Source of the DNA: an uncultured Halobacteriales archaeon
GTDB taxonomy: Archaea; Halobacteriota; Halobacteria; Halobacteriales; Hikarchaeaceae
DNA: 64,000 bases
Assembly: GCA_964510865.1 (NCBI GenBank)
Contig: CAZEDI010000002.1
Coordinates: 8,579-72,578, forward strand
Direction: 5' to 3'
Shown here: piece by piece, positions 1 through 64,000 of the stretch
Position numbering within the stretch: position 1 is the stretch's first letter
Layout of the letters: each line of letters opens with the position of its first letter
The notes under the pieces: model-generated
The model's database searches: none
Seen by the model: the letters and a program-made list of their open reading frames with translations, nothing else
Told to the model about the DNA's origin: nothing
Made by a program: the position numbers and the translations under genes

Positions 1-178
1 TGCTATAGAACATGTCGTTGGTGGTTCAATCAATCCCTCCACAGGCGCGTATGTGTGGCTTCCTCACGTTATTGATATGGAATAATACACCACTTTCTTC
101 CCATAAAGTTTGAATCAAATGGGCAAACCCCCTCCAACATCCTAACGTTTATTGGTTTGGTCAGTGATCTGTTTTTTT

Positions 179-1192
179 ATGTTCCACTCACTACTCCCTC
201 TCTTATCAGAGAACAGACACCCATCTAGACAGTTGCTCCTGGCAGTTGCGGTGGCTATCGTGGTCACGACCGCAGGCTGCGCTGGAGGCATCGGTGGGGG
301 TGATGCAGGGACGGTCGATCAGGTGCCGGATAACGCGAACTTCCTTGTTCACGTCGACATGGCGGTGCTGGAAGACGAGGATAGTGAGCAACTCCTTGAC
401 GGACTTGCAGAGGAAGAAACCGGTGAGGACGAGGCAGAAGATCTCTTCCAGGAGTTCGAAGATGAAACCGGTCTCGATCTACGCGGAGCGAGCGAAGTCC
501 TCGTCTTCGGCGAGATCCCCGAGAACCAGATGGCCCAACAGGAGCGAGTAGGGGTTATCATCCACGCCGACTGGGCAGAGGATGACCTCGTCTCGTCGGT
601 CGAGGAGGAACAAGATACCGAGTATCAGCAAACGGAGTATCAGGGCGAGTCCGTCCTGTACGAGCCTGCCGAGGAACCACAGTTCGGGACGCCGATGTAC
701 CTCGGCGTCCTCGGTGATGGACAGTACGTCATCGGAGAAGAGGAATCCGTTCGTGGTGCACTCGATGTCGTCTACGGTGACGCCGACCCGGTTTCCGGGC
801 CAGTCCGTGATATCTACGACGAGGCAAGCGACGGGTACGTGACGATCGCTGCAGCGCCACCCGCAGGTGCCATCCCCGAGAACCCGGGTGCTGGAATGGG
901 ACAGGATCTCGACTTCAGTGCGTTCCAGGAACTGCAAGCACTCAGCGTTGTGTACGATACGACGGACGGTGATGCCGCGGTCGAGACGAAGATGGTCGCA
1001 GCGGACGAGAACGACGCCCAGGACATCGAGGACGTGACGTCCGGCGCGCTGTCGCTCGTTCGGGGATCGGTCCAGGACGAGGCCCTCACTGACGAGTTGC
1101 GAAAGGTCGAGGTAGACCGGGACGGGGCAACGATCACGGTGTCTTACCAGAGCGATATCGACGACATCCTCGACTTGCTCGATCAGTTCTAG
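179..1192 (+). CDS. Secreted or lipid-anchored acidic protein, first gene of the ABC-2 transporter operon
   Basis: ORF 152..1192 starts at TTG; the first ATG is at 179. The N-terminal hydrophobic stretch ends in the lipobox-like TTAGCAGG and the rest is very acidic. The stop lies 1 nt before the GTG of the next gene. Confidence 0.55.
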   Translation: MFHSLLPLLSENRHPSRQLLLAVAVAIVVTTAGCAGGIGGGDAGTVDQVPDNANFLVHVDMAVLEDEDSEQLLDGLAEEETGEDEAEDLFQEFEDETGLDLRGASEVLVFGEIPENQMAQQERVGVIIHADWAEDDLVSSVEEEQDTEYQQTEYQGESVLYEPAEEPQFGTPMYLGVLGDGQYVIGEEESVRGALDVVYGDADPVSGPVRDIYDEASDGYVTIAAAPPAGAIPENPGAGMGQDLDFSAFQELQALSVVYDTTDGDAAVETKMVAADENDAQDIEDVTSGALSLVRGSVQDEALTDELRKVEVDRDGATITVSYQSDIDDILDLLDQF

Positions 1193-1193
1193 C

Positions 1194-2264
1194 GTGGATC
1201 TGCTGGCTCTGCTCCGGAAGGAAACGCTCGCCGTTCGCGGAAACATCGGGCTCTTTGTCGTCCTCTTGATACTGATCCCGGGCGCGCTCGTCGCAGGGAC
1301 CGTGGTATACGAACGGACTATCCCCCGCGACGTGCCGGTCGGTGTCGTCGCCGCGGACGAGACCACGACCGACGATGACATCGCCATCACCCGTGCGGGA
1401 GTGACCTTCTTCGCAACACCGGTGTCATATGAGGACCCGGAACTCGTGGAGGATGCACTCCTGCGTGAGGAGGTATACTTCGCCATCGTGGTCCCGGCGA
1501 ACATCACGGAAGAGGGCAACGATGTCACGTTCACTGTCATTTCCGATCAGACCATCGTGCCATTCCAGGAGCCGGCGAATATCACGGTCAGCGTAATGAG
1601 TGGGCAGCTCGATCGATCGCTCCCGGCCCACGTGACTGTCGAGCACAAACGACTCGGCGTGAAGCGGGAGCTTTCAGAGTACCTGGTTCCGACAGGTCTG
1701 TTGGCGTTCCTCGTACTCTATGCCCTCATCTTTCTGCCGTATCAGGTCCGTGGAGAACGATTAGTCCTCGATCGACTCCAGACCGAATCGCGACTCGATC
1801 TCGTCGTCGCGAGCAAGTTGCTGTTTTACGGGGCACTTCTCATCGTGTCCGCGGTAACTGTCGGCCTCGTGACGGCAGCGCTCGGCTACGACATCGCAGC
1901 ACTGGCCCCGATGACGCTTGGTGTCCTGCTACTCACATTCGTGTTTCTTGGGGCGATCGGACTCGCCGTCTTGTTCGTATTCAAGCTCGGATCGGCAGGC
2001 GTGTTTGTCAACCTCGGGCTCGCACTCGGTATTTTCTCACTGTCGAGCTTTGTCTACCCAGTCGGCTTCTTTTCTGAAATTCGAAAGGAAATCGCGAGGT
2101 CGCTCCCCACCCACTACTCGATGATCTCCCTCAGGAGTGCCATGCTGCGGGACGCCCCGGTGACACTCTACACGGATTACCTCGTGTGGCTCGGCGCGAC
2201 CGCGGTTCTTTCGGTGGTGGTCCTGAAACTCGCCGTTGTTTCCTACCGCCGGAGGCAACAATGA
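1194..2264 (+). CDS. ABC-2 type transporter permease
   Basis: 356-aa ORF with one N-terminal TM, a large extracytoplasmic loop and about 5 C-terminal TM segments. Its stop overlaps the ATG of the downstream ABC ATPase (ATGA at 2261-2264). Confidence 0.75.
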   Translation: MDLLALLRKETLAVRGNIGLFVVLLILIPGALVAGTVVYERTIPRDVPVGVVAADETTTDDDIAITRAGVTFFATPVSYEDPELVEDALLREEVYFAIVVPANITEEGNDVTFTVISDQTIVPFQEPANITVSVMSGQLDRSLPAHVTVEHKRLGVKRELSEYLVPTGLLAFLVLYALIFLPYQVRGERLVLDRLQTESRLDLVVASKLLFYGALLIVSAVTVGLVTAALGYDIAALAPMTLGVLLLTFVFLGAIGLAVLFVFKLGSAGVFVNLGLALGIFSLSSFVYPVGFFSEIRKEIARSLPTHYSMISLRSAMLRDAPVTLYTDYLVWLGATAVLSVVVLKLAVVSYRRRQQ

Positions 2265-2941
2265 CCGAGCAGACTGTCGGAATCACCCTCAGAGGCGTGA
2301 CGAAACACTATGGAACAGTTGCAGCACTGGACGACGTCTCCATGACGATAGATCCGGATGAGTTCAGAGGGGTGATTGGCCCGAACGGTTCTGGAAAGAC
2401 GACGCTATTTCGCCTGATTGCCGATCTCACTCGGCCGACGACAGGAACCATCGAACGACCGGCCGCCGGGATTGGGTATAGCTTCCAAGAACCGCGGTTC
2501 TTCCCCGACCTCACGGTTCGCGAAAATTTGTCGGTATTCAGATCGCTAGCCGACGACCCACCACCCACATCTTGGCTGGATACCCTGATCGACGAACTCC
2601 GGCTCGACCCAGCAGTCCACCGTCGCGCTGGTGATGTGTCGGGGGGATTCCGCAAGAAGCTCGATCTCGCGCTGGCTTTCGTCAAGCGTCCGCAGTTTCT
2701 CCTGCTCGATGAACCCCTCGCTGATGTCGATAAACCCTCCCAGCGTGGCATCCTCGCATTCCTGCAGGAATACCAGGCTGCGGGTAGAACAGTCGTCGTC
2801 TCGACCCACGAAGTCGATACCTTCGAGGACTTACTCGGACACGTCACGATACTCGTCGACGGTGCTATCCAGGAGGATGGTCCCGCCGCCGATGTTCTCC
2901 CGGGATACAGAGAACAGTTTCCGTCGGTCACAGAATCGTGA
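2261..2941 (+). CDS. ABC transporter ATP-binding protein
   Basis: Walker A GPNGSGKTT, signature-like VSGGFRKKLDLA and Walker B FLLLDEP. The start was set at the internal ATG 2261 (MTEQTVGITLRGV), which overlaps the permease stop. The ORF-track extension from 2186 is Arg-rich and unlikely. Confidence 0.9.
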   Translation: MTEQTVGITLRGVTKHYGTVAALDDVSMTIDPDEFRGVIGPNGSGKTTLFRLIADLTRPTTGTIERPAAGIGYSFQEPRFFPDLTVRENLSVFRSLADDPPPTSWLDTLIDELRLDPAVHRRAGDVSGGFRKKLDLALAFVKRPQFLLLDEPLADVDKPSQRGILAFLQEYQAAGRTVVVSTHEVDTFEDLLGHVTILVDGAIQEDGPAADVLPGYREQFPSVTES

Positions 2942-3006
2942 TTCATCTTCTGGCGTGGAGGACCCCGACATCCAGAGTGTATCGAGCCCTATCCACGTTG
3001 AGAGAA

Positions 3007-4092
3007 TTATCCGGCCGGCTGGAGTTCTACTCGAAAGATCGACCCATCGGGCTGATTGTCTTTCACGGATATGGATCCTCCGTAGTACTCGACCAGTTTC
3101 TTCGTCAGGTACAATCCGAACCCGTGTTCGCGAGTAAGATCCCGTTCGAAGATGCTTGATTTCTCTCTATCAGGAACGCCCGGCCCGTTATCGGCGACTT
3201 CGACAGCGACCATGTCCGACGTTTCCTCCACCGACACGTTCACTTCGGGAACTGGTTTGTCGTTGTGACGCACCGCATTCTGTAAGATATTCTCGAAAAC
3301 ATGGGAGAGGGCTTCGTTTGCCAGCACTGACACATCCGCGGGAATCTCTGCGGACACCGTGGCGTCTGGATATGTGTTTCGCGTTGCGGTCACGCGGTCA
3401 ATGAGACTCTGGGTGAGATCGATTGACTCGAGCGTCTCATCCCCTAAGAAGGTGGTGGCGAAAATCCGCGAATGGTGTACGACCTCACTCATGTGCGAAG
3501 CTCTGTCCCTGATCGTTTCGATTCGATGGGTGATTTCGGTTTCCGGACTGTCATCCTGGTTCTCTGTGATGGACGCAATTCGGTCGGCATTCCCCTGAAC
3601 GATATTCAGGCCGTTGAGCAATTCATGTCTGAGCGTACTGTGGAGAAACGCGAGCGCGTCGCTCCGGTCCCGTGCGCGTTCCTCGTTTGCCCGCGCTCGA
3701 TGGTAGGAAAACCCCACAAGCAATCCCACTGTCAGCCCGCTACCGACTCCAAGCAGCAGATCGAGTACTGGCTCGCCTATTGTCCGACCTTCCGCGATCT
3801 GTAACACGAGCGCAATCGCGTGGATGCTCGACAAGAGCACCGCACCACCGATCCCCCACCCGACCATGTATCGCCTGAACGCCGCCTCTACGTGTTCCGC
3901 GCGCCGGAGCCAGTATCCCATGTACGCGATAGCGACGGAGAATCCTGTTCCCAGCAGCAATGTCAAAAATGGCGGCCAGAAGACGGGTAGCTCTCGAATT
4001 TCACGCAGAAAGTGCCAGAAGAACGCTCCCCACAGAGCGATGCCGCAGACTATCACCAGCGTCGCCCAGTGGGTGCTCTCTTCTCCGCGCAT
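3007..4092 (-). CDS. Membrane-bound sensor histidine kinase
   Basis: About 4 N-terminal TM helices, H-box LHSTLRHELLNGLN, and HATPase_c motifs HNDKP, DNGPGVP and GFGLYL. Confidence 0.85.
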   Translation of the reverse strand: MRGEESTHWATLVIVCGIALWGAFFWHFLREIRELPVFWPPFLTLLLGTGFSVAIAYMGYWLRRAEHVEAAFRRYMVGWGIGGAVLLSSIHAIALVLQIAEGRTIGEPVLDLLLGVGSGLTVGLLVGFSYHRARANEERARDRSDALAFLHSTLRHELLNGLNIVQGNADRIASITENQDDSPETEITHRIETIRDRASHMSEVVHHSRIFATTFLGDETLESIDLTQSLIDRVTATRNTYPDATVSAEIPADVSVLANEALSHVFENILQNAVRHNDKPVPEVNVSVEETSDMVAVEVADNGPGVPDREKSSIFERDLTREHGFGLYLTKKLVEYYGGSISVKDNQPDGSIFRVELQPAG

Positions 4093-4248
4093 ATAGTGTC
4101 AACTTGCACGGAGATGATTAAACAGTGGCCTATTAGTGGTGGTTTGAGAGGGGGGTTGGTGAAATGTAATAGGTGTCACCACGAATCCCCGACATCGGCC
4201 TCACCTTAGTGGCCCCATTGGTTTCGCCGTTCACTCGGTAGTCTCTCT

Positions 4249-5540
4249 ATGCGACTCCTCCAGGTCACGGTCCCTCCCGACGTTCTCCCTGACGTGGAGG
4301 AGGTACTTGATGAACGAGGAACTGACTATTTCGCGACCGACGAGGTCACAACGGATCAGTACGCTGTAGTACTGTATATTTCAATTCCCGACGACGAGGT
4401 GGAGCCGATCTTAGGAGAACTCTATCGAACAGGGCTCGGCTCGGAGGACCACGTGGTGATCATCGAGAGCGAAGTCGACATTTTTCAGCGAGCCGACGGG
4501 CAGCTGGAAGGACTCGGCGATTACAAACGTGTCGCAGCCGCGGAACTCGAGGGGCAGACCGAGGACCTCATCCCCGACCACCGGACATTCCTCACGATGA
4601 TGGTCCTGAGCACTATCGTTGCGACCACCGGGTTGTTGCTCGACTCATCCGCCATCGTGGTTGGAGCTATGGTACTCGCTCCTCTCCTCGGCCCCGCGAT
4701 CAGCGCGAGTGTCGGTACGGTGATCGACAAATCGGAACTGTTCCACAGGGGCGTTAGACTGCAAGCGATCGGGGTGGTAGTCGGGGTCCTGACCGCAACG
4801 GCGTTCGCCTGGATCATGCGGACCGCTTACCTCGTCCCGTCAGGATTTGCGGTGACCGCAACCCCGCAGATCGTCGAGCGGCTCTCGCCCGACCTTCTCT
4901 CGCTCATAGTTGCGCTCGTCGCGGGGGTCGCTGGGATCCTGAGTATCGCCACTGGTGCCGGAATGGCGCTAGTCGGGGTCATGATGGCTGCGGCGCTCCT
5001 TCCCCCAGCAGCGACAGTCGGGATCGGTATCGCGTGGCTGAATCCCGGTGTCGCACTCCAGTCTGGCGTCCTCCTCGCGGTGAACCTCCTAGCCATCAAC
5101 TTCGCCGGGCTCGTAACCCTCTGGTATCTGGGTATCGTCCGCAATCGTGGATCCAATTGCCACAGACGCGCCGTGCCATCCTGAAACGCGGCGGGGTCCT
5201 TCTGATCGCTATCCTGGTCACGACGGCATTCCTCTGGAACGTCACGTATGCGGGCGTCCAGCGGTCACAAATGGAGGATGCGATCGAGAGCGACGTCAAG
5301 GAGATCCTCGACGACGAGCAGTATGCTAACGTCACCCTTCTCAGCGTGAAGGTCAACCAGGATCGAGGTGGGTTCTTACAGCCGAGCGAACGAGTGATCG
5401 TGACAATTGGACGGCCCCCCAACGAGAATCATCCCGGGTTACACCGGAATATCACCGAGCGCATCCACGAACGCTCGAGCGAAGACGTGCCGGTGGAGAT
5501 TCAGGTCTCGCTCCTGATCACCGAGTCTCGTAACGAGTGA
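4249..5540 (+). pseudogene. DUF389/TIGR00341-like membrane protein interrupted by a -1 frameshift
   Basis: ORF 4249..5184 (soluble N-domain plus TM bundle) continues as ORF 5034..5540 in another frame. The join LVTLWYLG|YRPQSWIQLPQTRRAILKRGG is restored by adding one base in the run ctgggtatcg at about 5128-5135. Confidence 0.65.
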
Positions 5541-5617
5541 TTCGCTCCTCTCGTAGCCGGGTCGATCCTTACTTTCCCCGGTGAGCGAGGGGTATTGCTC
5601 CACGTCCGACAGCCGAG

Positions 5618-7708
5618 CTATTCTGTTGGAACGCGACCCTTCTCGTCCGGGATCCCCGAGTAGTCGAAGAAGAACGCGGCGATCTCGTCACGCCACTCTG
5701 CAGCGTGCTCGACCTGGTCGTCGAAGCGTTCCATGACGTGTCTGAAACGGGCCTCGTCGATCTCCCCCTCGAGGCCTGCCCACGTGTTGCGGAGCCGCGT
5801 CGCCTCCTCCACACCCGCATAGAGGTTGTCGTACATCCGTTGAATCAGCGTCGTCCCATCCGCGAGTTCGTAGTCCCAGGGCAGGTGATGGAAGAACAGC
5901 AGGAGGTCCGACGGACATCGCTCGGGATCCGAGAACTCCTCGGCAATCGGGTCCCCATACTGCTCGGCATACCCGTTACCGGATGCCGTCCGATCGACGC
6001 CGATACCGTTCTCGTCGACGCCAGTGTACTGGGGCCACTCTTCGGGATTCGGGTCGTAGTGATTCTCGAGCTCATCGCTCCCGTTGTACATCATATGGAT
6101 CAGGCCGAGACCTCCCGTCGTGTAGTCGATGAGTGCCGGCCACGAGTCCATCAACAGGTCGACGATGGTGGTTCGTGTTTCTTCTTCGACGTCGAACGTG
6201 AGATCGACCCATTCGTGTGCGATAGTGCGGGAGTCGATCGTCGGATCCCACATCTGGCGGCCCCAGCCGTAGAGGTTCCCCTGGGAAAGGTAGTGGCCCA
6301 TCCAGTTTGGATCGTCACCAACGTTCACGACACCAGTGACGCCTTCGCCCTCTCCCTCGAAAAGGGAGTGAACCGGCGTCCCTTCGCCGTGTGCGAGCGT
6401 GTCGAAGGACAGGTACTCCTCGTTCTGTGGTGGTAGGAAGCAGCAGTGGACGCCCTGTCCGGAGTACTCCTGTGTGACCTGTAGTTCGATGGCGACGTCC
6501 GTTTCGTCCATCACGCCGAAAAGCGTGGAGACCGGCTCGCGTGGCTGGAAGTCGATCGGGCCATTCTTGATCTGCAGGGTGACGTTGTCGGCGAATTCCC
6601 CATCGAGCGGCGCAAACGTCCGGTAGGCCTGCGGCGCGCGGTCACCGTGACTCCAGTAGACGAACGCCCGCCAGAACACCCGGCCACCATAGGGTGCGAG
6701 CGCTTCGGCGAGCACATTCGCTCCCTCGGCCTGGTCGCGGTCGTATTCGTGTGGGCCGGGTTGGCCCTCCGAGTCCGCTTTCACGAGGAACCCCCCGAAG
6801 TCCGGAATGCGCTCGTAGATCTCGTCGGCCTTCCGTTCCCACCACTCCTGCACAGTTGGCTCGAGGGGATCCGCGGTATCGAGGTCGCCGAAAAGGATGG
6901 GAGACGCGAAATTAACCGACAGATAGAGCTTGATTCCGTAGCGCCGAAAGACTGCTGCGAGCGGTGCGAGCCTGTCGAGGTACTCCGTCCCGATGAGACG
7001 GTAGCCCTCTACCTCGTCGATGAAGTCGTTCATTCCGCGGTGGTCCGGACGGGTGGTGTTGACGTTGTTGACCGTGATACCGTTCACGCCGATCGACGCC
7101 AGCAGTCGAGCATAATCGTGGTACCGCTCCCGGAGGTCCGGTAGCTCCTCGAACTCGAAGATCGTCCGGCCCCCGTATCCTCGTTCGATTGCCCCGCAGA
7201 ACGGCTCATCCCACTGTTGGGCCATACGGACGTCGTTCGCTGGTTCCTCGACGACGTCGAGCTCGTCGATCGGTTCCCGGCGAGACATGCGTCGAAGGAG
7301 ATCGAACGTCCCATAGACCAGACCGCGGTCAGTAGGTGCCGTGAGGATCAGACAGTCCTGCTCGTGCCACGTCGTCGCGAGCAGTCGGTAGCCGTCGTCG
7401 TCAAGTCCTCGGATCCGGTCGACGTCCACTGACTCACGAATAACCGACATCTCGTCGGGGCCACCGACCGCGAGAAATCCGTCTGGTGATCGAGGCGGAT
7501 GATTCCACACGTGCGGTTCGCGGCCGAGAAGACCCGAAAGACCTCGCCGGAGTTCGTCCCGGACCGCACCGAGCTCTGGAGCGCGGTCGGAGGCGTGGAC
7601 GTGGAGACATCGAATTTCATACGAGCGTCGACGGTCCTCATCCTGCACCGGTTCGTAGCGAAGCCAGCAGTCGTCGTACCCCCGACGTGGATCAAATCCG
7701 GATGACAT
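5618..7708 (-). CDS. aguA: Alpha-glucuronidase, glycoside hydrolase family 67
   Basis: 696 aa with full-length GH67 hallmarks: DDCWLRYEP, ERGYGGRTIF, YARLLASIGVNGITVNNVN, IPDFGGFLVKADSEGQPGP, AEGANVLAEALAPYGG, LQIKNGPIDFQPREP, VTQEYSGQ, LLLFFHHLPW and QVEHAAEWRD. Confidence 0.9.
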   Translation of the reverse strand: MSSGFDPRRGYDDCWLRYEPVQDEDRRRSYEIRCLHVHASDRAPELGAVRDELRRGLSGLLGREPHVWNHPPRSPDGFLAVGGPDEMSVIRESVDVDRIRGLDDDGYRLLATTWHEQDCLILTAPTDRGLVYGTFDLLRRMSRREPIDELDVVEEPANDVRMAQQWDEPFCGAIERGYGGRTIFEFEELPDLRERYHDYARLLASIGVNGITVNNVNTTRPDHRGMNDFIDEVEGYRLIGTEYLDRLAPLAAVFRRYGIKLYLSVNFASPILFGDLDTADPLEPTVQEWWERKADEIYERIPDFGGFLVKADSEGQPGPHEYDRDQAEGANVLAEALAPYGGRVFWRAFVYWSHGDRAPQAYRTFAPLDGEFADNVTLQIKNGPIDFQPREPVSTLFGVMDETDVAIELQVTQEYSGQGVHCCFLPPQNEEYLSFDTLAHGEGTPVHSLFEGEGEGVTGVVNVGDDPNWMGHYLSQGNLYGWGRQMWDPTIDSRTIAHEWVDLTFDVEEETRTTIVDLLMDSWPALIDYTTGGLGLIHMMYNGSDELENHYDPNPEEWPQYTGVDENGIGVDRTASGNGYAEQYGDPIAEEFSDPERCPSDLLLFFHHLPWDYELADGTTLIQRMYDNLYAGVEEATRLRNTWAGLEGEIDEARFRHVMERFDDQVEHAAEWRDEIAAFFFDYSGIPDEKGRVPTE

Positions 7709-7923
7709 ACAGTGTCCCCTACACGACAGTGGATGCTCAAAGGTGTTTCGAGCGATAGAACGCGAGCGGAGGACGCGTCCTAATACTGAGGTCCTCCGAC
7801 GATGTGCGTCTTTCGCAAAGCACCAGACGAGATCATCGTCCTAGGGGTGCGGATCTGTTATCCGTCGTCGTTTCACTGCATAGCCGCAGCTGGGTAGCGA
7901 TGTTCTCCGAAACGGATTGCGAG

Positions 7924-7945
7924 GGCAAGATGCTCCCATCTTGCC
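7924..7945 (-). terminator. Hairpin just downstream of tRNA-Leu
   Basis: Perfect 9-bp inverted repeat ggcaagatg / catcttgcc (7924-7932 and 7937-7945) about 14 nt past the tRNA 3' end. The terminator function is inferred only. Confidence 0.3.
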
Positions 7946-7958
7946 GCACTCCTGGGAG

Positions 7959-8042
7959 TGCGAGGGAAGGGATTCGAACCCTTGGACCCCTACGGGAGCG
8001 GATCTTGAGTCCGCCGCCGTTGGCCTGCTTGGCTACCCTCGC
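7959..8042 (-). tRNA. tRNA-Leu (anticodon CAA)
   Basis: The reverse complement folds by hand into a cloverleaf. Acceptor GCGAGGG/CCCTCGC, anticodon stem GCGGA/TCCGC with loop CTCAAGA, long variable arm CCCGTAGGGGTCC, T-arm AAGGG-TTCGAAT-CCCTT, discriminator A. No CCA is encoded. Confidence 0.88.
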
Positions 8043-8370
8043 ACGCACTTCCTGGTTAACTGCCCTCAGTTGTAGGTGTTTCGGGTTCAATCGCCAGACT
8101 GCGCGGATGTTATTCAGTCGTTGGCGCAGCATCTCTGCTACCTCATCGAGTCCACCATCCGAACTGTGTTTGACCTTTCCCCCATGGGTGTCTTACTACA
8201 ACACGTGAGTTCACAACACGAGAACGCCCGTCGAATAGACCAGATTTACCCTGGTCACTGATGTCAGGTTGAACTGGTAACCTCCTCCTTTCTGTAAGCA
8301 TCCTCGTCATCGTCTACTCGATGTCAGTGATGATCGTTCGACAGCCTTTACCGCACCATACTCGGTATGG

Positions 8371-8868
8371 GTGGCAATGAGTGTATTTCGTATCGTGTAT
8401 AGTGGCGATCTGCCGACCACCCGTCACTATCAGTATCTCGGGGGTGTCCTCGCGTTTGTCGTCGCCGCGGTTCACCTCACTCACCCTGATCGTGGCCTGC
8501 CACGGCTACTCCTCCTCGTTCGTACGGACAATCTAGCACTTCTCTCGAGCGACCCTCGCCCGCTACTGTTTGTTCTGTCAGGACTTGCTATCGTGGGAGT
8601 CTTGGCTCTTGTCCCATTCGGCCTTCCCCGCAAGCCGATCTACGTACTCGGTATGGCACTGGTTGCGACGTATCTGGTAGGATACTTCGGGTGGCATCTC
8701 ACCGGCCATGGCGGGTTTCTTCCAGGCCGGTTCCCTCACTATCATGGCCTCTCCCCGATAGAAGCTGTTCTGACCCACCTCCAGGACAATCCGATCGCCC
8801 GGGTATCGAAATTCGCTGAAGCACTACTCCTCGTCATCCTCGCGATACTGTACCGGCGGGCACACTGA
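8371..8868 (+). CDS. Hypothetical integral membrane protein
   Basis: 165-aa ORF with about 4 hydrophobic helices. Start is GTG 8371 or ATG 8377. Confidence 0.5.
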   Translation: MAMSVFRIVYSGDLPTTRHYQYLGGVLAFVVAAVHLTHPDRGLPRLLLLVRTDNLALLSSDPRPLLFVLSGLAIVGVLALVPFGLPRKPIYVLGMALVATYLVGYFGWHLTGHGGFLPGRFPHYHGLSPIEAVLTHLQDNPIARVSKFAEALLLVILAILYRRAH

Positions 8869-8899
8869 TCACCCGATCCGACGTTGTACTCACCCTCTA

Positions 8900-9277
8900 T
8901 TAGCCACCGTCCCAGGGAGTACTCACGTGCATTCCGACGAACTTCCATACCCCCTCGCGCGATTCGAGCGTCCCGCTCCACCGGCTGTCAACGTCGTAGT
9001 GAACCTCCGTCTCGGTGTCGTCCCAGGCCATGAACACGTCGTCTGAGAACCACGCATGGGTCTCACGCTCGACGACACGGAGTGCGGAACTCTCGACAGT
9101 CCAGTTCTCGGTCGTGCGGGTCTGCTCGCGAAGTCCCCCCTCGATCGCGTCATAGCCGGTCAACCGTTCCGTTATCCCGAACTTCACGCTCATCGGCTCT
9201 TCGGCAAAGAACGGGTGAAGTGGCTCACCGTTCCGTAGCGCGTCATAATACATCGTGACCCGCTCTTCGGCTGTCAT
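8900..9277 (-). CDS. SnoaL/NTF2-like fold protein
   Basis: Start set at internal ATG 9277 (MTAEERVTMYYDALRNGEPLHPFF), a typical SnoaL-like N-terminus, with conserved W/D-rich beta region. The family call comes from pattern recall only. Confidence 0.55.
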   Translation of the reverse strand: MTAEERVTMYYDALRNGEPLHPFFAEEPMSVKFGITERLTGYDAIEGGLREQTRTTENWTVESSALRVVERETHAWFSDDVFMAWDDTETEVHYDVDSRWSGTLESREGVWKFVGMHVSTPWDGG

Positions 9278-9398
9278 AGGTGGGGAAACCCTCGGGTGCC
9301 GAAAAGAAACGCTTGTCGACGGATCCTGCACCGCTTCGAGGTGGCGTCACGTGAGAGCTGGACAGATCGGAACGTTGAACCGGTAACCGGTCACACGC

Positions 9399-10598
9399 AT
9401 GGCCATGGCGCTGTCCGACCGTCTCGACGTCGATCCCGAGCGGGCCTGGGTGGCCGGCGTGGGTACGGTCATCGCTGCGCTCGTGCTGGGATCGATCATT
9501 CTACGTGATCTCGTCTGGGATCGCTTCCTCTGGCACTATCTCTGGGGACCAGTCTACGCGGACGCACACAACGCCCCCTGTGCCGTTATGACGGACGGTG
9601 GGCCGGAACTCGTCACCAGCCCCGCCCAGTGTGAAGCGCTCGCCGCTGCCGGACAGATAGTCGCCGAACCGGGCTACACTCTCGTCTCCGAGATCGTATA
9701 TGGCGTCACGCTCCTCGTCATGCTTATCGGCGTCTACTTCCTGCTTCACCGCCTCCAGGTCGGTGCAACCCGACGCTTTCTATATGGACTTCTCCCGTTC
9801 GTCTTCTTCGGCGGGGCACTTCGTGTCGTGGAGGATGCACTCGACCGTGCGGGAGAGCTCAGTGGAGTGGTTGCGCCGCTCAGCTACCCCTGGAATACGC
9901 CGCTCATCAGTCCGCTCATCTACTTCACGGTCTTCTTCCTCACCCTGGCAGCGCTCCTGATCAGCCTCCGACTCGCTCGACATGGAGTTGTCCGGGACTA
10001 CGAACGCGCGTTGGCAGCGATCGGAACGGGCCTCCTCGTCCTCACGGTTGGCTACCTCTTCGGTCTCACGCTGACCACCGACTACGTCACGTTCCACCCG
10101 GTGATCAGCGTGGTCGTGCTCATCGGTGCAACGGCCGTGACGTGGCTAGTCTGGACTGGTATCGAGGAATTCGCCCCGGGCATCAACCGGGGGACTGGTA
10201 CCCTCGGACTCGTGGTGATCTGGGCACACATGGTCGACGCTGTCGCGAACGTCGTCGGGATAGACTGGGGAGCGGAACTCGGTCTCCCATACGGTGATCT
10301 CAGGCCGAAACACCCCGTCAACGAGGCCATGATCGGCGTCGGGGAGTGGTTCTCGATCGTCGTGGGTGATATTCTCGGGGCCGTCGGTATCGAGGGAATC
10401 GACATCGCTCACTATGTCGGAACAGTGTGGCCCTTCCTCCTCCTGAAGATCGCTGCCGTCGTCGTCATCCTCTCCCTGTTCGATGAACGCGTCATGGAGG
10501 AGAGCCCTCGCTACGCCGTCGTGTTTCTCCTCACTGTCATCGCGGTTGGTCTCGGTCCCGGGACCCGTGACATGCTCCGAGCGACCTTCGGGATCTGA
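9399..10598 (+). CDS. Polytopic membrane protein (possibly DUF63-like)
   Basis: 399-aa ORF with 8 or more hydrophobic helices. The family name is tentative. Confidence 0.65.
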   Translation: MAMALSDRLDVDPERAWVAGVGTVIAALVLGSIILRDLVWDRFLWHYLWGPVYADAHNAPCAVMTDGGPELVTSPAQCEALAAAGQIVAEPGYTLVSEIVYGVTLLVMLIGVYFLLHRLQVGATRRFLYGLLPFVFFGGALRVVEDALDRAGELSGVVAPLSYPWNTPLISPLIYFTVFFLTLAALLISLRLARHGVVRDYERALAAIGTGLLVLTVGYLFGLTLTTDYVTFHPVISVVVLIGATAVTWLVWTGIEEFAPGINRGTGTLGLVVIWAHMVDAVANVVGIDWGAELGLPYGDLRPKHPVNEAMIGVGEWFSIVVGDILGAVGIEGIDIAHYVGTVWPFLLLKIAAVVVILSLFDERVMEESPRYAVVFLLTVIAVGLGPGTRDMLRATFGI

Positions 10599-10614
10599 GG
10601 ACACCTATTAGGAG

Positions 10615-12342
10615 TCAGGGATAGGGTCCACTGGTTCGGTCGAAGCGAGGCCGGTACCCGAGATCGCGTGGGACATGTTTTGCTCGCTCACCAAAGAAGC
10701 GTGCGCCGAGGAACCTTGGTTGCGCTTCGGGAACGAGGACACGGGCTGTCTCGAACCCCACGACCTCGAGATCACGCGTCGTCAGCCGGGATGCGTAGGC
10801 TGTCAGTCCCACGTCCGCTAGCCGGTCGAGGACGATGTCGAGTTCCACCTCACCGTCCACGTCACTGTCGTTCGCGAGGCTCGCCGCGGGGATCGACCCC
10901 GTCGCATCGAGGAATGCCTCTGCCTCTCGGGGCCGATCCGCGAATCGGCTGATCGCACTTTCCTCCTCGGCAGCTCGTTCGGGCCCCATGCGACGGAGCT
11001 CCATCCAGTTCTGGAGGGCTTCACACAGCGCCCCTGTCGCTGCGGCGGTCGGATCCAGGTCCGCGGCCGATCCGACGGCGAACTTCGGCCATTCTTCCTC
11101 GCGGTGCACGGCTACACTTACGACGGGGACGTCGATGTCCTGCGTCACGAGCAGCGGTGTGACGGTGAGATCCTCGCTTTCTGCACGCCTGGTGAGTAAC
11201 TCGAACTCTGTCCCCTCGATAGTGAGCTCAATCGGCTCGAACGTCGAGTACCACGCAATGGTGGTTGCATCGCGCTCGATCGTCTCGTAGAGCCCTGAGA
11301 GAAGTGCGCCGATCGTCGACGTTCCGAGTCCGAGCCCGGTCGTGATCGCGGGCTTGTGTCGGCGTCCCGGCGGCGGAAAGTGGACGAATTCGGCGGGGAG
11401 TACCACGTCATGCCCGTCGTGTAGGTCAACCCCGTTGACCCAGGGGATCGATTCGGCGGGGTCGGGCGGCTCGTATCCTTCCTCGGGTACCACGAACGCA
11501 GCGGGTGCCACAGCATCGTCGAGGGTGCGTGTGGGGGCCCATTGGAAGTGATCCTCGTCGTAGACCGCGGCAGCGTACCGTTCCAGACCTTCGCCGATAG
11601 CCTTCACGAACGCGCCATCCCAGCCCGCAGCGACGCCTGCTGCATGTGGCTCTGCCCGACCATCGCCGAAGGCCGTCGTCTCACAGACTGTTGCGAGATA
11701 ATACGGGGCCGGGAAGGAGTCGACTTCGCCCACGTCGGAAATCATCCCGAGCCGCGTGTCCACGACCTCCTCCGCGCGTGCAGCGGTTTCCTCGAGACCG
11801 ACGGGTTCGAACTCACGACGGATCGTGCGGTCTCGATCCCCATCGCAACTACATCCGGGTGCGGGCATGAGGTGTCGCTCGACGTATGGAACTTCGATCA
11901 CCCGATCGGGTGTGTCCGGGTTCTGTAAGACGTCGACCGCGAGGCGTCCGGCAACCGCTCCCGCAAAGCGAGCATCGCTCGAGGTATACCCTGCGTCGGT
12001 GGGATTGCTCTGCACTCCGTTCTCAGTATCCGTGTTCGCCATCACCCGAGCGTGCACACACGCATAGCAGGCTCGCTGTCCAAGGAGAGAGATTGCTGCA
12101 TCGACGCCGGAGAGCCGCTGTGACCCGATGCCACCGAGCTCGACTGCGAGCCACCGGCCCGTCCGTTCCTGCTGTACCCCCTGAAAGATGGCGTCGTCGG
12201 TGGAGCCGACCACGAGGGCGAGATCGACGTCGGTTACGTCATCGACCTCGATCTGAACGGTTTCGACGTCGATGTCGGTCGTGGCTGCGACGATCGCGGC
12301 GACGGCGGGACCACCTCCGACGACGCCGACGCGCTGGACCAT
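10615..12342 (-). CDS. YcaO-domain protein with N-terminal Rossmann-like segment
   Basis: N-terminus VGVVGGGPAVAAIVAA. YcaO-type motifs AIGEGLERYAA and GLYETIERDATTIAWY. 575 aa. Confidence 0.75.
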   Translation of the reverse strand: MVQRVGVVGGGPAVAAIVAATTDIDVETVQIEVDDVTDVDLALVVGSTDDAIFQGVQQERTGRWLAVELGGIGSQRLSGVDAAISLLGQRACYACVHARVMANTDTENGVQSNPTDAGYTSSDARFAGAVAGRLAVDVLQNPDTPDRVIEVPYVERHLMPAPGCSCDGDRDRTIRREFEPVGLEETAARAEEVVDTRLGMISDVGEVDSFPAPYYLATVCETTAFGDGRAEPHAAGVAAGWDGAFVKAIGEGLERYAAAVYDEDHFQWAPTRTLDDAVAPAAFVVPEEGYEPPDPAESIPWVNGVDLHDGHDVVLPAEFVHFPPPGRRHKPAITTGLGLGTSTIGALLSGLYETIERDATTIAWYSTFEPIELTIEGTEFELLTRRAESEDLTVTPLLVTQDIDVPVVSVAVHREEEWPKFAVGSAADLDPTAAATGALCEALQNWMELRRMGPERAAEEESAISRFADRPREAEAFLDATGSIPAASLANDSDVDGEVELDIVLDRLADVGLTAYASRLTTRDLEVVGFETARVLVPEAQPRFLGARFFGERAKHVPRDLGYRPRFDRTSGPYP

Positions 12343-12485
12343 GAGCGCGAAAGTGGTGGGGCGGAGAAAAAGCGTCCGATCGTACCGACGCTAGGATGGT
12401 TCTGCGCTACCCCTACCGCATGCCTGCGGGAAATGGGGTACTGTTCACCCGATTCGAGGGCACTCGATATGATCCAGCTGACCGA

Positions 12486-13304
12486 TCAGGACGCGCTGAT
12501 GATGCTCTGTGCGACGCTCGCGAGCTCGTCGGAACTGGCGTCCCGGAGTTTTTCGTTGCCGAACTTCAATCGCAGTCGCGGTCTGCCGACTTCGATGGGA
12601 ACCTTCTCGGTGTCGATGAGGCCCATCTCCTCGAGCGTCGTCTTGGTTCGTGAGAACGTGGCCTTGGACGCAATCCCGACGTCTTCGCCCCACTTCGAGA
12701 TATCGTAGAGCAGTTCTTCATTTTTGGCTGCGACCAGCAGACTGATCGTGACCTCGTCGAGGCCATCGCCGTTCCCCCGGGCTGTCTCGAGCGATCCCAG
12801 AACGGCATCGAAATCCTCGCGAGCAGCCTCTCCGATGTCGGTTCCGAGCGTCTCCCGTACGCGCGATAATGGTGGCGTTCGAAGCGAGAATGCGTCCGTG
12901 TCCTCCCACGTCTCCTCATAGAACGCGTACGCGCTCTCGACGAAATCACTGTCATCCGTCTCGAGGGCAGCGACAGTGTCGCCGGCGACGACCAGCGAGG
13001 TTATAGCTTCCTCAGTAACGACGAGATCCCGAGCTGGTGGGGCTTCGGCACTGCGAAGTTCGAGCACGCCAGCATCGATCAGGTCCGCGGCGTGGCTGGC
13101 CACGATGAAGTCATCGAGGACATCCTTCAGAGTCGCTTCCGCGCCGAGCAACCGAATCGCAGGGGAATCATCGATCTCGACCGCAACGTCGATCAGTGTC
13201 TCGACGACCTGGGCCGATGGACCGACGACAAAAACGGTGTCCGTCGAGTCTCCGAGCACTGTTCGTAATGCATCGTCAATACGCTCGTTCACAATCGCTG
13301 GCAT
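12486..13304 (-). CDS. Conserved haloarchaeal protein with C-terminal winged-helix (TbsP/TrmB-like regulator candidate)
   Basis: 272-aa acidic ORF. The C-terminal FSRTKTTLEEMGLIDTEKVPIEVGRPRLRL resembles a wHTH recognition helix plus wing. Confidence 0.6.
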   Translation of the reverse strand: MPAIVNERIDDALRTVLGDSTDTVFVVGPSAQVVETLIDVAVEIDDSPAIRLLGAEATLKDVLDDFIVASHAADLIDAGVLELRSAEAPPARDLVVTEEAITSLVVAGDTVAALETDDSDFVESAYAFYEETWEDTDAFSLRTPPLSRVRETLGTDIGEAAREDFDAVLGSLETARGNGDGLDEVTISLLVAAKNEELLYDISKWGEDVGIASKATFSRTKTTLEEMGLIDTEKVPIEVGRPRLRLKFGNEKLRDASSDELASVAQSIISAS

Positions 13305-13420
13305 TGTTTGTACTCTAGGGGGTTTTATCTATTTAGCATTTGCCTTGTTCGAACCTCCTTAGGGGCAATTCTATCCGGTGAATGACCATTCAACAGCTCT
13401 TTTCTTCGTTGAATACGCAG

Positions 13421-15025
13421 TCACATCGTGATGGATTCCGCCGCGAGACGCTCGTGAAGATCGGTTGCATCGACCATGTGACCTTCGTATTCTAGTGGGA
13501 CGTCTGCACGGTGGAGGTACTCGAGAAGCTCCGAGCGCGTTACTGTCACCGCAAGCTCGCGAACGTTCCCGTTCCCCTCAAGAACAAATGTGAACCGATC
13601 CGAGTCGCGTCGCTTTATTCGTCCCCCCGGGAGATCGTCACACCCGAGCGCATAGGTGCCGTCACCGACGACGACGTAATCCTTATTCATAATCGCTCGC
13701 CTGCGGGCGATCCGGAGCGCGCGCTCGATACAGAACCCACACATGACGAGCTGGGCGAACGCGGTCCCCACTTTCGCAGCTTGATCGTCTATGACCGGAT
13801 TGAGCGTTACCGCGCCGGCGATGCTTCCATTCCTGATGAGTGATTGTCCCTCGTGATACGATCCACAGGCGTTCAGGAGAAACGTTCGAATGCGACTCTG
13901 TTCGATTGTATCGATAGGGAGGTTCCCGTCAGCACAGCGGAGTCCCCCTTCGTCGCAGTGGCCGACGTAATGGAGGAAGGTGGCGGGCCGTTCGAGGACC
14001 TCGGAGAGTTCCTCGCAGGTAAGCTTCCGTTTGACCGTCACGTCGATTCCATGCGTCTCGGCACGATCCCGGTAGATGTGCTCTACCCTGCTAACCTCTT
14101 CGGCCATCGCGGATTCGTTGAGCACGACAGTCACGGCCATCTCGTCATCCTGGTCGCGGTACGCGAGGCGGTTTTCGTAGGCTGTCGTGGTTGCCTTGAA
14201 CGCATCGACAGCCACCCCGTCTGCGAGCCAGCCGCGGACGTGGCCGCGACGTCGCGTCGGCGAGACGAGATCGACAGTAACCTCCGGTGGGCAGTGCGCC
14301 CGGTAGAAATCCTCGAGTGAGCGTTGAATGAGTTCGTCTCGTTCCACGGTCGCAGCTTCGGGGACGAATATTGCGCACGGGCGCTCGAGAAGGTACGGCA
14401 GGACGGACACGTTCGCATAGGTGGGATCGACGTACATCGCGAGGTCCATGCCCTGGCCGACAGACCATGATTTCGTGAAAGAGGCATCGAAGTACGCGGC
14501 TAGTCGGTCGGCCGGTCTTGCCCGTCTCGCCCAGTCGCCATCGATACCGACGGTAGCTCGGAGACCGTCACCATCTCCCCTCCCTTCGACGGCCAGCCGA
14601 TCGAGCGCAACGATCCGGTTCAAGAGATCTGCGACCGCATCCTGTAGCTCCGGCATGGGGGGGAGTGACCGCTCGACACCCCGATCGGGTATGCTAATCT
14701 GGGGGACATCACCGTGTTCGATGGTGACCGCTCCCCCCAGATAGTGGGCGAGCGGTGCGATGACGAAGAGACTCTCTAGATCGGGTGGGACGACACATCG
14801 GACGTCACCACACGAATCTCGCGTCACCGCCCCACTGCCATCTGCTTCGACGTCGATCGTCCGGGCATTCCCCGAGGTCGGCTCAATCGAGGTTTCGGGA
14901 AGTGCACCGCTGTTCTGTGCGCTCAGATGGGAGAGAGCACCCGCAACGCCGACCGGGGTCGGTGGAACGACGACGTGCGATCCGTCGCTCTCGCGACCAT
15001 CCCGCTCGGACCCCACGACCTGCAT
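13421..15025 (-). CDS. Large cytoplasmic protein with C-terminal CHAT/caspase-like His-Cys domain
   Basis: FLHYVGHCDEGGLRCADGNL ... RTFLLNACGSYHEG matches the CHAT pattern (GH ... hydrophobic strand-AC-S). 534 aa. Confidence 0.6.
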   Translation of the reverse strand: MQVVGSERDGRESDGSHVVVPPTPVGVAGALSHLSAQNSGALPETSIEPTSGNARTIDVEADGSGAVTRDSCGDVRCVVPPDLESLFVIAPLAHYLGGAVTIEHGDVPQISIPDRGVERSLPPMPELQDAVADLLNRIVALDRLAVEGRGDGDGLRATVGIDGDWARRARPADRLAAYFDASFTKSWSVGQGMDLAMYVDPTYANVSVLPYLLERPCAIFVPEAATVERDELIQRSLEDFYRAHCPPEVTVDLVSPTRRRGHVRGWLADGVAVDAFKATTTAYENRLAYRDQDDEMAVTVVLNESAMAEEVSRVEHIYRDRAETHGIDVTVKRKLTCEELSEVLERPATFLHYVGHCDEGGLRCADGNLPIDTIEQSRIRTFLLNACGSYHEGQSLIRNGSIAGAVTLNPVIDDQAAKVGTAFAQLVMCGFCIERALRIARRRAIMNKDYVVVGDGTYALGCDDLPGGRIKRRDSDRFTFVLEGNGNVRELAVTVTRSELLEYLHRADVPLEYEGHMVDATDLHERLAAESITM

Positions 15026-15204
15026 GTGGATCGGTAGCTATGCACGACGGGGCATATAGTTCTATCTCAGTTTGTCTTCGAACGGTCGCATATCGAGATG
15101 GAATACACTCGCTTGCACGTTCTAGAGCGTATTGTCCCAGTCGTCGACGCTGTCCGTGCGATGACAAAGGAGCACTTATGCCCGGCGGGGATTGCACTCG
15201 ACGT

Positions 15205-16452
15205 ATGCGCCACGACCGCGTTCGGGAGGTCGACCCAGCCGTCGCAGATGCGCTCGACGCCGAAGTCGAGCGACAACGCGATACGCTCGCGATGATCGCC
15301 TCGGAGAACCACGTCAGCGAGGCTGTTCTCGAGGCACAGGGGACTGTCCTCACCAACAAGTACGCAGAGGGCTATCCCGGTTCACGCTATTATGGCGGCT
15401 GTGAACACGTCGATACGGTCGAACAACTCGCGATCGATCGAGCGAAGAGGCTCTGGGGAGCGGAGTACGTTAACGTCCAGCCTCATTCGGGCTCGCAGGC
15501 CAACATGGGGGTCTATCTCGCCGTGCTCGATCCCGGCGACAAGATCCTCTCGCTGGATTTGACCCACGGTGGCCACCTCTCCCACGGCCACCCGAAGAAC
15601 TTCGCCGGCCAGGTGTACGAGGTCGAGCAGTACGAAGTCGATCCCGAGACCGGCTACCTGGATTACGACGCGATCCTCGAGCAGGCACGGTCGTTCGATC
15701 CTGACCTGATCGTTTCGGGCTATTCAGCGTATCCCCGTCAGCCCGAGTGGGAACGCTTTCGCGAGATCGCCGACGAGGTGGATGCCTACCACATGGCGGA
15801 TATCGCACACATCACGGGGCTCGTAGCCGCTGGCGTCCACCCCAATCCCGTCCCCCACGCGGACTTCGTCACCGGCTCGACGCACAAAACGATTCGGGCT
15901 GGTCGAGGCGGCATCATCATGGCCGAAGAGCAGTACGGGGACGCGATCAATAGTGCGATCATTCCAGGCATGCAGGGTGGACCGCTCATGCACAATATCG
16001 CCGGCAAGGCGGTCGGCTTCTACGAGGCTCTCCAGCCCGACTTCGAGGACTACGCGGAGCAGACGGTCGCCAACGCGCGGGCCCTTGCCGAGACGCTTCG
16101 GGAGAATGGCTTCGAGCTCGTCTCTGGCGGGACGGATACCCACCTCGTGCTGGTCGATCTCCGCCCGTCGCATCAAAACGTAACGGGAAAGGATGCCGAG
16201 GAAGCCCTCGAGGATGTCGGGATCGTTCTGAATGCGAATACCGTCCCCGGTGAAACCCGCTCACCATTTGTTGCGTCGGGCATCCGCGCTGGAACGCCTG
16301 CGCTGACAACCCGGGGCTTCGACGACGCGGATCTCCGGGTCGTCGGGGAATGCATCGCCCGAGTCATCGACAACATCGACGACGAATCGGTCAAAGCAGA
16401 CGTCTCGGAAACACTCTCCGAACTGTGTGACGCGAACCCGCTCTACGAGTGA
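15205..16452 (+). CDS. glyA: Serine hydroxymethyltransferase
   Basis: IASENHVS, LTNKYAEGYPGSRYYGG, TGSTHKTIRAGRGG (PLP lysine motif). Start set at ATG 15205 (alternative 15178). The ORF-track N-terminal extension from 14785 is Arg-rich and antisense to the CHAT-like gene. Confidence 0.9.
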   Translation: MRHDRVREVDPAVADALDAEVERQRDTLAMIASENHVSEAVLEAQGTVLTNKYAEGYPGSRYYGGCEHVDTVEQLAIDRAKRLWGAEYVNVQPHSGSQANMGVYLAVLDPGDKILSLDLTHGGHLSHGHPKNFAGQVYEVEQYEVDPETGYLDYDAILEQARSFDPDLIVSGYSAYPRQPEWERFREIADEVDAYHMADIAHITGLVAAGVHPNPVPHADFVTGSTHKTIRAGRGGIIMAEEQYGDAINSAIIPGMQGGPLMHNIAGKAVGFYEALQPDFEDYAEQTVANARALAETLRENGFELVSGGTDTHLVLVDLRPSHQNVTGKDAEEALEDVGIVLNANTVPGETRSPFVASGIRAGTPALTTRGFDDADLRVVGECIARVIDNIDDESVKADVSETLSELCDANPLYE

Positions 16453-16562
16453 TGACTGCCGAGCGTCGAGCGCAGACATAGGTCGATCCATAGTCGGTCC
16501 AAGACACCCTCTCTAGAACTGAGTCACACTCCTCGAGCGAGGGTTCGATCCGCATTCCGTTG

Positions 16563-16601
16563 GTCGAGGGAGAAACGGACCGAGAAACCCGTTCCCTCGA
16601 C
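16563..16601. terminator. Inverted repeat between convergent glyA and lipoprotein genes
   Basis: gtcgaggga (16563-16571) pairs with tccctcgac (16593-16601). It lies between two convergent stop codons. Function is inferred. Confidence 0.3.
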
Positions 16602-16604
16602 TGC

Positions 16605-17369
16605 TCACCCGGACTGGTAGTCGACGAGTTCCAGCTCCACTTGGATCGATCCCTCGTCGTATATCGCGACATACGGGGAGAGCCCGTGGTCGGGCGAGAC
16701 ACAGAATTCTCCTTGCGTTTGTCCGTCGACTGACACCTCTATCAGATAGCACCCCACTCCCGCGTAGGTGTCCTGACTCGTAACCTCGTATCGGAGTGTC
16801 TGGCCATCTGCCGTGTACTCCCAGGAGGCCCCTTCCTGGAACTGACCGGCCATCTGGATACCCATGAGCGCGGGGTTGAACAGGCCGAGCGCCACCATAC
16901 CGCCAACGGGGGACTGCATCAATTGGGCGCGAACTTGTTCTTGTGTCCCAGTGATCTCTTGGCGAAACGTCTGCTCTCCCGTCCGGAAGACCGTTCCTAC
17001 TGTCACCTCGTCCCCCGAAACAGACGAGATGTTCAGCTCCATCGTCGCGGTTTCCCCGTTAGCCTGTCGAAGCTCGTATTCGTACGTCCCTGGTCGTTCG
17101 AACTCGAAGAAGTTCCAGGTGACCTCACCTGGCGTTCCCGACTCGGCGGTCTGTGTCGACGTTTCCGCTGGCGAGGACGTGGGCGTCGGTGACGGAGACG
17201 ACTGTGCTTCGGATACGGTGGGGGATGCCGTCGGGGACGCAGTCGGGGAGTCTGTTTCAGCCGAGATATCCGTATCAGTCGGCGTGGGCGTTGTTTCGTC
17301 GCTACCGCCACAGCCGGCAAGCATAACGAGAACGACAACAGCGAGTGCGAGCACCGTTGTATGTCGCAT
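16605..17369 (-). CDS. Lipoprotein with Thr/Pro/Ser-rich linker
   Basis: Start set at ATG 17369 (MRHTTVLALAVVVLVMLAGCGGS, a lipobox), followed by a TPTPTDTD...SPTASPTASP linker. The upstream ORF extension is Arg-rich. Confidence 0.7.
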   Translation of the reverse strand: MRHTTVLALAVVVLVMLAGCGGSDETTPTPTDTDISAETDSPTASPTASPTVSEAQSSPSPTPTSSPAETSTQTAESGTPGEVTWNFFEFERPGTYEYELRQANGETATMELNISSVSGDEVTVGTVFRTGEQTFRQEITGTQEQVRAQLMQSPVGGMVALGLFNPALMGIQMAGQFQEGASWEYTADGQTLRYEVTSQDTYAGVGCYLIEVSVDGQTQGEFCVSPDHGLSPYVAIYDEGSIQVELELVDYQSG

Positions 17370-17488
17370 ACGGAGTCCCGGGCGCCCGAAATCATAGTAA
17401 GAGAGAGCCTTCTCCGGAGTAAGTGCACGACATAGTGATAGGTCAGCTATAACAGTCCTTATGTCCTCAGGGTGCACGTCTCGAACTG

Positions 17489-18379
17489 ATGACGGACGTA
17501 CTCGACGGGAACGCGATCGCCGCCGACCTGCGCGACTCCTTGGCCGCGTCAATCGATGTACTCACCGACGCTGGCGTGACGCCAGGACTCGCAACGGTGC
17601 TCATGAGCACCGATCCGGCGAGCGAGACATACGTCTCCCTCAAGCAGCGAGACTGTGAGGAGGTGGGGATCGATGGGATCCACGTCGAGGTCGACCCGGA
17701 CGCACCTGCACAGGAACTCTACGACACGATCGACGATCTCAACCACGATCCGGCAGTACACGGAATCCTCGTACAGACGCCGATCGCCGACCAGGTCGAC
17801 TACGACGAGGTCGTCCAACGGCTCGATCCACTCAAGGACGTGGACGGGTTTCACCCCGAAAACGTCGGCCGTCTCGTCGGTGGAGATGCCCGATTCAAAC
17901 CCTGTACTCCCCACGGTGTGCAGGTACTGCTCGACCGTGCCGGCGTCGATCCGGAGGGCAAACACGCGGTCGTCATTGGGCGCTCACGGATCGTCGGCAA
18001 ACCAATGGCGAACCTGTTCATCCAGCGCGATGACGGCGGGAATGCAACGACGACGATCTGCCACTCACGAACGGCCGATCTCGGCGCCACGACTCGCGAG
18101 GCCGACATCGTCGTTGCTGCAGCGGGCGTTCCGGAACTCGTCGACGGCTCCATGCTCTCCGACGGGGTCGTCGTGATCGACGTTGGATATAACCGGGTCG
18201 AGCGGGACGGCGAAACCGTCACCGTGGGAGACGTGGATTTCGAGAGCGCACGGGCGAAGGCGAGTACTATCACGCCGGTCCCTGGCGGCGTAGGTCCCAT
18301 GACACGTGCGATGCTATTATACAACACGGTGAAAGCTGCTGGTCTCCAGACCAACGTTGACGTCGACCTGCCGACCTGA
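17489..18379 (+). CDS. folD: Bifunctional methylenetetrahydrofolate dehydrogenase/cyclohydrolase
   Basis: 296 aa with YVSLKQRDCEEVGI, HGILVQTPI, VVIGRSRIVGKPMANL and TPVPGGVGPMT. Confidence 0.9.
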   Translation: MTDVLDGNAIAADLRDSLAASIDVLTDAGVTPGLATVLMSTDPASETYVSLKQRDCEEVGIDGIHVEVDPDAPAQELYDTIDDLNHDPAVHGILVQTPIADQVDYDEVVQRLDPLKDVDGFHPENVGRLVGGDARFKPCTPHGVQVLLDRAGVDPEGKHAVVIGRSRIVGKPMANLFIQRDDGGNATTTICHSRTADLGATTREADIVVAAAGVPELVDGSMLSDGVVVIDVGYNRVERDGETVTVGDVDFESARAKASTITPVPGGVGPMTRAMLLYNTVKAAGLQTNVDVDLPT

Positions 18380-18420
18380 GCCGCCGTTCCGCTTTCCTCG
18401 TGTTTATCGCGTAGCGAAGA

Positions 18421-19359
18421 ATGCCCCCGAGTATGGACGACGATCTCCATCCGCTGGTCCAGGAGGTACTCGAACGACGTACGTCCCTCCCCACCGTCGA
18501 CGAGCTCGAGCCGGAGGCGGCCCGCGCCCAGCTCCGGGATCTGTCTGCTGACCCAGGCGAACCCCAGGTCGGAACAGTACACGATACGAGTGTTCCTGGC
18601 CCTGCCGGTGCGATTCCCGTGCGGGTATACGAACCACCTGGAGAGGGCCCTTCCCCGACCCTCGCCTACTTTCACGGCGGGGGGTGGGTGATCGGTGATC
18701 GCGACACGCACGACCGGCTCTGCCGGACGCTGACACTGGCGACCGATCGCCTCGTCGTATCGGTGGAGTATCGTCTCGCTCCCGAACACCCCTTCCCGGC
18801 AGCAGTCGAGGACTGCTGGACAGTAACGACCTGGCTCGCCTCACATGCCGATGAGTGGGGCGGTGATCCAACCCGCCTTGCGATCGCAGGTGACAGCGCA
18901 GGGGGAAACCTCGCGGCAGTTGTTGCCCTCCTGGCTCGCGATCGAGACGGCCCGACACTCGATCGACAGATCCTGCTCTATCCCGTGGTCGATGACGACC
19001 CCGATAGATACGAATCGTATGAGGACTTCGGGCACGGCTACGGTCTCGAACGCTCGGAAATGCGGTGGTTCGTTGATCACTATCTAGACAGTCACGTTCA
19101 TCGCCGTAATCCGTATGCGCTCCCGATGAATGCCTGCACCCTCGCGGATCTCGCGCCGGCGACGGTGATCACGGCTGGGTTCGACCCCCTCCGGGACGAA
19201 GCCGCCGCCTATGCCGAACGTCTCCGTGCTGATGGGGTCCCAGTAACATACGAAGATGTTGGCGATGTTCACCACGGGTTTGCAGGCATGCTCCAGGAAC
19301 CGTTTGATCTGGACCGCGCACGGGAGACGATCGAGCTGATAGCGACTGACTTGGCGTAG
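18421..19359 (+). CDS. Alpha/beta hydrolase (HSL-type esterase/lipase)
   Basis: Oxyanion motif HGGGW, nucleophile elbow GDSAGGNLA, and late Asp/His (DPLRDE, HHGF). Confidence 0.85.
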   Translation: MPPSMDDDLHPLVQEVLERRTSLPTVDELEPEAARAQLRDLSADPGEPQVGTVHDTSVPGPAGAIPVRVYEPPGEGPSPTLAYFHGGGWVIGDRDTHDRLCRTLTLATDRLVVSVEYRLAPEHPFPAAVEDCWTVTTWLASHADEWGGDPTRLAIAGDSAGGNLAAVVALLARDRDGPTLDRQILLYPVVDDDPDRYESYEDFGHGYGLERSEMRWFVDHYLDSHVHRRNPYALPMNACTLADLAPATVITAGFDPLRDEAAAYAERLRADGVPVTYEDVGDVHHGFAGMLQEPFDLDRARETIELIATDLA

Positions 19360-19369
19360 GTTTTCGAAC

Positions 19370-20077
19370 TCACCTATCTTCGAGACGATCACGTGCCCTC
19401 GCGAGTGCCATTTCGTCGCCCTCGCGGAGGTACTCCCCTATGTCACGTGCAATGGCGACGAGCCGGTCAGCCTCCGCCGGTGGGACGTCACCGTCTAACG
19501 CGTGTATCCGTCTGACCCACTCGCGGAGCGAACCCAGCGTCTCGCGTGCAGCTTTGTCCGGGTGCTCCTCGAGCCATTGAGCGATGTCGCGTCGGTATGC
19601 ATCGAGAACTGTTGCCGTTGCAAGCCCTCGGGCTGCATACAGTGATTCGGGTGGTGCTCCAGGGCGCTCGCCACGGGGTGCATCGCGAATGAGTTCGAGG
19701 AAGTACGCCTCCTCCTCGTCCGTGGGGGTATCGATCGAGCGGCGGAGCTCGGCTGCGACGTGGCGGAGTTCCGCAGCGGCGAGGACACCATCGTCCACTG
19801 GTTGAAGCTCGCCTGCGTTGACGAATCCCCGGGCTGTCACATAGTCCCGCGAGCGTGTCTCGACGTCGGCCGCGATCTCGCGAAGGGGGCGAGTGTCCAG
19901 TTCCGAGACAAGATCTACGAGATCGAGTTCGACCGGGGAATCAGTGTGAATCTGTCCCTCGTCCTCTACCCCGACACTGTGCATGCTCCCGCAGGTCGGA
20001 CAGGTCACCTCACCGGTTTCGTAATACGACCACTCGTCGCCACACTCCGCACACTGACGATGCCCCCGAATCCGCAT
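19370..20077 (-). CDS. Zinc-ribbon protein, conserved hypothetical
   Basis: N-terminal CAECGDEWSYYETGEVTCPTCGS followed by an acidic helical body. 235 aa. Confidence 0.6.
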   Translation of the reverse strand: MRIRGHRQCAECGDEWSYYETGEVTCPTCGSMHSVGVEDEGQIHTDSPVELDLVDLVSELDTRPLREIAADVETRSRDYVTARGFVNAGELQPVDDGVLAAAELRHVAAELRRSIDTPTDEEEAYFLELIRDAPRGERPGAPPESLYAARGLATATVLDAYRRDIAQWLEEHPDKAARETLGSLREWVRRIHALDGDVPPAEADRLVAIARDIGEYLREGDEMALARARDRLEDR

Positions 20078-20258
20078 ACGTCTGGGTTGGACCTCCCACG
20101 TGAAAACCTCTCCGTCGTCCTCTGATCCCTCTATTCACACCGATAGCGTGGCTGTATCATGTGACTGTCCGCCACGCAACACTTACGTGGGTACACTCGA
20201 CAAACTCGAATGATGTCATGGAGTACCCAGTCTCCGGATCACGAAATTCTGTAGCGAT

Positions 20259-20636
20259 GTGACTGTCGAGGTCGCCGGGGAGCAGTTCCACCTGACGAGA
20301 GAGGAAGCCACACAGCTGCGGGAGGGCCTCGACGAGGCCATCAGTCAACGATGGGAGTTCGCACATACGATCGGCGAACATCGTGCAGACGGCTCGTACC
20401 GGGTAGCCCGACGCCGCGCTGATTCGACTGGAAACGCCACCATCTTCGACTCCCCCGATGAGCTACTGCAGGTCTTCCATGAGCTCCCCGACACGTTCAC
20501 TGCAACGGACGTAACTCGCCCCGGTCTGAGCGGCAGCAGACGGCACCTGGTCATCCGACACATGGCAGAACATCCCGCCTTCGCATGTGACCTCGTGCGA
20601 GAACAGCCACTGACCGCCAGGAAGCGTCACCAATGA
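20259..20636 (+). CDS. Hypothetical protein
   Basis: 125-aa ORF with a GTG start and halophile-like composition. No motif recognised. Confidence 0.4.
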   Translation: MTVEVAGEQFHLTREEATQLREGLDEAISQRWEFAHTIGEHRADGSYRVARRRADSTGNATIFDSPDELLQVFHELPDTFTATDVTRPGLSGSRRHLVIRHMAEHPAFACDLVREQPLTARKRHQ

Positions 20637-20815
20637 TCAAACGTGCCGAACAATGGGTTGGTCCCGGTAGTTTTATGACGGATCGACCGGTACGTTTTCG
20701 TGACGCTTCGTCTGGAGGGCCGAAGCGTCAGCGGGGACCAATTCAGGGCGGCACGGGCCGCGATTTTCGCGGCCCGTTCCTTTTCAACCTATCCAACAGT
20801 TGATAGTGTCGTGGG

Positions 20816-21094
20816 TCACTCGACGGTGAACGTCCTGTCAGTCGACTCGCCGTTTTCATCCCACTCGATTTCGAGTTCGATGCTCAGTTCGCCCTGCGTT
20901 TCATTAGCATCGTGTTCCCGTTCGACCTTCACTTCGAAGGTGGGACGAGCTGGTGGGTCGACTGTCACCGATCTGTCCCCCGAGAACGTGATAGGCTCAC
21001 CTGCGTCGAGTCGGTCCGCCACGGTTCGCAAGTATTCTGCTATCGCCTCTCTCGGTTCAGTTCGTTCCTCTTCGAAGAGGACCTCTTCTGGCAT
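20816..21094 (-). CDS. Amphi-Trp-domain-like small acidic protein
   Basis: 92 aa. EAIAEYLRTVADRLDAGEPITF...TFEVKVERE...ELEIEWDE matches my recollection of the amphi-Trp family layout. Confidence 0.55.
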   Translation of the reverse strand: MPEEVLFEEERTEPREAIAEYLRTVADRLDAGEPITFSGDRSVTVDPPARPTFEVKVEREHDANETQGELSIELEIEWDENGESTDRTFTVE

Positions 21095-21176
21095 AGGCGC
21101 ATCGAGGTGTCCTGTATGGATATAGTCCCCGGACCAAGACTCGTCACGAATCGGGCCTATCTACCTGGTGTACGAA

Positions 21177-22385
21177 TCACGTGTCATCCGGGAGGGACTC
21201 GTCGGAAGTTGCGGTCCCGGACTCACCCGTCTCGGGTTCTCCCATCCCGTCGACGGCAGTCCGTGAGTCAGGAGCGGGCCTGCCGTCGGGGGACGCGTCA
21301 GTGAGGTAGCTCGGATCGACCGAGATAGGCTGGATCGGCTCCCCGGCGAGTAATTCGGGGAGGACCAGGCGGACGAAGTGGACGACCAGCACGAGAATCA
21401 TCGGAGCAAGGAAGATACCGTACCATCCGAAGAGGAGCGGCCCGAAGATGTAGGCCAGCATCACCATGCCGACGTGGAGGTTTCGCCCAGAGACGTACGG
21501 TCTGAGGACCAGGTCGGGGATGGTATCAACGATAACGAATGAGACGGTCGCGAATGCGACGGGGAACCAGAAGAGTTCCGGCGACTCGGCGAGGTACACG
21601 CTCGCGAAGAGGTAGATGGCGGCGGGGACGTAGACGAGCTTCATACCCACGATCGGGACGAGACTAGCGATGCCGGCGAGCAACCCCAGAAGCGACGGGT
21701 ACGGAATGCCCGTTCCGGCAGGAGCAATGAGATCGAGGAAATTGTATGCGAGAACGCCGATCACACCCGCCGCGACGGCATTGAGTATGTTGCCGAAGAA
21801 GATTTGGTGGTAGCTCTGATCGACGGCGTCGAGATAGGACTCGAGAACTCCGGCATCATCACTGAAGCGACGAGTCACCCACCGGGAGAGGTGGTGGTCA
21901 TCCCGAAGGAGGTAGAACGCGATCGCGATCATCACGAACACGTGGAGTGCGCCGTTGCCGAGGAAGCCGAGATAGCTCGTCGCGGAGGAGAGTACCTCCT
22001 GGATGGCATCGATCCCCCCATCCTGGGCGAGTTCTTGTGGCGTGAGCGTCAGTGCAGAGACATCGAAGTACGGCCTGACGTAGGCCTCCAGCGCGCCGAC
22101 GTCGTATACGTCCGAGAATCGCTCGAACTCCCGGAGCCCAATCGAGACGGCATAGATGAGCAAGAGGATCGCGGGCAACGCCACGAGAAGCAAGGAGAGG
22201 AGCGCGGCGAGGCTTCGTGGACGCACTCGTCGCTTTAGCCGTGTGTACACTGGACGGGTAGCATAGTACATGAAGACCCCAAAGACGAACGTCCCGATGA
22301 ACGTCCAGACCACGTACGCCAACGAGAGTCCGAGGGCGAGACCGATCGCCCACCAGCCGAGCCGTGATCGGTCCTCGGGAAGCAC
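21177..22385 (-). CDS. AI-2E family (PerM/UPF0118) transporter
   Basis: 402 aa with about 8 TM and an acidic C-terminal tail. The topology and the conserved region IVDTIPDLVLRPYVSG are typical of AI-2E permeases. Confidence 0.8.
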   Translation of the reverse strand: MLPEDRSRLGWWAIGLALGLSLAYVVWTFIGTFVFGVFMYYATRPVYTRLKRRVRPRSLAALLSLLLVALPAILLLIYAVSIGLREFERFSDVYDVGALEAYVRPYFDVSALTLTPQELAQDGGIDAIQEVLSSATSYLGFLGNGALHVFVMIAIAFYLLRDDHHLSRWVTRRFSDDAGVLESYLDAVDQSYHQIFFGNILNAVAAGVIGVLAYNFLDLIAPAGTGIPYPSLLGLLAGIASLVPIVGMKLVYVPAAIYLFASVYLAESPELFWFPVAFATVSFVIVDTIPDLVLRPYVSGRNLHVGMVMLAYIFGPLLFGWYGIFLAPMILVLVVHFVRLVLPELLAGEPIQPISVDPSYLTDASPDGRPAPDSRTAVDGMGEPETGESGTATSDESLPDDT

Positions 22386-22641
22386 GTACGCGGGAGCGCC
22401 GCGAGCCGAGAAAAATGTTCGGGGACTGCACGTACCTGTCAGTAGACACTAGCCGGAATTCACCCATTTCGCAACCCTTTTGACTGACTGATCGGTTAGT
22501 TTTCGACGACGCAATGCCCCATGAGTCGACCGCCTGGCGTCCCTGCAGGGGCACAGTTGCCCAACCCGCAAAGCGGGTGGACCGCTGATGGGTGAATCTT
22601 GGCTCTCCCGGGCGTCTGCTGGTATCCGTCGTCGGATCGGG

Positions 22642-24069
22642 ATGGTGTTCAAAGGCCGCGAGGAGTTCGATCTGACCTCCGGGGGCATCGCGGGTCCGCT
22701 GTTTTACCTCTCGATCCCGATCGTCGTCACGAACCTCCTCCAGACGGCGTACAACCTGGTCGACACGATCTGGCTCGGCCACTATAGCACCGAGGCGCTT
22801 GCGGCCATCAGCGTCGCGTTCCCCATCGTATTCTTTCTCATCTCTCTCGGCCTCGGTATCTCGATCGCGGGGAGCATCCTGGTTGCCCAGAATGTAGGAG
22901 CCGGGAAGGAGGCCCAAGCGGAGTTCGCAGCATCCCAGACAGTCACGTTCGCGATCATCGCTGCCGTTATTCTCGGTGCTGTCGGGTTCGTCGCTGTCGA
23001 GGACCTCCTCGTACTCGTCGGCACATCATCGGATGTGCTTCCCGGAGCGAGCTCCTATCTCAAAATCATCTCGCTGGGGATGGTCTTCATGTTCGCCTTT
23101 TTCGTGTTCATGTCGCTCATGCGCGGCTACGGGGATACGATCACGCCCATGCTGGTCATGTTCGTGACTGTCGTGATCAATATGGTGCTCGATCCGTTCC
23201 TCATCTTTGGCTGGGGTCCGTTTCCCCAACTCGGCGTCGAGGGAGCCGCGTACGCGACCGTCTTCTCTCGGGCAATCGCGACGGTCATCGGTATGGCTAT
23301 CATGTTCCAGGGGACCCGAGGTGTCCAGATTCACCTCGATCAGATGGTTCCGAACTTCTCTTACCTCCGGAAAATCCTCCGGGTCGGGATCCCTGCCTCG
23401 ATCGAGAACACGGGGAACTCGATCGCCGTGGTTCTCATGCTCGTCATCGTCAACATGTTTCCCGATGTCGTCGTCGCTGCGTATGGGGTCGGCGTGAGGA
23501 TGTTCTCGGTGATTTTCCTCCCAGCGATTGCTGTTGGCCGAGGGGTAGAGACGATGGCAGGACAGAATATCGGCGCCAACGAGGACGACCGTGCGGCCGC
23601 AGCAACCGGATTTGCCGCAAAGGTCATGTTTGGGGTTCTCGCAGGCGTCGGCGTTCTCACCTGGCTCGGGGCGGGGAATGTCGTTGCTATTTTCTCCAAT
23701 GACCCGCAGGTCATCGAGGTCGGCAGGCTCTTCCTCCGCTACGTGGCGCCAACGTTCGGCTTCACAGGCATCTTCCACTCGTATAAGGGCGGGTTCCGTG
23801 GGGCGGGTAAAACCTTGACAGCCGCCGCCATCTCGATAACGATGCTCGGGACGATCCGCCTGCCAGTCGCCTGGTTCGCGTCCGGACCAATGGGGTATGA
23901 GGGTATCTGGGTCTCGTTCGCCGTCTCGAATATCGCCGGGGCGACGATCGCGTACGCCTGGTATCGGCGGGGAACCTGGCGCGGCGCGGACCTCACCGAC
24001 GATGTCGTCCCCGGGGAACCTGGCTCACCCGATGCCGGGACGGAACCTGAACCGTCCGTGGATGATTAA
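22642..24069 (+). CDS. MATE family efflux transporter
   Basis: 12-TM protein with the N-terminal motif GIAGPLFYLSIPIVVTNLLQTAYNLVDTIWLG typical of MATE/NorM. Start set at ATG 22642. Confidence 0.85.
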   Translation: MVFKGREEFDLTSGGIAGPLFYLSIPIVVTNLLQTAYNLVDTIWLGHYSTEALAAISVAFPIVFFLISLGLGISIAGSILVAQNVGAGKEAQAEFAASQTVTFAIIAAVILGAVGFVAVEDLLVLVGTSSDVLPGASSYLKIISLGMVFMFAFFVFMSLMRGYGDTITPMLVMFVTVVINMVLDPFLIFGWGPFPQLGVEGAAYATVFSRAIATVIGMAIMFQGTRGVQIHLDQMVPNFSYLRKILRVGIPASIENTGNSIAVVLMLVIVNMFPDVVVAAYGVGVRMFSVIFLPAIAVGRGVETMAGQNIGANEDDRAAAATGFAAKVMFGVLAGVGVLTWLGAGNVVAIFSNDPQVIEVGRLFLRYVAPTFGFTGIFHSYKGGFRGAGKTLTAAAISITMLGTIRLPVAWFASGPMGYEGIWVSFAVSNIAGATIAYAWYRRGTWRGADLTDDVVPGEPGSPDAGTEPEPSVDD

Positions 24070-24632
24070 GATGTCTCGGATTCCTGCAACGGCGCATCGG
24101 TAGCTATCGTCAGTGTTCTTCCCAGAATCGAGACATGCCACACACGTGCACGACTAGCGTGTCATCTTACTATTGACGAATGGGCAAAAATATAGATGAC
24201 ATTGCGTGGATACTCTGAAAATTCACTTATACCCGAATACATAGGTTACAATAGGGGAATTTTACGAACGAACGTCCAAAGATTTATAACGGAATATGAC
24301 CTGTCTTCGATTCAAGACCATGGTCCAGTCCATTCCCGTTCTTCGAGCAATCCGGCAACTCCTCCATCGTAAAGCCGGAAGAGGCCCGACCTCGCGTCCA
24401 CGGTCGACGTATGTGTGCGCCACGTGCGATCGGATAGTTGAGCGAGATCATCTACACTGTCCGGCGTATGGCGGTTCGACGCTCATCGAACACGGCTCGG
24501 GGAGGTGCCGGTCCTAACACCGATGGTACATCGTGATGGTGTCCTGGCTGGGTGTCGTTCCACGCATCCGTCCACTACTCACGCGTTCTATGGACAGTTG
24601 AGCCGCTACAACGAGAGTCGGGGAGACACGCA

Positions 24633-25493
24633 ATGACCGGTGATCTCGACGAGGGGAGGATCGAGGGACTCGATCTCTCGATGGAGGAGGCAGATGTCCA
24701 ACGGATGATCGAGACGTTTGTACGGGATCGCGTAGATGGGGCGGGTGCCGACGGTGTTATCGTCGCCCTGAGTGGCGGACTCGACTCCACGGTTACCGCG
24801 ACACTCGCCGTCGAAGCGCTCGGCACGTCGCGGGTGTATGGACTCATCCTTCCCTGTAACCTCGGTGCCGAGGCTGCCACGCACGATGCCCGAACGATCG
24901 CTGACGGTCTTGGCATCGACCATACGACTGTCCACCTCCAGCCCCTCCTCGACAGGTTTGTTGATCAGGTCACCCCCGCGCTCCAAACCAGGGACGAGGC
25001 TGTCGCGCTCGGGAACGTGATCGCTCGTTTCCGGATGGTGTGTGCCTACTTCATGGCAAACACTACGTCTCGTATCGTCCTCGGGACGACGAACAAGACG
25101 GAGCTACTTCTAGGTCATTTTACGAAGCACGGCGATGGGGGTGCCGACGCCTTTCCTATTGGCGATCTCTATAAAACACAGGTCCGAGATCTCGCACGTC
25201 ATCTCGCTGTGCCCGAGTTCGTGATCGAACAGCCCCCGACTGCGGGACTATGGGCTGGACAAACAGACGAGGCAGAACTCGGGGCCCCGTACGACACTAT
25301 TGATCGGATTCTTGGGCCCTATGTGGAGGACGGTCTCGACGTCGATCACCTCGAATCGACACTTGAGGTCGACTCGGAGGTTGTCTCGGGAGTCGTCGCC
25401 CGGTATGAGGCATCGCATCACAAGCGAGAGGGGATCGCCACACCGGGACTGAACCCATCTTCCCCCGATCATCCCGACACGACCCGCACATAA
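24633..25493 (+). CDS. nadE: Ammonia-dependent NAD+ synthetase
   Basis: PP-loop VALSGGLDSTV, GTTNKTELLLGHFTKHGDGGAD and PIGDLYKTQV. Start set at ATG 24633. Confidence 0.85.
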   Translation: MTGDLDEGRIEGLDLSMEEADVQRMIETFVRDRVDGAGADGVIVALSGGLDSTVTATLAVEALGTSRVYGLILPCNLGAEAATHDARTIADGLGIDHTTVHLQPLLDRFVDQVTPALQTRDEAVALGNVIARFRMVCAYFMANTTSRIVLGTTNKTELLLGHFTKHGDGGADAFPIGDLYKTQVRDLARHLAVPEFVIEQPPTAGLWAGQTDEAELGAPYDTIDRILGPYVEDGLDVDHLESTLEVDSEVVSGVVARYEASHHKREGIATPGLNPSSPDHPDTTRT

Positions 25494-25517
25494 TGCGAGG
25501 CGTCACCGAGTATCCGC

Positions 25518-26804
25518 TCACACGTCGATGACGATCGTAGATTCGTCGCCATCGAGGGTGACCGTGGTCGCAACCGGTTCGTCTTCGGTTTTGGCTCTGA
25601 CGTCGTACGTCCCTTTGAAGCCACGGACTGTCAGGTTGCCGTTTGCATCGGTTCTGCCCGATGTCTCCGTCCACCACTCGTCATAGACGAGGTCGACGTA
25701 GGCCTTTCCTGCGGGCGTGAGCTCGAAGTCCTCGGAGACGAAGGCTCCATCTGGCCGCCACATCCGTCCTTCCCAGAATCCCCACGTGATGAAGGCCGTG
25801 ATCGCCGGGTGACTGACAACTGCGGTGAGAAAGTCCCTGGTGTAGTCCGCTTGCACCGAGCGCCACTCGTCGTCATCGACGTCGGGAAGCTGACCGTCCA
25901 CGTTTTCGGCAAACCAGCCTGCGGCCACATCGAACTCGGTTATCTGGAGGGCGACGTCATACTTGGCATAACGATCGAACCACGCAACGACTTCGGGGGG
26001 AGGAACGAGTGTCTCGGGCGTGAAGTGGCCCATGAAGCCGGCCCCGTCGACTGGAGCGTCGTGCTCGATGAGATACGTGAGCATTTCATAGTACGCCTCG
26101 TCATTCGCTCGAGCAACGTCTTGATCCCGGATTGCCTCTTCGTTGATGAATACGTCCGTCTCGGGGTCAGCCTCTCTCGCTGCATCGAGCCAATCGATCC
26201 AGTCCGATCGATCCGCGTTGAGTCGATCCTCCCAGATATCGTTAAGCCAGACAGGGTGATTGATCACGTCCCACTCGTCCACACGTCCGGCAAGCGTTCC
26301 AACTTCGTCTCGGACGTGCTCGCGTAATCGCTCCCGAATCGCCGTCGGGTCTGTCATCTCCTCGACGTCCGGGAGTGCCCGTCCCTCCTCGTTCCAGAGG
26401 GTAGTGTGGCCGTGGACCGGATATCCACGCTCGTTGAGCCAGTCGACCGCTTCGATCCCGATTTCCTGCATATCCTCGTCCGGGTCGCCCCACTGCCACG
26501 GATAGAAGCCGTAGTTGATCGTGGCGCGGTTGAATAATCTCTCGAACGCCTCGCGGAATTGTTCGGCGGTCTCGCTCCCATACTCGTCGTCCTCGTCTAA
26601 AAGCAGGCCGGCGTCCGCCATCGAGCCGAAGCCAAAGGCGTGCTCGCGTTGCTCGATCGTCACCTCTACATCTTCTATGGGGGTTCCATCGTCCAGAACC
26701 CTGACCGTGAGGTCGGTCTTTCGATGTTCGTCGATACGGTCCGCTGCGGCTACTCGCCACTCCGCGTCCTGTTCTCGCCCCTCGTACCAGCCATTTTCAG
26801 TCAT
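25518..26804 (-). CDS. GH10-like (clan GH-A) glycoside hydrolase, no signal peptide
   Basis: The order of motifs matches GH10: HGHTTLW, EWDVINH (in place of WDVVNE), VFINEEA, VDGAGFMGH, LQITEFDV (nucleophile region). Confidence 0.7.
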   Translation of the reverse strand: MTENGWYEGREQDAEWRVAAADRIDEHRKTDLTVRVLDDGTPIEDVEVTIEQREHAFGFGSMADAGLLLDEDDEYGSETAEQFREAFERLFNRATINYGFYPWQWGDPDEDMQEIGIEAVDWLNERGYPVHGHTTLWNEEGRALPDVEEMTDPTAIRERLREHVRDEVGTLAGRVDEWDVINHPVWLNDIWEDRLNADRSDWIDWLDAAREADPETDVFINEEAIRDQDVARANDEAYYEMLTYLIEHDAPVDGAGFMGHFTPETLVPPPEVVAWFDRYAKYDVALQITEFDVAAGWFAENVDGQLPDVDDDEWRSVQADYTRDFLTAVVSHPAITAFITWGFWEGRMWRPDGAFVSEDFELTPAGKAYVDLVYDEWWTETSGRTDANGNLTVRGFKGTYDVRAKTEDEPVATTVTLDGDESTIVIDV

Positions 26805-27240
26805 GCCCGACCACTACACAAGGAGTCACTTGGCTCTTCGTGTGGGAGCAATCGAGCATGCTAGCTCGACAATGTAGAACGGGCAGCCCCTCCGAGTATG
26901 AGCACGCTAGACGGCACCCGGAGGGTGGTGTGGCATGTCAACTGGATCACCCCCCGCGGCCAGATGAAACACAGGAATTATAGGGTAAAGTCTTTCTGAA
27001 GGGGGCTACGATCGCCTCTTTCAGCCTGCATCGCAATGGAACGTCTTCAAGGCTTCAGCGGAATTACCGTACGAAGTAAGAGAGATCGAGCCGGACTCCA
27101 CGACGCCAGCTACCCCGGCGTGATCGGTTTCGATCCAAATCGTCCAAAAATCTTCAAGTAGGGATGGGCCGACACGGGTTTGAACCAAGTCGGTGGTTCC
27201 GGGTCCGGTTTGGGGGTTCTCGAACTGTTCGACTCTCCGG

Positions 27241-28317
27241 TTACAGGATGTCGTGATCATTGGATGGATCCTCCAAGTCCAGGTAGTCCAGGTAGTGTTG
27301 ACGGCGCTGTAGCATGCGCTCGACAGGGCCTTCCTGGTCGTAATGACGCTCGATGACGTCCGGGGTCGCGTTCACTCGCTCGGCAACGATTTCGACCGGG
27401 ATGCCCTTGTTCAGCTGCCAGGTGATCGATCCCGACCGCACCTGGTGGGGCGACCGGGACGATGGGCACTTGCTGGCGTGAGAGTACTCGGTCCACTCGC
27501 AGGTGGGCCGTTCCTTCCCGTGGGGGCAGTCCTCGCGGATACACGGCACCGTTGCCATGTACATCCAGTCGCGGATGGTACCGGTGCTGGGCCGTCCCTG
27601 TTGGGACGTGATCAGGGGCTGTCGTCCGTGATCGTCACGAACGTCGGTACGATGATGCTCGATGTACCGATCGAGCGCGTCGACGTTCTCTTCAGTAAGT
27701 CCGACTGCCCGTTCGCCACGATACTTGTTTTTCAGCGGCGTCCCCGTGTCGGGTCGATGCTGGAAATGGACGAAGCCGATGTCTAGGTCGACGTCACGCA
27801 GATCCAGCGCTCGCAGCCCGCCCATCCGAGCTCCGGTGAACCACGCCATCTCGAGCAGGACCTGTGATCGTTTCCCGAACCACTCGGGATCCTCTCGCAT
27901 GTAGCGAACCTGTGGGACGCCATTCTCTTGCTTGAGCTGCGTCTCATCGACCCAGTCCTCCGCGTCGAGTTCGGGGATCCGAACTGACTCGGCGAGATCG
28001 TCTTCGACGGCGCCGAGTTGCTCCATGTACTCACAGAACTTCCGGAGCGTCCACATCTCGCCCTCCAACGTGGCAGGCTCGATGTCAGCCGCGCGATACT
28101 CGTTGAACTCCACGAGGTCGTATCCTCGGAGATCGCCAGTTACCTCGACTCCGACAGTCTGGCACCACTCGATGAACAGCTTCAGCCGGTAGCGCCAGGT
28201 CTGGATGCTCGAGTCCGAAGCGTCGGCCCGCCTTGCCCGAAGGTAGCGCTCGACGGCGTTGCCGATCGGCAGGTCCCTCGGGTCGTCTGGTCGGTCAGCA
28301 CGCCCTGCCATACTCAC
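27241..28317 (-). CDS. Tyrosine recombinase / phage-type integrase
   Basis: N-terminal SAM-like domain, then the catalytic region with R (GARMGGLRAL), HQVRSGSIT, and ERVNATPDVIERHYD (H-Y). Start is GTG 28317 (GTGA overlap with the upstream stop) or ATG 28311. Confidence 0.9.
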   Translation of the reverse strand: MSMAGRADRPDDPRDLPIGNAVERYLRARRADASDSSIQTWRYRLKLFIEWCQTVGVEVTGDLRGYDLVEFNEYRAADIEPATLEGEMWTLRKFCEYMEQLGAVEDDLAESVRIPELDAEDWVDETQLKQENGVPQVRYMREDPEWFGKRSQVLLEMAWFTGARMGGLRALDLRDVDLDIGFVHFQHRPDTGTPLKNKYRGERAVGLTEENVDALDRYIEHHRTDVRDDHGRQPLITSQQGRPSTGTIRDWMYMATVPCIREDCPHGKERPTCEWTEYSHASKCPSSRSPHQVRSGSITWQLNKGIPVEIVAERVNATPDVIERHYDQEGPVERMLQRRQHYLDYLDLEDPSNDHDIL

Positions 28318-30503
28318 CGGGAACCCTCCGTTCCGCCGTTCGCCAACTTCGCGAGCAGGCGCTCATACGTTTCCTCGACGGTCGCCTCGTCGACGTCGTA
28401 GCCATCGAGTTCGTCGGCGACCAGCTGTCGCGTCGCTGGCTTGATGCTGCCGTCGTTGTTCTTCTGGACGAACCCGGTCTCGACGAGCCCCTTCATCGCG
28501 CTGTAGTGCGTGCTGTTCGGGTTGCCGTCGAGGCCGAGCGCCGACTGCGCCCATTCCTTTTGGCTACTGAGCGTCCGCCCGCGGGACTCGATGTACTTGA
28601 GCAGTTGGAGCTGCCGATCGGAAAGCTGCTCGAAGCGATCGACGACGCGTTCAACAGCTTCCTCCTGGAACTCCTCCAGGATTGCGGCCTGGGGATCAGC
28701 TGACACGTCCGCGTCCCGGTCTCCACTGGAATCGGAGCGGGCCGCCCCCGCATCGGCACGCAACTGCTCGTTCGCCTGGCGAAGCTCCGACACCGTCGCC
28801 TGGAGCTCCGCCACACGCTCGTCCACCACGGCCTCGCTGGGGCCGCCCTCGGGTGCGCTGAGCGGCGCCGCCTCGTACCACGACTGGATGGCCTCGTACT
28901 CTTCCTCGATTTTCTCTGCCTCTTCGACGCGCTCCCTGTAGCCCTGGAGGCGTTCGAGTTCCTGTTCGCTGTCGTCGAGGTCGGCCTCCAGGTCGGTGAC
29001 GCGGGCCTCCTCGGTCTGCAGCTGGTGTTCGAGTTCGCTGATGCGCTCGTTCTTCTGCTCCAGGCGGGCCTGCATCTCCGCGGAGATGTCCTCCTGACCG
29101 CCGCCCTGCAGGCGCTCGGTCAGGAGATCGAGCGTCTCGTCGGCCGTCCGCAGGCGTTCGAGTTCAGCCTCTAACTCCGCGATCTCGGTGTCCTTCTCGT
29201 CGAGTCTCTCCTCGAGGCGCTCGATCTCGCCCCGGCGCTGGGCCTCGCGATCGGAGATCTCCGAAAGCTCCTCGACGAGGTCCTCCCCCACGGACTTGAG
29301 ATCGGGCCGCTCGACGTCCTCCAGGCCGGGAGTAGCGCCGGCGTCGAAGGTCCGCTTGCGATCGAACTGGACGCGCTCGATACCGGCCTCGCTCCAGTCA
29401 CGTGTAAGGAACGCCTCGCCGTCGGCGAGGTCCTGGACGGGATCCTGATACTCCGAACCGAGGATCCGACCCACGACCTTCGTGTCGTTCTCCCAGGTGA
29501 GGCGGTGCCAGACCAGCCAGTTAGCTTGCGTGAGGAAGTCCTTCTTGACGTCCGCGGGGCGCTGGCTCAGCCCGACGATGCCGAGGCCGCGCTTGCGGCC
29601 ACGCTTGCCGATCTGGACGAGTTGCTGGCCGACGTCGTCGAGGCCGCCGCCCTCGGGGACGAACTCGTGAATCTCCTCGACAACCAGGAGGAACGGCTGT
29701 TTCAACTCCTTCTCGCGAACGAACAACGCCTGGGCGGTCGCGCGAACGAGTTCCCGTGCCTCCGTGGCCTGTTCGCCCGGGCCGCCTTCGTCGAGATAGC
29801 CCGAAACGTCGAGGATGATCGGGACGTGTTGCTCCAACGCGAGGGCGGCCAACTTCTCGGCGTGCACGGGGCCGACCTGGACGTCACACTCCGGGTCGGC
29901 GCCGGCGTGCAGGAGCTCGTATTGCTCCTTGAGCCCGTAGTACTCGCCCTCGACGTCGACGACGAGCACGCCGTAACCCGCCGCGAGGAGCTTCTCGACG
30001 ACGACGCTCGCCGTGTTCGACTTCCCGCTTCCACTCTTGCCCAGGATGGCGCCCCGGCCCGTCAGGAGGTCCTCGATCGGCAGCGAGACGGGCTTGCCCT
30101 GGGCCGTCGTCCCGACGGTGATCGCAGTGGTGACCGTCTCGCCACCATCGGTGCGGATATCGGGCGCCTCGGCCTCGGGACAGCATGCCGAGCACGGCCC
30201 GAAGTGCCCACGGAAAACCGACAGCGGCTTCTCGGTCGTTGACCGAGCCCGCGCGAGACGGGGACTGTCCGAGTCGCGGTGATACGTCTTCGAGCCGTAG
30301 GTCCCGGCGGCCCTGGAGACGATGACCATGTCCTCGCCCCCGTCGGTGGCGAGTCGCTGGTCGTGGACCGCCTCCTCGCCGACGAGTTCGGTGTCGGGTG
30401 GTTCGTCGCAGTCGTGAGCGACGAGCCGAGTGATGCTGTCGACGTAGGTATCACAGATTGCGCAGTGGTGCAGGCCACGAACCCGACGGGGTGGTTCAGA
30501 CAC
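28314..30503 (-). CDS. HerA/FtsK-superfamily (DUF87-like) ATPase with N-terminal Cys/His cluster, coiled coil and C-terminal wHTH
   Basis: Walker A GKSGSGKSNT, Walker B FLLVVEEIHEFVP, and LSQRPADV. A long E/L/R-rich heptad region follows, then C-terminal LQLLKYIESRGRTLSSQKEWA. Start set at GTG 30503, which overlaps the upstream stop. The ORF-track N-terminal 82 aa overlap the upstream gene. Confidence 0.8.
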   Translation of the reverse strand: MSEPPRRVRGLHHCAICDTYVDSITRLVAHDCDEPPDTELVGEEAVHDQRLATDGGEDMVIVSRAAGTYGSKTYHRDSDSPRLARARSTTEKPLSVFRGHFGPCSACCPEAEAPDIRTDGGETVTTAITVGTTAQGKPVSLPIEDLLTGRGAILGKSGSGKSNTASVVVEKLLAAGYGVLVVDVEGEYYGLKEQYELLHAGADPECDVQVGPVHAEKLAALALEQHVPIILDVSGYLDEGGPGEQATEARELVRATAQALFVREKELKQPFLLVVEEIHEFVPEGGGLDDVGQQLVQIGKRGRKRGLGIVGLSQRPADVKKDFLTQANWLVWHRLTWENDTKVVGRILGSEYQDPVQDLADGEAFLTRDWSEAGIERVQFDRKRTFDAGATPGLEDVERPDLKSVGEDLVEELSEISDREAQRRGEIERLEERLDEKDTEIAELEAELERLRTADETLDLLTERLQGGGQEDISAEMQARLEQKNERISELEHQLQTEEARVTDLEADLDDSEQELERLQGYRERVEEAEKIEEEYEAIQSWYEAAPLSAPEGGPSEAVVDERVAELQATVSELRQANEQLRADAGAARSDSSGDRDADVSADPQAAILEEFQEEAVERVVDRFEQLSDRQLQLLKYIESRGRTLSSQKEWAQSALGLDGNPNSTHYSAMKGLVETGFVQKNNDGSIKPATRQLVADELDGYDVDEATVEETYERLLAKLANGGTEGSR

Positions 30504-31284
30504 GGCGCACCACCTCCTCGGGATCGACCTTCTCGCAGTGGTTCCCGGCCCGGTCCAGCGGGAACGCCAGCGCCTTGTCGTCGTACTCGCGCTCCCACGG
30601 CGCCATAACGACCCGGTACTCCGTACCATCGGCGTGCTCAATCGTGACACCTGGATCGAGTTCCTCGGTGGAGATACCGAGGGCGATAGTGTCGATGGAC
30701 TCGACGACGCCGTGGGGAACGAACTTAGTCGTAGAACCGGTGTACTCACGCCGTGACGCCTCGATGTCGGACCACCCGGAGCGGGGATCGTACTCAGTCT
30801 CCACGTCCCAGACGTTCCCGCGTCGGCTGGTCGGATCCGCGAGGAGTGTCAGCCCATTCCCGATAATCTCTCCTTCCTCGTGGACTCGAATCCCATCGAT
30901 TTCGGCAACGAGCGTCGTGTCGTCATCGAGTTCTGCCCGGACTGTCTCGCCGACATCGAGGTCCTGCAACTGCGGGTGTCGATTTCCACCCCCGTCGGCT
31001 CTGATAGGCTCACCGAACTCGTCGACGAACTGCCCATCAACAATGTCGTCGACGGATTCCAGTGCCTGGATGCGCCGGTAGGGATTCCGGCTCACTGCGC
31101 CCTGGAACTCCCCGGCACACCACACGCAGTGATCCAGTCCTTGGGCCTCGGCGAATGCCCGTGGCTTTTTCTTGGGATCACCGACGCGACCACACAGTGC
31201 ACCACCGTCGTCCCCGAGGTCGTGATAGACTTCGCCGATGTACCCATTCTTCGAGTGTGCAACAACGATTGGTTCGTCACTCAT
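30496..31284 (-). CDS. Hypothetical protein (element operon)
   Basis: Start at ATG 31284 with an 8-nt overlap (ATGAGTGA) on the upstream gene. Acidic, with Cys pairs ALCGRV / HCVWCAG. Confidence 0.6.
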   Translation of the reverse strand: MSDEPIVVAHSKNGYIGEVYHDLGDDGGALCGRVGDPKKKPRAFAEAQGLDHCVWCAGEFQGAVSRNPYRRIQALESVDDIVDGQFVDEFGEPIRADGGGNRHPQLQDLDVGETVRAELDDDTTLVAEIDGIRVHEEGEIIGNGLTLLADPTSRRGNVWDVETEYDPRSGWSDIEASRREYTGSTTKFVPHGVVESIDTIALGISTEELDPGVTIEHADGTEYRVVMAPWEREYDDKALAFPLDRAGNHCEKVDPEEVVRRV

Positions 31285-31690
31285 CGCGATCACCCCCGAT
31301 CCCGGAGAGCGCGGCTTCGACGGTCTCGCGGTCGAATTCCCGCTCACAGCCGGGCTCCAGGCAGGCGTACTCCCCGTCCCGGAGGTTGCGAAACGGCTCG
31401 TGACCGCAGGGCAGCAGCGTGCCGGCGTCGAGGTTGTGTTTGATCCACTCGTGGACTGCGGTGGGGACCTCGTAGACCCCGACGCGGCGGTCGTCGAGCT
31501 CGGTCTCGCCGACGCGCTCCAGGACGTTTTCTTCGCGGAGCTTCGCGAGGCGGCGCTGGACCTCCGGGGCGAGATCGACGTGGGTGACGCGCTCGCCGGG
31601 TTCCGGGAGTTTGAGCGCGATCGCCCTGTTGTTCGTGAGGTAGCTCGCCGTGGAGTGATAGATGCTGGAGCCCTTGGCGGAACTACTCAT
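31277..31690 (-). CDS. Hypothetical protein with C-terminal Cys/His cluster
   Basis: Start at ATG 31690, overlapping the upstream stop (ATGAGTAG). Contains LPCGHEP...ACLEPGCE. Confidence 0.55.
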   Translation of the reverse strand: MSSSAKGSSIYHSTASYLTNNRAIALKLPEPGERVTHVDLAPEVQRRLAKLREENVLERVGETELDDRRVGVYEVPTAVHEWIKHNLDAGTLLPCGHEPFRNLRDGEYACLEPGCEREFDRETVEAALSGIGGDRDE

Positions 31691-31973
31691 CGTATCCCTC
31701 CAGAATCGTGTCGTAGTGGTCGGTATCGCCCGGTAGCTCTCGGAGGCGGTCGAGGAGTCGGAGCCAGTCCTGGCGCTCCCGGACGTAGACCTGGCCGTTG
31801 TTGAGACGGGCGGCGAGGGTCCGGGAGTCGATCGCCTCGCTCTCGCCGGCCGGGCGATGCGAATAGAACGTCGGGCCCTCGCCGTGCAGGCGAAACTCGT
31901 CACCGGAGCTGCGCTCGACGATCTCGACCGGTGCGGAGCGCTCGACCGGGAAGTCCTCGGGGACCGCACTCAT
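31683..31973 (-). CDS. Hypothetical protein
   Basis: 96-aa acidic ORF whose start overlaps the stop of the upstream gene by 4 nt. Confidence 0.5.
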   Translation of the reverse strand: MSAVPEDFPVERSAPVEIVERSSGDEFRLHGEGPTFYSHRPAGESEAIDSRTLAARLNNGQVYVRERQDWLRLLDRLRELPGDTDHYDTILEGYDE

Positions 31974-32335
31974 GGCTGGCCTCCCGGGGAGTTGTCCGTC
32001 AATACGGATTCCGTGATCTTTCCGTGGGCCACTCCGATTGCGGCCGCACTCTCCTCACCCGGTGCAGACCCTACCCAGTCACCGGAGGGAACCAACTGTG
32101 CCATCTCCTCTTCGAGTGCGTGGATCACCACATCCCATTCTTCCCGTGTCATTTCAACCGCAATCTCGCGGTCCGTACCGCCCGAGGAAGCCCCCTCATC
32201 GAATTCGAGCCGATAGTCACCGTGGTCCCGGTGGTCCATCCAGTCGACCATGTTCACCCACTTTTCACACTCGGCGCACCAGCGCTTGGCCCCGGTTTCG
32301 TCGTACGCGCCGTGGAGACCCTTCTCATCGCTCAT
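31970..32335 (-). CDS. Hypothetical acidic protein with CxxC
   Basis: Start at ATG 32335 (MSDEKGLHGAYDETGAKRWCAECEKW). ATGA overlap with the small ORF upstream. Confidence 0.55.
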   Translation of the reverse strand: MSDEKGLHGAYDETGAKRWCAECEKWVNMVDWMDHRDHGDYRLEFDEGASSGGTDREIAVEMTREEWDVVIHALEEEMAQLVPSGDWVGSAPGEESAAAIGVAHGKITESVLTDNSPGGQP

Positions 32336-32475
32336 GCCGACCACCCCGGTGCCGTCCGGAGTTCGCCACCGATCTGATGGCCACACGGCGCCGCCAGGTG
32401 CGTCGTCGGGCCGGTCGTCGAGATCGCGGTGATCTGCGTCCCGCAGTGGGGGCAGTACTCGGGGCTCCCCGTCAT
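32332..32475 (-). CDS. Small zinc-ribbon-like protein (47 aa), absent from the ORF track
   Basis: Hand translation gives MTGSPEYCPHCGTQITAISTTGPTTHLAAPCGHQIGGELRTAPGWSA. ATGA overlaps occur at both ends (32472-32475 and 32332-32335), filling the only gap in a fully coupled operon. Confidence 0.45.
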   Translation of the reverse strand: MTGSPEYCPHCGTQITAISTTGPTTHLAAPCGHQIGGELRTAPGWSA

Positions 32476-33149
32476 TGGTCCACCTCCCGGGCGGCGGCCT
32501 CGGCGAGCTTCTCACACTGCGTGGCGAGATCGAGCGCCCGCGCATAGCGGTCGTCGGCGTCGTCGGCGAGGGCGCCTCGTTCCAGTAACTGTGTCGCCTT
32601 CGCGTAGAAGTGCGCCGGGCTGTCGAGCGGGTACTGCCCCGGGTTTCGCGCGTTCGGCTCCGGGGGGTCGGGGCGGCCGCCGTCTGCAACGGCATCTCCG
32701 GGTACGTTGCTCAGCTCCATCAGGAGCCGGTTCGCGATATCCGCCGCCTCGGTCCGCGCGACCTGGAGGTCCTCGGCCATGATGGCGTCCTCGAAGTCCT
32801 TCAAGTGAGTCTCGATCGCGTCGATTTGGGCGAGGGGTTCGTCCCGTCGCCACTCGGCGGTCTCGTGCTCGGACTCTTTTTCGTTGATCCGCTCGACCAT
32901 TCGGCGGTCCAGTGTCTGCAGCTCGTAGGCGAGGTCTGCGTAGGGCATCGCCGCCTCCTCGCGACCGCCATCAGGCATCGGGTCAGATGATCGAGACTCT
33001 AAAATTTCCAGCGACAGATCGAACCGGGCGGCTTCGGGCGCCGCCTGGAGCGTGTCAGCGAATGTGTCGAGAAACGCCGCAGCGGCCTGACCAGTTGCCT
33101 GGCCCAGTTCGGCGGGCTCCTCGGTTTCCAGTAACGGTTCGTCCGTCAT
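32472..33149 (-). CDS. Hypothetical acidic helical protein
   Basis: 225-aa ORF with ATGA overlap on the upstream DUF4326 gene. Confidence 0.55.
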   Translation of the reverse strand: MTDEPLLETEEPAELGQATGQAAAAFLDTFADTLQAAPEAARFDLSLEILESRSSDPMPDGGREEAAMPYADLAYELQTLDRRMVERINEKESEHETAEWRRDEPLAQIDAIETHLKDFEDAIMAEDLQVARTEAADIANRLLMELSNVPGDAVADGGRPDPPEPNARNPGQYPLDSPAHFYAKATQLLERGALADDADDRYARALDLATQCEKLAEAAAREVDQ

Positions 33150-33604
33150 TGCTCTCCCTCCCGCACCGGATTATCCAGCCACACGACGCTGCCGTCCTCG
33201 CGGATTGCCACGCCGAGCTGGGTCAGGAACTCCCGAACCTCGGCGCGACCGCCGCGAAGGAAGGCGTCGATCACGTCGAGATGACAGGCGGGTTCTGTGT
33301 CCTCAGCACTGCGACACCAGCAGGCCACGCGCTGCCCGTCGAGGCCGTGAATCGCTCGACGGAACTGCGGATCCATGGCAAGGCGCCCGAGGAAGGTCTT
33401 CGCGAAGCGGGCGATCGCGAGTTCGCGGGGACAGGCGTCCGTGACTTCGTGGGGATTGCCCAGCCAGCCCCGATCGCCGGGGATGGTCGTGCGGACGTTC
33501 GCGCCGTTCGTCCCGCGCCCACCGTAGACGTCGAAGGTGTCCTGGCGGCAGTGCACGACGGCGATGCCTCGCGTCTCGACGGGTTCGGTCTCGGCGGCGC
33601 TCAT
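33146..33604 (-). CDS. DUF4326-domain protein
   Basis: VYGGRG...GWLGNPH...RVACWCRSAEDTEPACHLDVI matches the DUF4326 pattern (GNP ... C-W-C ... CH). Confidence 0.7.
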   Translation of the reverse strand: MSAAETEPVETRGIAVVHCRQDTFDVYGGRGTNGANVRTTIPGDRGWLGNPHEVTDACPRELAIARFAKTFLGRLAMDPQFRRAIHGLDGQRVACWCRSAEDTEPACHLDVIDAFLRGGRAEVREFLTQLGVAIREDGSVVWLDNPVREGEQ

Positions 33605-34092
33605 TCGCCATCACCGTCCTCGGTCCGCTGGTCGTCGATTTCGTAGATCATTTCGCGGTGCTCTGGGATCGAAATCGCGAGCATCCCCTCTTCGAGATCG
33701 CCGTGGAAGTCCCCCGACTCTGGGTAAACGGCGATAATACCGTCGTAGAAGTCGGATTCCGGAAGGCCGTGGGTCGTGGTCTCGAATTCGCCAGTGAGGC
33801 TCGGTGTCCGGACCGTGAACTCCCCAACGAAGCCCTGCAGGAAGTCGGGCATCTCCAGGCCGTTGTCGGTGAGCCGGAGCGTGTCGTCTGGCTCGCGGAC
33901 GGGTCCCGGCTCGCCCTCGGGCTCGAAGGCCTCGTCGGGGTCGGGTGGATTCACGCCTCGACCCTCCCGTATTCGCCGAGGCTGTCGCGCGCGGTCTGCC
34001 AGTCGATGCGTCCTGAGTACGTGGATTTTTGCCCACTCGTGTTGTGTGTCGAAATGGGCGTCGTGTTCAGATTCATTCCCAGGGTCCGGCAC
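33601..34092 (-). CDS. Hypothetical acidic protein, first gene of the integrase-terminated operon
   Basis: 163-aa ORF from ATG 34092. GTG 33954 is an alternative start. ATGA overlap with the DUF4326 gene. Confidence 0.45.
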   Translation of the reverse strand: MPDPGNESEHDAHFDTQHEWAKIHVLRTHRLADRARQPRRIREGRGVNPPDPDEAFEPEGEPGPVREPDDTLRLTDNGLEMPDFLQGFVGEFTVRTPSLTGEFETTTHGLPESDFYDGIIAVYPESGDFHGDLEEGMLAISIPEHREMIYEIDDQRTEDGDGE

Positions 34093-34200
34093 GGCGCCCG
34101 CCCTTCTCCCGAAAATCGCGGGACGTAGGACCCTCCTACCACGATCCTCGAAAGGCGAACGTGTCCGGTAGTCGGAGTATTACACCCCTGGTACTTAATC

Positions 34201-34216
34201 ATTTCCACGCGGAAAT
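34201..34216. promoter_or_regulatory. Palindromic operator candidate ATTTCCACGCGGAAAT
   Basis: Perfect 16-bp palindrome upstream of the wHTH gene 34287..34526 in an AT-rich divergent promoter region. A second palindrome, TCCAATTGGA, lies at 34222-34231. Confidence 0.4.
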
Positions 34217-34286
34217 CAGTCTCCAATTGGAATCTAGTTGACAAGACGAAGGTGTTTTGCAATGGCCCTGTGTGTTCCGGAACAAC

Positions 34287-34526
34287 ATGGCTGGTAGGAA
34301 GCCAACTGTAGACGATGTAGACATTTTGAAGCTGTTTGTTTTGTCCAGCGATCCAGCCTTTACAGCGTCTGAGCTTACGGATGAGCTTGATATGAGCCGG
34401 CAGGGAATTTTGAAACGGTTGGATGGATTGGATGAAGATGGGTTCCTTGAGTCGAAGTTTGTCGGCCCCATTCGGATTTTCTGGATAACGGAGAAGGGGA
34501 AGAGGAAGGTCGAAGCGTCGATCTAA
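34287..34526 (+). CDS. Small winged-helix DNA-binding protein
   Basis: MAGRKPTVDDVDILKLF..DPAFTASELTDELDMSRQGILKRLDGLDEDGFLESK..GP.RIFWIT. It is a paralogue of the convergent gene. Start is ATG 34287 (alternative 34257). Confidence 0.65.
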   Translation: MAGRKPTVDDVDILKLFVLSSDPAFTASELTDELDMSRQGILKRLDGLDEDGFLESKFVGPIRIFWITEKGKRKVEASI

Positions 34527-34738
34527 GGGAGCCAGTAGATCACCGATGGCCCCGCCTTTTTGCGTTTTAGCCGTCCCTCTTCGACAAGAGCATTCAACCG
34601 CCGATTCACCGCCTGCCGAGAAATTGGGAGCGATTCGGCAACTTCTTTCGACGACAGAACAGGATCTGCAGAATGCTTGAATTGGCGAAGTATCTTCTCG
34701 TTGGTCACGTCCTTGACTGATTGTGCCATGTTGGACAC
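34523..34738 (-). CDS. Small winged-helix DNA-binding protein (paralogue)
   Basis: KILRQF..SADPVLSSKEVAESLPISRQAVNRRLNALVEEGRLKRKKAGPSVIYWL. Its 3' end overlaps that of the partner gene by 4 nt. Confidence 0.65.
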   Translation of the reverse strand: MSNMAQSVKDVTNEKILRQFKHSADPVLSSKEVAESLPISRQAVNRRLNALVEEGRLKRKKAGPSVIYWLP

Positions 34739-34755
34739 TGTAGTCTTCTATTATA

Positions 34756-34771
34756 TTTTCCGCGTGGAAAA
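34756..34771. promoter_or_regulatory. Palindromic operator candidate TTTTCCGCGTGGAAAA
   Basis: 16-bp palindrome about 18 nt upstream of ATG 34738, next to aatataat (TATA-like on the minus strand). Its core is the reverse complement of the 34201 site (shared TTCCACGCGGAA). Confidence 0.4.
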
Positions 34772-34891
34772 GTTTTATGGTGGATCCACTCGTGTAACTG
34801 AATACGGCAAACCCGGCTCCGTGGGGTGATTCTTCGCCAGAAATCGCCCGGGTGCAGACACACCCGAGCCGGGTGGTCGTGCAACCAACCC

Positions 34892-35077
34892 ATGAGCACC
34901 TTAGACAACACCGCTCAAAAACGCATCGCCAGCCCACCACGGACGCCCAGGACCGTCGTCGTCGAAGCCGTCCCCGCGCCCTCGCTAACCACGCTCTGTG
35001 CGTTCGCCGAATACGCGGCCGCCCACGACTGCGCCGTCGACGCCGTGCTGGCGGCCTGCCCGGATGGAGTGCGGTAG
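34892..35077 (+). CDS. Hypothetical small protein
   Basis: ATG 34892 (MSTLDNTAQKR...). 61 aa. The stop lies 1 nt before the next ATG. Confidence 0.35.
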   Translation: MSTLDNTAQKRIASPPRTPRTVVVEAVPAPSLTTLCAFAEYAAAHDCAVDAVLAACPDGVR

Positions 35078-35078
35078 G

Positions 35079-35348
35079 ATGGCCGACCGAACCCGACCCG
35101 TATCCGCTGCAGCGTCCGCACCCACGGTGGCGGACGCCCTGGCGGGCCTGATCCCGGTGGCGGCCGCAGACGCGATCCCCGCCGCCGAGGACCCCCGCGG
35201 CGAGCCCGTCGTCGAGCTCGTCCTGCGCAGCGACTGGGATTACCTGCCGGCGACGGTCGTCGAGGTGGCGGCTCACCACGACTTCGCGCCCGTCGAACTG
35301 GGCGCCCGGACGCCCGAGCACCACTACGCGGTGTTCGTCGAGCGATAA
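35079..35348 (+). CDS. Hypothetical small acidic protein
   Basis: ATG 35079 (MADRTRPVSAAAS...HHYAVFVER). 89 aa, tightly coupled to the upstream ORF. Confidence 0.4.
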   Translation: MADRTRPVSAAASAPTVADALAGLIPVAAADAIPAAEDPRGEPVVELVLRSDWDYLPATVVEVAAHHDFAPVELGARTPEHHYAVFVER

Positions 35349-35575
35349 CGCCGAGTGCACCAGAATTGCTTTGCCGCCTGGAGCCCCACGCCACTGCATG
35401 GACCCTGTTCGGGAAATCCTCCTGTCCGAGAACGACGATGGCTCCTGGACTGCGCGAGACCTCGACGCGGAGGCAGCCGCCGAGGGCGACACGCGCCTGG
35501 GGGCACTGGATGCACTCGACGACGTCGTGGGAAACCCGAAGTAAGAAACGTCGCCCGACCTCGCGGCTGCGGCCG

Positions 35576-35824
35576 TCAGCCCCAGAACCCGTCGCGGTGA
35601 CCCGCGTCGATAACCCGTAACTCGTCCGCTTGCTTGTCCCACTCGATCTCCGCGCGGTAGTCGCCAACGCGGAGCTTGTAGGTGTCTCGCCCAGTGAGCC
35701 CGCTTAAGAAGTGTCCTGGATTGTCCCCTGCGTCTTCGAGCTTCTGCCTGAATCGATTTTCGAGCTTGTCGTTTTGTGACTCCAACCAGTCGTTGACGTC
35801 GGGGTGCAACAACACGTCGGCCAT
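35576..35824 (-). CDS. RelE/ParE-superfamily toxin
   Basis: 82 aa. LTGRDTYKLRVGDYRAEIEWDKQADELRVIDAGHRDGF is a typical RelE/ParE C-terminal pattern. Confidence 0.7.
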   Translation of the reverse strand: MADVLLHPDVNDWLESQNDKLENRFRQKLEDAGDNPGHFLSGLTGRDTYKLRVGDYRAEIEWDKQADELRVIDAGHRDGFWG

Positions 35825-35836
35825 GTAGATGCCTCG

Positions 35837-36175
35837 CTACAACTCCACGAACTCGTCGTGATCCGTTGCTCGCCGCTCGTCGGATTTTTCGACTCGATCG
35901 GCCGCGAGTCGCGGCCCGACGAGCGCCTTGTAGGCGACGCCGGCGCCGAACTCGCGACGGGCGATTTTCTCGTCCTCGATCATGCGTTCCAGTCGCGTCC
36001 GGACGGTCTCGGTACTGACGCGGATCTCCCAGTGTCGGGCCAGCGCCTCGGTGACCTCGCCCGCCGAGAGATAGGGCTCGCCGGCCGTGGCCTCGTAATC
36101 GAAGGCCTTGAGAATATCCTGATCCCGGACCTTCTCGTTGAAGCGACCGCCGTCGTCCCGGCCCTGCATGGACAT
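35837..36175 (-). CDS. wHTH protein, putative antitoxin/regulator of the RelE-like toxin
   Basis: It ends 12 nt upstream of the toxin start. LSAGEVTEALARHWEIRVSTETVRTRLERMIEDEKIARRE looks like a wHTH. Start set at ATG 36175 (alternatives 36169 and 36223). Confidence 0.55.
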   Translation of the reverse strand: MSMQGRDDGGRFNEKVRDQDILKAFDYEATAGEPYLSAGEVTEALARHWEIRVSTETVRTRLERMIEDEKIARREFGAGVAYKALVGPRLAADRVEKSDERRATDHDEFVEL

Positions 36176-36266
36176 GTGTACATACACATGTTGCGACCCG
36201 TACACCATAACCGTTTGGTCCATTCCAAACGGACTCTTTTATAGGATTACGCACCACCCCGTGGCG

Positions 36267-36461
36267 ATGTCCGACCTGCATCCACAGGACTGGCTGCTCA
36301 TCGCCGAAGCGCTCGCCGACCACATCGGCGCCGACATTGACTGCCCCCGCGACCAGCGGGCGTGGGATCTCGTCGACGCGATCGGCCGTCGCGAGGGACT
36401 CTCCATCGGGGAGATCCCGCTGCAGACCCGCCCCGCCACCTCGCCGGCCTGGCTCGACTGA
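36267..36461 (+). CDS. Hypothetical small protein
   Basis: ATG 36267 (MSDLHPQDWLLIAEALADHIG...). 64 aa. Confidence 0.35.
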   Translation: MSDLHPQDWLLIAEALADHIGADIDCPRDQRAWDLVDAIGRREGLSIGEIPLQTRPATSPAWLD

Positions 36462-36463
36462 AC

Positions 36464-36760
36464 TCATGGCAGCTGCACCCGTCCGGCACCGACGTGATCG
36501 AGCGCGGTCCGGGCCCATTCCGGCACGTCCGACATGGGCTCGGTCGGGACGAGACTGCCGTGGTGCGTCCTGAGGAAGGACAGCTCAGCGTCGCCACCCC
36601 GGACGATGACTTCCTCGCTGCCATCGGGCTGGCAAAGCGCGTCGACGCAGACCTCGCTGGCCCCTGCTGGGAGCTCGCAGGTCAGTTTCTCGGCACCGAC
36701 GCGGAACGTAATGCCTGGGCGGTCCTCCAGTGGCGTTGGATCGGGCTTGCCGATTGCCAT
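36464..36760 (-). CDS. Hypothetical protein
   Basis: 98-aa acidic ORF convergent with the previous gene. Confidence 0.4.
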   Translation of the reverse strand: MAIGKPDPTPLEDRPGITFRVGAEKLTCELPAGASEVCVDALCQPDGSEEVIVRGGDAELSFLRTHHGSLVPTEPMSDVPEWARTALDHVGAGRVQLP

Positions 36761-37014
36761 ATGCCGAGATGTGCGTACCAGCTAAAGGCGCTGGGGCGGA
36801 TGTGCACGGAAACGACGCTCGCGGGCCGGATTCACCGCGGACGCGCGTAGTATTACGTACACACGCGGGAATTGGGGTGATGAACGGAACTGCACGGAAG
36901 GGTGCTTGCTTGCGATTCGGGGTATTCACGGTTCAGGGGCATTCTGTACTGAGTGCGAATCGCAAAACAGTGAACGGAAACGAATGAATGCCCCCCTCGC
37001 GAAGAATCCACGAA

Positions 37015-37296
37015 TCAAATCACGGCACAACTGGAGAGTGTCAAACCGAGCGTTGAACCTGCCATCAGAAAAGCAATAACGCGCCATAACTTGACCTTTC
37101 TTCTAAATGATTTAGCCTCATCTTGCATCTCAAGAAGCTTGTTATAGATTGCATCAACCTTTTCTTGATCCTCTTTAGTTGCATTGTTAGATAATTCGGG
37201 TGCTCCGTATGACGTCCCATACATAGTACCATAACCGTCCTCCTCCCCAGATTTTGCGGACTCCCAGAGCGTCATAATGTGACGCTTATATTCCAC
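37015..37296 (-). CDS. Small AT-rich-encoded protein with C-terminal TM helix
   Basis: 93-aa ORF in a local low-GC patch, with a C-terminal WRVIAFLMAGSTLGLTLSS anchor. Confidence 0.4.
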   Translation of the reverse strand: MEYKRHIMTLWESAKSGEEDGYGTMYGTSYGAPELSNNATKEDQEKVDAIYNKLLEMQDEAKSFRRKVKLWRVIAFLMAGSTLGLTLSSCAVI

Positions 37297-37367
37297 ACAA
37301 ATAAATTCTCGGCCACTTCAGTTATACGACTCTTCGACGAAATTTCCCCGTAGCAGCAACTCACCGG

Positions 37368-38366
37368 CTAGTCCTCATCCAGCACATACCGACTCCCCCG
37401 CCCCTGGCCCTCCTGGACGAGAAGCCCATAGCGCTCGAGACTCCCGAGATACCGTCGTCGCTGCGCCCGACTCTTCGGCGCCCCAGCCCGTGCCTCGTAC
37501 CGGTCGTGTAACGCTCCCGCGGCGATCTCTCCGGCCTCCCGAACGAGCTCGAACAGGAGGCGCTGGTGGGTCCCCAGCGTGGCGATGTGTCGGTCCCGCA
37601 CCGCCTCCCGCGCCGGCCCCTCGACGTCAGCCACGAGCCCCGCGTCGACGGTCGACTCCCCACGCTCCACTGCAGCCCGGACTGCGTGGCGCAGCATGGC
37701 GATCCCGAGGCGGGCGTCCCCAGCTGCGCGATCGGCGATCGCCCGGAGAGCATTGTCGGTCACCGATCCCTGAAACCCAACCGCAGCCCGTGCTCGAAGA
37801 ATCGTCACCAGCTCGCGCTGGGAGTACTTCGCGAGGTGGAGATGCATCGCGGAGCGCAGTCGCGACCGCACCCGCTCGTCCAGGCCGGCGAGAAAGGCAT
37901 CCATGTCGACGGCAATGCAGATCAGACTGACGCCAGGGCAGTCCCACAGCGCCGCCAGCACGCTCGGCTCAGCAATCGCGTCCACTTCATCGACGACTGC
38001 GACGAACGGCACAGCGAGTGATCTGAGGCGATCGAGCAGGGTTGCCGTCCCGGTCCCGACTCGCCGGAGGTCCCGGGCGTGGCCAGCCGCGTCGAGGAGC
38101 TCGTAGGCGACGGCGGCCGGCGTCGAATCGGCGATGCAGTTCACAGCCCCCCAGCAAACGCCCGTCTCGTCGTCGAGCCGAGCGAGCGCGCTGTGAGCGA
38201 GCGTGGTTTTGCCCGCGCCGGATGGGCCGTGGATGAAGACGGATTCTGCCTGGGCATCGTAGCGAAGCGGGTCGAGCGCGGTCAGGAGGCGGTCGACCTT
38301 GCCCTCGCGATGATGGAGGGTTTCGGGGACGTAGTCCGGTTCGAGGGCCTGGGTGTGTTCGAGCAT
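37368..38366 (-). CDS. cdc6: Orc1/Cdc6-family replication initiator (short form)
   Basis: HREGKVDRLL, Walker A GPSGAGKTT, Walker B VAVVDEVD, sensor region, and a C-terminal winged helix (GSLERYGLLV...GRGSRY). Confidence 0.9.
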   Translation of the reverse strand: MLEHTQALEPDYVPETLHHREGKVDRLLTALDPLRYDAQAESVFIHGPSGAGKTTLAHSALARLDDETGVCWGAVNCIADSTPAAVAYELLDAAGHARDLRRVGTGTATLLDRLRSLAVPFVAVVDEVDAIAEPSVLAALWDCPGVSLICIAVDMDAFLAGLDERVRSRLRSAMHLHLAKYSQRELVTILRARAAVGFQGSVTDNALRAIADRAAGDARLGIAMLRHAVRAAVERGESTVDAGLVADVEGPAREAVRDRHIATLGTHQRLLFELVREAGEIAAGALHDRYEARAGAPKSRAQRRRYLGSLERYGLLVQEGQGRGSRYVLDED

Positions 38367-38764
38367 GGCCGACTGCAGACCAGTATGGTGACCGGACTAA
38401 AAGCTCGCCAGGAGCAGCGCGGAAGTGAAACTGAACCAATATACAGTAGTTCCGCACGTCAGATTCTGTGCATTACATAATTCCATTATACTCGGGAGAG
38501 ATTTTATGAGGTGGTGTATTGCGTATGCTGCCATAATGATGAGGGCATGCCTGAGTACTCAGAACTTCGGAGGATAGCTTCCGCTTGTCCGCCTTTATTT
38601 CGATTGCCACCTAAGGGAGCCATTCCAATTTCAACACAAGACGTAGTCTCAGGATGAATTCCCAACATTGTCCATTTTCCATATTTCTCAACGTTGTAAA
38701 TATGGCTTTTAAAGGAGTAAAAATTGGCAGAAGGTTCTTGGACTAACGGTTATTTGATCCACGT

Positions 38765-40048
38765 ATGACTCTTCCTCCTGAATTTAAGGACATTGACGGA
38801 CGCATAGATTCCATCTTCAAAGATGGAGAATCTTATAGCGAAACCACTGATATCCAACTTCCAGAAACACTGCCGCCCGGGATGACTGACAGTCAGGCAG
38901 AGGAGTGGATGGAACCCATTGAAAATACAGGTGATGATTCACAAAAATACGATTTTGATCCGGTAGAACCTTTTGGGATCCACGAATTCAATGGAGAAGT
39001 GAATTCACGGTTATCAAATAATGTATTTATTGGTATTGATGGGGCCAATTTTGATGTCAAACGGGAGGAGCTTCTACTTCTAAAATCTCGTGGAGTGGGC
39101 TTCTTCTACCCATACACGGCGGAGCTCTCACGATCAAAAGTTGAGCATCCCGCTCGAGCCTTTTACATCATGAAACCGGGACTTCTACGAGACGGTTACG
39201 ACGATTACGTGGAAGTCGAAGATGAAGCTAGCCGTGCAATAGACCTTGAGGCTGTTAGAAATAAACGCTGGATGTTTCTCCGATATGATCGGGATACTAA
39301 CTCTTCTAATCCGTATATGCAAGCAATGGGTGCAAATGTGAAGATGATGCAATTATCTGAAATATGTGCTGCGGATAACGCCTCAGATCGAGCAATCGAG
39401 GAAGGGGTGGAGCCGGCAAATGTTCATTTACTTTTTGATGGGAGTCTCCCACCTAAGTCGGTTGAGCCTAATACATATGGGGCCGAATTCACTCGGTTGA
39501 TCGAAAAAGGCATTAACATATATTCTGTCGTAAAGAGACTATCCAGCTCACGATTGTTCGTTCAGCTACTAAAGGAAAAGGAGGAGATATGTAGAGGTCT
39601 CTTAGATATTGACAACGATGATCTTCAGAGCGATTATATTAATGATACAGCTTTGATCCGAGATTTACTCCAACCAGGCCAGTATACTTCCTTTATTAGG
39701 TATAAAGTAATTGGAAAAACACGAGGAGAGCATATTAACCTGCCAGAGTCTGTGATACCTGCAACAAGTTATGTGATGACTGAGAAAGAGAACATATTTC
39801 GGGTGGAATTCCCCTCATATTACTTAGATGAAAATGGGTCGCATCCGGATGCCCACGATCTGGTGCAGACATTCTTTACCCTCACACATGAGAATAATGG
39901 TGGATTACCGACACCAAATAAGTTCGCGGACAAGCTTGCTTCCTACACTTTAGCCGAAAGGAAATCTGCGAACGCAATTATCGATTCATGGGCAAGAAAT
40001 AAGTTAGGTAACCTAAAACTCAATAAAGTATACGGGGAGCCCCAATGA
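38765..40048 (+). CDS. NurA-like nuclease
   Basis: 427 aa. The ordered motifs FIGIDGANF, HLLFDGSLPP, IYSVVKRLSSS and GLPTPNKFADKLASYTLAER resemble the NurA (RNase H-like) pattern DGS ... DGSL ... K-S-S ... P-x-AD. The stop overlaps the HerA-like start (ATGA). Confidence 0.6.
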   Translation: MTLPPEFKDIDGRIDSIFKDGESYSETTDIQLPETLPPGMTDSQAEEWMEPIENTGDDSQKYDFDPVEPFGIHEFNGEVNSRLSNNVFIGIDGANFDVKREELLLLKSRGVGFFYPYTAELSRSKVEHPARAFYIMKPGLLRDGYDDYVEVEDEASRAIDLEAVRNKRWMFLRYDRDTNSSNPYMQAMGANVKMMQLSEICAADNASDRAIEEGVEPANVHLLFDGSLPPKSVEPNTYGAEFTRLIEKGINIYSVVKRLSSSRLFVQLLKEKEEICRGLLDIDNDDLQSDYINDTALIRDLLQPGQYTSFIRYKVIGKTRGEHINLPESVIPATSYVMTEKENIFRVEFPSYYLDENGSHPDAHDLVQTFFTLTHENNGGLPTPNKFADKLASYTLAERKSANAIIDSWARNKLGNLKLNKVYGEPQ

Positions 40049-41880
40049 AAGAGAATCTCCGCGAGCGACTGGATGAGGAGATTGGTCAACCCTATATTGA
40101 TATTGAGAATGGCTTTACCTTTGGACCTGAAGAGGATCTTACGTTCCTCGTTCGGCCAGAAATAAGTTCTCAAATTCTCCGTGGTGACCCATTGTTGGCA
40201 TATGATCTAAAGGATGAGCACTGGTATGGGGTTGAAGTCAAGGAGGTGCAGATCATGAAAACGTCTACCCTCGATCGTGAGCGAGATTTATATGCTATTG
40301 ATCAAGATACCTTAGTTGATAGATATTTAGAGCGGCAAGAAATGTTTGACGATCCTGCAATTATAAAAGTCGAGCCTATAGCATCATTCTCAGACGGGAC
40401 ACGTCGTGCCGCGAATAAGTGCCCTAGCAGTGCCTCGGTACTCTTACGACCTCGTCCTACCGAGGAAGAAACCATCGTAGAACACGAACCTGGCCTCGGC
40501 GAAATCCTGGGATTGCCGACAGCTGGCATCCCCCTAGGGGCGGTATCGGTTGACCAACGGGCATTCAGGGCGGCTAACGGAGATTCTGAAAATCCGTATC
40601 TGGAGTTTAAACTTGACCTCGAGCAGCTCAGTAACAAGCATGTCGTCGTATTTGGGGCGTCTGGACAAGGAAAAACCTCGTTCTTGAAACATAGTTCAAA
40701 AAGACTTGGCGCAGAAGGCTATGGTATCATCTTCTTCGACATACAGGGCGACATCATCCAAACATTATTCCATCCCGAGAGAAACCCCGACCAGCAAGAT
40801 CTCCTTGAAGAAGAATTTCATAGTGATTTCCTTGCCCAGATAAGGAGCACTCCTCAGTTGCCCGATGATGTAGAAACGAATGTTTACTTCCCTGTCACGG
40901 AGCACGTAGATGACGATGATCGTAACCGGATCAGTAATCTTTGCGATGCAGCAGGCGCAAATTTCATAGACTTCTCTTTGCGCTTTAGAAACGTGGAATC
41001 CATCGGTGAACTGGCTCACTTCATCGAAATTGCCTCTCCACAAGCTCAAGCAGCCATTGACGAAGTTATCTATAGTGATGAGGAGGTTGATCTTGATACA
41101 GTTATCCGAGAAATGGAAAACGCTACAGCTGATCGTGGCGATTTTGATGAGATAGCTATTCCAGGAATAGGTATCAATTCCCGATACTACGGAAAAACCT
41201 ACGGTTCGGCTCTGAGGGCGCTTCGACAAATTCAGAGGGCAGGGGTCTATGATGCTCGTCAGGTCGAAGAGCCCCAAATGTACGGAAATGCGGGAGAGTA
41301 CAATACCGTATATTTGGCACATCTTGATCAGATGAGTACTCGGCATATGGTTGAAAAACACATCATGGGGTACATGCGCCAGAATAAGGAACAGGTTGAC
41401 GAACCTGGGGTCTATATCGTCTTGGACGAAGCCCATGAGATAGTCCCAGCAGAGGCCACAACCGCTTCTCCAAAAGCCGTCACGGACCGATTGGTCCGAG
41501 AATTCGACAAAATGGCTAGGGAAGGTAGGAAATATAACATCAATCTCATAGTGTCGACTCATTACCCGGGAGATATTAACCAGGTCGTACAGAGCATCTG
41601 TGATACGACTGTAGTGATGGGCATATCTGAAACTGACGCTCAACGGGCAGGTGTCCCGAAGGAATACCAGAATGAAGTCAGTAATTTGGATAGAGGTTAT
41701 GCCTATATCAACACGGCTTCCTCAACCACAGCCCCGTGGACACAGGTTAGAATTCCCTCCACTGATCTTCTTCATATGGATATTAGCGAATGGGGGGTAA
41801 TCAGTGACGAGATTGTACGGAATGCGAGAGATGACGCGATTGATGATGACGAAGAAGGTTATCGCGACATGATGGAATAG
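40045..41880 (+). CDS. HerA-like (DUF87) hexameric ATPase/translocase
   Basis: N-terminal barrel-like region (RGDPLLAYDLKDEHWYGVEVKEVQI), Walker A VVFGASGQGKTS, Walker B VYIVLDEAHEIVP, then REGRKYNINLIVSTHYPGDI. 611 aa. Confidence 0.8.
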   Translation: MKENLRERLDEEIGQPYIDIENGFTFGPEEDLTFLVRPEISSQILRGDPLLAYDLKDEHWYGVEVKEVQIMKTSTLDRERDLYAIDQDTLVDRYLERQEMFDDPAIIKVEPIASFSDGTRRAANKCPSSASVLLRPRPTEEETIVEHEPGLGEILGLPTAGIPLGAVSVDQRAFRAANGDSENPYLEFKLDLEQLSNKHVVVFGASGQGKTSFLKHSSKRLGAEGYGIIFFDIQGDIIQTLFHPERNPDQQDLLEEEFHSDFLAQIRSTPQLPDDVETNVYFPVTEHVDDDDRNRISNLCDAAGANFIDFSLRFRNVESIGELAHFIEIASPQAQAAIDEVIYSDEEVDLDTVIREMENATADRGDFDEIAIPGIGINSRYYGKTYGSALRALRQIQRAGVYDARQVEEPQMYGNAGEYNTVYLAHLDQMSTRHMVEKHIMGYMRQNKEQVDEPGVYIVLDEAHEIVPAEATTASPKAVTDRLVREFDKMAREGRKYNINLIVSTHYPGDINQVVQSICDTTVVMGISETDAQRAGVPKEYQNEVSNLDRGYAYINTASSTTAPWTQVRIPSTDLLHMDISEWGVISDEIVRNARDDAIDDDEEGYRDMME

Positions 41881-41889
41881 CGTTGTCCA

Positions 41890-42900
41890 TTACTTGAATC
41901 CGGTGAGCGCTACATGATCAGGAGCATTCTCAAGGTCAAAACGGGCAGCCATTGGACTAGCTCCGCCGGAATACTCCTGAAGGACCTCTTCTAAGTAATT
42001 CATTGTCGGAGCCAAAGATTTCTTCTTTTCAACTTTATAGAGAACTCTTGCCACGCCGGAATGCATACCGGAGAGAATTGCTGCGTGCTTGACCTCTAAT
42101 CGCCGAGTCAATTCAGAGTGTTCTTGGCGAACACCCTCGAACATCGTCCATGCTATCATGTATTCAACCAATTCATGGAACGAATCCACCTTCGGCATTC
42201 GGTATGCTTTGGAAAGAGGGGCGTGCATACCCCAGCGTTGAAGATGTATGTCTCCGTAGGTTATAGCCAGGTATCCATCATCGATTAAACGAATTGCTTG
42301 TGGAACCGAGGCAAACGGGCTACCGCAAGGATCGAGGTCGATGAAATCAAATGGGGGCGCTTTCTTCCCAACTAAACGGTGGAGTATATTATTCACATTC
42401 TCATTGTAACAAGTAACTCGTTTACACCCTAGACCAATATTCGTGTACCTGCAATTGGTTGGCGTTCTCCCATTCGGAGATCGAAAGTCGACCCGGTGTC
42501 GGTTTATGAGATTCTCGATTAGTTTGTCGAATTTTTTATCGTCAATCTCACAACAAATAAGTGATTCAACGGCATTCAAATAAACCTCTGCACTGCCTCC
42601 TGTTCCAGAATACCCCTCTAATGCTCGTAGATCATAGCCTTTGTCCTCGGCAATAATCCCTATCCATTGCTCATTCAGACGATACTTCGCCTTTTGATGA
42701 GGTGAATTATAGAGACCCTCCCGTTTTCTTAGCTTCCGCAATTTGTTCTTGACCGCTTGACGACTGCGGTTATCAAATCGCTCGGTGATTTCGTCGATCG
42801 TTAAGTCGGTTTCCTCTCCAAGGTGTAAGAGTTCCTCTTCCTCTGGGGCCGTCCATTTTCTTCCATTTGTGTTATTGGCTGTTGGCTTTTCATAGCTCAT
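41890..42900 (-). CDS. Myb/SANT-like domain fused to a Trm1-like (guanine-N2-type) SAM methyltransferase
   Basis: The N-terminus GRKWTAPEEEELLHLG...RSRQAVKNKLRKLRK is SANT/Myb-like. The MTase core has LEGYSGTGGSA (SAM-binding-like) and FDFIDLDPCGSPFASVPQAIRLIDDGYLAITYGD (compare Trm1 DLDPFGSP). Confidence 0.6.
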   Translation of the reverse strand: MSYEKPTANNTNGRKWTAPEEEELLHLGEETDLTIDEITERFDNRSRQAVKNKLRKLRKREGLYNSPHQKAKYRLNEQWIGIIAEDKGYDLRALEGYSGTGGSAEVYLNAVESLICCEIDDKKFDKLIENLINRHRVDFRSPNGRTPTNCRYTNIGLGCKRVTCYNENVNNILHRLVGKKAPPFDFIDLDPCGSPFASVPQAIRLIDDGYLAITYGDIHLQRWGMHAPLSKAYRMPKVDSFHELVEYMIAWTMFEGVRQEHSELTRRLEVKHAAILSGMHSGVARVLYKVEKKKSLAPTMNYLEEVLQEYSGGASPMAARFDLENAPDHVALTGFK

Positions 42901-42972
42901 TTTGAATTACCAACTGTTCTTGTCGATCTCTTTTCTAGGGCCACTTACATAAGATCTTGGGAAAATAGCGTC

Positions 42973-44196
42973 TTAGTAGTCTGAAAGCGAGGCTTGGCCG
43001 CCCTCCTCGTCGTTTTCCGTACCCCTGGGTCTCCTAGAGCACCCCTTTGAGGATGTAACTTCATCTCGCTCTCCGCCCCAGTCAGATAATCCAGCTTGCT
43101 GCTGATCTTCATATGAAAGGTTTTTCACCGTCACTCCGATCTTCCGAATCTCAACATCTTGGAACTCTTCCAACAACTCCAAAGCGATGTTTTCCACGAC
43201 ATCAGAATCCTCCACGTGGCCAGGCAGTGATTGAGATCGGCGATGAATCTCAAAAGATAGAGTTACGACTTTGATTCCGATTGTCCGGTACAACGCGCCC
43301 TCGCCTCGAGCTCGGTCGGTGACTTCTTCTGAGAGCGTTTTTACTATGGAGGTTATCCGTTCAAGATCTGAAGTAGGCTCTGATAAGGCTGAATCGCGGA
43401 GGAAGCTTTTCGGCGGGTCAGCCGGGGTAACTTCTCGATGATCTTCTCCTCGCGCAAACCGATGGATGCGTACTCCGCGTTTTCCATATAGGTTCTCGAG
43501 GAGATCTGGATCAGCTCCTGCGAGATCTCCAGCTGTCTCAATCCCTCTTTCTCGGAGTTCTCTGGCGGTCTCTTTACCTACCTCGTGAATTTCCTCAAGA
43601 TCAAGGGGTGCCAGAAACTCGCGAAGTTCGCTCGGTCGGATGAGGTACCAGCCATCGGGCTTTTCGTAGTCACTAGCAATTTTGGCCGCACTCATGTTCG
43701 GCGCGACACCAATGCTCGATGTAATTCCAATTTCGTTTTGAATTCGTTTCTTGATTCCGGATGCATATCCCTCTGCCCGATCCCATGTTGTCTGATCTGT
43801 GACATCCAAATAAGCCTCGTCAACGCTCACTTCTCGGACAACATCGGCCATCTGATGGAGGATCGCTTTCACCTCGTCACTGATCGATTTGTAGTACGGC
43901 ATATCAACGGGGAAATAGTGCCCCTCGTCTGGGGGTAGGAGGTCTATCGCCTCAGCGATCGGTTGGGCACTGTGGACACCCGCATCGCGTGCCGGATAAT
44001 TAGCTGTCGCAACGACTCCATTCGAATCTCCTTCTTCGTATCCCATCCCGACCACGATCGGCTCGCCCTCAAGGTCCGGGTGCCGCAGCTGCTCGCAGGC
44101 CGCGTAGAAACAATCCATGTCGACGTGCATTACGATCCACGAGTCCCCTTGAGGGCCGTCATCAGAGAACACGGTAGAACGCTCGGAATCGGTCAT
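42973..44196 (-). CDS. dinB: Y-family DNA polymerase (DinB/Dpo4-like)
   Basis: IVMHVDMDCFYAACEQLRHPDL..PIVVG, VSVDEAYLDVT, SIGVAPNMSAAKIASDYEKPDG, and a little-finger domain at the C-terminus. Confidence 0.9.
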   Translation of the reverse strand: MTDSERSTVFSDDGPQGDSWIVMHVDMDCFYAACEQLRHPDLEGEPIVVGMGYEEGDSNGVVATANYPARDAGVHSAQPIAEAIDLLPPDEGHYFPVDMPYYKSISDEVKAILHQMADVVREVSVDEAYLDVTDQTTWDRAEGYASGIKKRIQNEIGITSSIGVAPNMSAAKIASDYEKPDGWYLIRPSELREFLAPLDLEEIHEVGKETARELRERGIETAGDLAGADPDLLENLYGKRGVRIHRFARGEDHREVTPADPPKSFLRDSALSEPTSDLERITSIVKTLSEEVTDRARGEGALYRTIGIKVVTLSFEIHRRSQSLPGHVEDSDVVENIALELLEEFQDVEIRKIGVTVKNLSYEDQQQAGLSDWGGERDEVTSSKGCSRRPRGTENDEEGGQASLSDY

Positions 44197-44266
44197 TCGC
44201 TGTCCGAAGTAGAAGGACCTGTGGCATATTTATGTCGCCGCCAGGTCTGCCTGCCTTTGGACTTTT

Positions 44267-44527
44267 CTAAACTTTGGAAGCGTGGTAGGTCGTCACGAGG
44301 TTACCACTATCCTCGACGAATGCAGCTCGGCTCCGATGATCGACGAGTACTCTTCCTTCGATATTATCTGTGGAAACGTACTCAGCTCGTTGAATCGCGT
44401 TCTTGAACGCGTCGAGACTCTTGTTACTTGACACCGCTCGACGCTTGAAATGTTGACACGCGTGATAGCTCGTCTCGACGATCTCCGCAATATCGGTGAC
44501 GTAAACGGTGTGCTTGGCCTGATTCAT
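44267..44527 (-). CDS. Small hypothetical protein heading the dinB operon (weak DUF4258/toxin-like pattern)
   Basis: Start is ATG 44527 (GTG 44536 alternative). YHACQHFKRRAVS ... GRVLVDH ... NLVTTYHA loosely recalls the DUF4258 layout. Low certainty. Confidence 0.4.
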   Translation of the reverse strand: MNQAKHTVYVTDIAEIVETSYHACQHFKRRAVSSNKSLDAFKNAIQRAEYVSTDNIEGRVLVDHRSRAAFVEDSGNLVTTYHASKV

Positions 44528-45037
44528 GAGAACCACTTTGGTCCAGTCGGTTTATCGACTGGTGAGAAACATGAGGACTTGAATTCAACGGGGCGGGTAT
44601 CATCTTTAGGAAAGCGGCCGTACTCTACGGATTTTGTAGGACACTATACATACCTTGTAAAGCAATACCAGGCTCTTTAGTGAACTCTCCCGGATATTCA
44701 AGACCGGCCTGTGTGAGAATATTTATATCATTTTTTTCCAAATATCCAGCTATCTTATTAGTGATAGTATTCTCCCTCGGCGAGACACTCATATTTGGGG
44801 CTCAGGACAGAGACATATAAATATAACATAATTACCTGATTCTACCTATGATCAGAAATAGAGACCCATCCCCACCCCGTTGGGAATTCACTTTTCGGTA
44901 TTCGGGTAGAGTAACTTATCGTCTGTATTGTACTTGGTCCGCCCAACTCCAGATACGACCAATTCTTAGCTAGAGCTGATACTCCGGTAGTAGATATTTT
45001 AGCGCTTGCGCAATATTATATCGTCATAGGAATTCCA

Positions 45038-45514
45038 ATGATATGCCACAAAACCTATTCAGAATACGAGTTTGAGCAAACCTTGCCAACAGAACTTGAG
45101 CGGTTGATCAACGATCACGACCACCTTATCAGTGAGGCAGACCCTCTTCCTGATTCGGAAGGTGCGTGGAATCTAGAAAAGCCAGCGTCGTGGATTGAGC
45201 TGCTCTATCCGGCAGAAAAACAAGAGGAGGTTGGTGAAATCCCCGACGCGTACTCCTCAGAAGAGTATCCCGAGGCAGAAGAGATAGGCATCTTCCTATA
45301 CGAATTCTCTCACTGGTTCTACTTCACCTTCAATGGGCTCCGCCTGTTTTTCTCCCGGTTCCCTTCCGTCCCCCCGTTTCTTGCCCACGCCGGAAACAAG
45401 AATGGCGATGCAGCTCTATCTGGGATTCTGCTTGGCTATGACCTGCGGGATGTAGCCCAATACACGATTGAGTGCGGCCAAGGGTTCAAGATGAAAGGAG
45501 GGTTTGAAAACTAA
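45038..45514 (+). CDS. Hypothetical acidic protein
   Basis: 158-aa ORF with an ATG start in the AT-rich island. No motif recognised. Confidence 0.45.
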   Translation: MICHKTYSEYEFEQTLPTELERLINDHDHLISEADPLPDSEGAWNLEKPASWIELLYPAEKQEEVGEIPDAYSSEEYPEAEEIGIFLYEFSHWFYFTFNGLRLFFSRFPSVPPFLAHAGNKNGDAALSGILLGYDLRDVAQYTIECGQGFKMKGGFEN

Positions 45515-45889
45515 ACGGGAGTAAAGCAACATATTGCGAGGGATCATAACACATTGAAGTCAGAAGTATCCTTCACGGACTAAAATTCACTAGTTCCGAA
45601 AGTCAAAATCTGTGTAAGAGAATATACAGCATCATACGTGTTTGAAAAGAAATAACTTCCAGTTTTGGCAAATTATAAGGTTTCTAGAATTAACAATTAA
45701 CCATGGTAGTGATCGCTCCAGTGTTTGAAAATATAGACAACCAAAGGACCTGGGGGTGAAGAAATCATATGTGAACGTTGTGAGTCTACAGTCGCAAAGG
45801 AATTTGACTGGGATTCGGTCAGCAATATCTATACGGAATGTCCTGGTTTTGGCGCGACCGTGCTTCTTGGCGGTCTATAATTTCCACCA

Positions 45890-46951
45890 ATGATTGACTG
45901 GGACCGATTGAAATCCTGGATCAAGATCGGTTTAGCAGTTATTATGGTAGGAACGTTTTTCGGAGGATTAGCCATGGCGGCAAGGTTGCACTTTGGTAAT
46001 TTGGGAGTCACAATCGTCGATATCGCCATGACCGGAGTCTTGACAGGTGCGCTCGCGTATCTTTATTTCCAGCAGACTCGCATTTTGGACGAACAACAGG
46101 ATCTCTTTACACACCAATTGAACCGTGAAGCTAGACAACTACACACAGAAACACTGAGAGAACGAGTACGAATGTGGCACGGCAACCCAGAGAGGAAGTC
46201 TTTAGAAAACCAACAACAGGGGCCTATTGAAAATTTGCCGCAAGTGAGGGGTGCGTCGTTCAGGTCTGCATCAAACCTTGGAATTGACTTGCAATTAGGA
46301 TGGGAGAATGAATTCCATACCATACCAGTAGAACTCAGGAACGATCCATATTTCGAGGACTTGCTAGAAAACCATGCCTCAAATTTACGAGAAACCAAGG
46401 CGGAAATTGAGGAATTGCATGGAGAATTCACTACCTTGAGGGGGGATTTTATTGAGCAATACGAAGACGGGATTGTAGAGGATCGTGGAGATTACCGCAT
46501 TGAGCCGGCATCCAATTTATCAAATTGGATATTCGAGTTGATAGTCTTATACGAACGAAATCGGCTTTATGGTGACTCTATCCTCGATCGGGCATTATCT
46601 AATATCAATCAGAACAAACAGAGTCCACTGGTACCAGATAAATCCGAGCTACGATTCCATGCAGATTTTGGCAGAGGATCGGCGGCTATCTATTCCGCCA
46701 AATTTGAGGAGGCCGATAGAGACGAATTACGGGAGTGGCAGGAGGAAATAGAAGCCGAGATATTGGATGTTGTTAAGAACATAATACACCGAATTGATGA
46801 GGACGAACCATACTCAATCGCTCGGGAAGCTGCTTCTATTCTCGATCGAGCCCAAGTAAAGGTCGAAAAATTAGACGAACTTCTCATTGAGTATTATGGC
46901 AGGCCCATCTATAGTGGAGATTGTAAATATCTGCAAGAAGCCCGGATCTAA
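45890..46951 (+). CDS. Membrane-anchored (2 TM) protein with large helical cytoplasmic domain
   Basis: 353 aa. The N-terminus has IKIGLAVIMVGTFFGGLAMAA and VDIAMTGVLTGALAYLYF, followed by Q/E/R-rich helices. Confidence 0.55.
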   Translation: MIDWDRLKSWIKIGLAVIMVGTFFGGLAMAARLHFGNLGVTIVDIAMTGVLTGALAYLYFQQTRILDEQQDLFTHQLNREARQLHTETLRERVRMWHGNPERKSLENQQQGPIENLPQVRGASFRSASNLGIDLQLGWENEFHTIPVELRNDPYFEDLLENHASNLRETKAEIEELHGEFTTLRGDFIEQYEDGIVEDRGDYRIEPASNLSNWIFELIVLYERNRLYGDSILDRALSNINQNKQSPLVPDKSELRFHADFGRGSAAIYSAKFEEADRDELREWQEEIEAEILDVVKNIIHRIDEDEPYSIAREAASILDRAQVKVEKLDELLIEYYGRPIYSGDCKYLQEARI

Positions 46952-47054
46952 TACTCTTCATGATGGAATTCATAAACTTAATATCGCGAATAAAATCACT
47001 AATATGGATCAACTATATTATAAGCTCCCCGTTCATTTAGGAACCGATATTAAT

Positions 47055-47906
47055 TCAAATTGCTTGACTTGTGGTAGCGTCTACACAGAGCCCCTGAATT
47101 TTAGCCCGAAGAATATTACCCAGTGAACTGTTTTCTGTATAATTTGGTAAGTACGGTGAATCTACCCGCCACGGAGCTTCCATAAATTCAATTGCTCTTT
47201 GCTTAGACGATTCATTATCTTGATCAAAAACCCCGTAAACATACCCGCCATTCCGTTTTAATAAAGAAAAACATGGGACGTCGGTCAATCCATCGCCAAC
47301 GTAAATCATATTTTCCCATCTGACTCGCCGGTCCTCATAATCAACTTGCCTATTCACGATGTAAGGATTAGATTGTGACTCTTCTCTAGTTATCCCTTTG
47401 TTTATTTCAAACAGATATTTTGTTTTTTCTGTGAAGTTAACAGACTTCTTGATTCTATTCAAATATCCCCCTCCTTGGCTTCCTAATTCACATGCGTATA
47501 TTTCTTCCAAATAATCTGATAATTCAGTCCCCAATATCAATTCCCTTAATCCACCCGATATGATGTAATACTCGATGGATACATCTCTGTGATTACTAAC
47601 TATGTTTTCTAGATCTGAAAAAATCTCTGGCACTCCATCAAATGTGTGAGCATCCAACGTTGATCCAAATGATCTTAGATCCTCATTGGTTAACTGTCCA
47701 ATATCATCGTCGGGTTGAGCTTTCTCTAAAAAGGCATTCAGCCAAGCGTTGGTAGGATCGTACCCTTGCTCAACGAGATTGCTCTTCTCAGATTGCCAGA
47801 ATGCATCGACATCAATGCCATGGTCTTCTAGAAACAAACTAGTAGAATCAGGAACCAATGTGTCATCAAAATCAAATATTACTGCAAGATTGGTATGTTG
47901 GGGCAT
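47055..47906 (-). CDS. HAD-superfamily hydrolase (subfamily IB-like)
   Basis: Motif I VIFDFDDTLV, motif II IISGG, motif III/IV K...YVGDGLTDVPCF. Confidence 0.75.
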   Translation of the reverse strand: MPQHTNLAVIFDFDDTLVPDSTSLFLEDHGIDVDAFWQSEKSNLVEQGYDPTNAWLNAFLEKAQPDDDIGQLTNEDLRSFGSTLDAHTFDGVPEIFSDLENIVSNHRDVSIEYYIISGGLRELILGTELSDYLEEIYACELGSQGGGYLNRIKKSVNFTEKTKYLFEINKGITREESQSNPYIVNRQVDYEDRRVRWENMIYVGDGLTDVPCFSLLKRNGGYVYGVFDQDNESSKQRAIEFMEAPWRVDSPYLPNYTENSSLGNILRAKIQGLCVDATTSQAI

Positions 47907-48279
47907 ATTTTAAGGATATTCTATAGGACTATTAATGTGACGGGTATCCATAATATGCAATATCTATCTCGGATAATTCTGATAATTAGGAAATCTCTTT
48001 AACCTTACGGTGTGGAAAATTCTTGCAGATTTTTAGCGTACTTTGTAAGTTGTTTTCTAGCTTGGACTAATCGTTTTACCCTCTGCCTGTTTTCGAAGCT
48101 ATTCGTCTCCCTTTTGTTGTTTGTCATGGAACCGGTCCAGTTTGATTGTTCATCCAATGGATTATAAAACCAGTCCATGCAGTGTGAAAGTGTCTGACAA
48201 TAATTGAGATTTATGTCCCAATGTCTATCAGAGGTCGCATATCCCGCCACCGCAGATCAATATTCTCGCCAGAATCAAG

Positions 48280-48444
48280 CTAAACTTGATAGATAACACT
48301 TCCACGACTATCGCCAGTGAGGCCTTCAGCATCGTCCAGAATAATCTCATCAATCACGCCATGCTCTCCATGGAACGAATAATCCGGATCCGTTTCGTCG
48401 GGAATATCAACCCGAACACAATCGCCGACAGAGAATCGTTCCAT
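48280..48444 (-). CDS. Small acidic protein (SH3-like pattern)
   Basis: ATG 48444 (MERFSVGDCVRVDIPDETDPDYSFHGEHGVIDEI...). TTG 48477 is the alternative start. Confidence 0.35.
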   Translation of the reverse strand: MERFSVGDCVRVDIPDETDPDYSFHGEHGVIDEIILDDAEGLTGDSRGSVIYQV

Positions 48445-48850
48445 ACTGGATAATACTGTCTGTACAGCGGTAGGCAATCAAGGCTTCCCTGAAGTTCAAA
48501 TTGGACTCAAAGAGCTATTGACTTGGTTACGTTAAGGAAGACTATTGCCGAGTAGTGAATTGGTGATGGGTTGGATGACTAGCGTTCAGGGAAACACTTA
48601 GGGCACGGATCGACCCCGTCTGCTTCCAACTCAGGTGGGTCATCCTGCTATGGAGTTGGTTGATATCCAGGAATTCTTCAGCCAAGGTTTGGGCACTCAT
48701 TTTTGTGATAGAGTCCCGTCTGCGTGTAAAACATACCATTGGATACTAGCGATATGACTTATGTTAATACGCTCACCAAGAGTGGGTGCCGGATTATAGT
48801 GAACGCATCAAACAATGCTGGGAAAACGGTGTGGAGTATAAAGGAGCGTG

Positions 48851-49426
48851 TCAGAACAGATAATGATCTTCCCACATATCGTCTAGCTCTTGGCGTGCGC
48901 GCCAGTACCGCCATGATTTGATCATCCCTCTCCCGAACAGGATGCCCCCTATTCCGAATATGACTCCGCTGGTCGCGATTATCGACGGGCCCACCGACCA
49001 AAGCAATATCCCGGCACCTGGAATTAAGAGCATTAGTGAAATGACGAACATCGGGAGCGCATCGTGGTAGCACTCTCGGCAGCGTTCGAAAACCTCTCGA
49101 ATGTCTTCCATTTCATCTAGCTCGGACTGGAGGTCGTCAAAGAGCCCGCGGTTGTATTGACTCTTGATGAACAGCCCATACTTGGCGCTCAATGGAGCGT
49201 CTTCCTCCTCGACATCAGTCGGAGTAAAGTCCCGCTCCACATCCACGAAAACCTCTCCGAGTTCGGGACTGACGGACCGCCACTGTTCTTGCTGGAGTTC
49301 TCGGACTTTCGTTTCGTATGAATCACCTGGGTGTGTGAGGTACTGCCGCACGAACAGTCCGACTATCGAAAAGATCCCGAGGAATAAGCTTGCTGCCTGA
49401 AGAACTGTACTAACGCCTGGTGCCAT
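48851..49426 (-). CDS. Membrane protein (N-terminal and C-terminal TM segments)
   Basis: 191-aa ORF with TM segments VLQAASLFLGIFSIVGLFV and VISLMLLIPGAGILLWSVGPSIIATSGVIFGIGGILF. Confidence 0.5.
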   Translation of the reverse strand: MAPGVSTVLQAASLFLGIFSIVGLFVRQYLTHPGDSYETKVRELQQEQWRSVSPELGEVFVDVERDFTPTDVEEEDAPLSAKYGLFIKSQYNRGLFDDLQSELDEMEDIREVFERCRECYHDALPMFVISLMLLIPGAGILLWSVGPSIIATSGVIFGIGGILFGRGMIKSWRYWRARQELDDMWEDHYLF

Positions 49427-49722
49427 GTCTCCCCTCTACACCAGTTCTGATTTCGTAGTCATCTCTGGGTAGTTGTCGTAAACATAGTCGGCAACTCCCC
49501 GAATTTCTTCATGGCGTGCTCGCATTTGACCCAGCAAACGAGGCTAGGCAGTCGGGCAAAAACGTCCATCTCTCCGTTGAGGCAGTCGAGGCTTGGCAAG
49601 AGATGCCTAGCCCGTTCCCGGAGTAACTGCCCCAGCCCCTGGTGAAATTGTGGCTTTAAGGCCGCTATCGGGGTGGTCTCATATGGACACATGGTCCACT
49701 CTCTCCCGTCGGGGGTGTGGTG

Positions 49723-49992
49723 ATGCAGGAGCGCCCCCGACTCAAACTCCCTGACGAAACGCTGGGCCGGGCACGGGATCTCGCCGATTCGCCGGAGGTC
49801 CCGATCGACGACCGCAACAGCGTCGTTGCCCTGGCGCTGGATCTCGGCTGTGACGCCCTGGTTGCGCTGTATCGCCTCGAGATCGACGACGCCGTCTGCT
49901 CGGTCGACGGCTGTAGCTCCGCAGCGACCGCGTTGATCGACGGCGGCTATCGCTGCGTGGGCTGTCTCCGCCAGGATCTGGGGGTGACGTGA
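49723..49992 (+). CDS. Small Cys-containing protein, first gene of the plus-strand transfer-like operon
   Basis: ATG 49723. Contains CSVDGCSS...YRCVGC. The stop lies 1 nt before the GTG of the next gene. Confidence 0.4.
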   Translation: MQERPRLKLPDETLGRARDLADSPEVPIDDRNSVVALALDLGCDALVALYRLEIDDAVCSVDGCSSAATALIDGGYRCVGCLRQDLGVT

Positions 49993-49993
49993 C

Positions 49994-50926
49994 GTGTCGA
50001 CTCAAACGCCCGAGGGCCGGGTGTATCAGGACCCCGAGCGGGTTCGCGAGCCCCACGAGGTCGACGACCCCCGGACGACGCGCGTCGAGACCGCTCTGTC
50101 GATCTGGGAACGCCTGACCGACTCCCTCGGCGGCACGCTCGGCCTGCTCGTCGTCGGGGTACTGGGCATTGCCGGGTTCGTTATTCTCTGGCAGTGGACG
50201 TCGCGCCTCCTGGTGACGCTGCTCACCAACGGCTACGTCCAGTCGGGGGCTGCCGTCGGCGTGGCCTTGCTCTCCGGGATCTACCTCGGTAGCAAGCGCA
50301 AGGAAGCCCAGCTCGAACACCAGGAGCGGCTCACGCTGGACCATCTCGAGGCCGGCATGCCCGTGCCGTATCGCGGCGAGTACGAGGCCGTGAAGGGCGG
50401 TCACGTCTTCACGCCATACAAGGGCGTCACCGGCTGGCTCACGTCGAGTTGGGAGCCCTACTCCGTCGCCGAGCTCATGGACGACCCCGCGGCCCCGGCG
50501 GCGCCGGCGAAGATCTTCCTCCCCAAACCCGCGTTCAAGCTGACCATGACCGACACCGGGCTCGTGGGCGTGATCAAGGTGCAGTGCCTGGAGTACCACC
50601 CCGGCCGTGGCGCGAATCTGCGGGCGAAACTCCCCGCGGATGGCGCCGAAGACTCCGTCGAGGCCGCTCGGCGAGAGCTGGAGAAGCAGATCGCCGAGCA
50701 CCAGGACCTCGTGGAGCAACTCGACTCCGAGCGACAGCGCCGCATGGCCGCCAACGAACGTGCCGGGAAGGCCTACGAGGACGCCCTGGAATACGTCGAT
50801 CAGGTCGTCACCACGGTCGAACCGTTGATGCGGGGGAGTTCGCAGCGCCGGAGTGAGGACGACGACGCCGGGAGCACGGCGACGGACCTGGCAGCGATCG
50901 AAGAGGAGTTGATCCATGAGGACTAG
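49994..50926 (+). CDS. Membrane-anchored protein with C-terminal coiled coil
   Basis: Two TM segments (LGLLVVGVLGIAGFVILW, AAVGVALLSGIYLG) and an acidic coiled-coil tail. GTG start. Confidence 0.55.
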   Translation: MSTQTPEGRVYQDPERVREPHEVDDPRTTRVETALSIWERLTDSLGGTLGLLVVGVLGIAGFVILWQWTSRLLVTLLTNGYVQSGAAVGVALLSGIYLGSKRKEAQLEHQERLTLDHLEAGMPVPYRGEYEAVKGGHVFTPYKGVTGWLTSSWEPYSVAELMDDPAAPAAPAKIFLPKPAFKLTMTDTGLVGVIKVQCLEYHPGRGANLRAKLPADGAEDSVEAARRELEKQIAEHQDLVEQLDSERQRRMAANERAGKAYEDALEYVDQVVTTVEPLMRGSSQRRSEDDDAGSTATDLAAIEEELIHED

Positions 50927-52613
50927 CCAGGTCGGGACGTGGCTGCTGGCGCTGGTCTTGGTCGCGGCGGTGCTGGCCGCCCCGACGCCCGTGGCCGCCC
51001 AGGAATCGAATCGGACTGCCACGGCAATCCCCACGGTCACTCCAACGGAGCCCCCGACACCGCCGGAGAACGACTCGGCGGGGACCGCGACACCGACCCC
51101 GGCACCGGGCGTCTCGGCCGGGACCGTGACGGACGCCCGGGCGGCACGCCTGGTCGTCCGCCAGCCCCATTACGTCGACAGCGACGTCGAGCGCCGGACG
51201 ACCAACGGCACGCCGGTCTACGTCGCCCGGGGCCAGGAGCTCGTGCTCCGCCCCGAGGGATTCGACTCCGAGGCAGTCGTCGACGTCGAGGTGTCGCCCA
51301 CCGGTGAGCTGGATTACGACCGCGACATGGGCGTCTATCGCTTCCGCCCGTCGGAGACCGGGACGTACACGATCTCCTTCGTGGTCCGCGAAACCGAGCT
51401 CGTCGGGAGCGCCGACTCGCGGACCGTGACCGTTCGCTACGTGGCTCGCGTCCGGGTGAGTGGCGGCCTTGACCTGATTCATCGCGCCCAATCCGAACTC
51501 GCGGGCATCCAGGAGGCTGCGGCGAACTGGCGGGAGTGGAACGCGACGGCACATGGCATCGCTGGCGAGGACGTCCCGACGCAGGCACTGATGGAGGAGG
51601 CGGCGAATCTCCTGAAGCTGCGCCATCAGCCGGTGAGCTTCCTGACGGGTAACTACACGCAGGTGCTCATGCTGATGCTGATCGGCGGCCTGGGTGGCTG
51701 GATCGTCCTCGCCCAGTTCACCGGCCTCCCCGCGCTGGCATACTTCCGGGAGCGGGCCCGGAACAGCCGCTTCAACGTCGCCGAGGCGGAAGAGGGGACG
51801 GCCAAGGAGGCCCAGGCGGAACTCGACGAACTCGACCGGCGACAGCAACCTCAGACCACGCGCCTGCACGACCTTTTCGACGATCCGCGGTGGGTGGCTG
51901 CGCTGGAGCAGGCCTACGGGCCGACGCTCGGTGACGTCGCCGAGCGGTTCCGCGCCGACGCCGTACCCTCGGTCATGGTGGCGCGATTCCTACAGATCCT
52001 GGGTGCCAACGGCTGGGTCGGCATCGAGGCCGACCACGACGCCCTCGGGATCGTGCCGGCCGATGGTGACGACGCGGAGGCAGCCGAGATCGTGTTGCGC
52101 CGCGAGACCGAGGTGCCCGGCGAGATCGCCCGCGAGCACGACGACATCCTCGCGGACCCCAAGGTGCACGACCTGACCGGCGTAACCGGCACCGAGGATC
52201 GCATCGAGCGCTTCGACTGGTCGGCCGTGTATCGCGCCTTCGACGTCGAGGAGATCGAGACGCTCCCCGAGGACATCCAGGAGGGCGAGGGCTTTGACGT
52301 CGAAGCCATTGCCGAGCGCTTCGACATCGACGTCCGGCAGTTCGACGACGTCGGGGATCTGGGGCGGTGCCTGGAGCGCACAGTGTCGTTCATCCACGAC
52401 AGTCCGACGCTGTGTGATGCCCAGGGCAACGTCGACGAGTCGGCCTACGCACTGGGTCGGCTCCAGAAACTCGCCCAGTTCATGGACGACCGCTACGACT
52501 GGCCGGAGTTCGGATTGCTCCGCGAGGAGATCCGACTGGCCCGTCAGCAACACGACCCCAACGCCGAGGTGCAACGCCTCGTCGACCGGGTGCAACAGGG
52601 GGATGGTGGATGA
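50916..52613 (+). CDS. Secreted/membrane protein with signal peptide, T/P-rich linker and internal TM
   Basis: Signal peptide MRTSQVGTWLLALVLVAAVLAAPTPVAAQ, TPTEPPTPP linker, TM LMLMLIGGLGGWIVLAQF and an acidic C-terminal domain. 11-nt overlap with the upstream gene. Confidence 0.6.
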   Translation: MRTSQVGTWLLALVLVAAVLAAPTPVAAQESNRTATAIPTVTPTEPPTPPENDSAGTATPTPAPGVSAGTVTDARAARLVVRQPHYVDSDVERRTTNGTPVYVARGQELVLRPEGFDSEAVVDVEVSPTGELDYDRDMGVYRFRPSETGTYTISFVVRETELVGSADSRTVTVRYVARVRVSGGLDLIHRAQSELAGIQEAAANWREWNATAHGIAGEDVPTQALMEEAANLLKLRHQPVSFLTGNYTQVLMLMLIGGLGGWIVLAQFTGLPALAYFRERARNSRFNVAEAEEGTAKEAQAELDELDRRQQPQTTRLHDLFDDPRWVAALEQAYGPTLGDVAERFRADAVPSVMVARFLQILGANGWVGIEADHDALGIVPADGDDAEAAEIVLRRETEVPGEIAREHDDILADPKVHDLTGVTGTEDRIERFDWSAVYRAFDVEEIETLPEDIQEGEGFDVEAIAERFDIDVRQFDDVGDLGRCLERTVSFIHDSPTLCDAQGNVDESAYALGRLQKLAQFMDDRYDWPEFGLLREEIRLARQQHDPNAEVQRLVDRVQQGDGG

Positions 52614-54460
52614 ACGCAATCCTCCAGGCATCGATCGACCTGGACGCCACCGGGCCCTCGCCCGGCCAGCGCGCAATCGGCTGGGGTGTCGCGATCCTGC
52701 TGGTCCTTGGGCTTGTGGTCCTGTTCTGGCGGTCGCGCTACGCCGGCCTGCCCCGCGAACACGCCCGTCGCGTCTCCGCGTTTCGCCAGGCCAAAGCCGC
52801 CGCCAGACTCCGGCAAGCCCGGTTTCGCAGCGCCGCCGCGCTCCGAGACGGCACGGCCACGATCCAGGGCCTGTTCGACGGCGAGGCGCCCGAACGCCCC
52901 TCGACGCGAACCGCGCTGCGGACCGCCAGTGGCGAGCTCCAGACCCAGCTTGCCCCACACCTCGCGCGACTGCCGCTGGTGGTCCGGCGCTGGCTGGCAC
53001 TCGCGGCATGGATCGCCGTTTTCGGGACGCTCGCCGTCGGGACGGCCCTGATCATGCGAGGCCTCGAGTCCGGCCGTGGCGTCGACCTCGCCTGGTTCGT
53101 CGGCGGACTCACGTCGTCGACACGGGTACTGCTGGACGCCGCTGTCGGGCTCGTGGTCGCGTTCCCCGGCGGGGAGGTCCTCTGGGCCCTGGTCTTCTCC
53201 GGCGGCGTCGTGGCGGCGACGTGGCTCTATCAGCACTGGTACGTGCTGGCAGCACTGCTCGGCGCCGGTGCGGCCGTGATCTGGACGCTGGATCGCCGAG
53301 TCGACGCGCCCACCGAGCGGCTGTACTACCACCGCCTGGACCTCCTGGTGTTGGCTGGTAGCGCTACGCTGGCGGTGTGGGTCGCCGGAGTCTTCCCCGT
53401 GGCCCTGGCGCGAGTCCTGGGCGCCCCGGAGCTCGGCGCGACGGCCGGGGTGATCCTGGCCGGTGTCGTCGCGCTAGGCTGTCTCCTGCTCGGTGGCTGG
53501 CGCCTCTGGGGGCGGGTCCGATCGGTCGCGACCCACCACGCCGATGCGACACGACCAGTCCTGTGGTATCTCGTCTCCCGACGTCTGTTCGGGGGGTTTG
53601 CGTTGCTGGCGATCCCTTACGGCCTGGTCTACTTCGGCGTCGGGCTGACCAAACTCCCGCAGGTGATTCGCGCCTGGTTCCGGGCGCCGCCTGCGATTCA
53701 ACTCGCCACCCTCGCGATCGCGGCCCTGCTCTTCGGGCTCTTGGCCTACGAACTCCGGGAGTCCTGGGGCGCGATCCGCGCTGGCCTGGCCGAGAGCGCC
53801 GCCGATCAAGAGCTCCGAATGGCGGCCTGGGCCTACGGTCTGCCGTCGCTGGCCGTGATCGCGACGTATACGGTCGCGACCCCGGTCCTGCAGGCCCCGG
53901 TCGTTGCCGGGGTCCTGGCGGTCAGCGTCGGGCTCGCGGGCACTCGCGTGGCCACCGGCCTGCGGGCGTTGCAATACCGCGTCGAGATCGGGAGTCGCGA
54001 CGAGGCCGCCCAGCGCGTCACGGTCGAGGCAGCCGTCCTCGAGGTCGGAGGCGAGGAGCACTACTACGTCCGGGTGAACGGCACCGAGGAGTTGCTCGCA
54101 CCCGATCGCGAGCAAGCGGTGGCGACGGCCCAGGAGATCGGCGCCGCGCTGTTCGACGCCGGGGAGATCCCCCCGACGCTGCCGAGTGCCTATTTCGACG
54201 TCGCCGAGCGCTACGGGATCGTGGACTACGACGACGTCACGACCAAGGAACTGGAGAAGGCGGCGAAGCAGCTGTATCACGCACTCCGGAGCGACGGTCC
54301 TGCAGTGGACCGCGAGATCGTCGAAGACGCGCTGTCGGACGTCCCCGAGCCCGTACGTGCGGTGCGTCTACAGACCGCGGTCAATCGCGGGAATATCAGG
54401 GTGTTGCGCCACGGCGATCGCGACAGGTTCGTGCTACGAAACGATCCGCGGGCTCGATAA
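52610..54460 (+). CDS. Polytopic (about 10-11 TM) membrane protein with soluble C-terminal domain (VirB6/CedA-like role candidate)
   Basis: 616 aa. ATGA overlap with the upstream gene. Many hydrophobic helices are followed by an acidic domain of about 150 aa. Confidence 0.65.
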   Translation: MNAILQASIDLDATGPSPGQRAIGWGVAILLVLGLVVLFWRSRYAGLPREHARRVSAFRQAKAAARLRQARFRSAAALRDGTATIQGLFDGEAPERPSTRTALRTASGELQTQLAPHLARLPLVVRRWLALAAWIAVFGTLAVGTALIMRGLESGRGVDLAWFVGGLTSSTRVLLDAAVGLVVAFPGGEVLWALVFSGGVVAATWLYQHWYVLAALLGAGAAVIWTLDRRVDAPTERLYYHRLDLLVLAGSATLAVWVAGVFPVALARVLGAPELGATAGVILAGVVALGCLLLGGWRLWGRVRSVATHHADATRPVLWYLVSRRLFGGFALLAIPYGLVYFGVGLTKLPQVIRAWFRAPPAIQLATLAIAALLFGLLAYELRESWGAIRAGLAESAADQELRMAAWAYGLPSLAVIATYTVATPVLQAPVVAGVLAVSVGLAGTRVATGLRALQYRVEIGSRDEAAQRVTVEAAVLEVGGEEHYYVRVNGTEELLAPDREQAVATAQEIGAALFDAGEIPPTLPSAYFDVAERYGIVDYDDVTTKELEKAAKQLYHALRSDGPAVDREIVEDALSDVPEPVRAVRLQTAVNRGNIRVLRHGDRDRFVLRNDPRAR

Positions 54461-54658
54461 CTCGGTTCTTCCGATCTCGCTTTCGGTGACAAATCACCAC
54501 ACTGAAGCCCGTCTCGTGGTCTTTGCGGGTAGTTTTGGGCACGGCTACACCCTAACCTTACAGTACGCGCGCGTGTAGGGAGATCATGTCCGAACCCACC
54601 TGTGAGGACGGCGTGCTCGGGGCGTTCCCCCTGGGGTTCGGACTGGTCGTCCCCCCGA

Positions 54659-56947
54659 TCACTCGGCTTCGATCGCTGCCTCAGTGGCGTCGTCGAGGTA
54701 TTTCCGGCCTAACTGGGTGAATGAGCTGTCGAGATAGACCTTCTCGTCGTTGCGCTGGCTGGTTTCGAGCGGCCAGTCCGCGGCGTCCGCAGCTCGAGTC
54801 CCAAAGCGGACTCGCTTGCCATGATCGTCGAAGTCCCACGGATCCTTGTCGTGCGCCCGGAGAAAGGCGTTGAACGCGGACTGAATGTCGGCTTTAGTCG
54901 TGTAGTCGCTACTCGGCTGGAGACATTGGTGGACGAATGCGGCGACGGGCGAGGTCTGAGGATCAGCCCGGTCGGCGCTGTCGTTGGGGACCTGCACGCC
55001 GATCGTCAGCTCGGGTGGGATTTCGTCGGGCCAGTCCACACTCTCGACGTCAGCGGGCCGCCGGAGTTCCTCGGTCCGCCCCAGCGAGAGGTCCCTCATT
55101 GTGTGCAAGCACTCGGTACAGAGGGCGTACGGCCGACCCTTCGGCCGGTACAGCTCTGTGGACCCACAGAGATCATTCTCACAAGTCTCGATCGGCGAGA
55201 AGTACTTCGCCCGGGAACGCCAGCCGTTGTCATCGACGTCCTTGTCCTTGTGGTGGTAGGAGGGCGGGGCATACTGCACGGGACTGATATATTCGATCTC
55301 CTTCTTGTCGATCGCAGGCTGTACCTGCCCGACGATCCCAGCCTTCCCCCGTTCCGGGGTTAACGTGCCGTAGAAGCTATCGACCTTTGCGTTCGCAGTC
55401 CACTCGAAGACTTTGCCGATGATATTGCGATTCCCTCCGTAAGCCACGTACCGGTTGAAGTTCTTCCGGACGGAGATGTGCAGGTCACTCGGCCACTGAG
55501 TATCGCCGAGGAAGTGAACCCCGTAATGGCGGTTCTCCCGCTGAATTGTGGTCAAACGACTCCCGATTGTCTCCTGGATTGACGCGAGGACGTCGTCGTC
55601 CTTCTGTCGGCCCTTGTGGGGCGTGATTTTCCAGAGCTCCCGCATGCACAGGACGGCCTCGGGAGCTCCAAACAGTTGTTGGCGTTCGGTCAGAATCGTG
55701 TCGATGATATGCGCGACGGCGATCAACCGGGCCAGGTTCTCGTCCTCGTTGAATAATGCCTGGGAGAAGACCGTCACCGTCTCGGTGTCCAAGAAGAGGT
55801 TACGCCAGTCGATCGTGTACTCCGACTCTTGGGTGCGTATGAACCCGATGTCTTGCAAATTCCGGAGGACTCCGACCGCGTTTTCCTTCGTTTTTGGCTG
55901 GAGTTCATCGCGCTCCCGGATCGCGTCGGCGATGTCCTTCAGCGACCAGTCGTCGCGATGCTCGTTAACGTCGCGGTATGCCTGTCTGACGGTGTTCTGT
56001 TCTTGATCGGAGATGTTGGCTCCGAGAAGCGATACCAACAGAGCCTCCGAGAGTTCTGAGGCGGGCGCGACGTATGGCCGAACGACGAACTCCTCGCCTT
56101 GGACGTGGTAGGGGAGCCGGCGGTTGGTCAACCCTGGGACGAGCGGGACCAGGATCTCGATCGTGGGTCGGCCGTACCCCTCGCCGCTCGCGAAGTCCGG
56201 CGGCAGGTTCATCTCCTGACGGATCCGCCGGAGCGGTTGCTGCTGTTGGGGGACGTCGTAGTACCAGTTCTCCCCGTCACGAAGTCCGACGGGGTCGATG
56301 AGTTTGAAATCCCGTCCCTCCCGGAAGTTCTGCTGGTAGAAATCCTCCGCCTCGATGTCGAGCCCTGTGGATTTGCCGTTCCCAGTCGGTCCGAAAAACA
56401 GCGTCTTGAGTGTCCCCGCCTGATCAGCAACAACCTCTACAGGGTCGCCCAGATCCATCCCCCATTCCTGGAGGTGCTCGCCAAGCTTCAGTGTAACCCC
56501 GACGGCATCTGCCCGGTTCCGCAGTTGATCCTCGACAAGGCCCTTGGCCTCCGCGATCGCGACGAGCGAGCGGTAGGCGTCCCGGACCAGTTCCCTGGAG
56601 CCTGGGTCTCGACCCGTGAACCCCCGGGGTTCGCCGTCCAGGAACCGATCGAGCGCGACGTAATCAAACGCGCCCCCGGCCTCGCCCTCGTAGTCGAGGA
56701 GTGGGCGGCCGCCCGCCCGGCGGAGCAGGGTCACGAGCGGCTGGCGCTGCCCGATGCCCTCGCGACAGGCTCGCTCGATGAGGTGGTAGTACTCGGCACC
56801 GCCTGATTCGTGCGGATCGCCGCCCCGGCCCAGGGCCCGCGAACATCGCTCGATGGTCTCGCGGATCGCGTCCTGGCGGGTCCAGTGGTCTCGCTTGGCC
56901 TGTTCGGCTTGTCCATGTTCGACGACGTCGCGTGCGTCCTGAGACAT
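54659..56947 (-). CDS. Large P-loop ATPase, VirB4/TrbE-like candidate
   Basis: 762 aa. Walker A FFGPTGNGKSTG. AVLCMRELWKI sits where VirB4 proteins carry hhhhDEAW. C-terminal Cys cluster CENDLCGS...CTEC. It is the last gene of the minus-strand operon after small TM proteins. Confidence 0.7.
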   Translation of the reverse strand: MSQDARDVVEHGQAEQAKRDHWTRQDAIRETIERCSRALGRGGDPHESGGAEYYHLIERACREGIGQRQPLVTLLRRAGGRPLLDYEGEAGGAFDYVALDRFLDGEPRGFTGRDPGSRELVRDAYRSLVAIAEAKGLVEDQLRNRADAVGVTLKLGEHLQEWGMDLGDPVEVVADQAGTLKTLFFGPTGNGKSTGLDIEAEDFYQQNFREGRDFKLIDPVGLRDGENWYYDVPQQQQPLRRIRQEMNLPPDFASGEGYGRPTIEILVPLVPGLTNRRLPYHVQGEEFVVRPYVAPASELSEALLVSLLGANISDQEQNTVRQAYRDVNEHRDDWSLKDIADAIRERDELQPKTKENAVGVLRNLQDIGFIRTQESEYTIDWRNLFLDTETVTVFSQALFNEDENLARLIAVAHIIDTILTERQQLFGAPEAVLCMRELWKITPHKGRQKDDDVLASIQETIGSRLTTIQRENRHYGVHFLGDTQWPSDLHISVRKNFNRYVAYGGNRNIIGKVFEWTANAKVDSFYGTLTPERGKAGIVGQVQPAIDKKEIEYISPVQYAPPSYHHKDKDVDDNGWRSRAKYFSPIETCENDLCGSTELYRPKGRPYALCTECLHTMRDLSLGRTEELRRPADVESVDWPDEIPPELTIGVQVPNDSADRADPQTSPVAAFVHQCLQPSSDYTTKADIQSAFNAFLRAHDKDPWDFDDHGKRVRFGTRAADAADWPLETSQRNDEKVYLDSSFTQLGRKYLDDATEAAIEAE

Positions 56948-56950
56948 GAG

Positions 56951-57544
56951 TTAGTCGGCTATCGTCCGGTGGGCCGTCGCCGGGAGATCGACGGGCGTGG
57001 TCTCGGGCTCGGCCAGCGGGTCGGGATCCGGAGGCGCATCGAGGTCGCGCTTCAGCTGGGCATGGAGCACGCCCACGCGGTACTCGACGAGTCCGCATAG
57101 TTCGCTCCAGGCGTCCCGGGCGCCGGTCACCTCGTCGCTACCGGGAATGCCCACCAGGACGACGGGTAACCCGGCGTGCTGGCGTTGAAACTCCCGGATC
57201 CCGGTCGCGATCGAGGCGGCGTTGCGGATCTGCGGGCCCAGCTGGCCGTGTTTGAGATGACAGCCGCTGTAGGCACAGGTGCACAGTGGCTCGTGGCGGG
57301 GCTCGTCGTACGGACTCGCGCTGACATCCGCGCCGGGGCGGGGTTTGTCTGCCTCGCGAGCCAGGTAGGATAGCAGGAAGTCCTGATAGCCGTCGTCGCG
57401 CCGGAGGACGAGATCGCGCTCGGCGCGGATCGCCCGGAGGTGGCGCCGTGCCCACTCCTTCACGTCGGCATCGAGACTCGGCCGCCGGAGCTCCCGCTGG
57501 ACGTCGTCATGAAGTCTGTCGATGTACTGATAGCGCCGCTGCAT
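56951..57544 (-). CDS. Hypothetical soluble protein
   Basis: Start at ATG 57544 (MQRRYQYIDRLHDD...), overlapping the upstream stop (TGATG). The ORF-track N-terminal extension is Arg/Pro-rich. Confidence 0.5.
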   Translation of the reverse strand: MQRRYQYIDRLHDDVQRELRRPSLDADVKEWARRHLRAIRAERDLVLRRDDGYQDFLLSYLAREADKPRPGADVSASPYDEPRHEPLCTCAYSGCHLKHGQLGPQIRNAASIATGIREFQRQHAGLPVVLVGIPGSDEVTGARDAWSELCGLVEYRVGVLHAQLKRDLDAPPDPDPLAEPETTPVDLPATAHRTIAD

Positions 57545-57786
57545 CAAGCCCGCACCTCCTGATCCGGGCGGTTGACCAGAAACCAGAGCGTTCCGACGAA
57601 CAGGATCCCCGCCGCGGGGGTGTGGTGCCCGGTCGCGAGCAGTCCCAACGCGACGACGAACAGGAGGACGCGAACCGCCGTGGTCTGGGCGAACAGCAGC
57701 TTCGCGGCGAGGTCCTCGTTCCACCAGACCAGTAGCGCGGCGCCCGAGACCGCCGCAGCCAGCACGATCAGTGCCGTTCTGTTCAT
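57544..57786 (-). CDS. Small hydrophobic protein (VirB3-like position)
   Basis: ATG 57786 (MNRTALIVLAAAVSGAALLVWW...). 80 aa with 2-3 hydrophobic segments. ATGA overlap with the upstream gene. Confidence 0.5.
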   Translation of the reverse strand: MNRTALIVLAAAVSGAALLVWWNEDLAAKLLFAQTTAVRVLLFVVALGLLATGHHTPAAGILFVGTLWFLVNRPDQEVRA

Positions 57787-58010
57787 CCATCCCCCTCGCG
57801 TCGGAGCATGGGCTTGCCGTGGCGCAGGCGGTCGTTGAGCCGGCCGCCGAGGACGTAGGCGAGGTATGCGAACACGACGATTGCGACGAGCGTGAGAACG
57901 GCGCCGAGGGCGGCACCCCCGAGCGTCGGGGCGAACGCCAGCAGCGCGACGACGATCACGAGGTAGACCACAACTCCGGCCACGCCCACGGGTTTCGGGA
58001 TCGTGACCAC
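57783..58010 (-). CDS. Small two-helix hydrophobic protein (VirB2/pilin-like position)
   Basis: 75 aa. A hairpin of two long hydrophobic helices, then a basic tail. GTG start. Confidence 0.5.
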   Translation of the reverse strand: MVTIPKPVGVAGVVVYLVIVVALLAFAPTLGGAALGAVLTLVAIVVFAYLAYVLGGRLNDRLRHGKPMLRREGDG

Positions 58011-58012
58011 GG

Positions 58013-58909
58013 CTATCCACCTCCGAAGAGGCTGCCCAGCCAGTCGGTCATGCCATCCAGGGCGGCCGTGAAGCTGTTCCAGGCGGAGCTGACGTCAGTG
58101 ACGACGCCGCCTCCGCCCGCGCGATACCGGACCGTCGGGGGATCGGGATGCGTGCTCATGAGTAGCGTGTGGTTGTGGCGGTCGAACTGGCAGACCGCTT
58201 GGTCTGCCGGGTCACTGCAGTCGGGGACGTTGATCCAGGACTCGCCGGCCGCCGTGGGATCGCTGTCGTACTGCACGACCGGGTCGGAGGCGTTCACCGG
58301 CAAGCGAACCGTGTCGTTGCCAGCGAGCGCGGCACCGTCGATGTAGCCCCACTCAGCGGCCGGTGGCCCGCCGAGTGAGGGGAGCTCGAAGCCGGTGACG
58401 TTCCCGACCAGATCGCTTGCCCAGCCTTTGGCGCCAAAGAAGCCACCCGAGACCGACGACAGGGCGTAACAGGCCCGCGTGGGCTCGGTGACGGTGAGCG
58501 TCACCGCCGTCATGGACCCGTTGGAAACGGGCTCGAAGGTGGCCGACGGGCCGGTATCGAGGGCGGAGAGCGTGGCCGGGCGGGGCTCGAAGTACGCCTC
58601 CGGGAGATACAGCCGGAGCTGGCGGTCCAGGCCCTCGCGGTAGTCCAGACACAGGAACGTGCGGCCGATGTCGACGTGAAAGCCGTCGATGCCCGCCTCT
58701 GCGCTAGATTCGGCGACCGTCATGCCGAGATCGATTTGCGTGAGGTTGGCCGCGACAACGCCCTCGGTCTCGAAGGTCTCGATGGCGTCGGTGCCGGCGA
58801 GTGGGTGGCGCTCGTCGATCGTGACCAGCGACGGTGCGGCCGCCGCGGTCGCGGTGATGACAATCGCGACGGCAGTTACTCGCACGACCAGGCGCAGGAT
58901 CAGGCTCAT
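58013..58909 (-). CDS. Secreted protein
   Basis: N-terminal signal/anchor MSLILRLVVRVTAVAIVITATAAAAPS with an acidic mature domain. ATGA overlap upstream. Confidence 0.55.
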   Translation of the reverse strand: MSLILRLVVRVTAVAIVITATAAAAPSLVTIDERHPLAGTDAIETFETEGVVAANLTQIDLGMTVAESSAEAGIDGFHVDIGRTFLCLDYREGLDRQLRLYLPEAYFEPRPATLSALDTGPSATFEPVSNGSMTAVTLTVTEPTRACYALSSVSGGFFGAKGWASDLVGNVTGFELPSLGGPPAAEWGYIDGAALAGNDTVRLPVNASDPVVQYDSDPTAAGESWINVPDCSDPADQAVCQFDRHNHTLLMSTHPDPPTVRYRAGGGGVVTDVSSAWNSFTAALDGMTDWLGSLFGGG

Positions 58910-59049
58910 AACACGGTCACCGTGGCTTCACAGATCGGACACTGCAGCACCGTGCGATTCGACTGTGAGAGCGCGAGGACGGGCGGGACGCCACACTCGG
59001 TATTCCCGATCTCCTCGAGGAGCGCTCGGACCCGCTCGCGATCGATCAC
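58906..59049 (-). CDS. Small Cys-containing protein (47 aa)
   Basis: GTG 59049 overlaps the upstream stop (GTGA). Sequence (M)IDRERVRALLEEIGNTECG...LQCPICEATVTVL. Confidence 0.3.
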   Translation of the reverse strand: MIDRERVRALLEEIGNTECGVPPVLALSQSNRTVLQCPICEATVTVL

Positions 59050-59348
59050 GGGTCGACCTCCCAGATCCAGAACCGGCGATTCCAGATATCGCTCGTCGTC
59101 TGGCGAATGTCGTCTGCCAGGTGGATCGAGATCACGATGCCCGCGATCGCCGCGACCAGGGCCATGCCACTCGACAGCGCGGCCACGACCAGCGCGCCGC
59201 CGATCACGATCAGGAGGAGTTGCCAGATCCTGTCGAGAGGTGACTGGCGTATGTGCCGTCGAAACCAGTCCACGACGTACTGCGGGATCGGCGTCGGGAC
59301 GTGATACGGGGGCGTGAGTCGTGCCCAGAGCCACTCGAGTGCAGCCAT
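59046..59348 (-). CDS. Small membrane protein
   Basis: ATG 59348 (MAALEWLWARL...). Hydrophobic core LLLIVIGGALVVAALSSGMALVAAIAGIVISI. Confidence 0.45.
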   Translation of the reverse strand: MAALEWLWARLTPPYHVPTPIPQYVVDWFRRHIRQSPLDRIWQLLLIVIGGALVVAALSSGMALVAAIAGIVISIHLADDIRQTTSDIWNRRFWIWEVDP

Positions 59349-59350
59349 GG

Positions 59351-59710
59351 TCAGGCGCCGAATCCCTCCGAGCGGACGTCCCAGAGCGGCCAATTCCCCG
59401 TCTCGAGGGGCCAGCGCCGGTTCACGGCAGGGATGAACCGCAGCAGGGCGATCGGGAAGGCGATCGCGAAAAACGCCAGCGCGACGGCCGTGAGCAGCGT
59501 AGCTGAGGCGATGATCATGACCGCCGTGAGGGCGATCACACCCGTGAGGTGGCCCGTTCTCGGCGCAAAACCCAATCCTCGTGGAATTGTGTCCCGCGCC
59601 CAGACCAACGTCGAGACGATCGATGGCGGGAGCAAGTCACCGAGCGTGACGGTCGTCGCGGTCACACGGAGGTTCGCGAGTGTCCCGGTGACCTGGCTGC
59701 GCAGGCCCAT
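59351..59710 (-). CDS. Small membrane protein
   Basis: 119 aa with TM segment VIALTAVMIIASATLLTAVALAFFAIAFPIALL. Confidence 0.45.
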   Translation of the reverse strand: MGLRSQVTGTLANLRVTATTVTLGDLLPPSIVSTLVWARDTIPRGLGFAPRTGHLTGVIALTAVMIIASATLLTAVALAFFAIAFPIALLRFIPAVNRRWPLETGNWPLWDVRSEGFGA

Positions 59711-59712
59711 CG

Positions 59713-59919
59713 CTACACCCCCAGCGCCCGTCGGAGCCGCCCACGTGACGTGGCCTCCCCTCCGGACTCGGTATCGGTGCAGGAACAGCAGTCGACGCAG
59801 ACGGCCTTGGTGACGCCCCGGATCTCCTCCAGGTGTTCGCGACCGTCGATGTCGCTGCCGCAGTGCTCACAGCTGCTCATGGCGATCAGTGCATCGCCGT
59901 CGGTAGTGGAGTGTGGCAT
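59713..59919 (-). CDS. Small Cys-rich (zinc-finger-like) protein
   Basis: ATG 59919. Contains SSCEHCGSD...AVCVDCCSC. Confidence 0.35.
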   Translation of the reverse strand: MPHSTTDGDALIAMSSCEHCGSDIDGREHLEEIRGVTKAVCVDCCSCTDTESGGEATSRGRLRRALGV

Positions 59920-60029
59920 GGTTGTTACCCGGTACGACGCCCCGGGCGGGGCGGACGCCCACCGCCGGACTCGAACGCGGCGCGAGGCACCTGCGTGGGC
60001 CGTGGAATCGGTCGGTCCGTGCGTCTCGC

Positions 60030-60188
60030 CTACCCTGTGAGTCGTCGCCAGATCCAGCGCAGCCCGAAGAACGGCAGTAGCACGATCGCGAGGAGCAGCC
60101 GCCCGAACCAGATCCCCGTGGCTTTCAGCGAGCCCCGGAAGAGATCCCACCTCCGGCCGAGCCGCGAGCCGTCTGTCTCAGCGGTCAT
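60030..60188 (-). CDS. Small membrane protein
   Basis: ATG 60188 (MTAETDGSRLG...). TM segment WFGRLLLAIVLLPFFGL. 52 aa. Confidence 0.3.
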   Translation of the reverse strand: MTAETDGSRLGRRWDLFRGSLKATGIWFGRLLLAIVLLPFFGLRWIWRRLTG

Positions 60189-60198
60189 GGCTGTGTTG

Positions 60199-60450
60199 TC
60201 ACCCCATTGACCGCTGCGGGATCGCCTGGAACGAGCCGTCACCCGTGACGGCGTAGTTGCGATTCTCCGCACTCCAGTTGGTCCAGGCGCGGAACCAGGT
60301 CGCGACCGTCCCGCCGGAGTCGAGCCCCTCCGAACCCGTCAGCAGCTGCCAGAGTACGTCCAGCAGCATCCAGAGGAGGCCGACCAACAGCAGGATGAAC
60401 CCGATGACGAAACCCAGCAGGTAGCCCCACAGGAAGGCGGCGATCCGCAT
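60199..60450 (-). CDS. Small two-TM membrane protein
   Basis: ATG 60450 (MRIAAFLWGYLLGFVIGFILLLVGLLWMLLDVLW...). GTG 60474 is the alternative start. Confidence 0.45.
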   Translation of the reverse strand: MRIAAFLWGYLLGFVIGFILLLVGLLWMLLDVLWQLLTGSEGLDSGGTVATWFRAWTNWSAENRNYAVTGDGSFQAIPQRSMG

Positions 60451-60542
60451 GAGGGCCTCCCCGCGCTTGCCCACGGCTCACTCACCTCCCGGCCGCGGGA
60501 CCTGGTCACGGTCACGCCGAGTGGTGCTGGCGCCGGCGGGCA

Positions 60543-61664
60543 TCACGCCACCCCGGACCGTCGCGCTGCGGGTGCGCCGGCGAGGAGCCCCAGGCTCGCG
60601 CCGGCAAGCCCGTCGAACAGGCCACCGCTCCACAGCACTGGGATCGAGTTCGAGATGCCGACCCGGGTGTACTCCCAGAACATCGTGGTGAGCCCGGCGT
60701 TGGCGACGAGCTCGACGTCGACCGCGTCGGCGTCGTCGAAGGAGTCTCCGAGGTTGAACACGATCGCCGTCTCGCCGCCGACGTCCTGCACGACGCCGTG
60801 GGTCGTGTCATCGTCGACGCTGTCCGGCGCGGCCTCGCTGAAGATCGGCACCGGGACCGTGGTGTCGTCCGTCGAGACGATCGCGGCCATGCGCGGGCCC
60901 AGCCGGGAGAGCTGGCTGAGTGACTCTTCGTCCTCGGCGTCCTCGGGCGTGGCGTCGAAGTCGTCGACGACGTCGGTGTCGGAGGCCACGATCACCACGT
61001 CGGTGTCCGAGCCGTTGACCGCGACGTCGTCGTCGCCGGTGCGCTGGATGCGCGTGAAGTCATCCGCGCCGAAGCTACCGATCGAGAAGTTGATTCCGGC
61101 GACGCTGAACTCGGTGTCGACGACTTCGGCAATGCCGTCGTCGTCGGTGTCGTTGGATTCCACGTTCTCGACGGCCGTCGAGTTATCCGACTCGATGTAG
61201 GCCTGGAACACGGTTTCGTTGTTCGGATCCGCGCCGGTGTCGTTGACCATCGTGACGTCGATGGAGACGTTGTCGTTGATCGCTCGCTCGAGATCGGCCA
61301 GGTCGCCGTGGTTGATCGACACGTTGAAGATGCCGTCGTTGTCCGTCGAATTCCAGTCCACCAGGTCCGCACTGGCGTTGGTGTAGACGACGGTCCCCGT
61401 GTCGTTGTGGGCCATGGTGACCTCTGAGGAGTTACTATCCGCCTGGTAGGACAGCACGGTCGCCGTCGAATCGTTCGCGGCGAAACTGTGATTCGCCCCG
61501 ACCGTGGTGCCGTCCTGGAGTTCCGTGCCGGTCGTGACGGCTGCATCGAGCGTGCCGTCGTTGACCGTCGGCGGTGCCGCGCCGGCCCCGCCGAACGCCG
61601 CGCCCATGACCATGACGGTCGCGAGCACGGCGGCGAGCAGTTTCTTGGATCGCGTTGATCGCAT
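60543..61664 (-). CDS. Secreted acidic surface protein with many N-x-S/T sequons and a C-terminal hydrophobic anchor
   Basis: Signal peptide MRSTRSKKLLAAVLATVMVMGAAFGGAGA. The body is D/T/N-rich with repeated NxS/T. The C-terminus is GLAGASLGLLAGAPAARRSG. Confidence 0.65.
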   Translation of the reverse strand: MRSTRSKKLLAAVLATVMVMGAAFGGAGAAPPTVNDGTLDAAVTTGTELQDGTTVGANHSFAANDSTATVLSYQADSNSSEVTMAHNDTGTVVYTNASADLVDWNSTDNDGIFNVSINHGDLADLERAINDNVSIDVTMVNDTGADPNNETVFQAYIESDNSTAVENVESNDTDDDGIAEVVDTEFSVAGINFSIGSFGADDFTRIQRTGDDDVAVNGSDTDVVIVASDTDVVDDFDATPEDAEDEESLSQLSRLGPRMAAIVSTDDTTVPVPIFSEAAPDSVDDDTTHGVVQDVGGETAIVFNLGDSFDDADAVDVELVANAGLTTMFWEYTRVGISNSIPVLWSGGLFDGLAGASLGLLAGAPAARRSGVA

Positions 61665-61788
61665 TGTATGTTGTGTGGGTGCGCCCCGTGTCCCCGGGCG
61701 CGGAGGGTGGTTGCTGGGCGGTCGACCGGTGTTCTACGGGGCCGGCGAGGCGGGGGTTTCCAGCGCGGCCACCGACGTCTGCGGGTGG

Positions 61789-62502
61789 TCACAGCGATCC
61801 CCCCGTGTGGAACCCCAGCGACCGGCGAATCCCGAGGGAGAACGCCGTCAGGGAGAATCCAAACTGGTTGTGACGCCACCAGTGGTCCCGGCCGTCAGCA
61901 CCGGCCATGGTCCAGGGGTTGTAGACCGTCCCCGGCGCCAGGTCGGCCTCCAGGCCGTTCGCGAGCCAGGCGTCGAGCTCGCCGTGGAGGTCCTCGACAT
62001 CGAACAACGAGCCCGTCTCTGTCGTTGCCGAGTAGTGGTGCCAGGGACTGATTACCCGGAGTTTCGGGTGGTCGCCATCCAGCGTCGGGGTGGCTGTCCA
62101 GCCCCGTAGCCAGTGGTATATTGATGCGGCGACGCCCCGGACGTCGCCCGTGTTCTTATCAACAAACGTATATATTGGCTCGCGGTCGCCGTGGTGTGAA
62201 TCGTAGGATGTGACCCCGGTTTGGTGCGTATAGGCCGCGAAGTACACGCAGACGTCGGTGTCGTAGTCCTGCGAGCGGGCGACCCAGCCATACAAGCCGA
62301 AGAACTTCTCGCGATCCTCCTGGGCCATGACCAGCCGGGGTCGATAGCGCTCCAGGCGATCCTGGTCGAACTCCAGCGACACGTGGGCTGGCTGGGCGTC
62401 GGGATGGTCAGCGACAGCAGGCGAACTGGCGATCGCGAGGCCGGCGCCGAGGCTCCCGGCCCCGGCCACGGAGCGGAGAAACGCTCGCCGCGTCGGCGTC
62501 AC
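61789..62502 (-). CDS. Tat-exported protein of unknown function
   Basis: Twin-arginine signal TRRAFLRSVAGAGSLGAGLAIASS. GTG start overlaps the stop of the S8 protease gene (GTGA). Confidence 0.6.
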   Translation of the reverse strand: MTPTRRAFLRSVAGAGSLGAGLAIASSPAVADHPDAQPAHVSLEFDQDRLERYRPRLVMAQEDREKFFGLYGWVARSQDYDTDVCVYFAAYTHQTGVTSYDSHHGDREPIYTFVDKNTGDVRGVAASIYHWLRGWTATPTLDGDHPKLRVISPWHHYSATTETGSLFDVEDLHGELDAWLANGLEADLAPGTVYNPWTMAGADGRDHWWRHNQFGFSLTAFSLGIRRSLGFHTGGSL

Positions 62503-64000
62503 GACCCCAGGCCTCCCAGCCAGCCCTCGGGCTCGAACGCCCGGTAGTAGGCGTCCCGCTGCTCGGCGGCAGCAGTCATGGCCTCGGCCTGGCTCGTCTC
62601 GGGGACCGTCCCGTCGGCCAGGTTGTCCCCGGCGATCATCCCGGCGCCGGCCTCCACGGCGGCGGCGTTGGGCACGAAACGAGCGGTCGCGAGCACGGCG
62701 GCGTGCACCCGGGAGTGATTCCAGCCCGCCAGCGTGCTATTCGCGGCCAGTGCCAGGGCGAGGTTACCGGTCACGATCGGCGCCCCCATCGAGGTCCCCG
62801 ACAGCGTGGAGTTACTGAGGAAGCCCTCCGTCGAGGCGGTCTTCGCGGTGATCTTGAAGCCCGGCGCCACCACGTCGACGTCGGCGCTGCGGCTCTCCAG
62901 GTCCGAGGCGTCCGTCGCGCCCGTATCGGGGCCGGTCTGGCTGAAGTAGGCGCTCCAGGCCGAGCCCGGCGCCGAGCCATTCGTCGCGCCGACTGTAATC
63001 ACGGGCGCGTAGTCCCCGGGCGAGGCGATCCCGGGTGAACGCGTTGCCCGGCTGTTGCCGGCCGCAACCACGACCGCACTGACGCCCTGCTCGTGGGCGT
63101 AGTCGATCGCGTCCGTGAGGGGCTGACTCCAGAGCGGCGAGCCCAGGCTCATCGAGATGAGATCGACGTCCTGGTCTGCGGCGTACCGGATCGCCGCCGC
63201 GATATCCGCCGTGCTGCCCGAGCCGTCGTCTGCAAGCGCTTTCAGGACCAAGAGGTCGGAGTCGGGCGCCATGCCGTCCAGCGCGTCGGTCGAGGCGTTG
63301 GCCGCGATCGCAGCGCTGACCCAGGTGCCGTGGCCGTCGCCATCGGCAATCGCGTCGAAATCGCCGGCCGTCGCGTTGACCGATTCGCCGGTGATGAACG
63401 ACTTGCTCGCGTTGTCGATGCGGATCGAACTGCCGACCGAGCCGTTACCGAAGAGCTGGCCGTCAGCCGTGTTCGTCCCCGTGTCGATGGCGGCGATCGT
63501 GATCCCGGAGCCGGTCGCCGAGACGTTGCTGGCTCCCGTGGCGTCCCGCGAAACCGAGAGATCCGACGCGTTGACGTCCCCATCGAAGGCCAGGCCCTCG
63601 GTCGGGAACTCGGGATCATCGAACGCGAAGAGCCCCTGCTTGGGTGGGTCGAACTCCCCCGCCGTCAGCGGCGAGGTCACGGGATCGACGTCGAGCAGGT
63701 AGTTCGGGTCGATCCGCTCGACGTAGGATCGTTCCGAGAGCAGCGTCGAGAAGGGCGTCGGCAAGCTGATCCCGAAGACCGTCCGGGGGCGGATCTGGCT
63801 CCGAGGGGCTGCCACGACCGCAGTCCCGGAGTCGTTGCGAAGATCGATCAACTGGCGATCCCCGGAGGCGTTCGCCCAGTCCTGGAGTGCCGTGGGCGCA
63901 GTCTCGCCGGCCTCGTAGCTCACGATAAACGAGGGATTGCCGTCGTAGGTCTGGAGATCGGGCGTCGGGGGGTCGTCGTCCCCCAGCGAGAGCGCCGCCG
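62499..64000 (-). CDS. Subtilisin-like serine protease (peptidase S8), 5' end outside the window
   Basis: Catalytic triad motifs AAIDTGTN (D), GHGTWVSAAIA (H) and SGTSMGAPIVTG (S). The reading frame stays open upstream of GTG 63923 to position 64000, and no signal peptide is seen yet, so the gene is truncated by the window. Confidence 0.85.
   Translation of the reverse strand, partial: AALSLGDDDPPTPDLQTYDGNPSFIVSYEAGETAPTALQDWANASGDRQLIDLRNDSGTAVVAAPRSQIRPRTVFGISLPTPFSTLLSERSYVERIDPNYLLDVDPVTSPLTAGEFDPPKQGLFAFDDPEFPTEGLAFDGDVNASDLSVSRDATGASNVSATGSGITIAAIDTGTNTADGQLFGNGSVGSSIRIDNASKSFITGESVNATAGDFDAIADGDGHGTWVSAAIAANASTDALDGMAPDSDLLVLKALADDGSGSTADIAAAIRYAADQDVDLISMSLGSPLWSQPLTDAIDYAHEQGVSAVVVAAGNSRATRSPGIASPGDYAPVITVGATNGSAPGSAWSAYFSQTGPDTGATDASDLESRSADVDVVAPGFKITAKTASTEGFLSNSTLSGTSMGAPIVTGNLALALAANSTLAGWNHSRVHAAVLATARFVPNAAAVEAGAGMIAGDNLADGTVPETSQAEAMTAAAEQRDAYYRAFEPEGWLGGLGS

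Follow-up and report, generated by a model that had tools for sequence, protein, structure and literature searches.

The window, that is, the whole 64,000-nucleotide stretch analysed, carries a mosaic integrated element that begins at position 27187 and runs to the window end; it is at least 37 kb long and its right end is located beyond. The best joint explanation, which is considered quite probable as a whole, is a plasmid-like mosaic integrated by a tyrosine recombinase into the 3′ end of the tRNA-Ile(GAU) gene of a haloarchaeal replicon bearing housekeeping genes; it consists of a backbone, a foreign low-GC island and a diverged sister of the pR1SE/apHPV core module. GC content rises from 60.0% in the flank to 63.8% at 27.2–38.4 kb, drops to 45.8% at 38.4–49.5 kb and reaches 67.1% at 49.5–64 kb, and these steps coincide with element boundaries. 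The set of Orc1/Cdc6, integrase and neighbouring defence cargo on the element agrees with reports on apHPV, a family for which integration into host replicons is known (PMC10818511).

The left boundary is formed by attL, a 22-nt 3′ fragment of tRNA-Ile(GAU) (GGTTCAAACCCGTGTCGGCCCA; 27165–27186, minus strand), which spans the T-loop half and the 3′ acceptor strand and was identified by comparison with environmental contig L092 and with metagenome loci containing the 22-mer. It is present in the window as a single copy (search allowing 3–4 mismatches), 55 bp from the integrase stop codon. Contig L092, 99.1% identical to positions 25341–27186, leads from there into the anticodon arm of tRNA-Ile instead of the integrase; as it ends 18 nt beyond the breakpoint, it is thin evidence for an empty site. 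The 22-mer occurs in 54 metagenome loci; ARAGORN was applied to 32 of these and showed it to be the 3′ terminus of tRNA-Ile(gat) in 26. Integrase homologues adjoin the same tRNA-Ile fragment, without a full tRNA, in metagenome contigs L116, L129 and L140; there, the integrase faces the other way with respect to the fragment. Of the marks of site-specific tRNA integration, the left end shows an integrase beside a partial tRNA-Ile copy, the other end being beyond the window; an intact tRNA-Ile and a second copy of the core are predicted past the right window edge. The initial annotation had proposed an integrated element of more than 37 kb, beginning near 26.9 kb, with housekeeping or catabolic genes on its left. 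The attL fragment, the tRNA body in L092 and the integrase homologues beside the same fragment support the element; the boundary is real, and its exact place is 27186/27187. The genes to the left are of chromosomal type: FolD, NadE, tRNA-Leu(CAA), GH67, GH10, MATE, YcaO and transporters.

The backbone starts with an intact tyrosine integrase gene (27241–28317, minus strand; 358 aa), which matches PF00589 (1.1e-7) and the phrog_1 integrase (2e-19); the protein shares 49% identity with the integrase encoded on a Haloarcula marina plasmid of 18 kb and 42% with that of Natronomonas PL23. The integrase start is overlapped by the gene of ATPase1 (28314–30503, minus strand), a HerA-like (DUF87) ATPase (DUF87 5e-14; PADLOC HerA 4e-24) with the Walker A motif GKSGSGKS and a long coiled coil (matches at residues 411–652). 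More than 30 plasmids of haloarchaea, the canonical apHPV plasmids CP019329 and NC_015659 among them, encode a ‘DUF87 domain-containing protein’ to which the ATPase domain of ATPase1 is 57–72% identical. Backbone genes with no assigned function occupy 30496–34092 (minus strand; 283 aa, 96 aa, 225 aa, DUF4326 and 163 aa); Pfam found no match in them apart from DUF4326 (33146–33604, minus strand; 1e-12), and a homologue was found for none of them in the compared plasmids. The region 34203–34769 contains two convergent wHTH regulator genes with HTH Pfam matches (34257–34526, plus strand; 34523–34738, minus strand); a near-palindromic TTCCACGCGGAAA site lies ahead of each gene (inverted repeat I17; pattern search with 1 mismatch). 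A weak ParE/RelE-like toxin gene (35576–35824, minus strand; PF05016 9.6e-4, under the curated cut-off) is followed by the gene of the Orc1/Cdc6 replication initiator (37368–38366, minus strand; AAA_22 and Cdc6_lid).

The low-GC cargo island (38431–49500; Pfam, PADLOC and GC content) contains a NurA gene (38765–40048, plus strand; PF09376, 33.1 bits against a cut-off of 21) and the gene of the HerA-like ATPase2 (40045–41880, plus strand; DUF87 7e-6; PADLOC HerA 5e-19; Walker A GASGQGKT). The two genes are adjacent and co-oriented, with a 4-nt overlap (40045–40048), and constitute a HerA–NurA pair in which the ATPase2 gene is translationally coupled to the NurA-domain gene. The island also includes a Myb/Trm1-like methyltransferase-like gene (41890–42900, minus strand), a Y-family polymerase gene (42973–44196, minus strand) and a HAD-type PDC-S34 gene (47055–47906, minus strand). 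The cassette of NurA, HerA, methyltransferase-like and Y-family polymerase genes is also found on metagenome contigs L148 and L149 at 54–64% identity, and contig L150 has the trio lacking the polymerase; the NurA–HerA pair is conserved in L148 and L150. PADLOC called no complete known defence system around ATPase2; the gene content suggests defence or repair cargo, with PDC-S34 as a candidate defence gene. A HerA-type ATPase with a coupled NurA-domain protein is shared with HerA–NurA end-resection complexes and HerA-based defence (HerA–Sir2 ‘Nezha’, HerA–DUF4297, MADS); unlike in HerA–NurA systems, the pair is located here on a mobile low-GC island, together with methyltransferase-like and Y-family polymerase genes and without Mre11–Rad50.

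ATPase1 and most genes of the 27–38 kb region are absent from the sister-type plasmids; the element is thus a mosaic, possibly built up stepwise. A stronger version of this would be a tandem or nested array of independent elements, no longer mobile as a unit: a small integrative plasmid (27–38 kb), an island of separate origin and the decayed remnant of a pR1SE-like element. Besides that absence, the three compositional blocks fit such an array, as do the position of the integrase near an ORF24-like gene in four sister plasmids, unlike here, and the low-GC cassette that adjoins an integrase fragment in another locus. However, no second att core was found inside the window, even at 4 mismatches, and the island has no flanking repeats except one 20-nt pair at chance level. 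All genes of the pR1SE-like module are intact ORFs, the S8 peptidase gene being open to base 64000. Moreover, Orc1/Cdc6 shares 44.7% identity with Cdc6 from a Salinigranum rubrum sister-type plasmid, and in canonical apHPV plasmids, too, the cores have ATPase1-like genes and defence islands beside them. An array is therefore unlikely.

The right half of the element (49.9 to >64 kb) is, as judged from sequence comparison, a diverged and rearranged relative of pR1SE-type plasmids, a variant and no new kind of system. The apHPV/pR1SE-like family is known from pR1SE of Halorubrum lacusprofundi (Erdmann et al. 2017; Lucking, Alarcon-Schumacher & Erdmann 2023, PMC10818511) and has two clusters of conserved synteny, cluster 1 (ORF6–ORF7(S8)–ORF8(NPP1-like)–ORF9) and cluster 2 (ORF17, ORF21, ORF23, ORF24 and ORF25) (PMC10818511). 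The module shares with it homologues of ORF7, ORF8, ORF9, ORF17, ORF22–24 and the HerA/VirB4-like ORF25, and the gene order of cluster 1 from ORF7 to ORF9, the likeness outside ORF7 and ORF8 being detectable by profiles only. Each assignment is the unique best hhalign match, with the runner-up at ≤25%, and the ORF numbering was verified against the Table S2 sequences of PMC10818511. Of cluster 1, three genes are present in canonical order up to base 64000, with the expected place of ORF6 lying beyond. They are the ORF7 homologue, an S8 serine peptidase that runs off the window end (62499–64000, minus strand; PF00082 2e-36; hhalign 100%), the NPP1/NEP1-like ORF8 homologue (61789–62502, minus strand; 237 aa; hhalign 100%) and the ORF9 homologue (60543–61664, minus strand; 373 aa). 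The ORF8 homologue has BLASTP matches in L002 (1e-54) and L003 (3e-20) and motifs in common with pR1SE ORF8 (Table S2, PMC10818511). The ORF9 homologue gives hhalign 99.8% against L003 17907–18968, which is ORF9 of CP019329 according to the same table.

In cluster 2, homologues of ORF17, ORF23, ORF24 and ORF25 are present and the order is rearranged. The ORF17 homologue (58013–58909, minus strand; 298 aa; hhalign 94.1% over 274 columns) is retained in the other six sister-family loci. The homologues of ORF22 (49994–50926; hhalign 66%, weak), ORF23 (50916–52613; 94.7%) and ORF24 (52610–54460; 95.5%), all on the plus strand, are syntenic with those six loci by BLASTP. The profiles used for ORF17, ORF23 and ORF24 were canonical ones including pR1SE. 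In canonical apHPV the ATPase is at the cluster end, whereas here it precedes the ORF22–24 trio, which is inverted in the window and in metagenome contig L089. No ORF21 homologue was found; directly upstream of the ATPase there is a family-specific protein of about 197 aa (56951–57544, minus strand) with a Cys motif (PLCTC...C.LK.G). It has no match to ORF21 and is kept in L001, L084, L088 and L089; its start was inferred from the alignment. Small conserved genes at 59046–60474 (minus strand), including 59046–59393 and 60199–60474, have BLASTP matches in 4–6 sister loci.

ATPase3 (54659–56947, minus strand), the ORF25 homologue, has a HerA/VirB4 fold and the Walker A motif GPTGNGKS; it is assignable by structure and profile methods only (AF2/Foldseek, hhalign, HMMER), a Pfam search at 0.01 giving no match. 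The AF2 model (pLDDT 90.6) matches HerA structures in Foldseek with 1.4e-11 and VirB4 with 7e-7, and a RExRK...Q.PS motif is weakly similar to a DUF87 structure. In hhalign, ATPase3 aligns with ORF25 at 96–97% over about 460–510 columns, against 14–22% with ATPase1 and ATPase2. Its HMMER profile recovers canonical ORF25 proteins with E-values of 1e-8 to 7e-7 in the whole library of 1.84 billion proteins, where only 177 proteins fall at E ≤ 1e-3; proteins of this type form about 95 clusters at 50% identity. All three ATPases, each with a Walker A motif, belong to the HerA/FtsK superfamily, which agrees with the initial annotation; DUF87 and PADLOC matches establish this for two and Foldseek for ATPase3. 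The integrase, DUF4326, wHTH and Orc1/Cdc6 genes were likewise correctly recognised, what stands of a suggested RelE pair is the weak ParE/RelE-like gene, and the proposed ‘cargo island’ fits the low-GC block. The ‘transfer-like operons’ were right in spirit, but correspond to the diverged pR1SE/apHPV module and not to a recognisable conjugation system.

According to PMC10818511, which cites Erdmann et al. 2017, pR1SE is transferred in membrane vesicles without cell contact; it is the only experimentally studied relative, and plasmid-vesicle dissemination was shown for pR1SE alone (PMC10818511). By analogy, the genes seen here suggest that the window element may also be transferred in vesicles. 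The tyrosine recombinase would insert it at the 3′ end of tRNA-Ile(GAU), displacing the 22-nt fragment beside the integrase, and Orc1/Cdc6 would drive its episomal replication. On the model of pR1SE, the ORF7–9 and ORF17 proteins may build or decorate plasmid-containing membrane vesicles. ATPase3, a putative DNA translocase of the hexameric HerA/VirB4 type, would act with the ORF22–24 proteins to bring the excised circle into these vesicles. Alternatively, the module might encode a conjugation or mating-type apparatus of an archaeal ICE, with ATPase3 as a VirB4/TraG-like motor. ATPase3 does resemble VirB4 and a ‘conjugal transfer protein’ in fold, ORF23 homologues are described as similar to N domains found in pilus proteins of secretion systems (PMC10818511), and relatives of the module are flanked by genes for type IV pilin N-terminal domain proteins. 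The best fold matches of ATPase3 are, however, to HerA, and the vesicle transfer described for pR1SE in PMC10818511 also speaks against mating, which makes such an apparatus improbable here. Classification as a conjugative T4SS-type ICE was rejected, since the HerA/VirB4-fold ATPase is the only component present and Pfam finds no relaxase, VirD4 or other T4SS family in the module.

With a length of only 86,290 bp, the source contig could represent an 86-kb apHPV-type plasmid or minichromosome with captured host DNA, as reported for pR1SE derivatives, so that the left 27 kb would be cargo and no chromosomal flank. The flank NadE is at most 49% identical to its closest haloarchaeal relative, which suggests that at least part of the flank was itself acquired horizontally. 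Against this, a tRNA 3′ fragment beside an integrase is characteristic of an integration junction, L092 joins the same flank to a tRNA body, and the flank, with its FolD, tRNA-Leu(CAA) and transporters, has a uniform GC content of 60%. A captured flank is thus very doubtful and, even in a secondary replicon, the element would still be an integrated one. A provirus with ATPase3 or ATPase1 as genome-packaging ATPase is highly improbable: ATPase1 matches a PHROG that bears the annotation terminase large subunit (8.7e-21) and ATPase3 resembles the PH1 sphaerolipovirus packaging ATPase in fold (1.2e-6), but tblastn against 50,697 phage records gave no match to ATPase3, nor did PHROG, no capsid-like Pfam match was found, and apHPV capsid genes were not found even by structure (PMC10818511).

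The preferred reading, an integrated plasmid-like mosaic, is in line with the distribution of related modules. The synteny of eleven gene families extends from the window to four circular plasmids and two contigs, one of Halovenus and one from Logan. Relatives are mostly located on circular plasmids of 39–76 kb rather than in a conserved chromosomal context without repeats; one is on a 318-kb Halovenus contig (L088; flanks viewed to 10 kb). Four of them, CP026314 (Salinigranum rubrum), CP040639 (Natrinema pallidum pNPA70), CP019330 (Natronorubrum daqingense) and FNFC01000002 (Halovenus aranensis), are listed as ‘incomplete’ pR1SE-like elements with cluster 1 only (Table S3, PMC10818511). ‘Complete’ elements require at least 5 of 6 HMMs (ORF6, 8, 17, 21, 23 and 24), and the nearest relatives of the module scored 3/6 (Table S3, PMC10818511); the published screen would rate the window element ‘incomplete’ as well. 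These relatives share with the window the 11 syntenic families, an ATPase3 of 29–41% identity and the same overall module. In profile comparisons they form with it a sister lineage that has diverged and in which the second cluster is rearranged. Three are circular plasmids of 39–71 kb and FNFC01000002 is a 318-kb contig, whereas the window copy is integrated at a tRNA gene and has an integrase for which BLAST shows no relationship to those of the relatives. An AAA+/VWA pair following the ATPase in three of them and in CP135527 is absent from the window element. It is conceivable, though still speculative, that several ‘incomplete, cluster-1-only’ elements, four of which were examined, and the approximately 95 clusters of ATPase3-type proteins represent a second complete, self-disseminating lineage of haloarchaeal plasmids and not remnants. 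Such a lineage would have its own rearranged DNA-loading module (ATPase3, ORF22–24 homologues and the Cys-motif protein), and its members could reside integrated in tRNA-Ile and use vesicles to bring defence islands from one host to another. With archaeal tRNA-targeting elements that employ non-split, pNOB8-type tyrosine integrases, the window element shares an intact integrase adjoining a short 3′ tRNA fragment as the att core; it differs from them in its target, which is tRNA-Ile(GAU).

The window appears, from its gene content, to carry an integrated member of a diverged sister lineage of the pR1SE/apHPV plasmid family. The right-hand module of the element encodes a predicted ATPase (ATPase3, 54659–56947, minus strand), for which tblastn retrieved four circular haloarchaeal plasmids of 39–76 kb. 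These plasmids have a common gene string that comprises a large secreted protein, an S8 peptidase, proteins of ~255 and ~350 aa, small ORFs, a ~300-aa protein, further small ORFs, a ~740-aa ATPase and then proteins of ~320, 530 and 650 aa. According to BLASTP, 11 families are common to the window, the four plasmids, a 318-kb contig of Halovenus aranensis (L088) and a Logan contig (L089). Of the ATPases with known gene neighbourhoods, that of L089 is the closest (60% identity to ATPase3), and L089 has the convergent arrangement seen in the window. Megablast of the element against plasmids gave no match.

Comparison with pR1SE was prompted by a pair of S8 and NPP1-like genes. The apHPVs are defined by cluster 1 (ORF6–9) and cluster 2 (ORF17, 21 and 23–25), and their ORF25 is a VirB4/HerA-like ATPase proposed to bring DNA into the plasmid vesicles (Lucking et al. 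2023, PMC10818511). Profiles of the 11 sister-family proteins were compared with those of canonical (complete) apHPV proteins from CP019329, CP099999 and CP095494; the canonical profiles were later extended with pR1SE and other sequences of Table S2, against which the ORF numbering was checked (PMC10818511). Using hhalign, the S8 peptidase of the window was matched to ORF7 and the 237-aa protein to ORF8 (probability 100% for both), and the 373-aa protein to ORF9 (99.8%). ATPase3 matches ORF25 at 96–97% over ~460–510 columns, including the N-terminal helical domain. The 298-aa, 565-aa and 616-aa proteins correspond to ORF17 (94.1%), ORF23 (94.7%) and ORF24 (95.5%), each match being the unique best one with a runner-up at no more than 25%; the 310-aa protein corresponds to ‘ORF22’, the protein between ORF21 and ORF23, at 66%. 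These matches show homology between the module and the pR1SE core. No ORF21 homologue was detected in the sister lineage with a six-sequence profile; in place of ORF21, it has a conserved ~190-aa Cys-motif protein just upstream of the ATPase. Unlike in apHPVs, the ATPase of the sister lineage is shifted ahead of the ORF22–24 trio.

When the ATPase3 profile was searched exhaustively with HMMER, only 177 of 1.84 billion proteins reached E ≤ 1e-3; canonical ORF25 proteins (35–49% identity to ORF25 of CP019329) are among them, with E-values of 1e-8 to 7e-7. Generic HerA similarity was ruled out as the source of the ATPase3–ORF25 match, given this narrow reach of the profile and the control alignments of ATPase3 with the other two HerA-type ATPases of the element, which gave probabilities of 14–22% over short stretches; the three ATPases are thus not close. 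CP026314, CP040639, CP019330 and FNFC01000002, listed as ‘incomplete’ elements with three of six HMMs detected (Table S3, PMC10818511), are exactly the relatives recovered with the window module. Judging by the profile matches, the ‘incomplete’ elements examined here are best described as a sister lineage that has diverged from the apHPVs and has almost the entire core.

Several further observations concern this family. ATPases of ~500–550 aa (3586–5253 on CP019329; proteins P0279–P0332), with a second ORF25-like paralogue of CP019329 among them, bridge the ATPase3 and ORF25 families in HMMER searches. An AAA+ ATPase and VWA-domain gene pair lies between the HerA-like ATPase and the ORF22–24 trio in three of the four sister-type plasmids (L001, L002 and L084) and is absent from the window, from the fourth plasmid (L085, CP019330), from L088 and from L089. 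Natronorubrum daqingense JX313 possesses a canonical apHPV on one plasmid (CP019329) and a sister-type element on another (CP019330); both lineages therefore coexist in one cell.

The initial annotation had listed three distinct HerA/FtsK-superfamily ATPases and, to the right of ~26.9 kb, a series of element-type genes, and both claims were borne out. ATPase1 (28314–30503, minus strand) and ATPase2 (40045–41880, plus strand) match DUF87 and the PADLOC HerA models, and a NurA-domain gene precedes ATPase2 with an overlap of 4 nt. ATPase3 has no match in Pfam, PHROG or, by tblastn, a phage database; it carries a Walker A motif, and its AlphaFold2 model, built from 47 homologues, has a mean pLDDT of 90.6. 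Foldseek relates this model to HerA structures (7wrw, 1.4e-11; also 4d2i, HerA–NurA and HerA–Sir2) and more weakly to VirB4 (4ag5, 7e-7), and thus shows a HerA fold for ATPase3. In a viral library the model matched HerA-like proteins, a conjugal transfer protein and the PH1 packaging ATPase. The VirB4 and conjugal transfer hits are what a contact-dependent transfer apparatus might give, a reading considered unlikely beside the stronger HerA hits.

The element-type genes of the left half (27.2–38.4 kb) were all recovered. They include a tyrosine integrase (27241–28317), ATPase1 of the DUF87/HerA type, a DUF4326 gene, two wHTH genes, a ParE/RelE-like gene, for which the match is weak, and Orc1/Cdc6 (37368–38366). 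The ATPase domain of ATPase1 shares 57–72% identity with DUF87 proteins encoded by over 30 plasmids of haloarchaea. Since similar genes are also present on the canonical apHPV plasmids CP019329 and pHALXA03 (NC_015659), outside the core there, it is not exceptional for one replicon to carry both an ATPase1-like gene and an ORF25-like ATPase. Orc1 shares 44.7% identity with Cdc6 of a sister-type plasmid of Salinigranum. Near-palindromic TTCCACGCGGAAA sites (34203–34216 and 34756–34769) precede the two wHTH genes, which are convergent and overlap, by 20–40 nt; the sites are inverted relative to each other and are probably operators. Near orc1, the motif CACGGAA(ACGA) occurs three times at 36797–36983, within non-coding 36760–37015; these copies are, we presume, similar to archaeal origin-recognition boxes.

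The element has a mosaic anatomy. The flank has 60.0% GC, whereas the values within the element are 63.8% at 27.2–38.4 kb, 45.8% at 38.4–49.5 kb and 67.1% at 49.5–64 kb. A mosaic of this kind might also be left by the decay of several elements into a composite, which seems improbable. No flanking repeats were found within the window; a 20-nt repeat pair (38056 and 49784) roughly brackets the low-GC island but was rejected, being within orc1 and at chance level.

The low-GC island of the integrated sister-type element contains genes for NurA, HerA (ATPase2), a Myb/Trm1-like methyltransferase-like protein and a Y-family polymerase. This four-gene set (38765–44196) occurs in the same order, with 54–64% protein identity, on two JGI metagenome contigs, where it adjoins an integrase fragment; the NurA–HerA–methyltransferase-like trio is found on a third contig (40% GC) at 29–33% identity. 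The set is thus a conserved mobile cassette. Its HerA is rare (14 clusters with E ≤ 1e-10), and PADLOC gave partial matches only (HerA ‘type III coevolved’, mad8 and a weak mad2); the cassette possibly represents a system for defence or repair that has yet to be described. A HAD-family protein of the island (47055–47906) is matched over its full length (6.5e-63) by PDC-S34, a candidate defence gene of PADLOC, in agreement with the defence systems reported adjacent to apHPV cores (PMC10818511).

The left boundary of the element is marked by a 22-nt fragment of the 3′ end of tRNA-Ile(GAU), located alone, with one substitution, at 27165–27186 on the minus strand, 55 bp from the integrase stop. 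Its core motif has one variable base, GGTTCAAA(C/T)CCGTGTCGGCCCA. The 22-mer GGTTCAAATCCGTGTCGGCCCA, the form on the Logan contig L092 described below, was found in 54 hypersaline metagenome contigs and is the 3′ end of tRNA-Ile(GAU) in 26 of the 32 scanned with ARAGORN; the att 22-mer had no match in IMG/VR. On three metagenome contigs (L116, L129 and L140), integrase homologues (33–36% identity) lie within ~100 bp of the same fragment without a complete tRNA. A tRNA fragment with an adjoining integrase is what elements that insert at the 3′ end of tRNA genes usually leave. A copy of the GH10 gene adjoining the junction, 99% identical, is present on the 1,864-bp Logan contig L092, which is 99.1% identical to window 25341–27186; the remaining 18 nt of L092 are unlike the window and read GATAAGGTGGAGGTTCGC, after which comes the 22-mer GGTTCAAATCCGTGTCGGCCCA. 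If L092 was assembled with 31-mers, as in the Logan pipeline, a 22-nt core could not yield its path by mis-assembly, and L092 would represent the empty site of a nearly identical strain. With only 18 nt past the breakpoint, it is supportive, not conclusive. The initial proposal of an integrated element to the right of ~26.9 kb is upheld by the tRNA fragment beside the integrase and by the divergence of L092 at 27186. No second copy of the 22-nt core was found within the window, even allowing 3–4 mismatches.

The window is haloarchaeal in look: its left part has 60% GC, a single tRNA-Leu(CAA) is present, and the genes on the left, chromosomal in type, include those for ABC-2 permease, histidine kinase, GH67, DUF63, YcaO, FolD, esterase, AI-2E transporter, MATE, NadE and GH10. 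A plasmid bearing host DNA, instead of a chromosome with an insertion, is given little credence beside these left-hand genes and the tRNA junction. A provirus is the least probable reading of all.

In an integrated sister-type plasmid, the displaced host tRNA-Ile fragment would be attL, and the intact tRNA with an element-borne copy of the core would be expected at the other end of the element, past the right-hand edge of the window. If the parts act as in pR1SE and in the HerA/FtsK family generally, the integrase would excise the element and Orc1 would replicate the excised circle; the ORF7–9 and ORF17 proteins would form vesicles, into which ATPase3 and the ORF22–24 proteins would load DNA. 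The precise att site and intact integrase make excision and circular-junction tests straightforward.

Only for pR1SE has plasmid spread in self-encoded vesicles been demonstrated (PMC10818511). The integration of apHPVs and the defence genes they carry have been described before; the precise tRNA-Ile att site, the profile-based case for the examined ‘incomplete’ elements as a rearranged sister lineage, and the association of this lineage with the rare NurA–HerA cassette are new. The known pR1SE-type family is small (41 complete members), many elements having been set aside as incomplete. If the gene set of these is full, though diverged, the candidate pool of vesicle-transferred plasmids is substantially larger, and the sister lineage would be a natural comparison for essential genes, with ORF7–9, 17 and 22–25 conserved, ORF21 replaceable and gene order flexible. 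The integrated copy also documents a possible route of the cassette and other defence genes into the chromosome.

Two features of the left flank concern the host. A scan of the GTDB species representatives with NAD synthetase (24552–25493) revealed no close or syntenic relative; all matches are at most 49% identical and the best are mostly from Methanosarcina, which suggests that the gene is lineage-poor or was acquired horizontally. The flank also encodes both a GH67 alpha-glucuronidase (5618–7708) and a GH10 xylanase (25518–26804), suggesting that the host is a xylan-degrading haloarchaeon.

Follow-up and report, generated by a model that had tools for sequence, protein, structure and literature searches.

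A convergent pair of winged-helix paralogs

The window, that is, the whole stretch of 64 kb of haloarchaeal DNA analyzed here, contains two small convergent genes encoding winged-helix proteins. Gene A (34287..34526, plus strand) is an open reading frame (ORF) of 79 amino acids with an extra C-terminal helix, and gene B (34523..34729, minus strand, with an ATG start) encodes a 68-residue paralog without this helix. A GTG at 34738 would extend gene B to 34523-34738 (minus strand), but the ATG at 34729 is the more likely start, as it fits the N-termini of the related proteins. The two proteins are 37% identical (BLASTP E = 1e-16), and the stop codons of their genes share the four nucleotides CTAA (34523-34526). 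Both the paralogy and the 4-nt overlap of the 3' ends given in a preliminary description of this DNA are thus confirmed. No ORF lies between A and B, and neither gene has a toxin gene directly downstream.

Pfam assigns A to HTH_11/HTH_20 and B to HTH_24, with MarR_2 also among the matches of the pair. AF2 models confidently predict a winged-helix fold for both proteins, consisting of an H1-H2-H3 bundle and a beta-hairpin wing. The model of A (pLDDT 91) has the order H1-b-H2-H3-wing-H4, and that of B (pLDDT 84) is a complete winged-helix domain with a conserved recognition helix; the recognition helices of A and B have the pattern S-R-Q...R-R in common. In Foldseek searches the two models matched MarR, ArsR, AspA, and TubR proteins at TM 0.75-0.80, the best full-length structural matches of A being AspA of pNOB8 (TM 0.80) and TubR. 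The protein family comprises 777 clusters at E <= 1e-10, and single-chain proteins with two tandem copies of an A/B-type domain exist. The exact sequence of B has no record in the public protein collection, from which B is absent for the source genome, and no match to A or B was obtained by tblastn against phage records.

The element around the pair

The leftward operon (27241..34092, minus strand) runs from a 163-aa ORF (33601-34092) to a tyrosine integrase (27241-28317), which forms its end, and includes an 811-aa HerA/FtsK-like ATPase (28314-30749, minus strand), a DUF4326 protein, and several acidic proteins of unknown function. The rightward operon begins with a 61-aa ORF belonging to no family (34892..35077, plus strand), which showed no homology in BLASTP to the first gene of related loci, of about 100 aa, and continues with further small ORFs up to a DUF7387 gene (35371-35544, plus strand). 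On the minus strand, a third, distant member of the family with a winged helix and a C-terminal tail (35837-36223; hmmsearch E = 1e-7) precedes a ParE-like toxin (35576-35824; a weak match to Pfam ParE_toxin), and the two (35576..36223, minus strand) are probably a toxin-antitoxin pair. An Orc1/Cdc6 homologue identified by Pfam (37368..38366, minus strand) matches Orf8 of the virus SNJ2 (tblastn E = 2e-56) and is 40.8% identical to it over 99% of the length. The location of the pair between the integrase operon and a replication/toxin-antitoxin region, as described earlier, is therefore correct, with the integrase at 27241-28317 to the left and the toxin-antitoxin and Orc1 genes to the right.

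No homologues of SNJ2 Orf3 or Orf2 were found by tblastn over positions 27000-38500, and a 98-aa ORF (36464-36760) near the Orc1 gene resembled neither SNJ2 Orf7 nor anything in phage records. No structural proteins were recognized when the leftward operon and the 38.7-51 kb region were scanned with the general Pfam and PHROGs profiles. The 33-37 kb region had no match by DNA similarity in plasmid and phage records, and direct repeats revealed no convincing att site or element border. No partition NTPase (ParA/TubZ), adaptor, or ParB gene was found in Pfam scans of the neighbors of the pair or in the annotated plasmid loci described below.

Mirrored dyads and proposed outward promoters

Upstream of each gene lies the same 14-mer, TTTCCACGCGGAAA, a 5-4-5 interrupted inverted repeat reading TTTCC-ACGC-GGAAA at its copy before gene A. 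This copy, O-A1 (34202..34215, plus strand), and its mirrored counterpart O-B (34757..34770, minus strand) are separated from the ATG codons of A and B by 71 nt and 27 nt, respectively, so the distance from site to start is unequal. Perfect 16-bp palindromes had been proposed at these positions; ATTTCCACGCGGAAAT and TTTTCCGCGTGGAAAA in fact pair at 7 of 8 positions, as the center ACGC/GCGT is not self-complementary. The notion of a shared site upstream of each gene holds in that the sites are identical and mirrored, the site itself being an inverted repeat with arms of 5 bp (TTTCC/GGAAA) around a 4-bp spacer. Also borne out is the claim that the 12-bp cores are reverse complements of each other: TTCCACGCGGAA occurs in exactly two copies in the window, one per strand, and so has the same orientation with respect to both genes.

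Across the 64 kb, the perfect dyad TTTCC-N4-GGAAA has no occurrences other than those at 34202 and 34757, and Markov-simulated sequences contained a mean of 0.08 and a maximum of 1 per window. In an IMG/VR scan, the exact 14-mer gave scattered single matches at the level expected by chance for the size of the collection. A weaker site on the A side that the preliminary description does not mention, O-A2 (TCTCCAATTGGAAT, 34220..34233, plus strand), follows O-A1 by 18 bp and has two mismatches to the dyad; its core, TCCAATTGGA, is a perfect 10-bp palindrome. A third 14-mer may be present at 34238-34251. The segment enclosed by the flanking 19-nt inverted repeat (89%) is 541 bp long and of lower GC content.

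Each dyad is accompanied on its outer side by a TATA-like hexamer at a distance of 2 nt. The hexamer next to O-A1 (ATTAAG, 34194..34199, minus strand) is the proposed TATA box of the leftward integrase-operon promoter, and that next to O-B (TTTTAT, followed by GGTGG; 34773..34778, plus strand) the proposed TATA box of the rightward promoter. Transcription would then start near 34170-34173 (minus strand) and near 34800-34803 (plus strand), respectively. We infer a functional TATA role for these hexamers, and the TATA and BRE assignments are putative, being made by resemblance and by analogy to SNJ2.

In the relatives, the unit dyad-N2-3-WTTAWG-TG(G) is conserved on the left side in all loci, and the arrangement dyad-(A)G-[TTTTAT/ATTTAT/TATTAT/ATTAAT]-GGTGG is conserved on the right, so that the grammar dyad-N2-TATA-G(G)TG points outward on both flanks. 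The outward reading of the dyad-TATA-G(G)TGG unit in 16 related loci and in SNJ2 suggests that the two outward operons are probably the main targets of the dyads and that autoregulation is probably a by-product. On the inner side of O-B, AATATAAT (34750..34757, minus strand), centered about 25 nt from the ATG at 34729, had been described as a TATA box for B. The element is indeed present, and a B promoter giving a leaderless mRNA from this ATG is a plausible prediction, but AATATAAT is not conserved in the relatives. In most of these the dyad lies 15-21 nt from the start of B, a gap too short for an inner TATA box.

A predicted three-way-junction leader on the rightward operon

Between the proposed rightward promoter and the ATG at 34892 lies a conserved three-way-junction element (34802..34885, plus strand) with a closing stem and two hairpins, which is probably a structured 5' UTR. 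Its structure was derived by hand and then turned into covariance models; RNAalifold on a plain MAFFT alignment had found just 3 pairs. A covariance model built from other loci matches 34802-34885 at E = 4e-6, and a second model does so at E = 1e-13. In the alignment of leaders, 99% of cells pair and compensatory changes occur in 13 of 27 pairs, compared with 34-50% paired in slid controls, and the minimum free energy is -44.6 kcal/mol (z = -4.5). Rfam contains no family for this leader.

The canonical leader is on the B side in all 17 loci that could be oriented. The model also matches integrase-side leaders of two plasmids that carry A only; against left leaders of loci with the pair it reaches E >= 0.2 at best, and the window's own left leader is not among its matches.

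Related loci and operator classes

Convergent, overlapping pairs of this kind occur in at least 16 sequence-distinct haloarchaeal loci, which come from metagenomes, Halorientalis persicus, and seven plasmids, including Haloarcula pNG100 and pNG400. The orthologues of A in these loci are 43-57% identical to it, and B-type orthologues are present in at least 15 loci. A genome scan gave one locus, and an IMG/VR scan for related loci none. The genes overlap by 4-43 nt in all loci, leaving no room for a terminator between them. Sequence comparison indicates that A and B are old paralogs whose pairing predates the divergence of the elements. In LSV-48N, where a convergent gene pair was considered as a parallel and rejected, the two genes are not paralogs.

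Every locus carries a dyad of its own, present on both flanks as mirror-image copies, and the variants include TTTCC/GGAAA, TTTAC/GTAAA, TTGTT/AACAA, TTGCG/TGCAA, and TTTGC-N5-GTAAA. The flanking repeats are weaker than in the window, with agreement at 10-13 of 14 positions. In nine related loci the dyad is at a fixed offset of +473 from the start of A and at no other place. On the A side, the 71-nt distance to the start of A recurs in the locus designated L001, and the tandem 14-mers of the relatives are separated by 4-nt linkers, giving an 18-bp period; L018 and L001 have three of them. The perfect dyad is confined to loci that carry B and is not found in A-only loci. A constant position combined with a varying sequence is what would be expected of an operator that co-evolves with a protein encoded by the element.

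The recognition helices track operator class. Both TTGTY/AACAA loci carry [ST]QQ.[AS]Y in A and in B, and L071 has TRQWA in both proteins; in L001 the recognition helix differs in B alone, and both dyads are changed (TTTAC/TTAAC). Co-variation of the recognition helices of A and B within loci was not significant in a permutation test (P = 0.086) and is suggestive only.

Gene content around the pair also varies. Homologues of SNJ2 Orf3, 48-55% identical to it, occur in the leftward operons of five loci (L020, L068, L070, L072, and L074). In five others, B is replaced by a B-like gene with a downstream ORF, which has a RelE/ParE toxin annotation in L069 and L073 and no annotation in L028, L031, and L035.

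Comparison with SNJ2 and other regulatory systems

SNJ2, a betapleolipovirus, encodes the repressor Orf4, which acts at the operator of the integrase promoter PInt, together with HicAB, Orf7, and Orf8 (Orc1) (Chen et al. 2023, PMC10123103). Deletions and point mutations have shown that the TATA box drives PInt and that a palindrome mediates repression by Orf4, the palindrome being required for repression and dispensable for promoter activity; the length of its spacer mattered and the spacer sequence did not (PMC10123103). The layout of PInt is CGTACT-N4-AGTACG-AG-TTTTTATT-GTGC. The window resembles SNJ2 in having a small winged-helix gene with a C-terminal helix (A, corresponding to orf4 in position) divergent from an integrase operon, a palindrome that is interrupted by a 4-nt spacer and lies 2 nt from the putative TATA box of that operon (grammar CAC.ATAAA-N-dyad), a long leader on the operon, and a probable toxin-antitoxin pair and Orc1/Cdc6 close by. 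An hhalign comparison of SNJ2 Orf4 with the A/B family gave a probability of 77% (E = 2e-5) over 66 columns that include the C-terminal helix, a weak indication of homology. SNJ2 has one repressor and one operator region, whereas here the unit is duplicated and mirrored, and the paralog B lies beside a second outward operon. Furthermore, the arms of the dyad are 5 bp long here and 6 bp in SNJ2, no Orf7, Orf3, or pleolipovirus structural genes were detected in the window, and the likeness to Orf4 appears at the profile level alone.

Bacteriophage regulators and partition proteins offer other points of comparison. The genes for CI and Cro of phage lambda, which are not paralogs, are divergent and share a single operator region, and coliphages 186 and P2 have face-to-face promoters whose transcripts overlap in their 5' portions. 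The locus would share with these phages the use of two small regulators with shared operators to decide between two transcription programs of a mobile element, where convergent transcription can add interference; it differs from them in that the regulators are paralogs, the genes overlap at their 3' ends, and each gene has its own copy of the operator. AspA of pNOB8 and TubR are centromere-binding winged-helix proteins that bind palindromic or phased plasmid sites. A resembles them as a winged helix with a C-terminal helix, but no partition ATPase or GTPase genes lie nearby, and the sites overlap putative promoters.

Among haloarchaeal regulators, the PhiH1 repressor and PhiH1 repressor-like proteins are winged-helix repressors, a role that is proposed for A and B. 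As dimers they are proposed to bind a pair of interrupted palindromes ahead of the gene that encodes them (summarized in PMC10123103). The PhiH1 repressor-like protein of Haloarcula marismortui (PDB 3B73) matched A/B marginally by profile (E = 0.002) and was not within the Foldseek top 50 for A or B, which are candidate members of this family at most. The operators of Tebi-SV1 and Tebi-PV1 also have 5-bp arms, with a TATA box proposed to be bidirectional and a conserved self-pairing 5' UTR ahead of an outward operon (PMC13612827). The window has in common with these viruses the arm length and a probable structured 5' UTR before an outward operon. It is unlike them in that each virus has a single repressor and the operators are shared by two co-infecting viruses, not by two paralogs.

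A probable mirrored repressor/operator module

Judged by analogy to SNJ2, the best reading is that the locus serves as the control center of a haloarchaeal integrative element of the SNJ2 type, either a provirus or a plasmid. We consider it reasonably probable that this module is a duplicated, mirror-image arrangement of repressors and operators, keeping both arms of the element silent and controlling its own expression. Each regulator gene faces away from one large outward operon, and a dimer of the element's own winged-helix protein or proteins would bind TTTCC-N4-GGAAA. As the dyad is 2 nt from the putative TATA box of each outward promoter, its outer half-site would cover the BRE position, and the bound dyad would keep TFB/TBP or RNA polymerase off both promoters. 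This would silence the integrase/ATPase operon on the left and the operon behind the three-way-junction leader on the right, and an element with both arms silenced would be quiescent. Because the same dyad is found upstream of each regulator gene, with extra tandem sites at A, the regulators would be autoregulatory as well. That the outcome is repression, and which of A and B would bind at which site, is inferred; archaeal transcription can also be activated from a site immediately ahead of the TATA box. The mobile-element switch put forward in the preliminary description is retained insofar as a regulatory switch is the most reasonable reading, with the sites probably tied to the outward operons first.

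A true bistable toggle, where A and B shut off each other's promoter or compete at shared dyads as CI and Cro do, is possible but in our view unlikely. Collision and antisense effects of the convergent transcripts would reinforce such a switch, whose two states would express the left and the right arm, respectively. The identical site upstream of both genes would suit it, as would the 4-43 nt overlap without terminator room in all loci, the retention of the paralogs as a pair since before the elements diverged, and the two or three tandem sites at A as opposed to one at B, which would permit different occupancy thresholds. Moreover, an Orf7-type antirepressor was not detected, so another exit from repression would be needed. 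The identity of the operators and the similarity of the recognition helices would also be compatible with two regulators acting at the same sites to opposite effect. However, two operators that are identical leave no basis for reciprocal specificity, the pattern S-R-Q...R-R is retained in both recognition helices, and the conserved geometry links the dyads to the outward TATA boxes and not to the regulators' own promoters. As mutual repression, one of the two possibilities raised in the preliminary description, requires two specificities and the sites are identical, a toggle would need competition, differential affinity, or convergent transcription. In its fullest form, which we likewise hold to be rather improbable, A and B would be competing paralogs on locus-specific dyads, forming a CI/Cro-like decision circuit derived from a duplicated repressor. 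Each of its two mirror units would combine a regulator and its operator with an outward promoter and a structured leader. The units would be coupled by convergent overlapping transcription, and the circuit would choose between the integration/transfer arm and the rightward, probably replication-related, arm in a widespread family of haloarchaeal plasmids and proviruses. Less probable again is a division of labor with one protein as the operator-binding repressor and the other as its modulator, acting as a dominant-negative or heterodimer partner or as a titrating anti-repressor. B lacks the C-terminal helix found in A, SNJ2 Orf4, and AspA-like proteins, both dyads of L001 are changed along with the recognition helix of B alone, perfect dyads are present in B-carrying and not in A-only loci, and the tandem two-domain proteins imply that two such domains can act as one unit. 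Yet B is complete and confidently folded with a conserved recognition helix, and A and B have changed in parallel in two operator classes.

It is very improbable that the dyad is no operator and consists of back-to-back BRE-like elements (GGAAA on each strand) read by host TFB in divergent core promoters. GGAAA does resemble the haloarchaeal BRE CGAAA (cited in PMC10123103), and in the window the B-side dyad is flanked by two TATA-like hexamers, the inner AATATAAT and the outer TTTTAT. Against this, the 15-21 nt between dyad and B in most relatives exclude an inner TATA box, the half-sites differ wholly among loci (AACAA, TGCAA, GTAAA), which makes them unfit for a host BRE, and the SNJ2 palindrome can be dispensed with for promoter activity and not for repression (PMC10123103). 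A plasmid centromere formed by the phased sites, with A as an AspA/TubR-type centromere-binding protein, is in line with the best full-length structural matches of A, AspA (TM 0.80) and TubR, the 18-bp period of the tandem 14-mers on the A side, and the frequency of the module on plasmids. We nevertheless regard it as highly unlikely, since neither the window nor the annotated plasmid loci have a ParA/ParB or TubZ gene beside the pair, the sites are on putative promoters, and the module is also found in integrated elements next to integrase operons. Finally, the mirrored 14-19-mers could be the terminal inverted repeats that delimit a small cassette, mobile or invertible, carrying A and B, given the 19-nt inverted repeat (89%) around a 541-bp segment of lower GC and the presence of an integrase. 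This we consider the most improbable explanation, as there is neither a target-site duplication nor a transposase, the leader is on the B side in 17 of 17 oriented loci with no inverted variant seen, and the repeats are weaker in relatives (10-13 of 14).

Implications for haloarchaeal mobile elements

To our knowledge, the control of lysogeny, induction, or maintenance in archaeal mobile elements is understood in detail for essentially SNJ2 alone. The module described here appears to be related to the control system of SNJ2 but duplicated in design, and it is conserved over integrated elements and many haloarchaeal plasmids, including the long-sequenced pNG plasmids of Haloarcula marismortui. 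With defined 14-bp operators, two proteins of 70-80 aa, and natural specificity variants, it is experimentally tractable, and the conserved structured leader without an Rfam family is a second outcome of the analysis. If the CI/Cro-like circuit were true, the operator classes would correspond to immunity or incompatibility groups, and the three-way-junction leader would be a second regulatory layer. Should A and B compete at shared operators, the module would be a compact natural toggle that could be used in haloarchaeal genetics.

Convergent winged-helix paralogs and their relatives

The GC content of the window is 60-69%, a haloarchaeal composition, and dips to 53% at 34-35 kb, where two small genes converge. 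Gene A (34287-34526, plus strand) is an ORF of 79 aa, and gene B, on the minus strand, encodes 68 aa when read from an ATG (34523-34729). This start is likelier than the alternative GTG (34523-34738) because the N-termini of relatives agree with it. The proteins share 37% identity (BLASTP E = 1e-16), match generic winged-helix families in Pfam, and are modelled confidently by AlphaFold as H1-H2-H3-wing folds, with one extra C-terminal helix in A which is absent from B. The convergent winged-helix paralogs of the preliminary description are thus borne out, as is their 3' overlap, the two stop codons sharing CTAA at 34523-34526. The exact B protein, from either start, is not in a collection of 15 billion proteins, in which A of the same contig is present; gene B has probably been left unannotated in the source genome. 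Several plasmid gene tables likewise lack B-type genes.

A word-indexed database contained few close relatives of A and none of B. A profile covering both types retrieved 23 proteins, and an exhaustive search gave 777 cluster representatives at E ≤ 1e-10, indicating that the winged-helix domain family of A and B is large. Related metagenome loci, a Halorientalis persicus locus, and 39 haloarchaeal plasmids were scanned with a family HMM, and convergent A+B genes overlapping by 4-43 nt were found in at least 16 sequence-distinct loci. Carriers include Haloarcula marismortui pNG100/pHMA33 and pNG400 as well as plasmids of Haloarcula, Halorientalis, and Halobaculum. Between loci, A-type proteins are 43-57% and B-type proteins 27-51% identical, and A and B share 20-41%, which indicates that the A/B duplication is old and that both copies have been kept.

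Three related loci (L028, L031, and L035) and plasmids pNG500 and pHsi540 have a B-like gene with a further ORF downstream, which in the two plasmids carries a RelE/ParE toxin annotation; this operon converges on A. In more distant loci A occurs without a partner and in some cases forms the N-terminal domain of a longer protein; it is again divergent from an integrase operon. The 34.7-kb metagenomic contig ORCS01000382 (L014 and L028) carries two modules, an A+B pair and an A with a B-like gene and its downstream ORF. Some proteins (P0024, P0025, P0032, P0051, and P0054) contain 2-9 tandem copies of the winged-helix domain per chain; chains of 162-195 aa carry two and resemble covalent pseudo-dimers.

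Mirrored dyads flank the gene pair

The 14-mer TTTCCACGCGGAAA, a 5-4-5 interrupted inverted repeat, lies at 34202-34215 (plus strand) on the A side and at 34757-34770 (minus strand) on the B side. These are the only two occurrences of a perfect TTTCC-N4-GGAAA in the 64 kb, where 0.08 is expected. The preliminary description had placed perfect 16-bp palindromes here; the coordinates were correct, and the 16-mers pair at only 7 of 8 positions because their centre, ACGC, is not self-complementary. It is this asymmetric centre which confirms the further claim that the site has the same polarity relative to both genes. The A side has a weaker second site, TCTCCAATTGGAAT, at 34220-34233, which lies 18 bp downstream from its first. 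A perfect 10-bp palindrome, GTTCCGGAAC, occurs at 34274-34283, 3 nt upstream of the A start codon, and may be an additional operator at the beginning of A; the motif also occurs within the A-side site array of Halobaculum magnesiiphilum (L074).

Nine related loci have TTTCC-N4-GGAAA on the B side, at a fixed offset of +473 relative to the A start; it occurs at no other place in them, and its 4-bp centre is freely variable. In other loci different dyads occupy this position, and each is repeated on the A side in mirror orientation: TTTAC/GTAAA in L001 (where the distance to the A start codon, 71 nt, equals that in the window), TTGTT-N4-AACAA in L021, TTGTC/AACAA in L074, TTGCG/TGCAA followed by TGATTGG in pNG100, and TTTGC-N5-GTAAA in L071. 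The A side carries two to three 14-mers with 4-nt linkers, giving an 18-bp period. Constant position combined with locus-specific sequence is the pattern shown by operators of element-encoded regulators, and the mirrored dyads behave like operators in this respect. Recognition helices track operator class, being [ST]QQ.[AS]Y in A and B of both TTGTY/AACAA loci, TRQWA in both proteins of L071, and SRQG.. (A) or SR[QT]A.N (B) in TTTCC loci. This suggests that A and B both recognize the same site, co-variation of the A and B helices within loci not being significant by permutation (P = 0.086).

Putative outward promoters resemble that of SNJ2

Both flanks of every locus follow one outward grammar: dyad, 2-3 nt, A/T hexamer (TTTTAT, ATTTAT, TATTAT, or ATTAAG), and G(G)TG(G). 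In the window, the hexamers are ATTAAG leftward (34199-34194, minus strand) and TTTTAT rightward (34773-34778, plus strand). The integrase promoter PInt of the haloarchaeal virus SNJ2 shares this layout (CGTACT-TCCT-AGTACG-AG-TTTTTATT-GTGC). There, the hexamer was experimentally shown to be the TATA box, the winged-helix protein Orf4 represses PInt and requires both palindrome arms, the length of the 4-nt spacer matters for repression and its sequence does not, and the transcript has a leader of ~114 nt (PMC10123103).

Gene A sits where orf4 does in SNJ2, and the family profile can be aligned with Orf4, C-terminal helix included, across 66 columns (probability 77%). Further parallels in the window are a tyrosine integrase that ends the leftward operon, a probable toxin-antitoxin pair, and an Orc1/Cdc6 41% identical to SNJ2 Orf8. 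Homologues of SNJ2 Orf3 (48-55% identity) occur in leftward operons of five relatives, and several SNJ2 components such as Orf3, Orf7, and structural genes were not found in the window. From these parallels, the A-side dyad is read as a putative operator of the integrase/ATPase-operon promoter and the B-side dyad as that of a second, rightward promoter.

The gap between the B-side dyad and the B start codon is only 15-21 nt in most relatives, so the B promoter there needs a TATA box beyond the dyad. It probably uses the outward hexamer bidirectionally, as proposed for the single TATA box of Tebi-PV1 (PMC13612827), which would put the dyad between TATA box and B start, a repressing position. 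The leaderless B mRNA previously suggested from the inner AATATAAT is possible in the window, and the feature is not conserved.

A probable structured leader precedes the rightward operon

Between TTTTAT and the rightward ATG at 34892, a covariance model places a three-way junction at 34802-34885 (plus strand). Built solely from other loci, the model finds the window copy at E = 4e-6; the z-score of the fold is -4.5. Bases pair in 99% of cells of the fitted alignment, versus 34-50% in a slid-partner control, with compensatory changes in 13 of 27 pairs. No Rfam family matches the window junction. The model also matches integrase-operon leaders of two small A-only plasmids (L077, 8753-8826, and L078, 5785-5861; E = 5e-6 and 3e-4). 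In many pair loci the left leader folds with this junction topology as well but scores only E ≥ 0.2, and the left leader of the window gives no match. Self-pairing 5' UTRs precede the integrase operons of Tebi-SV1/PV1, LN27-SSV, and SNJ2 (PMC13612827).

The first rightward gene in L010-L020, L067, L068, L070, and L076 encodes a conserved ~100-aa protein with the motifs NPQER, LFLGVDG, HYWDSYE, and RGWDVGP, for which no Pfam family was found. The 61-aa ORF at 34892 in the window has no detectable relationship to it.

Other features of the window

A third, distant winged-helix paralog, encoded by a 128-aa ORF and bearing a C-terminal tail, immediately precedes the gene of a ParE-like toxin (35576-36223, minus strand), and the two resemble a toxin-antitoxin pair in which the antitoxin is a winged-helix protein. 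An operon of this kind replaces B in pNG500, pHsi540, L028, L031, and L035. The integrase operon includes a gene (28314-30749, minus strand) for a HerA/FtsK/VirB4-like P-loop ATPase of 811 aa, whose tail is a long acidic coiled coil; this suggests that the element has a DNA-translocation function (transfer or packaging). A low-GC island at 38700-49600 (38-52% GC against about 65% around it) encodes NurA-like, HerA-like, and methyltransferase-like proteins, several proteins of no known kind, and a Y-family DNA polymerase. The island, beside the Orc1 gene, is probably a block acquired separately, perhaps serving defence or repair. Copies of a 20-nt direct repeat (95%) flank it, at 38056-38075 in the Orc1/Cdc6 gene and at 49784-49803 in the ORF at 49742-51040, and may reflect either gene paralogy or the edge of an insertion.

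Regulatory models and ALTERNATIVES

We lean toward a mechanism in which dimers of the element's own winged-helix protein(s) would sit on the dyads and keep TFB/TBP or polymerase from acting at the two outward promoters, so that the integrase/ATPase arm and the rightward arm would stay silent, with A and B also autoregulated. A true toggle, in which A and B would compete at shared sites with convergent transcription, seems unlikely to us. Somewhat less likely still is that a single paralog binds the dyad and the other acts as modulator or heterodimer partner, for which speak the missing C-terminal helix of B, the confinement of perfect dyads to B-carrying loci, and the existence of natural single-chain proteins with two tandem domains.

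Readings in which the dyads have another role are given little weight. That they are back-to-back BREs is improbable, and a partition site is more improbable again, even with AspA and TubR as the best full-length structural matches of A. Least probable of all is that the pair is a mobile or invertible cassette.

Silencing of both arms by winged-helix dimers would follow a repressor/operator principle for which PhiH1, SNJ2, and Tebi provide precedents; neither sequence nor structure establishes that A and B belong to the PhiH1-repressor-like family. We found no description in the searchable literature of a mirror-image duplicated paralog module, its plasmid conservation, its operator classes, or its leader. 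What is new is the mirror-image duplication, giving two convergent paralogs, each with its own putative operator copy and outward operon, and a pair that is widely conserved on haloarchaeal plasmids, is split into operator classes, and is accompanied by a leader element.

Follow-up and report, generated by a model that had tools for sequence, protein, structure and literature searches.

A conserved four-gene module encoding an FtsK-HerA-type ATPase in a haloarchaeal mobile element akin to the vesicle-spread plasmid pR1SE

Four closely spaced genes on the minus strand of a contig from an uncultured Halobacteriales archaeon raise the question of whether they encode a secretion apparatus of the bacterial VirB type or a DNA-handling module of another kind. 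The initial annotation of the 64,000-nucleotide stretch analysed (the window) had described two small hydrophobic proteins (here A and B), a soluble protein (C) and a large ATPase in a row, and had read A, B and the ATPase as mirroring a VirB2-VirB3-VirB4 operon. The gene layout that it described is correct, with four consecutive genes and tight junctions (Table 1). Read from the sequence, the TAG stop of an upstream 298-aa gene is followed by cc and then the GTG of protein A (a 2-nt gap); A and B overlap by 4 nt (ATGA), B and C by 1 nt (TGATG), and C is separated from the ATPase by 3 nt (TAA, ctc, ATG). Identical sequences of all four proteins occur as independent gene calls in an NCBI-derived protein collection.

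Table 1. Positions in the window of the four genes, the ATPase motifs and domains, and neighbouring genes.
Feature	Positions	Strand	Remarks
Protein A	57783..58010	-	75 aa ORF, GTG start
Protein B	57544..57786	-	80 aa ORF
Protein C	56951..57544	-	197 aa ORF
ATPase	54659..56947	-	762 aa ORF
Walker A GPTGNGKS, G186-S193	56369..56392	-	family alignment
Walker B position R436-E437 (MRELW)	55637..55642	-	Arg for canonical Asp; catalytic Glu kept
Sensor-1 strand tip GDTQ, D482-T483-Q484	55496..55504	-	relatives' conservation
Cys4 zinc ribbon (C589, C594, C610, C613)	55109..55183	-	alignment columns 720-760
C-terminal alpha/beta Pox_D5-like domain, about residues 660-762	54662..54970	-	Pfam
298-aa protein	58013..58909	-	N-terminal hydrophobic signal/anchor segment
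115-aa small membrane protein	59046..59393	-	C-terminal DIWNxxFW motif
119-aa small membrane protein	59351..59710	-	ORF
Conserved triple 310 aa, 565 aa, 616 aa	49994..54460	+	tblastn synteny
91-aa membrane protein	60199..60474	-	apHPV 'cluster 1'-type set
373-aa protein	60543..61664	-	apHPV 'cluster 1'-type set 60199..63923
237-aa homologue of ORF8/ORF9-position proteins (NEP1-like)	61789..62502	-	tblastn
S8 peptidase	62499..63923	-	Peptidase_S8 E 2e-36

The module is real and conserved, its gene order recurring in related haloarchaeal plasmids and contigs, about 15 in number. In the 15 related loci with enough flanking sequence, the upstream set comprises a hairpin protein of 64-77 aa, a protein of 80-96 aa that has two to three hydrophobic segments, and a soluble one of 156-202 aa; all three, together with the ATPase, were found automatically in 12 of these loci and in the window. 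The soluble protein was missed by the script in loci L006 and L014 and is present in the ORF listing of both, the L006 sequence being added to the family alignment. In a metagenome locus, L017, protein C carries the N-terminal transmembrane (TM) helix of protein B as an in-frame fusion. Relatives are located on circular haloarchaeal plasmids of 39-76 kb with the same synteny.

[quoted passage not shown] Foldseek searches with its AlphaFold model (pLDDT 89.4) give HerA as the best structural matches (E 4e-12), with TrwB ranked after HerA (E 3.5e-7) and no VirB4 entry among the best 50. Its profile matches HerA/DUF87 and FtsK among PDB sequences, and in a viral structure library the protein resembles HerA-like phage proteins and a phage 'conjugal transfer protein'. 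Among the 46 family members Pfam gives Pox_D5 in 25 and weak matches to FtsK_SpoIIIE in 22 and to DUF87 in 18, and more distant relatives, about 500 aa long, exceed the DUF87 cut-off; neither CagE_TrbE_VirB nor a TraG-type family is present among the 25 of 58 Pfam families listed for these members. With no VirB4-specific feature found and HerA as the best structural match, a specific link to VirB4 is not supported.

The chain comprises an N-terminal helical domain, a P-loop core that begins at about residue 140, outside the C-terminal half, and contains an inserted helical domain, then a Cys4 zinc ribbon and a Pox_D5-like domain; no TM segment is predicted. The zinc ribbon, which shows strands at residues 607-629 in the AlphaFold model, is present in only part of the family (zinc-ribbon Pfam matches in 13 of 46 members). 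The C-terminal domain (PF03288, best E 2e-6) is also found in proteins of 160-200 aa, in one case joined to an HNH nuclease. Domains related to it bind DNA, and its Pfam name together with this kinship suggests that it may do so here.

The Walker A motif GPTGNGKS was correctly recognised from the outset; its residues G186, G191, K192 and S193 are invariant across 46 sequences, and K192 is kept in 91 of 92 representative relatives. The segment LCMRELW, in which an Arg had been suspected to stand in the Walker B Asp position, corresponds to residues 433-439, at the end of a predicted strand (residues 430-435 in the AlphaFold model). In hhalign comparisons AVLCMRELW pairs with VYIVLDEAH of a canonical HerA from the same window, bearing out the substitution; in two canonical ATPases of the window, the residues opposite R436-E437 are the DE of LDEAHE and the EE of VEEIHE. 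Among relatives, Arg occupies the first position in 107 of 123 sequences and Glu the second in 121 of 123, so that the Arg is a hallmark of the clade, paired with a conserved Asp at the sensor-1 position. An arginine-finger-type motif, RENRH (R470/R473), precedes the GDTQ of the sensor-1 strand, and this region aligns with REGRK...SSQRPSEL of a solved HerA/DUF87 and with ATQRPS of FtsK. Conservation is high for D482 (120/126), Q484 (125/126) and R473 (116/125). Asp482, on the neighbouring sensor-1 strand, may have taken over the Mg2+-positioning role; ORF25-type ATPases have Ser instead of Asp at this position, so Asp482 is not a universal substitute for the Walker B Asp.

Protein A shows two strong hydrophobic segments and is modelled as two helices, residues 10-29 and 32-64 (AlphaFold, pLDDT 69.6), in agreement with its original description as a two-helix hairpin. 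It is predicted to be a membrane helical hairpin with an uncharged loop of Thr/Ser/Gly type and a basic C-terminal tail (GGRLNDRLRHGKPMLRR); in all 13 homologues the loop contains no Lys, Arg, Asp or Glu and the tail carries 1-8 Lys or Arg residues. VirB2-type proteins have the reverse charge pattern. None of the 18 clusters of the family (64-75 aa) has a Pfam match, the TrbC/VirB2 models match none of the 18 members even at E<=1, and the hairpin model has neither a significant PDB match nor a pilin among its fold matches.

The two to three hydrophobic segments ascribed to protein B are also present, two being strong and the third weaker, and its relatives have three. The predicted arrangement is an N-terminal TM helix, a basic amphipathic loop with the family motif FPDATxRWFxR, and then a second TM hairpin; none of the 14 family members matches the VirB3 Pfam model even at E<=1, or any other Pfam family convincingly. 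Protein C, as originally described, is soluble, with no predicted TM segment. The alignment of 14 homologues shows five invariant residues, R83, C88, C90, C95 and H123, in the conserved pattern EPLCTCxxxxCxLKxGxL ... HxG, which suggests a CCCH metal site. It has no Pfam, PHROG or NCBIfam match, and may act as an adaptor that links the membrane proteins to the ATPase.

The resemblance to a VirB2-VirB3-VirB4 order holds for the ATPase superfamily and the small membrane hairpins; no specific link to VirB2, VirB3 or VirB4 was found. By the initial annotation's own terms, an ATPase outside the VirB4/HerA-FtsK clade or small proteins lacking helical hairpins would have overturned its reading; neither was observed, but these two checks are too weak to discriminate a VirB operon from other readings. 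On this evidence, interpretation of the module as a recognisable bacterial-style secretion operon of this kind is not supported.

The neighbouring genes identify the element that carries the module as a haloarchaeal relative of the apHPVs, the group of the vesicle-spread plasmid pR1SE (Erdmann et al. 2017). The 298-aa protein is always directly upstream of protein A (12 related loci, tblastn E 1e-30 to 1e-46). In the window the ATPase is convergent with a conserved triple, in which the 310-aa protein has TM content, the 565-aa protein a signal segment and one TM segment, and the 616-aa protein at least 8; homologues of the 565-aa and 616-aa proteins were found in 12 related loci and in 11 of them lie after the ATPase in the same orientation, the exception, L022, having them inverted. 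The 310-aa family matches a 332-aa protein of the true apHPV locus L005 (hhalign 82%, E 1e-5), which by its position we take to be ORF21. The cluster 1-type genes have tblastn matches in related loci. Both the S8 peptidase and the ORF8/9-position homologue also match L005 by tblastn, as does the ATPase its ORF25-like counterpart by BLASTP (E 0.002, spanning the RE and TQ motifs), and the ATPase profile retrieves ORF25-type proteins of about 820 aa at about E 1e-8. In true apHPVs, too, ORF25 is immediately preceded by genes for two small TM proteins, and its product shares with the window ATPase the hhhhRE Walker B and TQ sensor; a large ORF6-like protein is shared through the related loci. In other respects the two differ. 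BLAST recognises cluster 1 alone, the second cluster has a different gene order (in most loci of the window lineage the ATPase precedes the 310/565/616 triple), an extra CCCH protein precedes the window ATPase, and ORF25 is less than 25% identical to it, with GKD and STQ in place of GKS and DTQ. The apHPV core genes and a packaging role proposed for ORF25 have been published (Lücking, Alarcón-Schumacher & Erdmann 2023, PMC10818511); there, relatives of the window element are listed as 'incomplete' apHPVs that match 3 of 6 marker HMMs, so that a vesicle life style for the window element is an extrapolation. Vesicle transfer has been demonstrated only for pR1SE itself.

We consider the chances slightly better than even that the four genes form a DNA-translocase module loading plasmid DNA into vesicles, as part of a pR1SE-like element. 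A minimal conjugation-type apparatus (T4SS, Ced or Ted-like), passing DNA from cell to cell through a channel or pilus, seems unlikely. In it, A would be a VirB2/CedA1-like pilin, B VirB3-like, the ATPase a VirB4/CedB analogue and the 616-aa protein a VirB6/CedA analogue. The order of hairpin, small TM protein and ATPase, kept here and in true apHPVs, would suit this, as would the polytopic 616-aa protein, the several secreted proteins of the element, and the TrwB and phage 'conjugal transfer protein' matches of the ATPase; the lack of a cleaved signal peptide does not disqualify this reading, since the archaeal pilin CedA1 has none either. T2SS/T4SS-like similarities are reported for ORF23 and ORF25 (PMC10818511), and the archaeal Ced/Ted systems provide a comparison set (PMC9905601). 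Against it, no family member matches a TrbC/VirB2, VirB3 or TrbL/VirB6 profile at E<=1, the protein A model finds no pilin and its charge pattern is the opposite one, HerA ranks far above any T4SS ATPase, and the 25 Pfam families listed include neither CagE_TrbE_VirB nor a TraG type. The ATPase domain order differs from that of VirB4, TrbE and CedB, the gene for the 197-aa soluble protein stands between those for the small membrane proteins and the ATPase, no relaxase or VirD4 is seen within the module, and the reported spread of pR1SE does not require cell contact.

That the ATPase is a HerA-type helicase of DNA repair or anti-phage defence (HerA-NurA, SIR2-HerA or DUF4297-HerA) carried as plasmid cargo is very improbable. 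Its top structural matches are HerA from repair and defence complexes, and the window contains a canonical NurA-HerA pair at another place. However, the ATPase gene has no neighbour for a nuclease, SIR2 or DUF4297 partner; its constant companions are three small proteins of no known fold and apHPV structural genes, and members of the family occur only in the conserved backbone of a single haloarchaeal element type. The protein, which shares with HerA the REGRK-type Arg motif and (S/T)Q sensor, departs from it in its Arg at a Walker B position that holds Asp or Glu there, its sensor Asp, its helical N-terminal region, its zinc ribbon and its Pox_D5-like domain. Hardly more probable is a catalytically dead or merely nucleotide-binding scaffold with no motor activity, which the missing Mg2+-positioning Asp and the deviant Walker A (GKD) of ORF25-type relatives might suggest. 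Lys192, Glu437, Arg473 and Gln484 are nevertheless kept across divergence to about 20% identity, which argues for a working active site, and a compensating Asp is retained, as D482 here and in the GKD of the ORF25 type. PilT/VirB11-class ATPases hydrolyse ATP with a Gly before the catalytic Glu.

Two known systems offer partial parallels to a translocase module. A tentative one is the packaging vertex of membrane-containing viruses, with the P9 ATPase and P6, P20 and P22 in PRD1 and B204 in STIV2; here too an FtsK-HerA-type ATPase accompanies a small soluble protein and a pair of small membrane proteins. In structure, the putative ATPase of haloarchaeal virus PH1 matches the window ATPase (E 4e-7, target-normalised TM-score 0.50), and ORF25 has been noted to resemble B204 (PMC10818511). 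The window ATPase, however, has additional domains and three to four times the size, HerA scores far better than A32-type ATPases, and the window element has no capsid genes. With FtsK/SpoIIIE the ATPase shares its alignable P-loop and sensor and the concept of a pump for double-stranded DNA that is associated with the membrane and recognises DNA through a C-terminal domain, which in FtsK is the gamma domain. It differs in its Walker B and in having no N-terminal TM domain; separate small proteins would provide the anchor.

Because the interior of a budding vesicle is still open to the cytoplasm, it is not obvious why loading it should need a membrane-anchored pump. Tethering itself is supported by the absence of TM segments from the ATPase and protein C, by the basic cytoplasmic segments that A and B expose, by the B-C fusion in L017, and by the two small TM proteins directly before ORF25 in true apHPVs. 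In the translocase that we favour, the 762-aa protein would be a ring-forming, presumably hexameric, FtsK/HerA-type pump for double-stranded DNA, and its Pox_D5-like domain and zinc ribbon would recognise the DNA of the element. Protein A, through its basic cytoplasmic tail, and protein B, with three TM segments and a basic cytoplasmic loop, would together with C anchor the pump to the membrane, at the site where the vesicle proteins of the element would assemble, namely the S8 peptidase, its ORF8/9-like companion and the proteins of 298, 310, 565 and 616 aa. The motor would then fill the budding plasmid vesicle with plasmid DNA.

Four open reading frames follow one another on the minus strand, encoding proteins of 75, 80, 197 and 762 residues (proteins A, B and C and the ATPase), as the initial annotation proposed, and the identical four proteins occur as independent gene calls in an NCBI-derived collection, on an 86,290-bp contig. 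The tight junctions between start and stop codons are likewise present, with ATGA between A and B, TGATG between B and C, and TAA-ctc-ATG between C and the ATPase; upstream of A, the gene for a 298-residue protein ends in TAG, which is followed by "cc" and then the GTG start of A. Protein A is a two-helix hairpin by both hydropathy and AlphaFold prediction and in protein B two hydrophobic segments are strong and a third is weaker, in line with the segments first assigned to them; hydropathy gives no hydrophobic segment in protein C or the ATPase. The DNA around the module has a GC content of 62–70%, and the related genes are haloarchaeal. The convergent intergenic region at 54461-54658 contains two short inverted repeats and is otherwise unremarkable.

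Among 15 loci from plasmids, genomes and metagenomes with sufficient flank, 12 have the ATPase preceded by the same gene string, comprising a secreted protein of ∼300 residues, a hairpin protein of 64–77 residues, an 80–96-residue protein in which two to three segments are hydrophobic and a soluble protein of 156–202 residues. The exceptions are L017, where the 80–96-residue protein is fused to the soluble one, and L006 and L014, in which the soluble protein was recovered solely by reading the ORF listing. Since this string is shared across related loci, we conclude that the four-gene arrangement is a conserved, operon-like module rather than a product of chance. Neither the four proteins nor six of their neighbours had a significant match in searches of Pfam, PHROGs, NCBIfam and PDB sequences.

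Positions of the module, of other genes in the window and of the ORF25-type ATPase used for comparison
Feature	Position	Strand	Remark
Protein A, 75 aa	57783-58010	-	
Protein B, 80 aa	57544-57786	-	
Protein C, 197 aa	56951-57544	-	
ATPase, 762 aa	54659-56947	-	
91-aa membrane protein	60199-60474	-	upstream of module
373-aa protein	60543-61664	-	upstream of module
237-aa protein	61789-62502	-	matches both ORF8 and ORF9 positions of L005
S8 subtilase	62499-63923	-	Peptidase_S8, E 2e-36
310/565/616-aa triple	49994-54460	+	homologous to triple 3' of ATPase in related loci
Tyrosine integrase	27241-28317	-	
811-aa DUF87/HerA/TraG-P-loop ATPase	28314-30749	-	canonical VEEIHE Walker B; overlaps integrase
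DUF4326 protein	33146-33604	-	
855-aa protein	33951-36518	-	without Pfam match
Cdc6/Orc1	37368-38366	-	
NurA	38765-40048		low-GC island
Canonical HerA	40045-41880		low-GC island; pairs with adjoining NurA
TRM-like methyltransferase	41890-42900		low-GC island
Y-family DNA polymerase	42973-44196		low-GC island
GH67 alpha-glucuronidase	5618-7708		
YcaO	10615-12342		
MatE transporter	22588-24069		
GH10 xylanase	25518-26804		
ORF25-type ATPase of L005 (CP019329)	4354-6810	-	deviant Walker A

The ATPase family is confined to haloarchaea and hypersaline metagenomes, and comprises 47 clusters at 90% identity with lengths of 564–789 residues, mostly 690–790, in which no Pfam domain is found apart from one weak Pox_D5 match. 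Members occur on four circular plasmids of 39–76 kb, from Halomontanus rarus, Salinigranum rubrum, Natrinema pallidum (pNPA70) and Natronorubrum daqingense. In an AlphaFold model built from a 46-sequence alignment (pLDDT 89.4), the N-terminal region is helical and is followed by a P-loop core (∼140 to 560) into which a helical domain is inserted, then by a Cys4 ribbon (C589, C594, C610, C613) and a C-terminal α/β domain. The core carries the Walker A motif, catalytic Glu, Arg motif and sensor Gln of FtsK-HerA-type enzymes. Its Walker A sequence, GPTGNGKS, spans residues 186–193 of 762, rather than lying in a C-terminal ATPase domain as in VirB4-type proteins, and LCMRELW spans residues 433–439, both motifs being as initially read.

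By profile and by fold the ATPase resembles HerA (DUF87). HerA ranks first in Foldseek comparisons with the PDB (7wrx, E 4e-12; 4d2i), followed by HerA-containing defence complexes; among the best 50 matches, 46 name HerA or complexes containing it, the remainder being unnamed "bacterial protein" entries, TrwB (rank 47) and DndH-C, and no entry is named VirB4. Among viral models the best matches are HerA-like phage proteins, a putative ATPase of haloarchaeal virus PH1 and a "conjugal transfer protein", with A32-type ATPases matching more weakly; tblastn against phage genomes gave no match. A sequence profile searched against the PDB recovered just one HerA/DUF87 chain and FtsK, aligned through the "RENRH...DTQxPSDL" region. 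Member-wise Pfam votes for 46 ATPases comprised Pox_D5 (25/46, in the C-terminal domain), FtsK_SpoIIIE (22/46), DUF87 (18/46, sub-threshold) and zinc ribbons (13/46), and distant relatives of ∼500 residues exceed the DUF87 cut-off. No VirB4- or TraG-specific family is present among the 25 families listed of the 58 matched by these 46 members; CagE_TrbE_VirB is absent from the same 25 and is not matched by the window ATPase itself. The Pox_D5-like C-terminal domain also occurs as stand-alone proteins of 160–200 residues (P0145, P0154, P0155, P0157, P0158 and P0172), and one short Pox_D5-like protein bears an N-terminal HNH endonuclease domain, occurrences that would fit a nucleic-acid-binding role.

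The suspected Arg at the Walker B Asp position is genuine, and more widespread than expected. In an hhalign comparison of the family with the canonical HerA of the window, AVLCMRELWKITP pairs with VYIVLDEAHEIVP and QRENRHYGVHFLGDTQWPSDL with AREGRKYNINLIVSTHYPGDI, and in the second canonical DUF87 ATPase, the 811-residue protein, LLVVEEIH is aligned to VLCMRELW of the family. The alignment that had been called for thus locates the Walker B motif, the RE of MRELW corresponding to the DE or EE of the canonical window ATPases. R436, at the end of a predicted strand (430–435) in the AlphaFold model, stands where the VirB4-type motif hhhhDE(A)(W/H) has Asp, and the VirB4 motif is not matched. Among the best 150 of 175 profile matches, taken as cluster representatives at 50% identity, position 436 is Arg in 107/123 (otherwise Pro, Ser, Gly, Asn, Lys, His or Cys, and Asp once), with Glu at 437 in 121/123, Lys at 192 in 91/92, Arg at 473 in 116/125, Asp at 482 in 120/126 and Gln at 484 in 125/126. 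Position 482 is Ala, Ser or Leu in canonical relatives, and the sole member among those best 150 of 175 to have a canonical DE has Ala there. The conservation of the other catalytic residues argues against a dead ATPase, and on this ground we rejected a reading of R436 as the mark of a pseudo-enzyme.

The same Arg is found in ORF25-type ATPases of the pR1SE-like plasmid elements of haloarchaea (apHPVs). BLASTP aligns the window ATPase with the 818-residue ORF25-type protein of L005, a true apHPV of N. daqingense (CP019329), with E 0.002, pairing AVLCMRELWKITPHK with RVCIEIRELKNIAPSK and LGDTQWPSDL with LGSTQKWNDV, and the family profile recovers ORF25-type proteins at ∼E 1e-8 among 1.84 billion representatives. 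These proteins keep the RE and have Ser at 482, and their Walker A lysine is followed at once by an Asp ([AG]xPRxGKDST). In the L005 protein and in P0176, P0180 and P0186, Asp takes the canonical Ser/Thr place, the Walker B being IRELK and the sensor STQ. The ORF25 type is thus characterised by GKD, RE and STQ, whereas the window clade has GKS, RE and DTQ. We infer from these alignments that the acidic Mg2+ ligand may have moved off the Walker B strand, to the sensor-1 strand here and to the P-loop in the ORF25 lineage. A literature search for deviant Walker B motifs in HerA/FtsK proteins found nothing relevant.

The apHPVs were named by Lücking, Alarcón-Schumacher and Erdmann in 2023; their cluster 1 comprises ORF6–9 and their cluster 2 comprises ORF17, 21, 23, 24 and 25, ending with ORF25, and "complete" elements have at least five of six marker HMMs (PMC10818511). 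The structure of ORF25 is reported to resemble those of VirB4, TrwB, HerA and the STIV2 packaging NTPase; ORF25 is not found in vesicles, and the authors propose that it recruits the plasmid into them (PMC10818511). Spread in self-encoded plasmid vesicles has been proved experimentally for pR1SE alone, and CP019330, CP026314 and CP040639 are listed in Table S3 as "incomplete" elements with 3/6 marker HMMs (PMC10818511). All three of these plasmids carry the window-type ATPase family.

Genes of cluster 1 (ORF6, S8 peptidase ORF7, NEP1-like ORF8 and ORF9) are represented upstream of the module; the place of ORF6 would fall past the end of the window, and relatives carry large proteins at that position. 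With L005 as the reference "complete" apHPV, sharing at BLAST level is confined to the S8 peptidase and to proteins that occupy the ORF8/9 positions. The 310-residue family of the triple matches a 332-residue protein of L005, which we take to be at the ORF21 position, by hhalign (82%, E 1e-5), and neither BLASTP nor hhalign gave a significant match between the 565- and 616-residue families and the positional analogues of ORF23/ORF24 in L005. The 616-residue family has at least eight TM segments and no TrbL/VirB6 match. Comparison with L001–L004 and L022 shows the triple in inverted orientation to the ATPase both in the window and in L022. An AAA-family ATPase gene with a VWA-domain partner, 3' of the ATPase in L001–L003, is missing at the matching position, where the ATPase stop meets the convergent 616-residue gene directly. 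In true apHPVs two small TM proteins lie directly 5' of ORF25. The cluster 1 genes, the ORF21-like and ORF25-like matches and the homologous triple therefore place the locus in a diverged lineage sister to the apHPVs, and suggest that it has its own full second module and is not a remnant.

The first 27000 nucleotides of the window hold ordinary chromosomal or megaplasmid genes, and the apHPV-like element is therefore part of a larger replicon with metabolic cargo. A second mobile-element-like block occupies 27241-38366 on the minus strand and includes several unannotated ORFs besides those tabulated; possibly this is the VirB4/VirD4-type transfer cluster that PMC13532300 describes for haloarchaeal plasmids. 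Beyond it, a low-GC island at 38000-50000 (41–52%, with flanking DNA at about 60–70%) probably represents acquired cargo or defence genes.

Protein A, as a small two-helix hydrophobic hairpin, has the general form of a pilin, with predicted helices at 10–29 and 32–64 (pLDDT 70), the first beginning behind a short N-terminal stretch. Its family comprises 18 clusters of 64–75 residues, none annotated. In none of 13 syntenic homologues does the inter-helix loop contain a charged residue, and their C-terminal tails have 1–8 Lys/Arg, so that by the positive-inside rule both ends would be cytoplasmic. In bacterial VirB2-type pilins it is the inter-helix loop that has basic residues, and most have a signal peptide; the charge pattern of protein A is the opposite. 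Among the 25 families listed of the 33 matched at E ≤ 1 by 18 A members, none is of the TrbC/VirB2 type, generic TM families being found instead, and the six PDB matches to the model all have E > 6 and include no pilin, Foldseek being weak on a 75-residue hairpin of pLDDT 70.

In protein B a TM helix at the N-terminus precedes a basic loop, FPDATxRWF, and a second hairpin; VirB3 is absent from the 25 families listed of the 29 matched by 14 B members at E ≤ 1. The gene for protein C lies between B and the ATPase, in place of the adjacency or fusion of VirB3 with VirB4. No known homologue of protein C was found; a word-indexed search returned only itself, and syntenic loci supplied its relatives. 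Among these, R83, C88, C90, C95 and H123 are invariant and are likely to form a metal site. In L017 (positions 4366-4977 of that locus; metagenome contig SDGW01004878) protein C shares a single reading frame with the N-terminal TM helix and FPEATKRW motif of B. This fusion, the only one seen, does not involve the ATPase; it suggests that C is placed at the membrane beside B, and hints at an interaction of the two, although an assembly or deletion artefact is possible.

The proposal of a VirB2-VirB3-VirB4-like gene order is supported only in part: the hairpin form of protein A and the FtsK-HerA core of the ATPase agree with it, but among the families listed no pilin, VirB3 or VirB4-specific profile is matched, the VirB4 form of Walker B is absent and HerA gives the best fold matches. 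A Ced/T4SS-like conjugation apparatus is possible, given that short membrane proteins can diverge past detection and that no signal peptide is cleaved from the archaeal pilin CedA1, but every test specific to such an apparatus was negative or uninformative. A defence or repair HerA was rejected for want of a partner nuclease: the ATPase operon has no NurA, SIR2 or DUF4297 partner, its neighbours being small TM proteins, a CCCH protein and apHPV genes. The reading best supported by our analysis is that the ATPase would be a membrane-tethered FtsK/HerA-type DNA pump of a pR1SE-like element, with proteins A, B and C as its membrane anchor and adaptor. Such a pump may move element DNA into vesicles, a function to which the genomic context and the published ORF25 proposal point.

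The element type, and the HerA/VirB4-like character of its ATPase, are already published. The words "Walker" and "transmembrane" are absent from the text of the 2023 apHPV paper. In that paper and a targeted literature search, with the original pR1SE paper outside this scope, we found no complete alternative module in "incomplete" elements, no conserved A/B/C partners, no Pox_D5-like domain and no RE/DTQ or RE/GKD signature. Jointly, and with rather less than even confidence, we propose that the "incomplete" pR1SE-like plasmids are a second, complete vesicle- or channel-transmitted lineage with its own DNA-pump module, and that this pump and pR1SE ORF25 form an unrecognised FtsK-HerA branch in which Arg replaces the Walker B Asp and the acidic Mg2+ ligand has been relocated (to the sensor-1 strand, DTQ, here; to the P-loop, GKD, in the ORF25 lineage).

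Elements of the pR1SE type stand at the border between plasmids and viruses, and the locus offers a defined and conserved four-protein candidate for the entry of DNA into their vesicles, consisting of an ATPase, a soluble adaptor predicted to bind metal and two small membrane proteins. The combination of RE with DTQ or with GKD can be tested by mutagenesis, and may provide a sequence signature for such elements. Our results suggest that elements dismissed as remnants would carry a complete alternative module.
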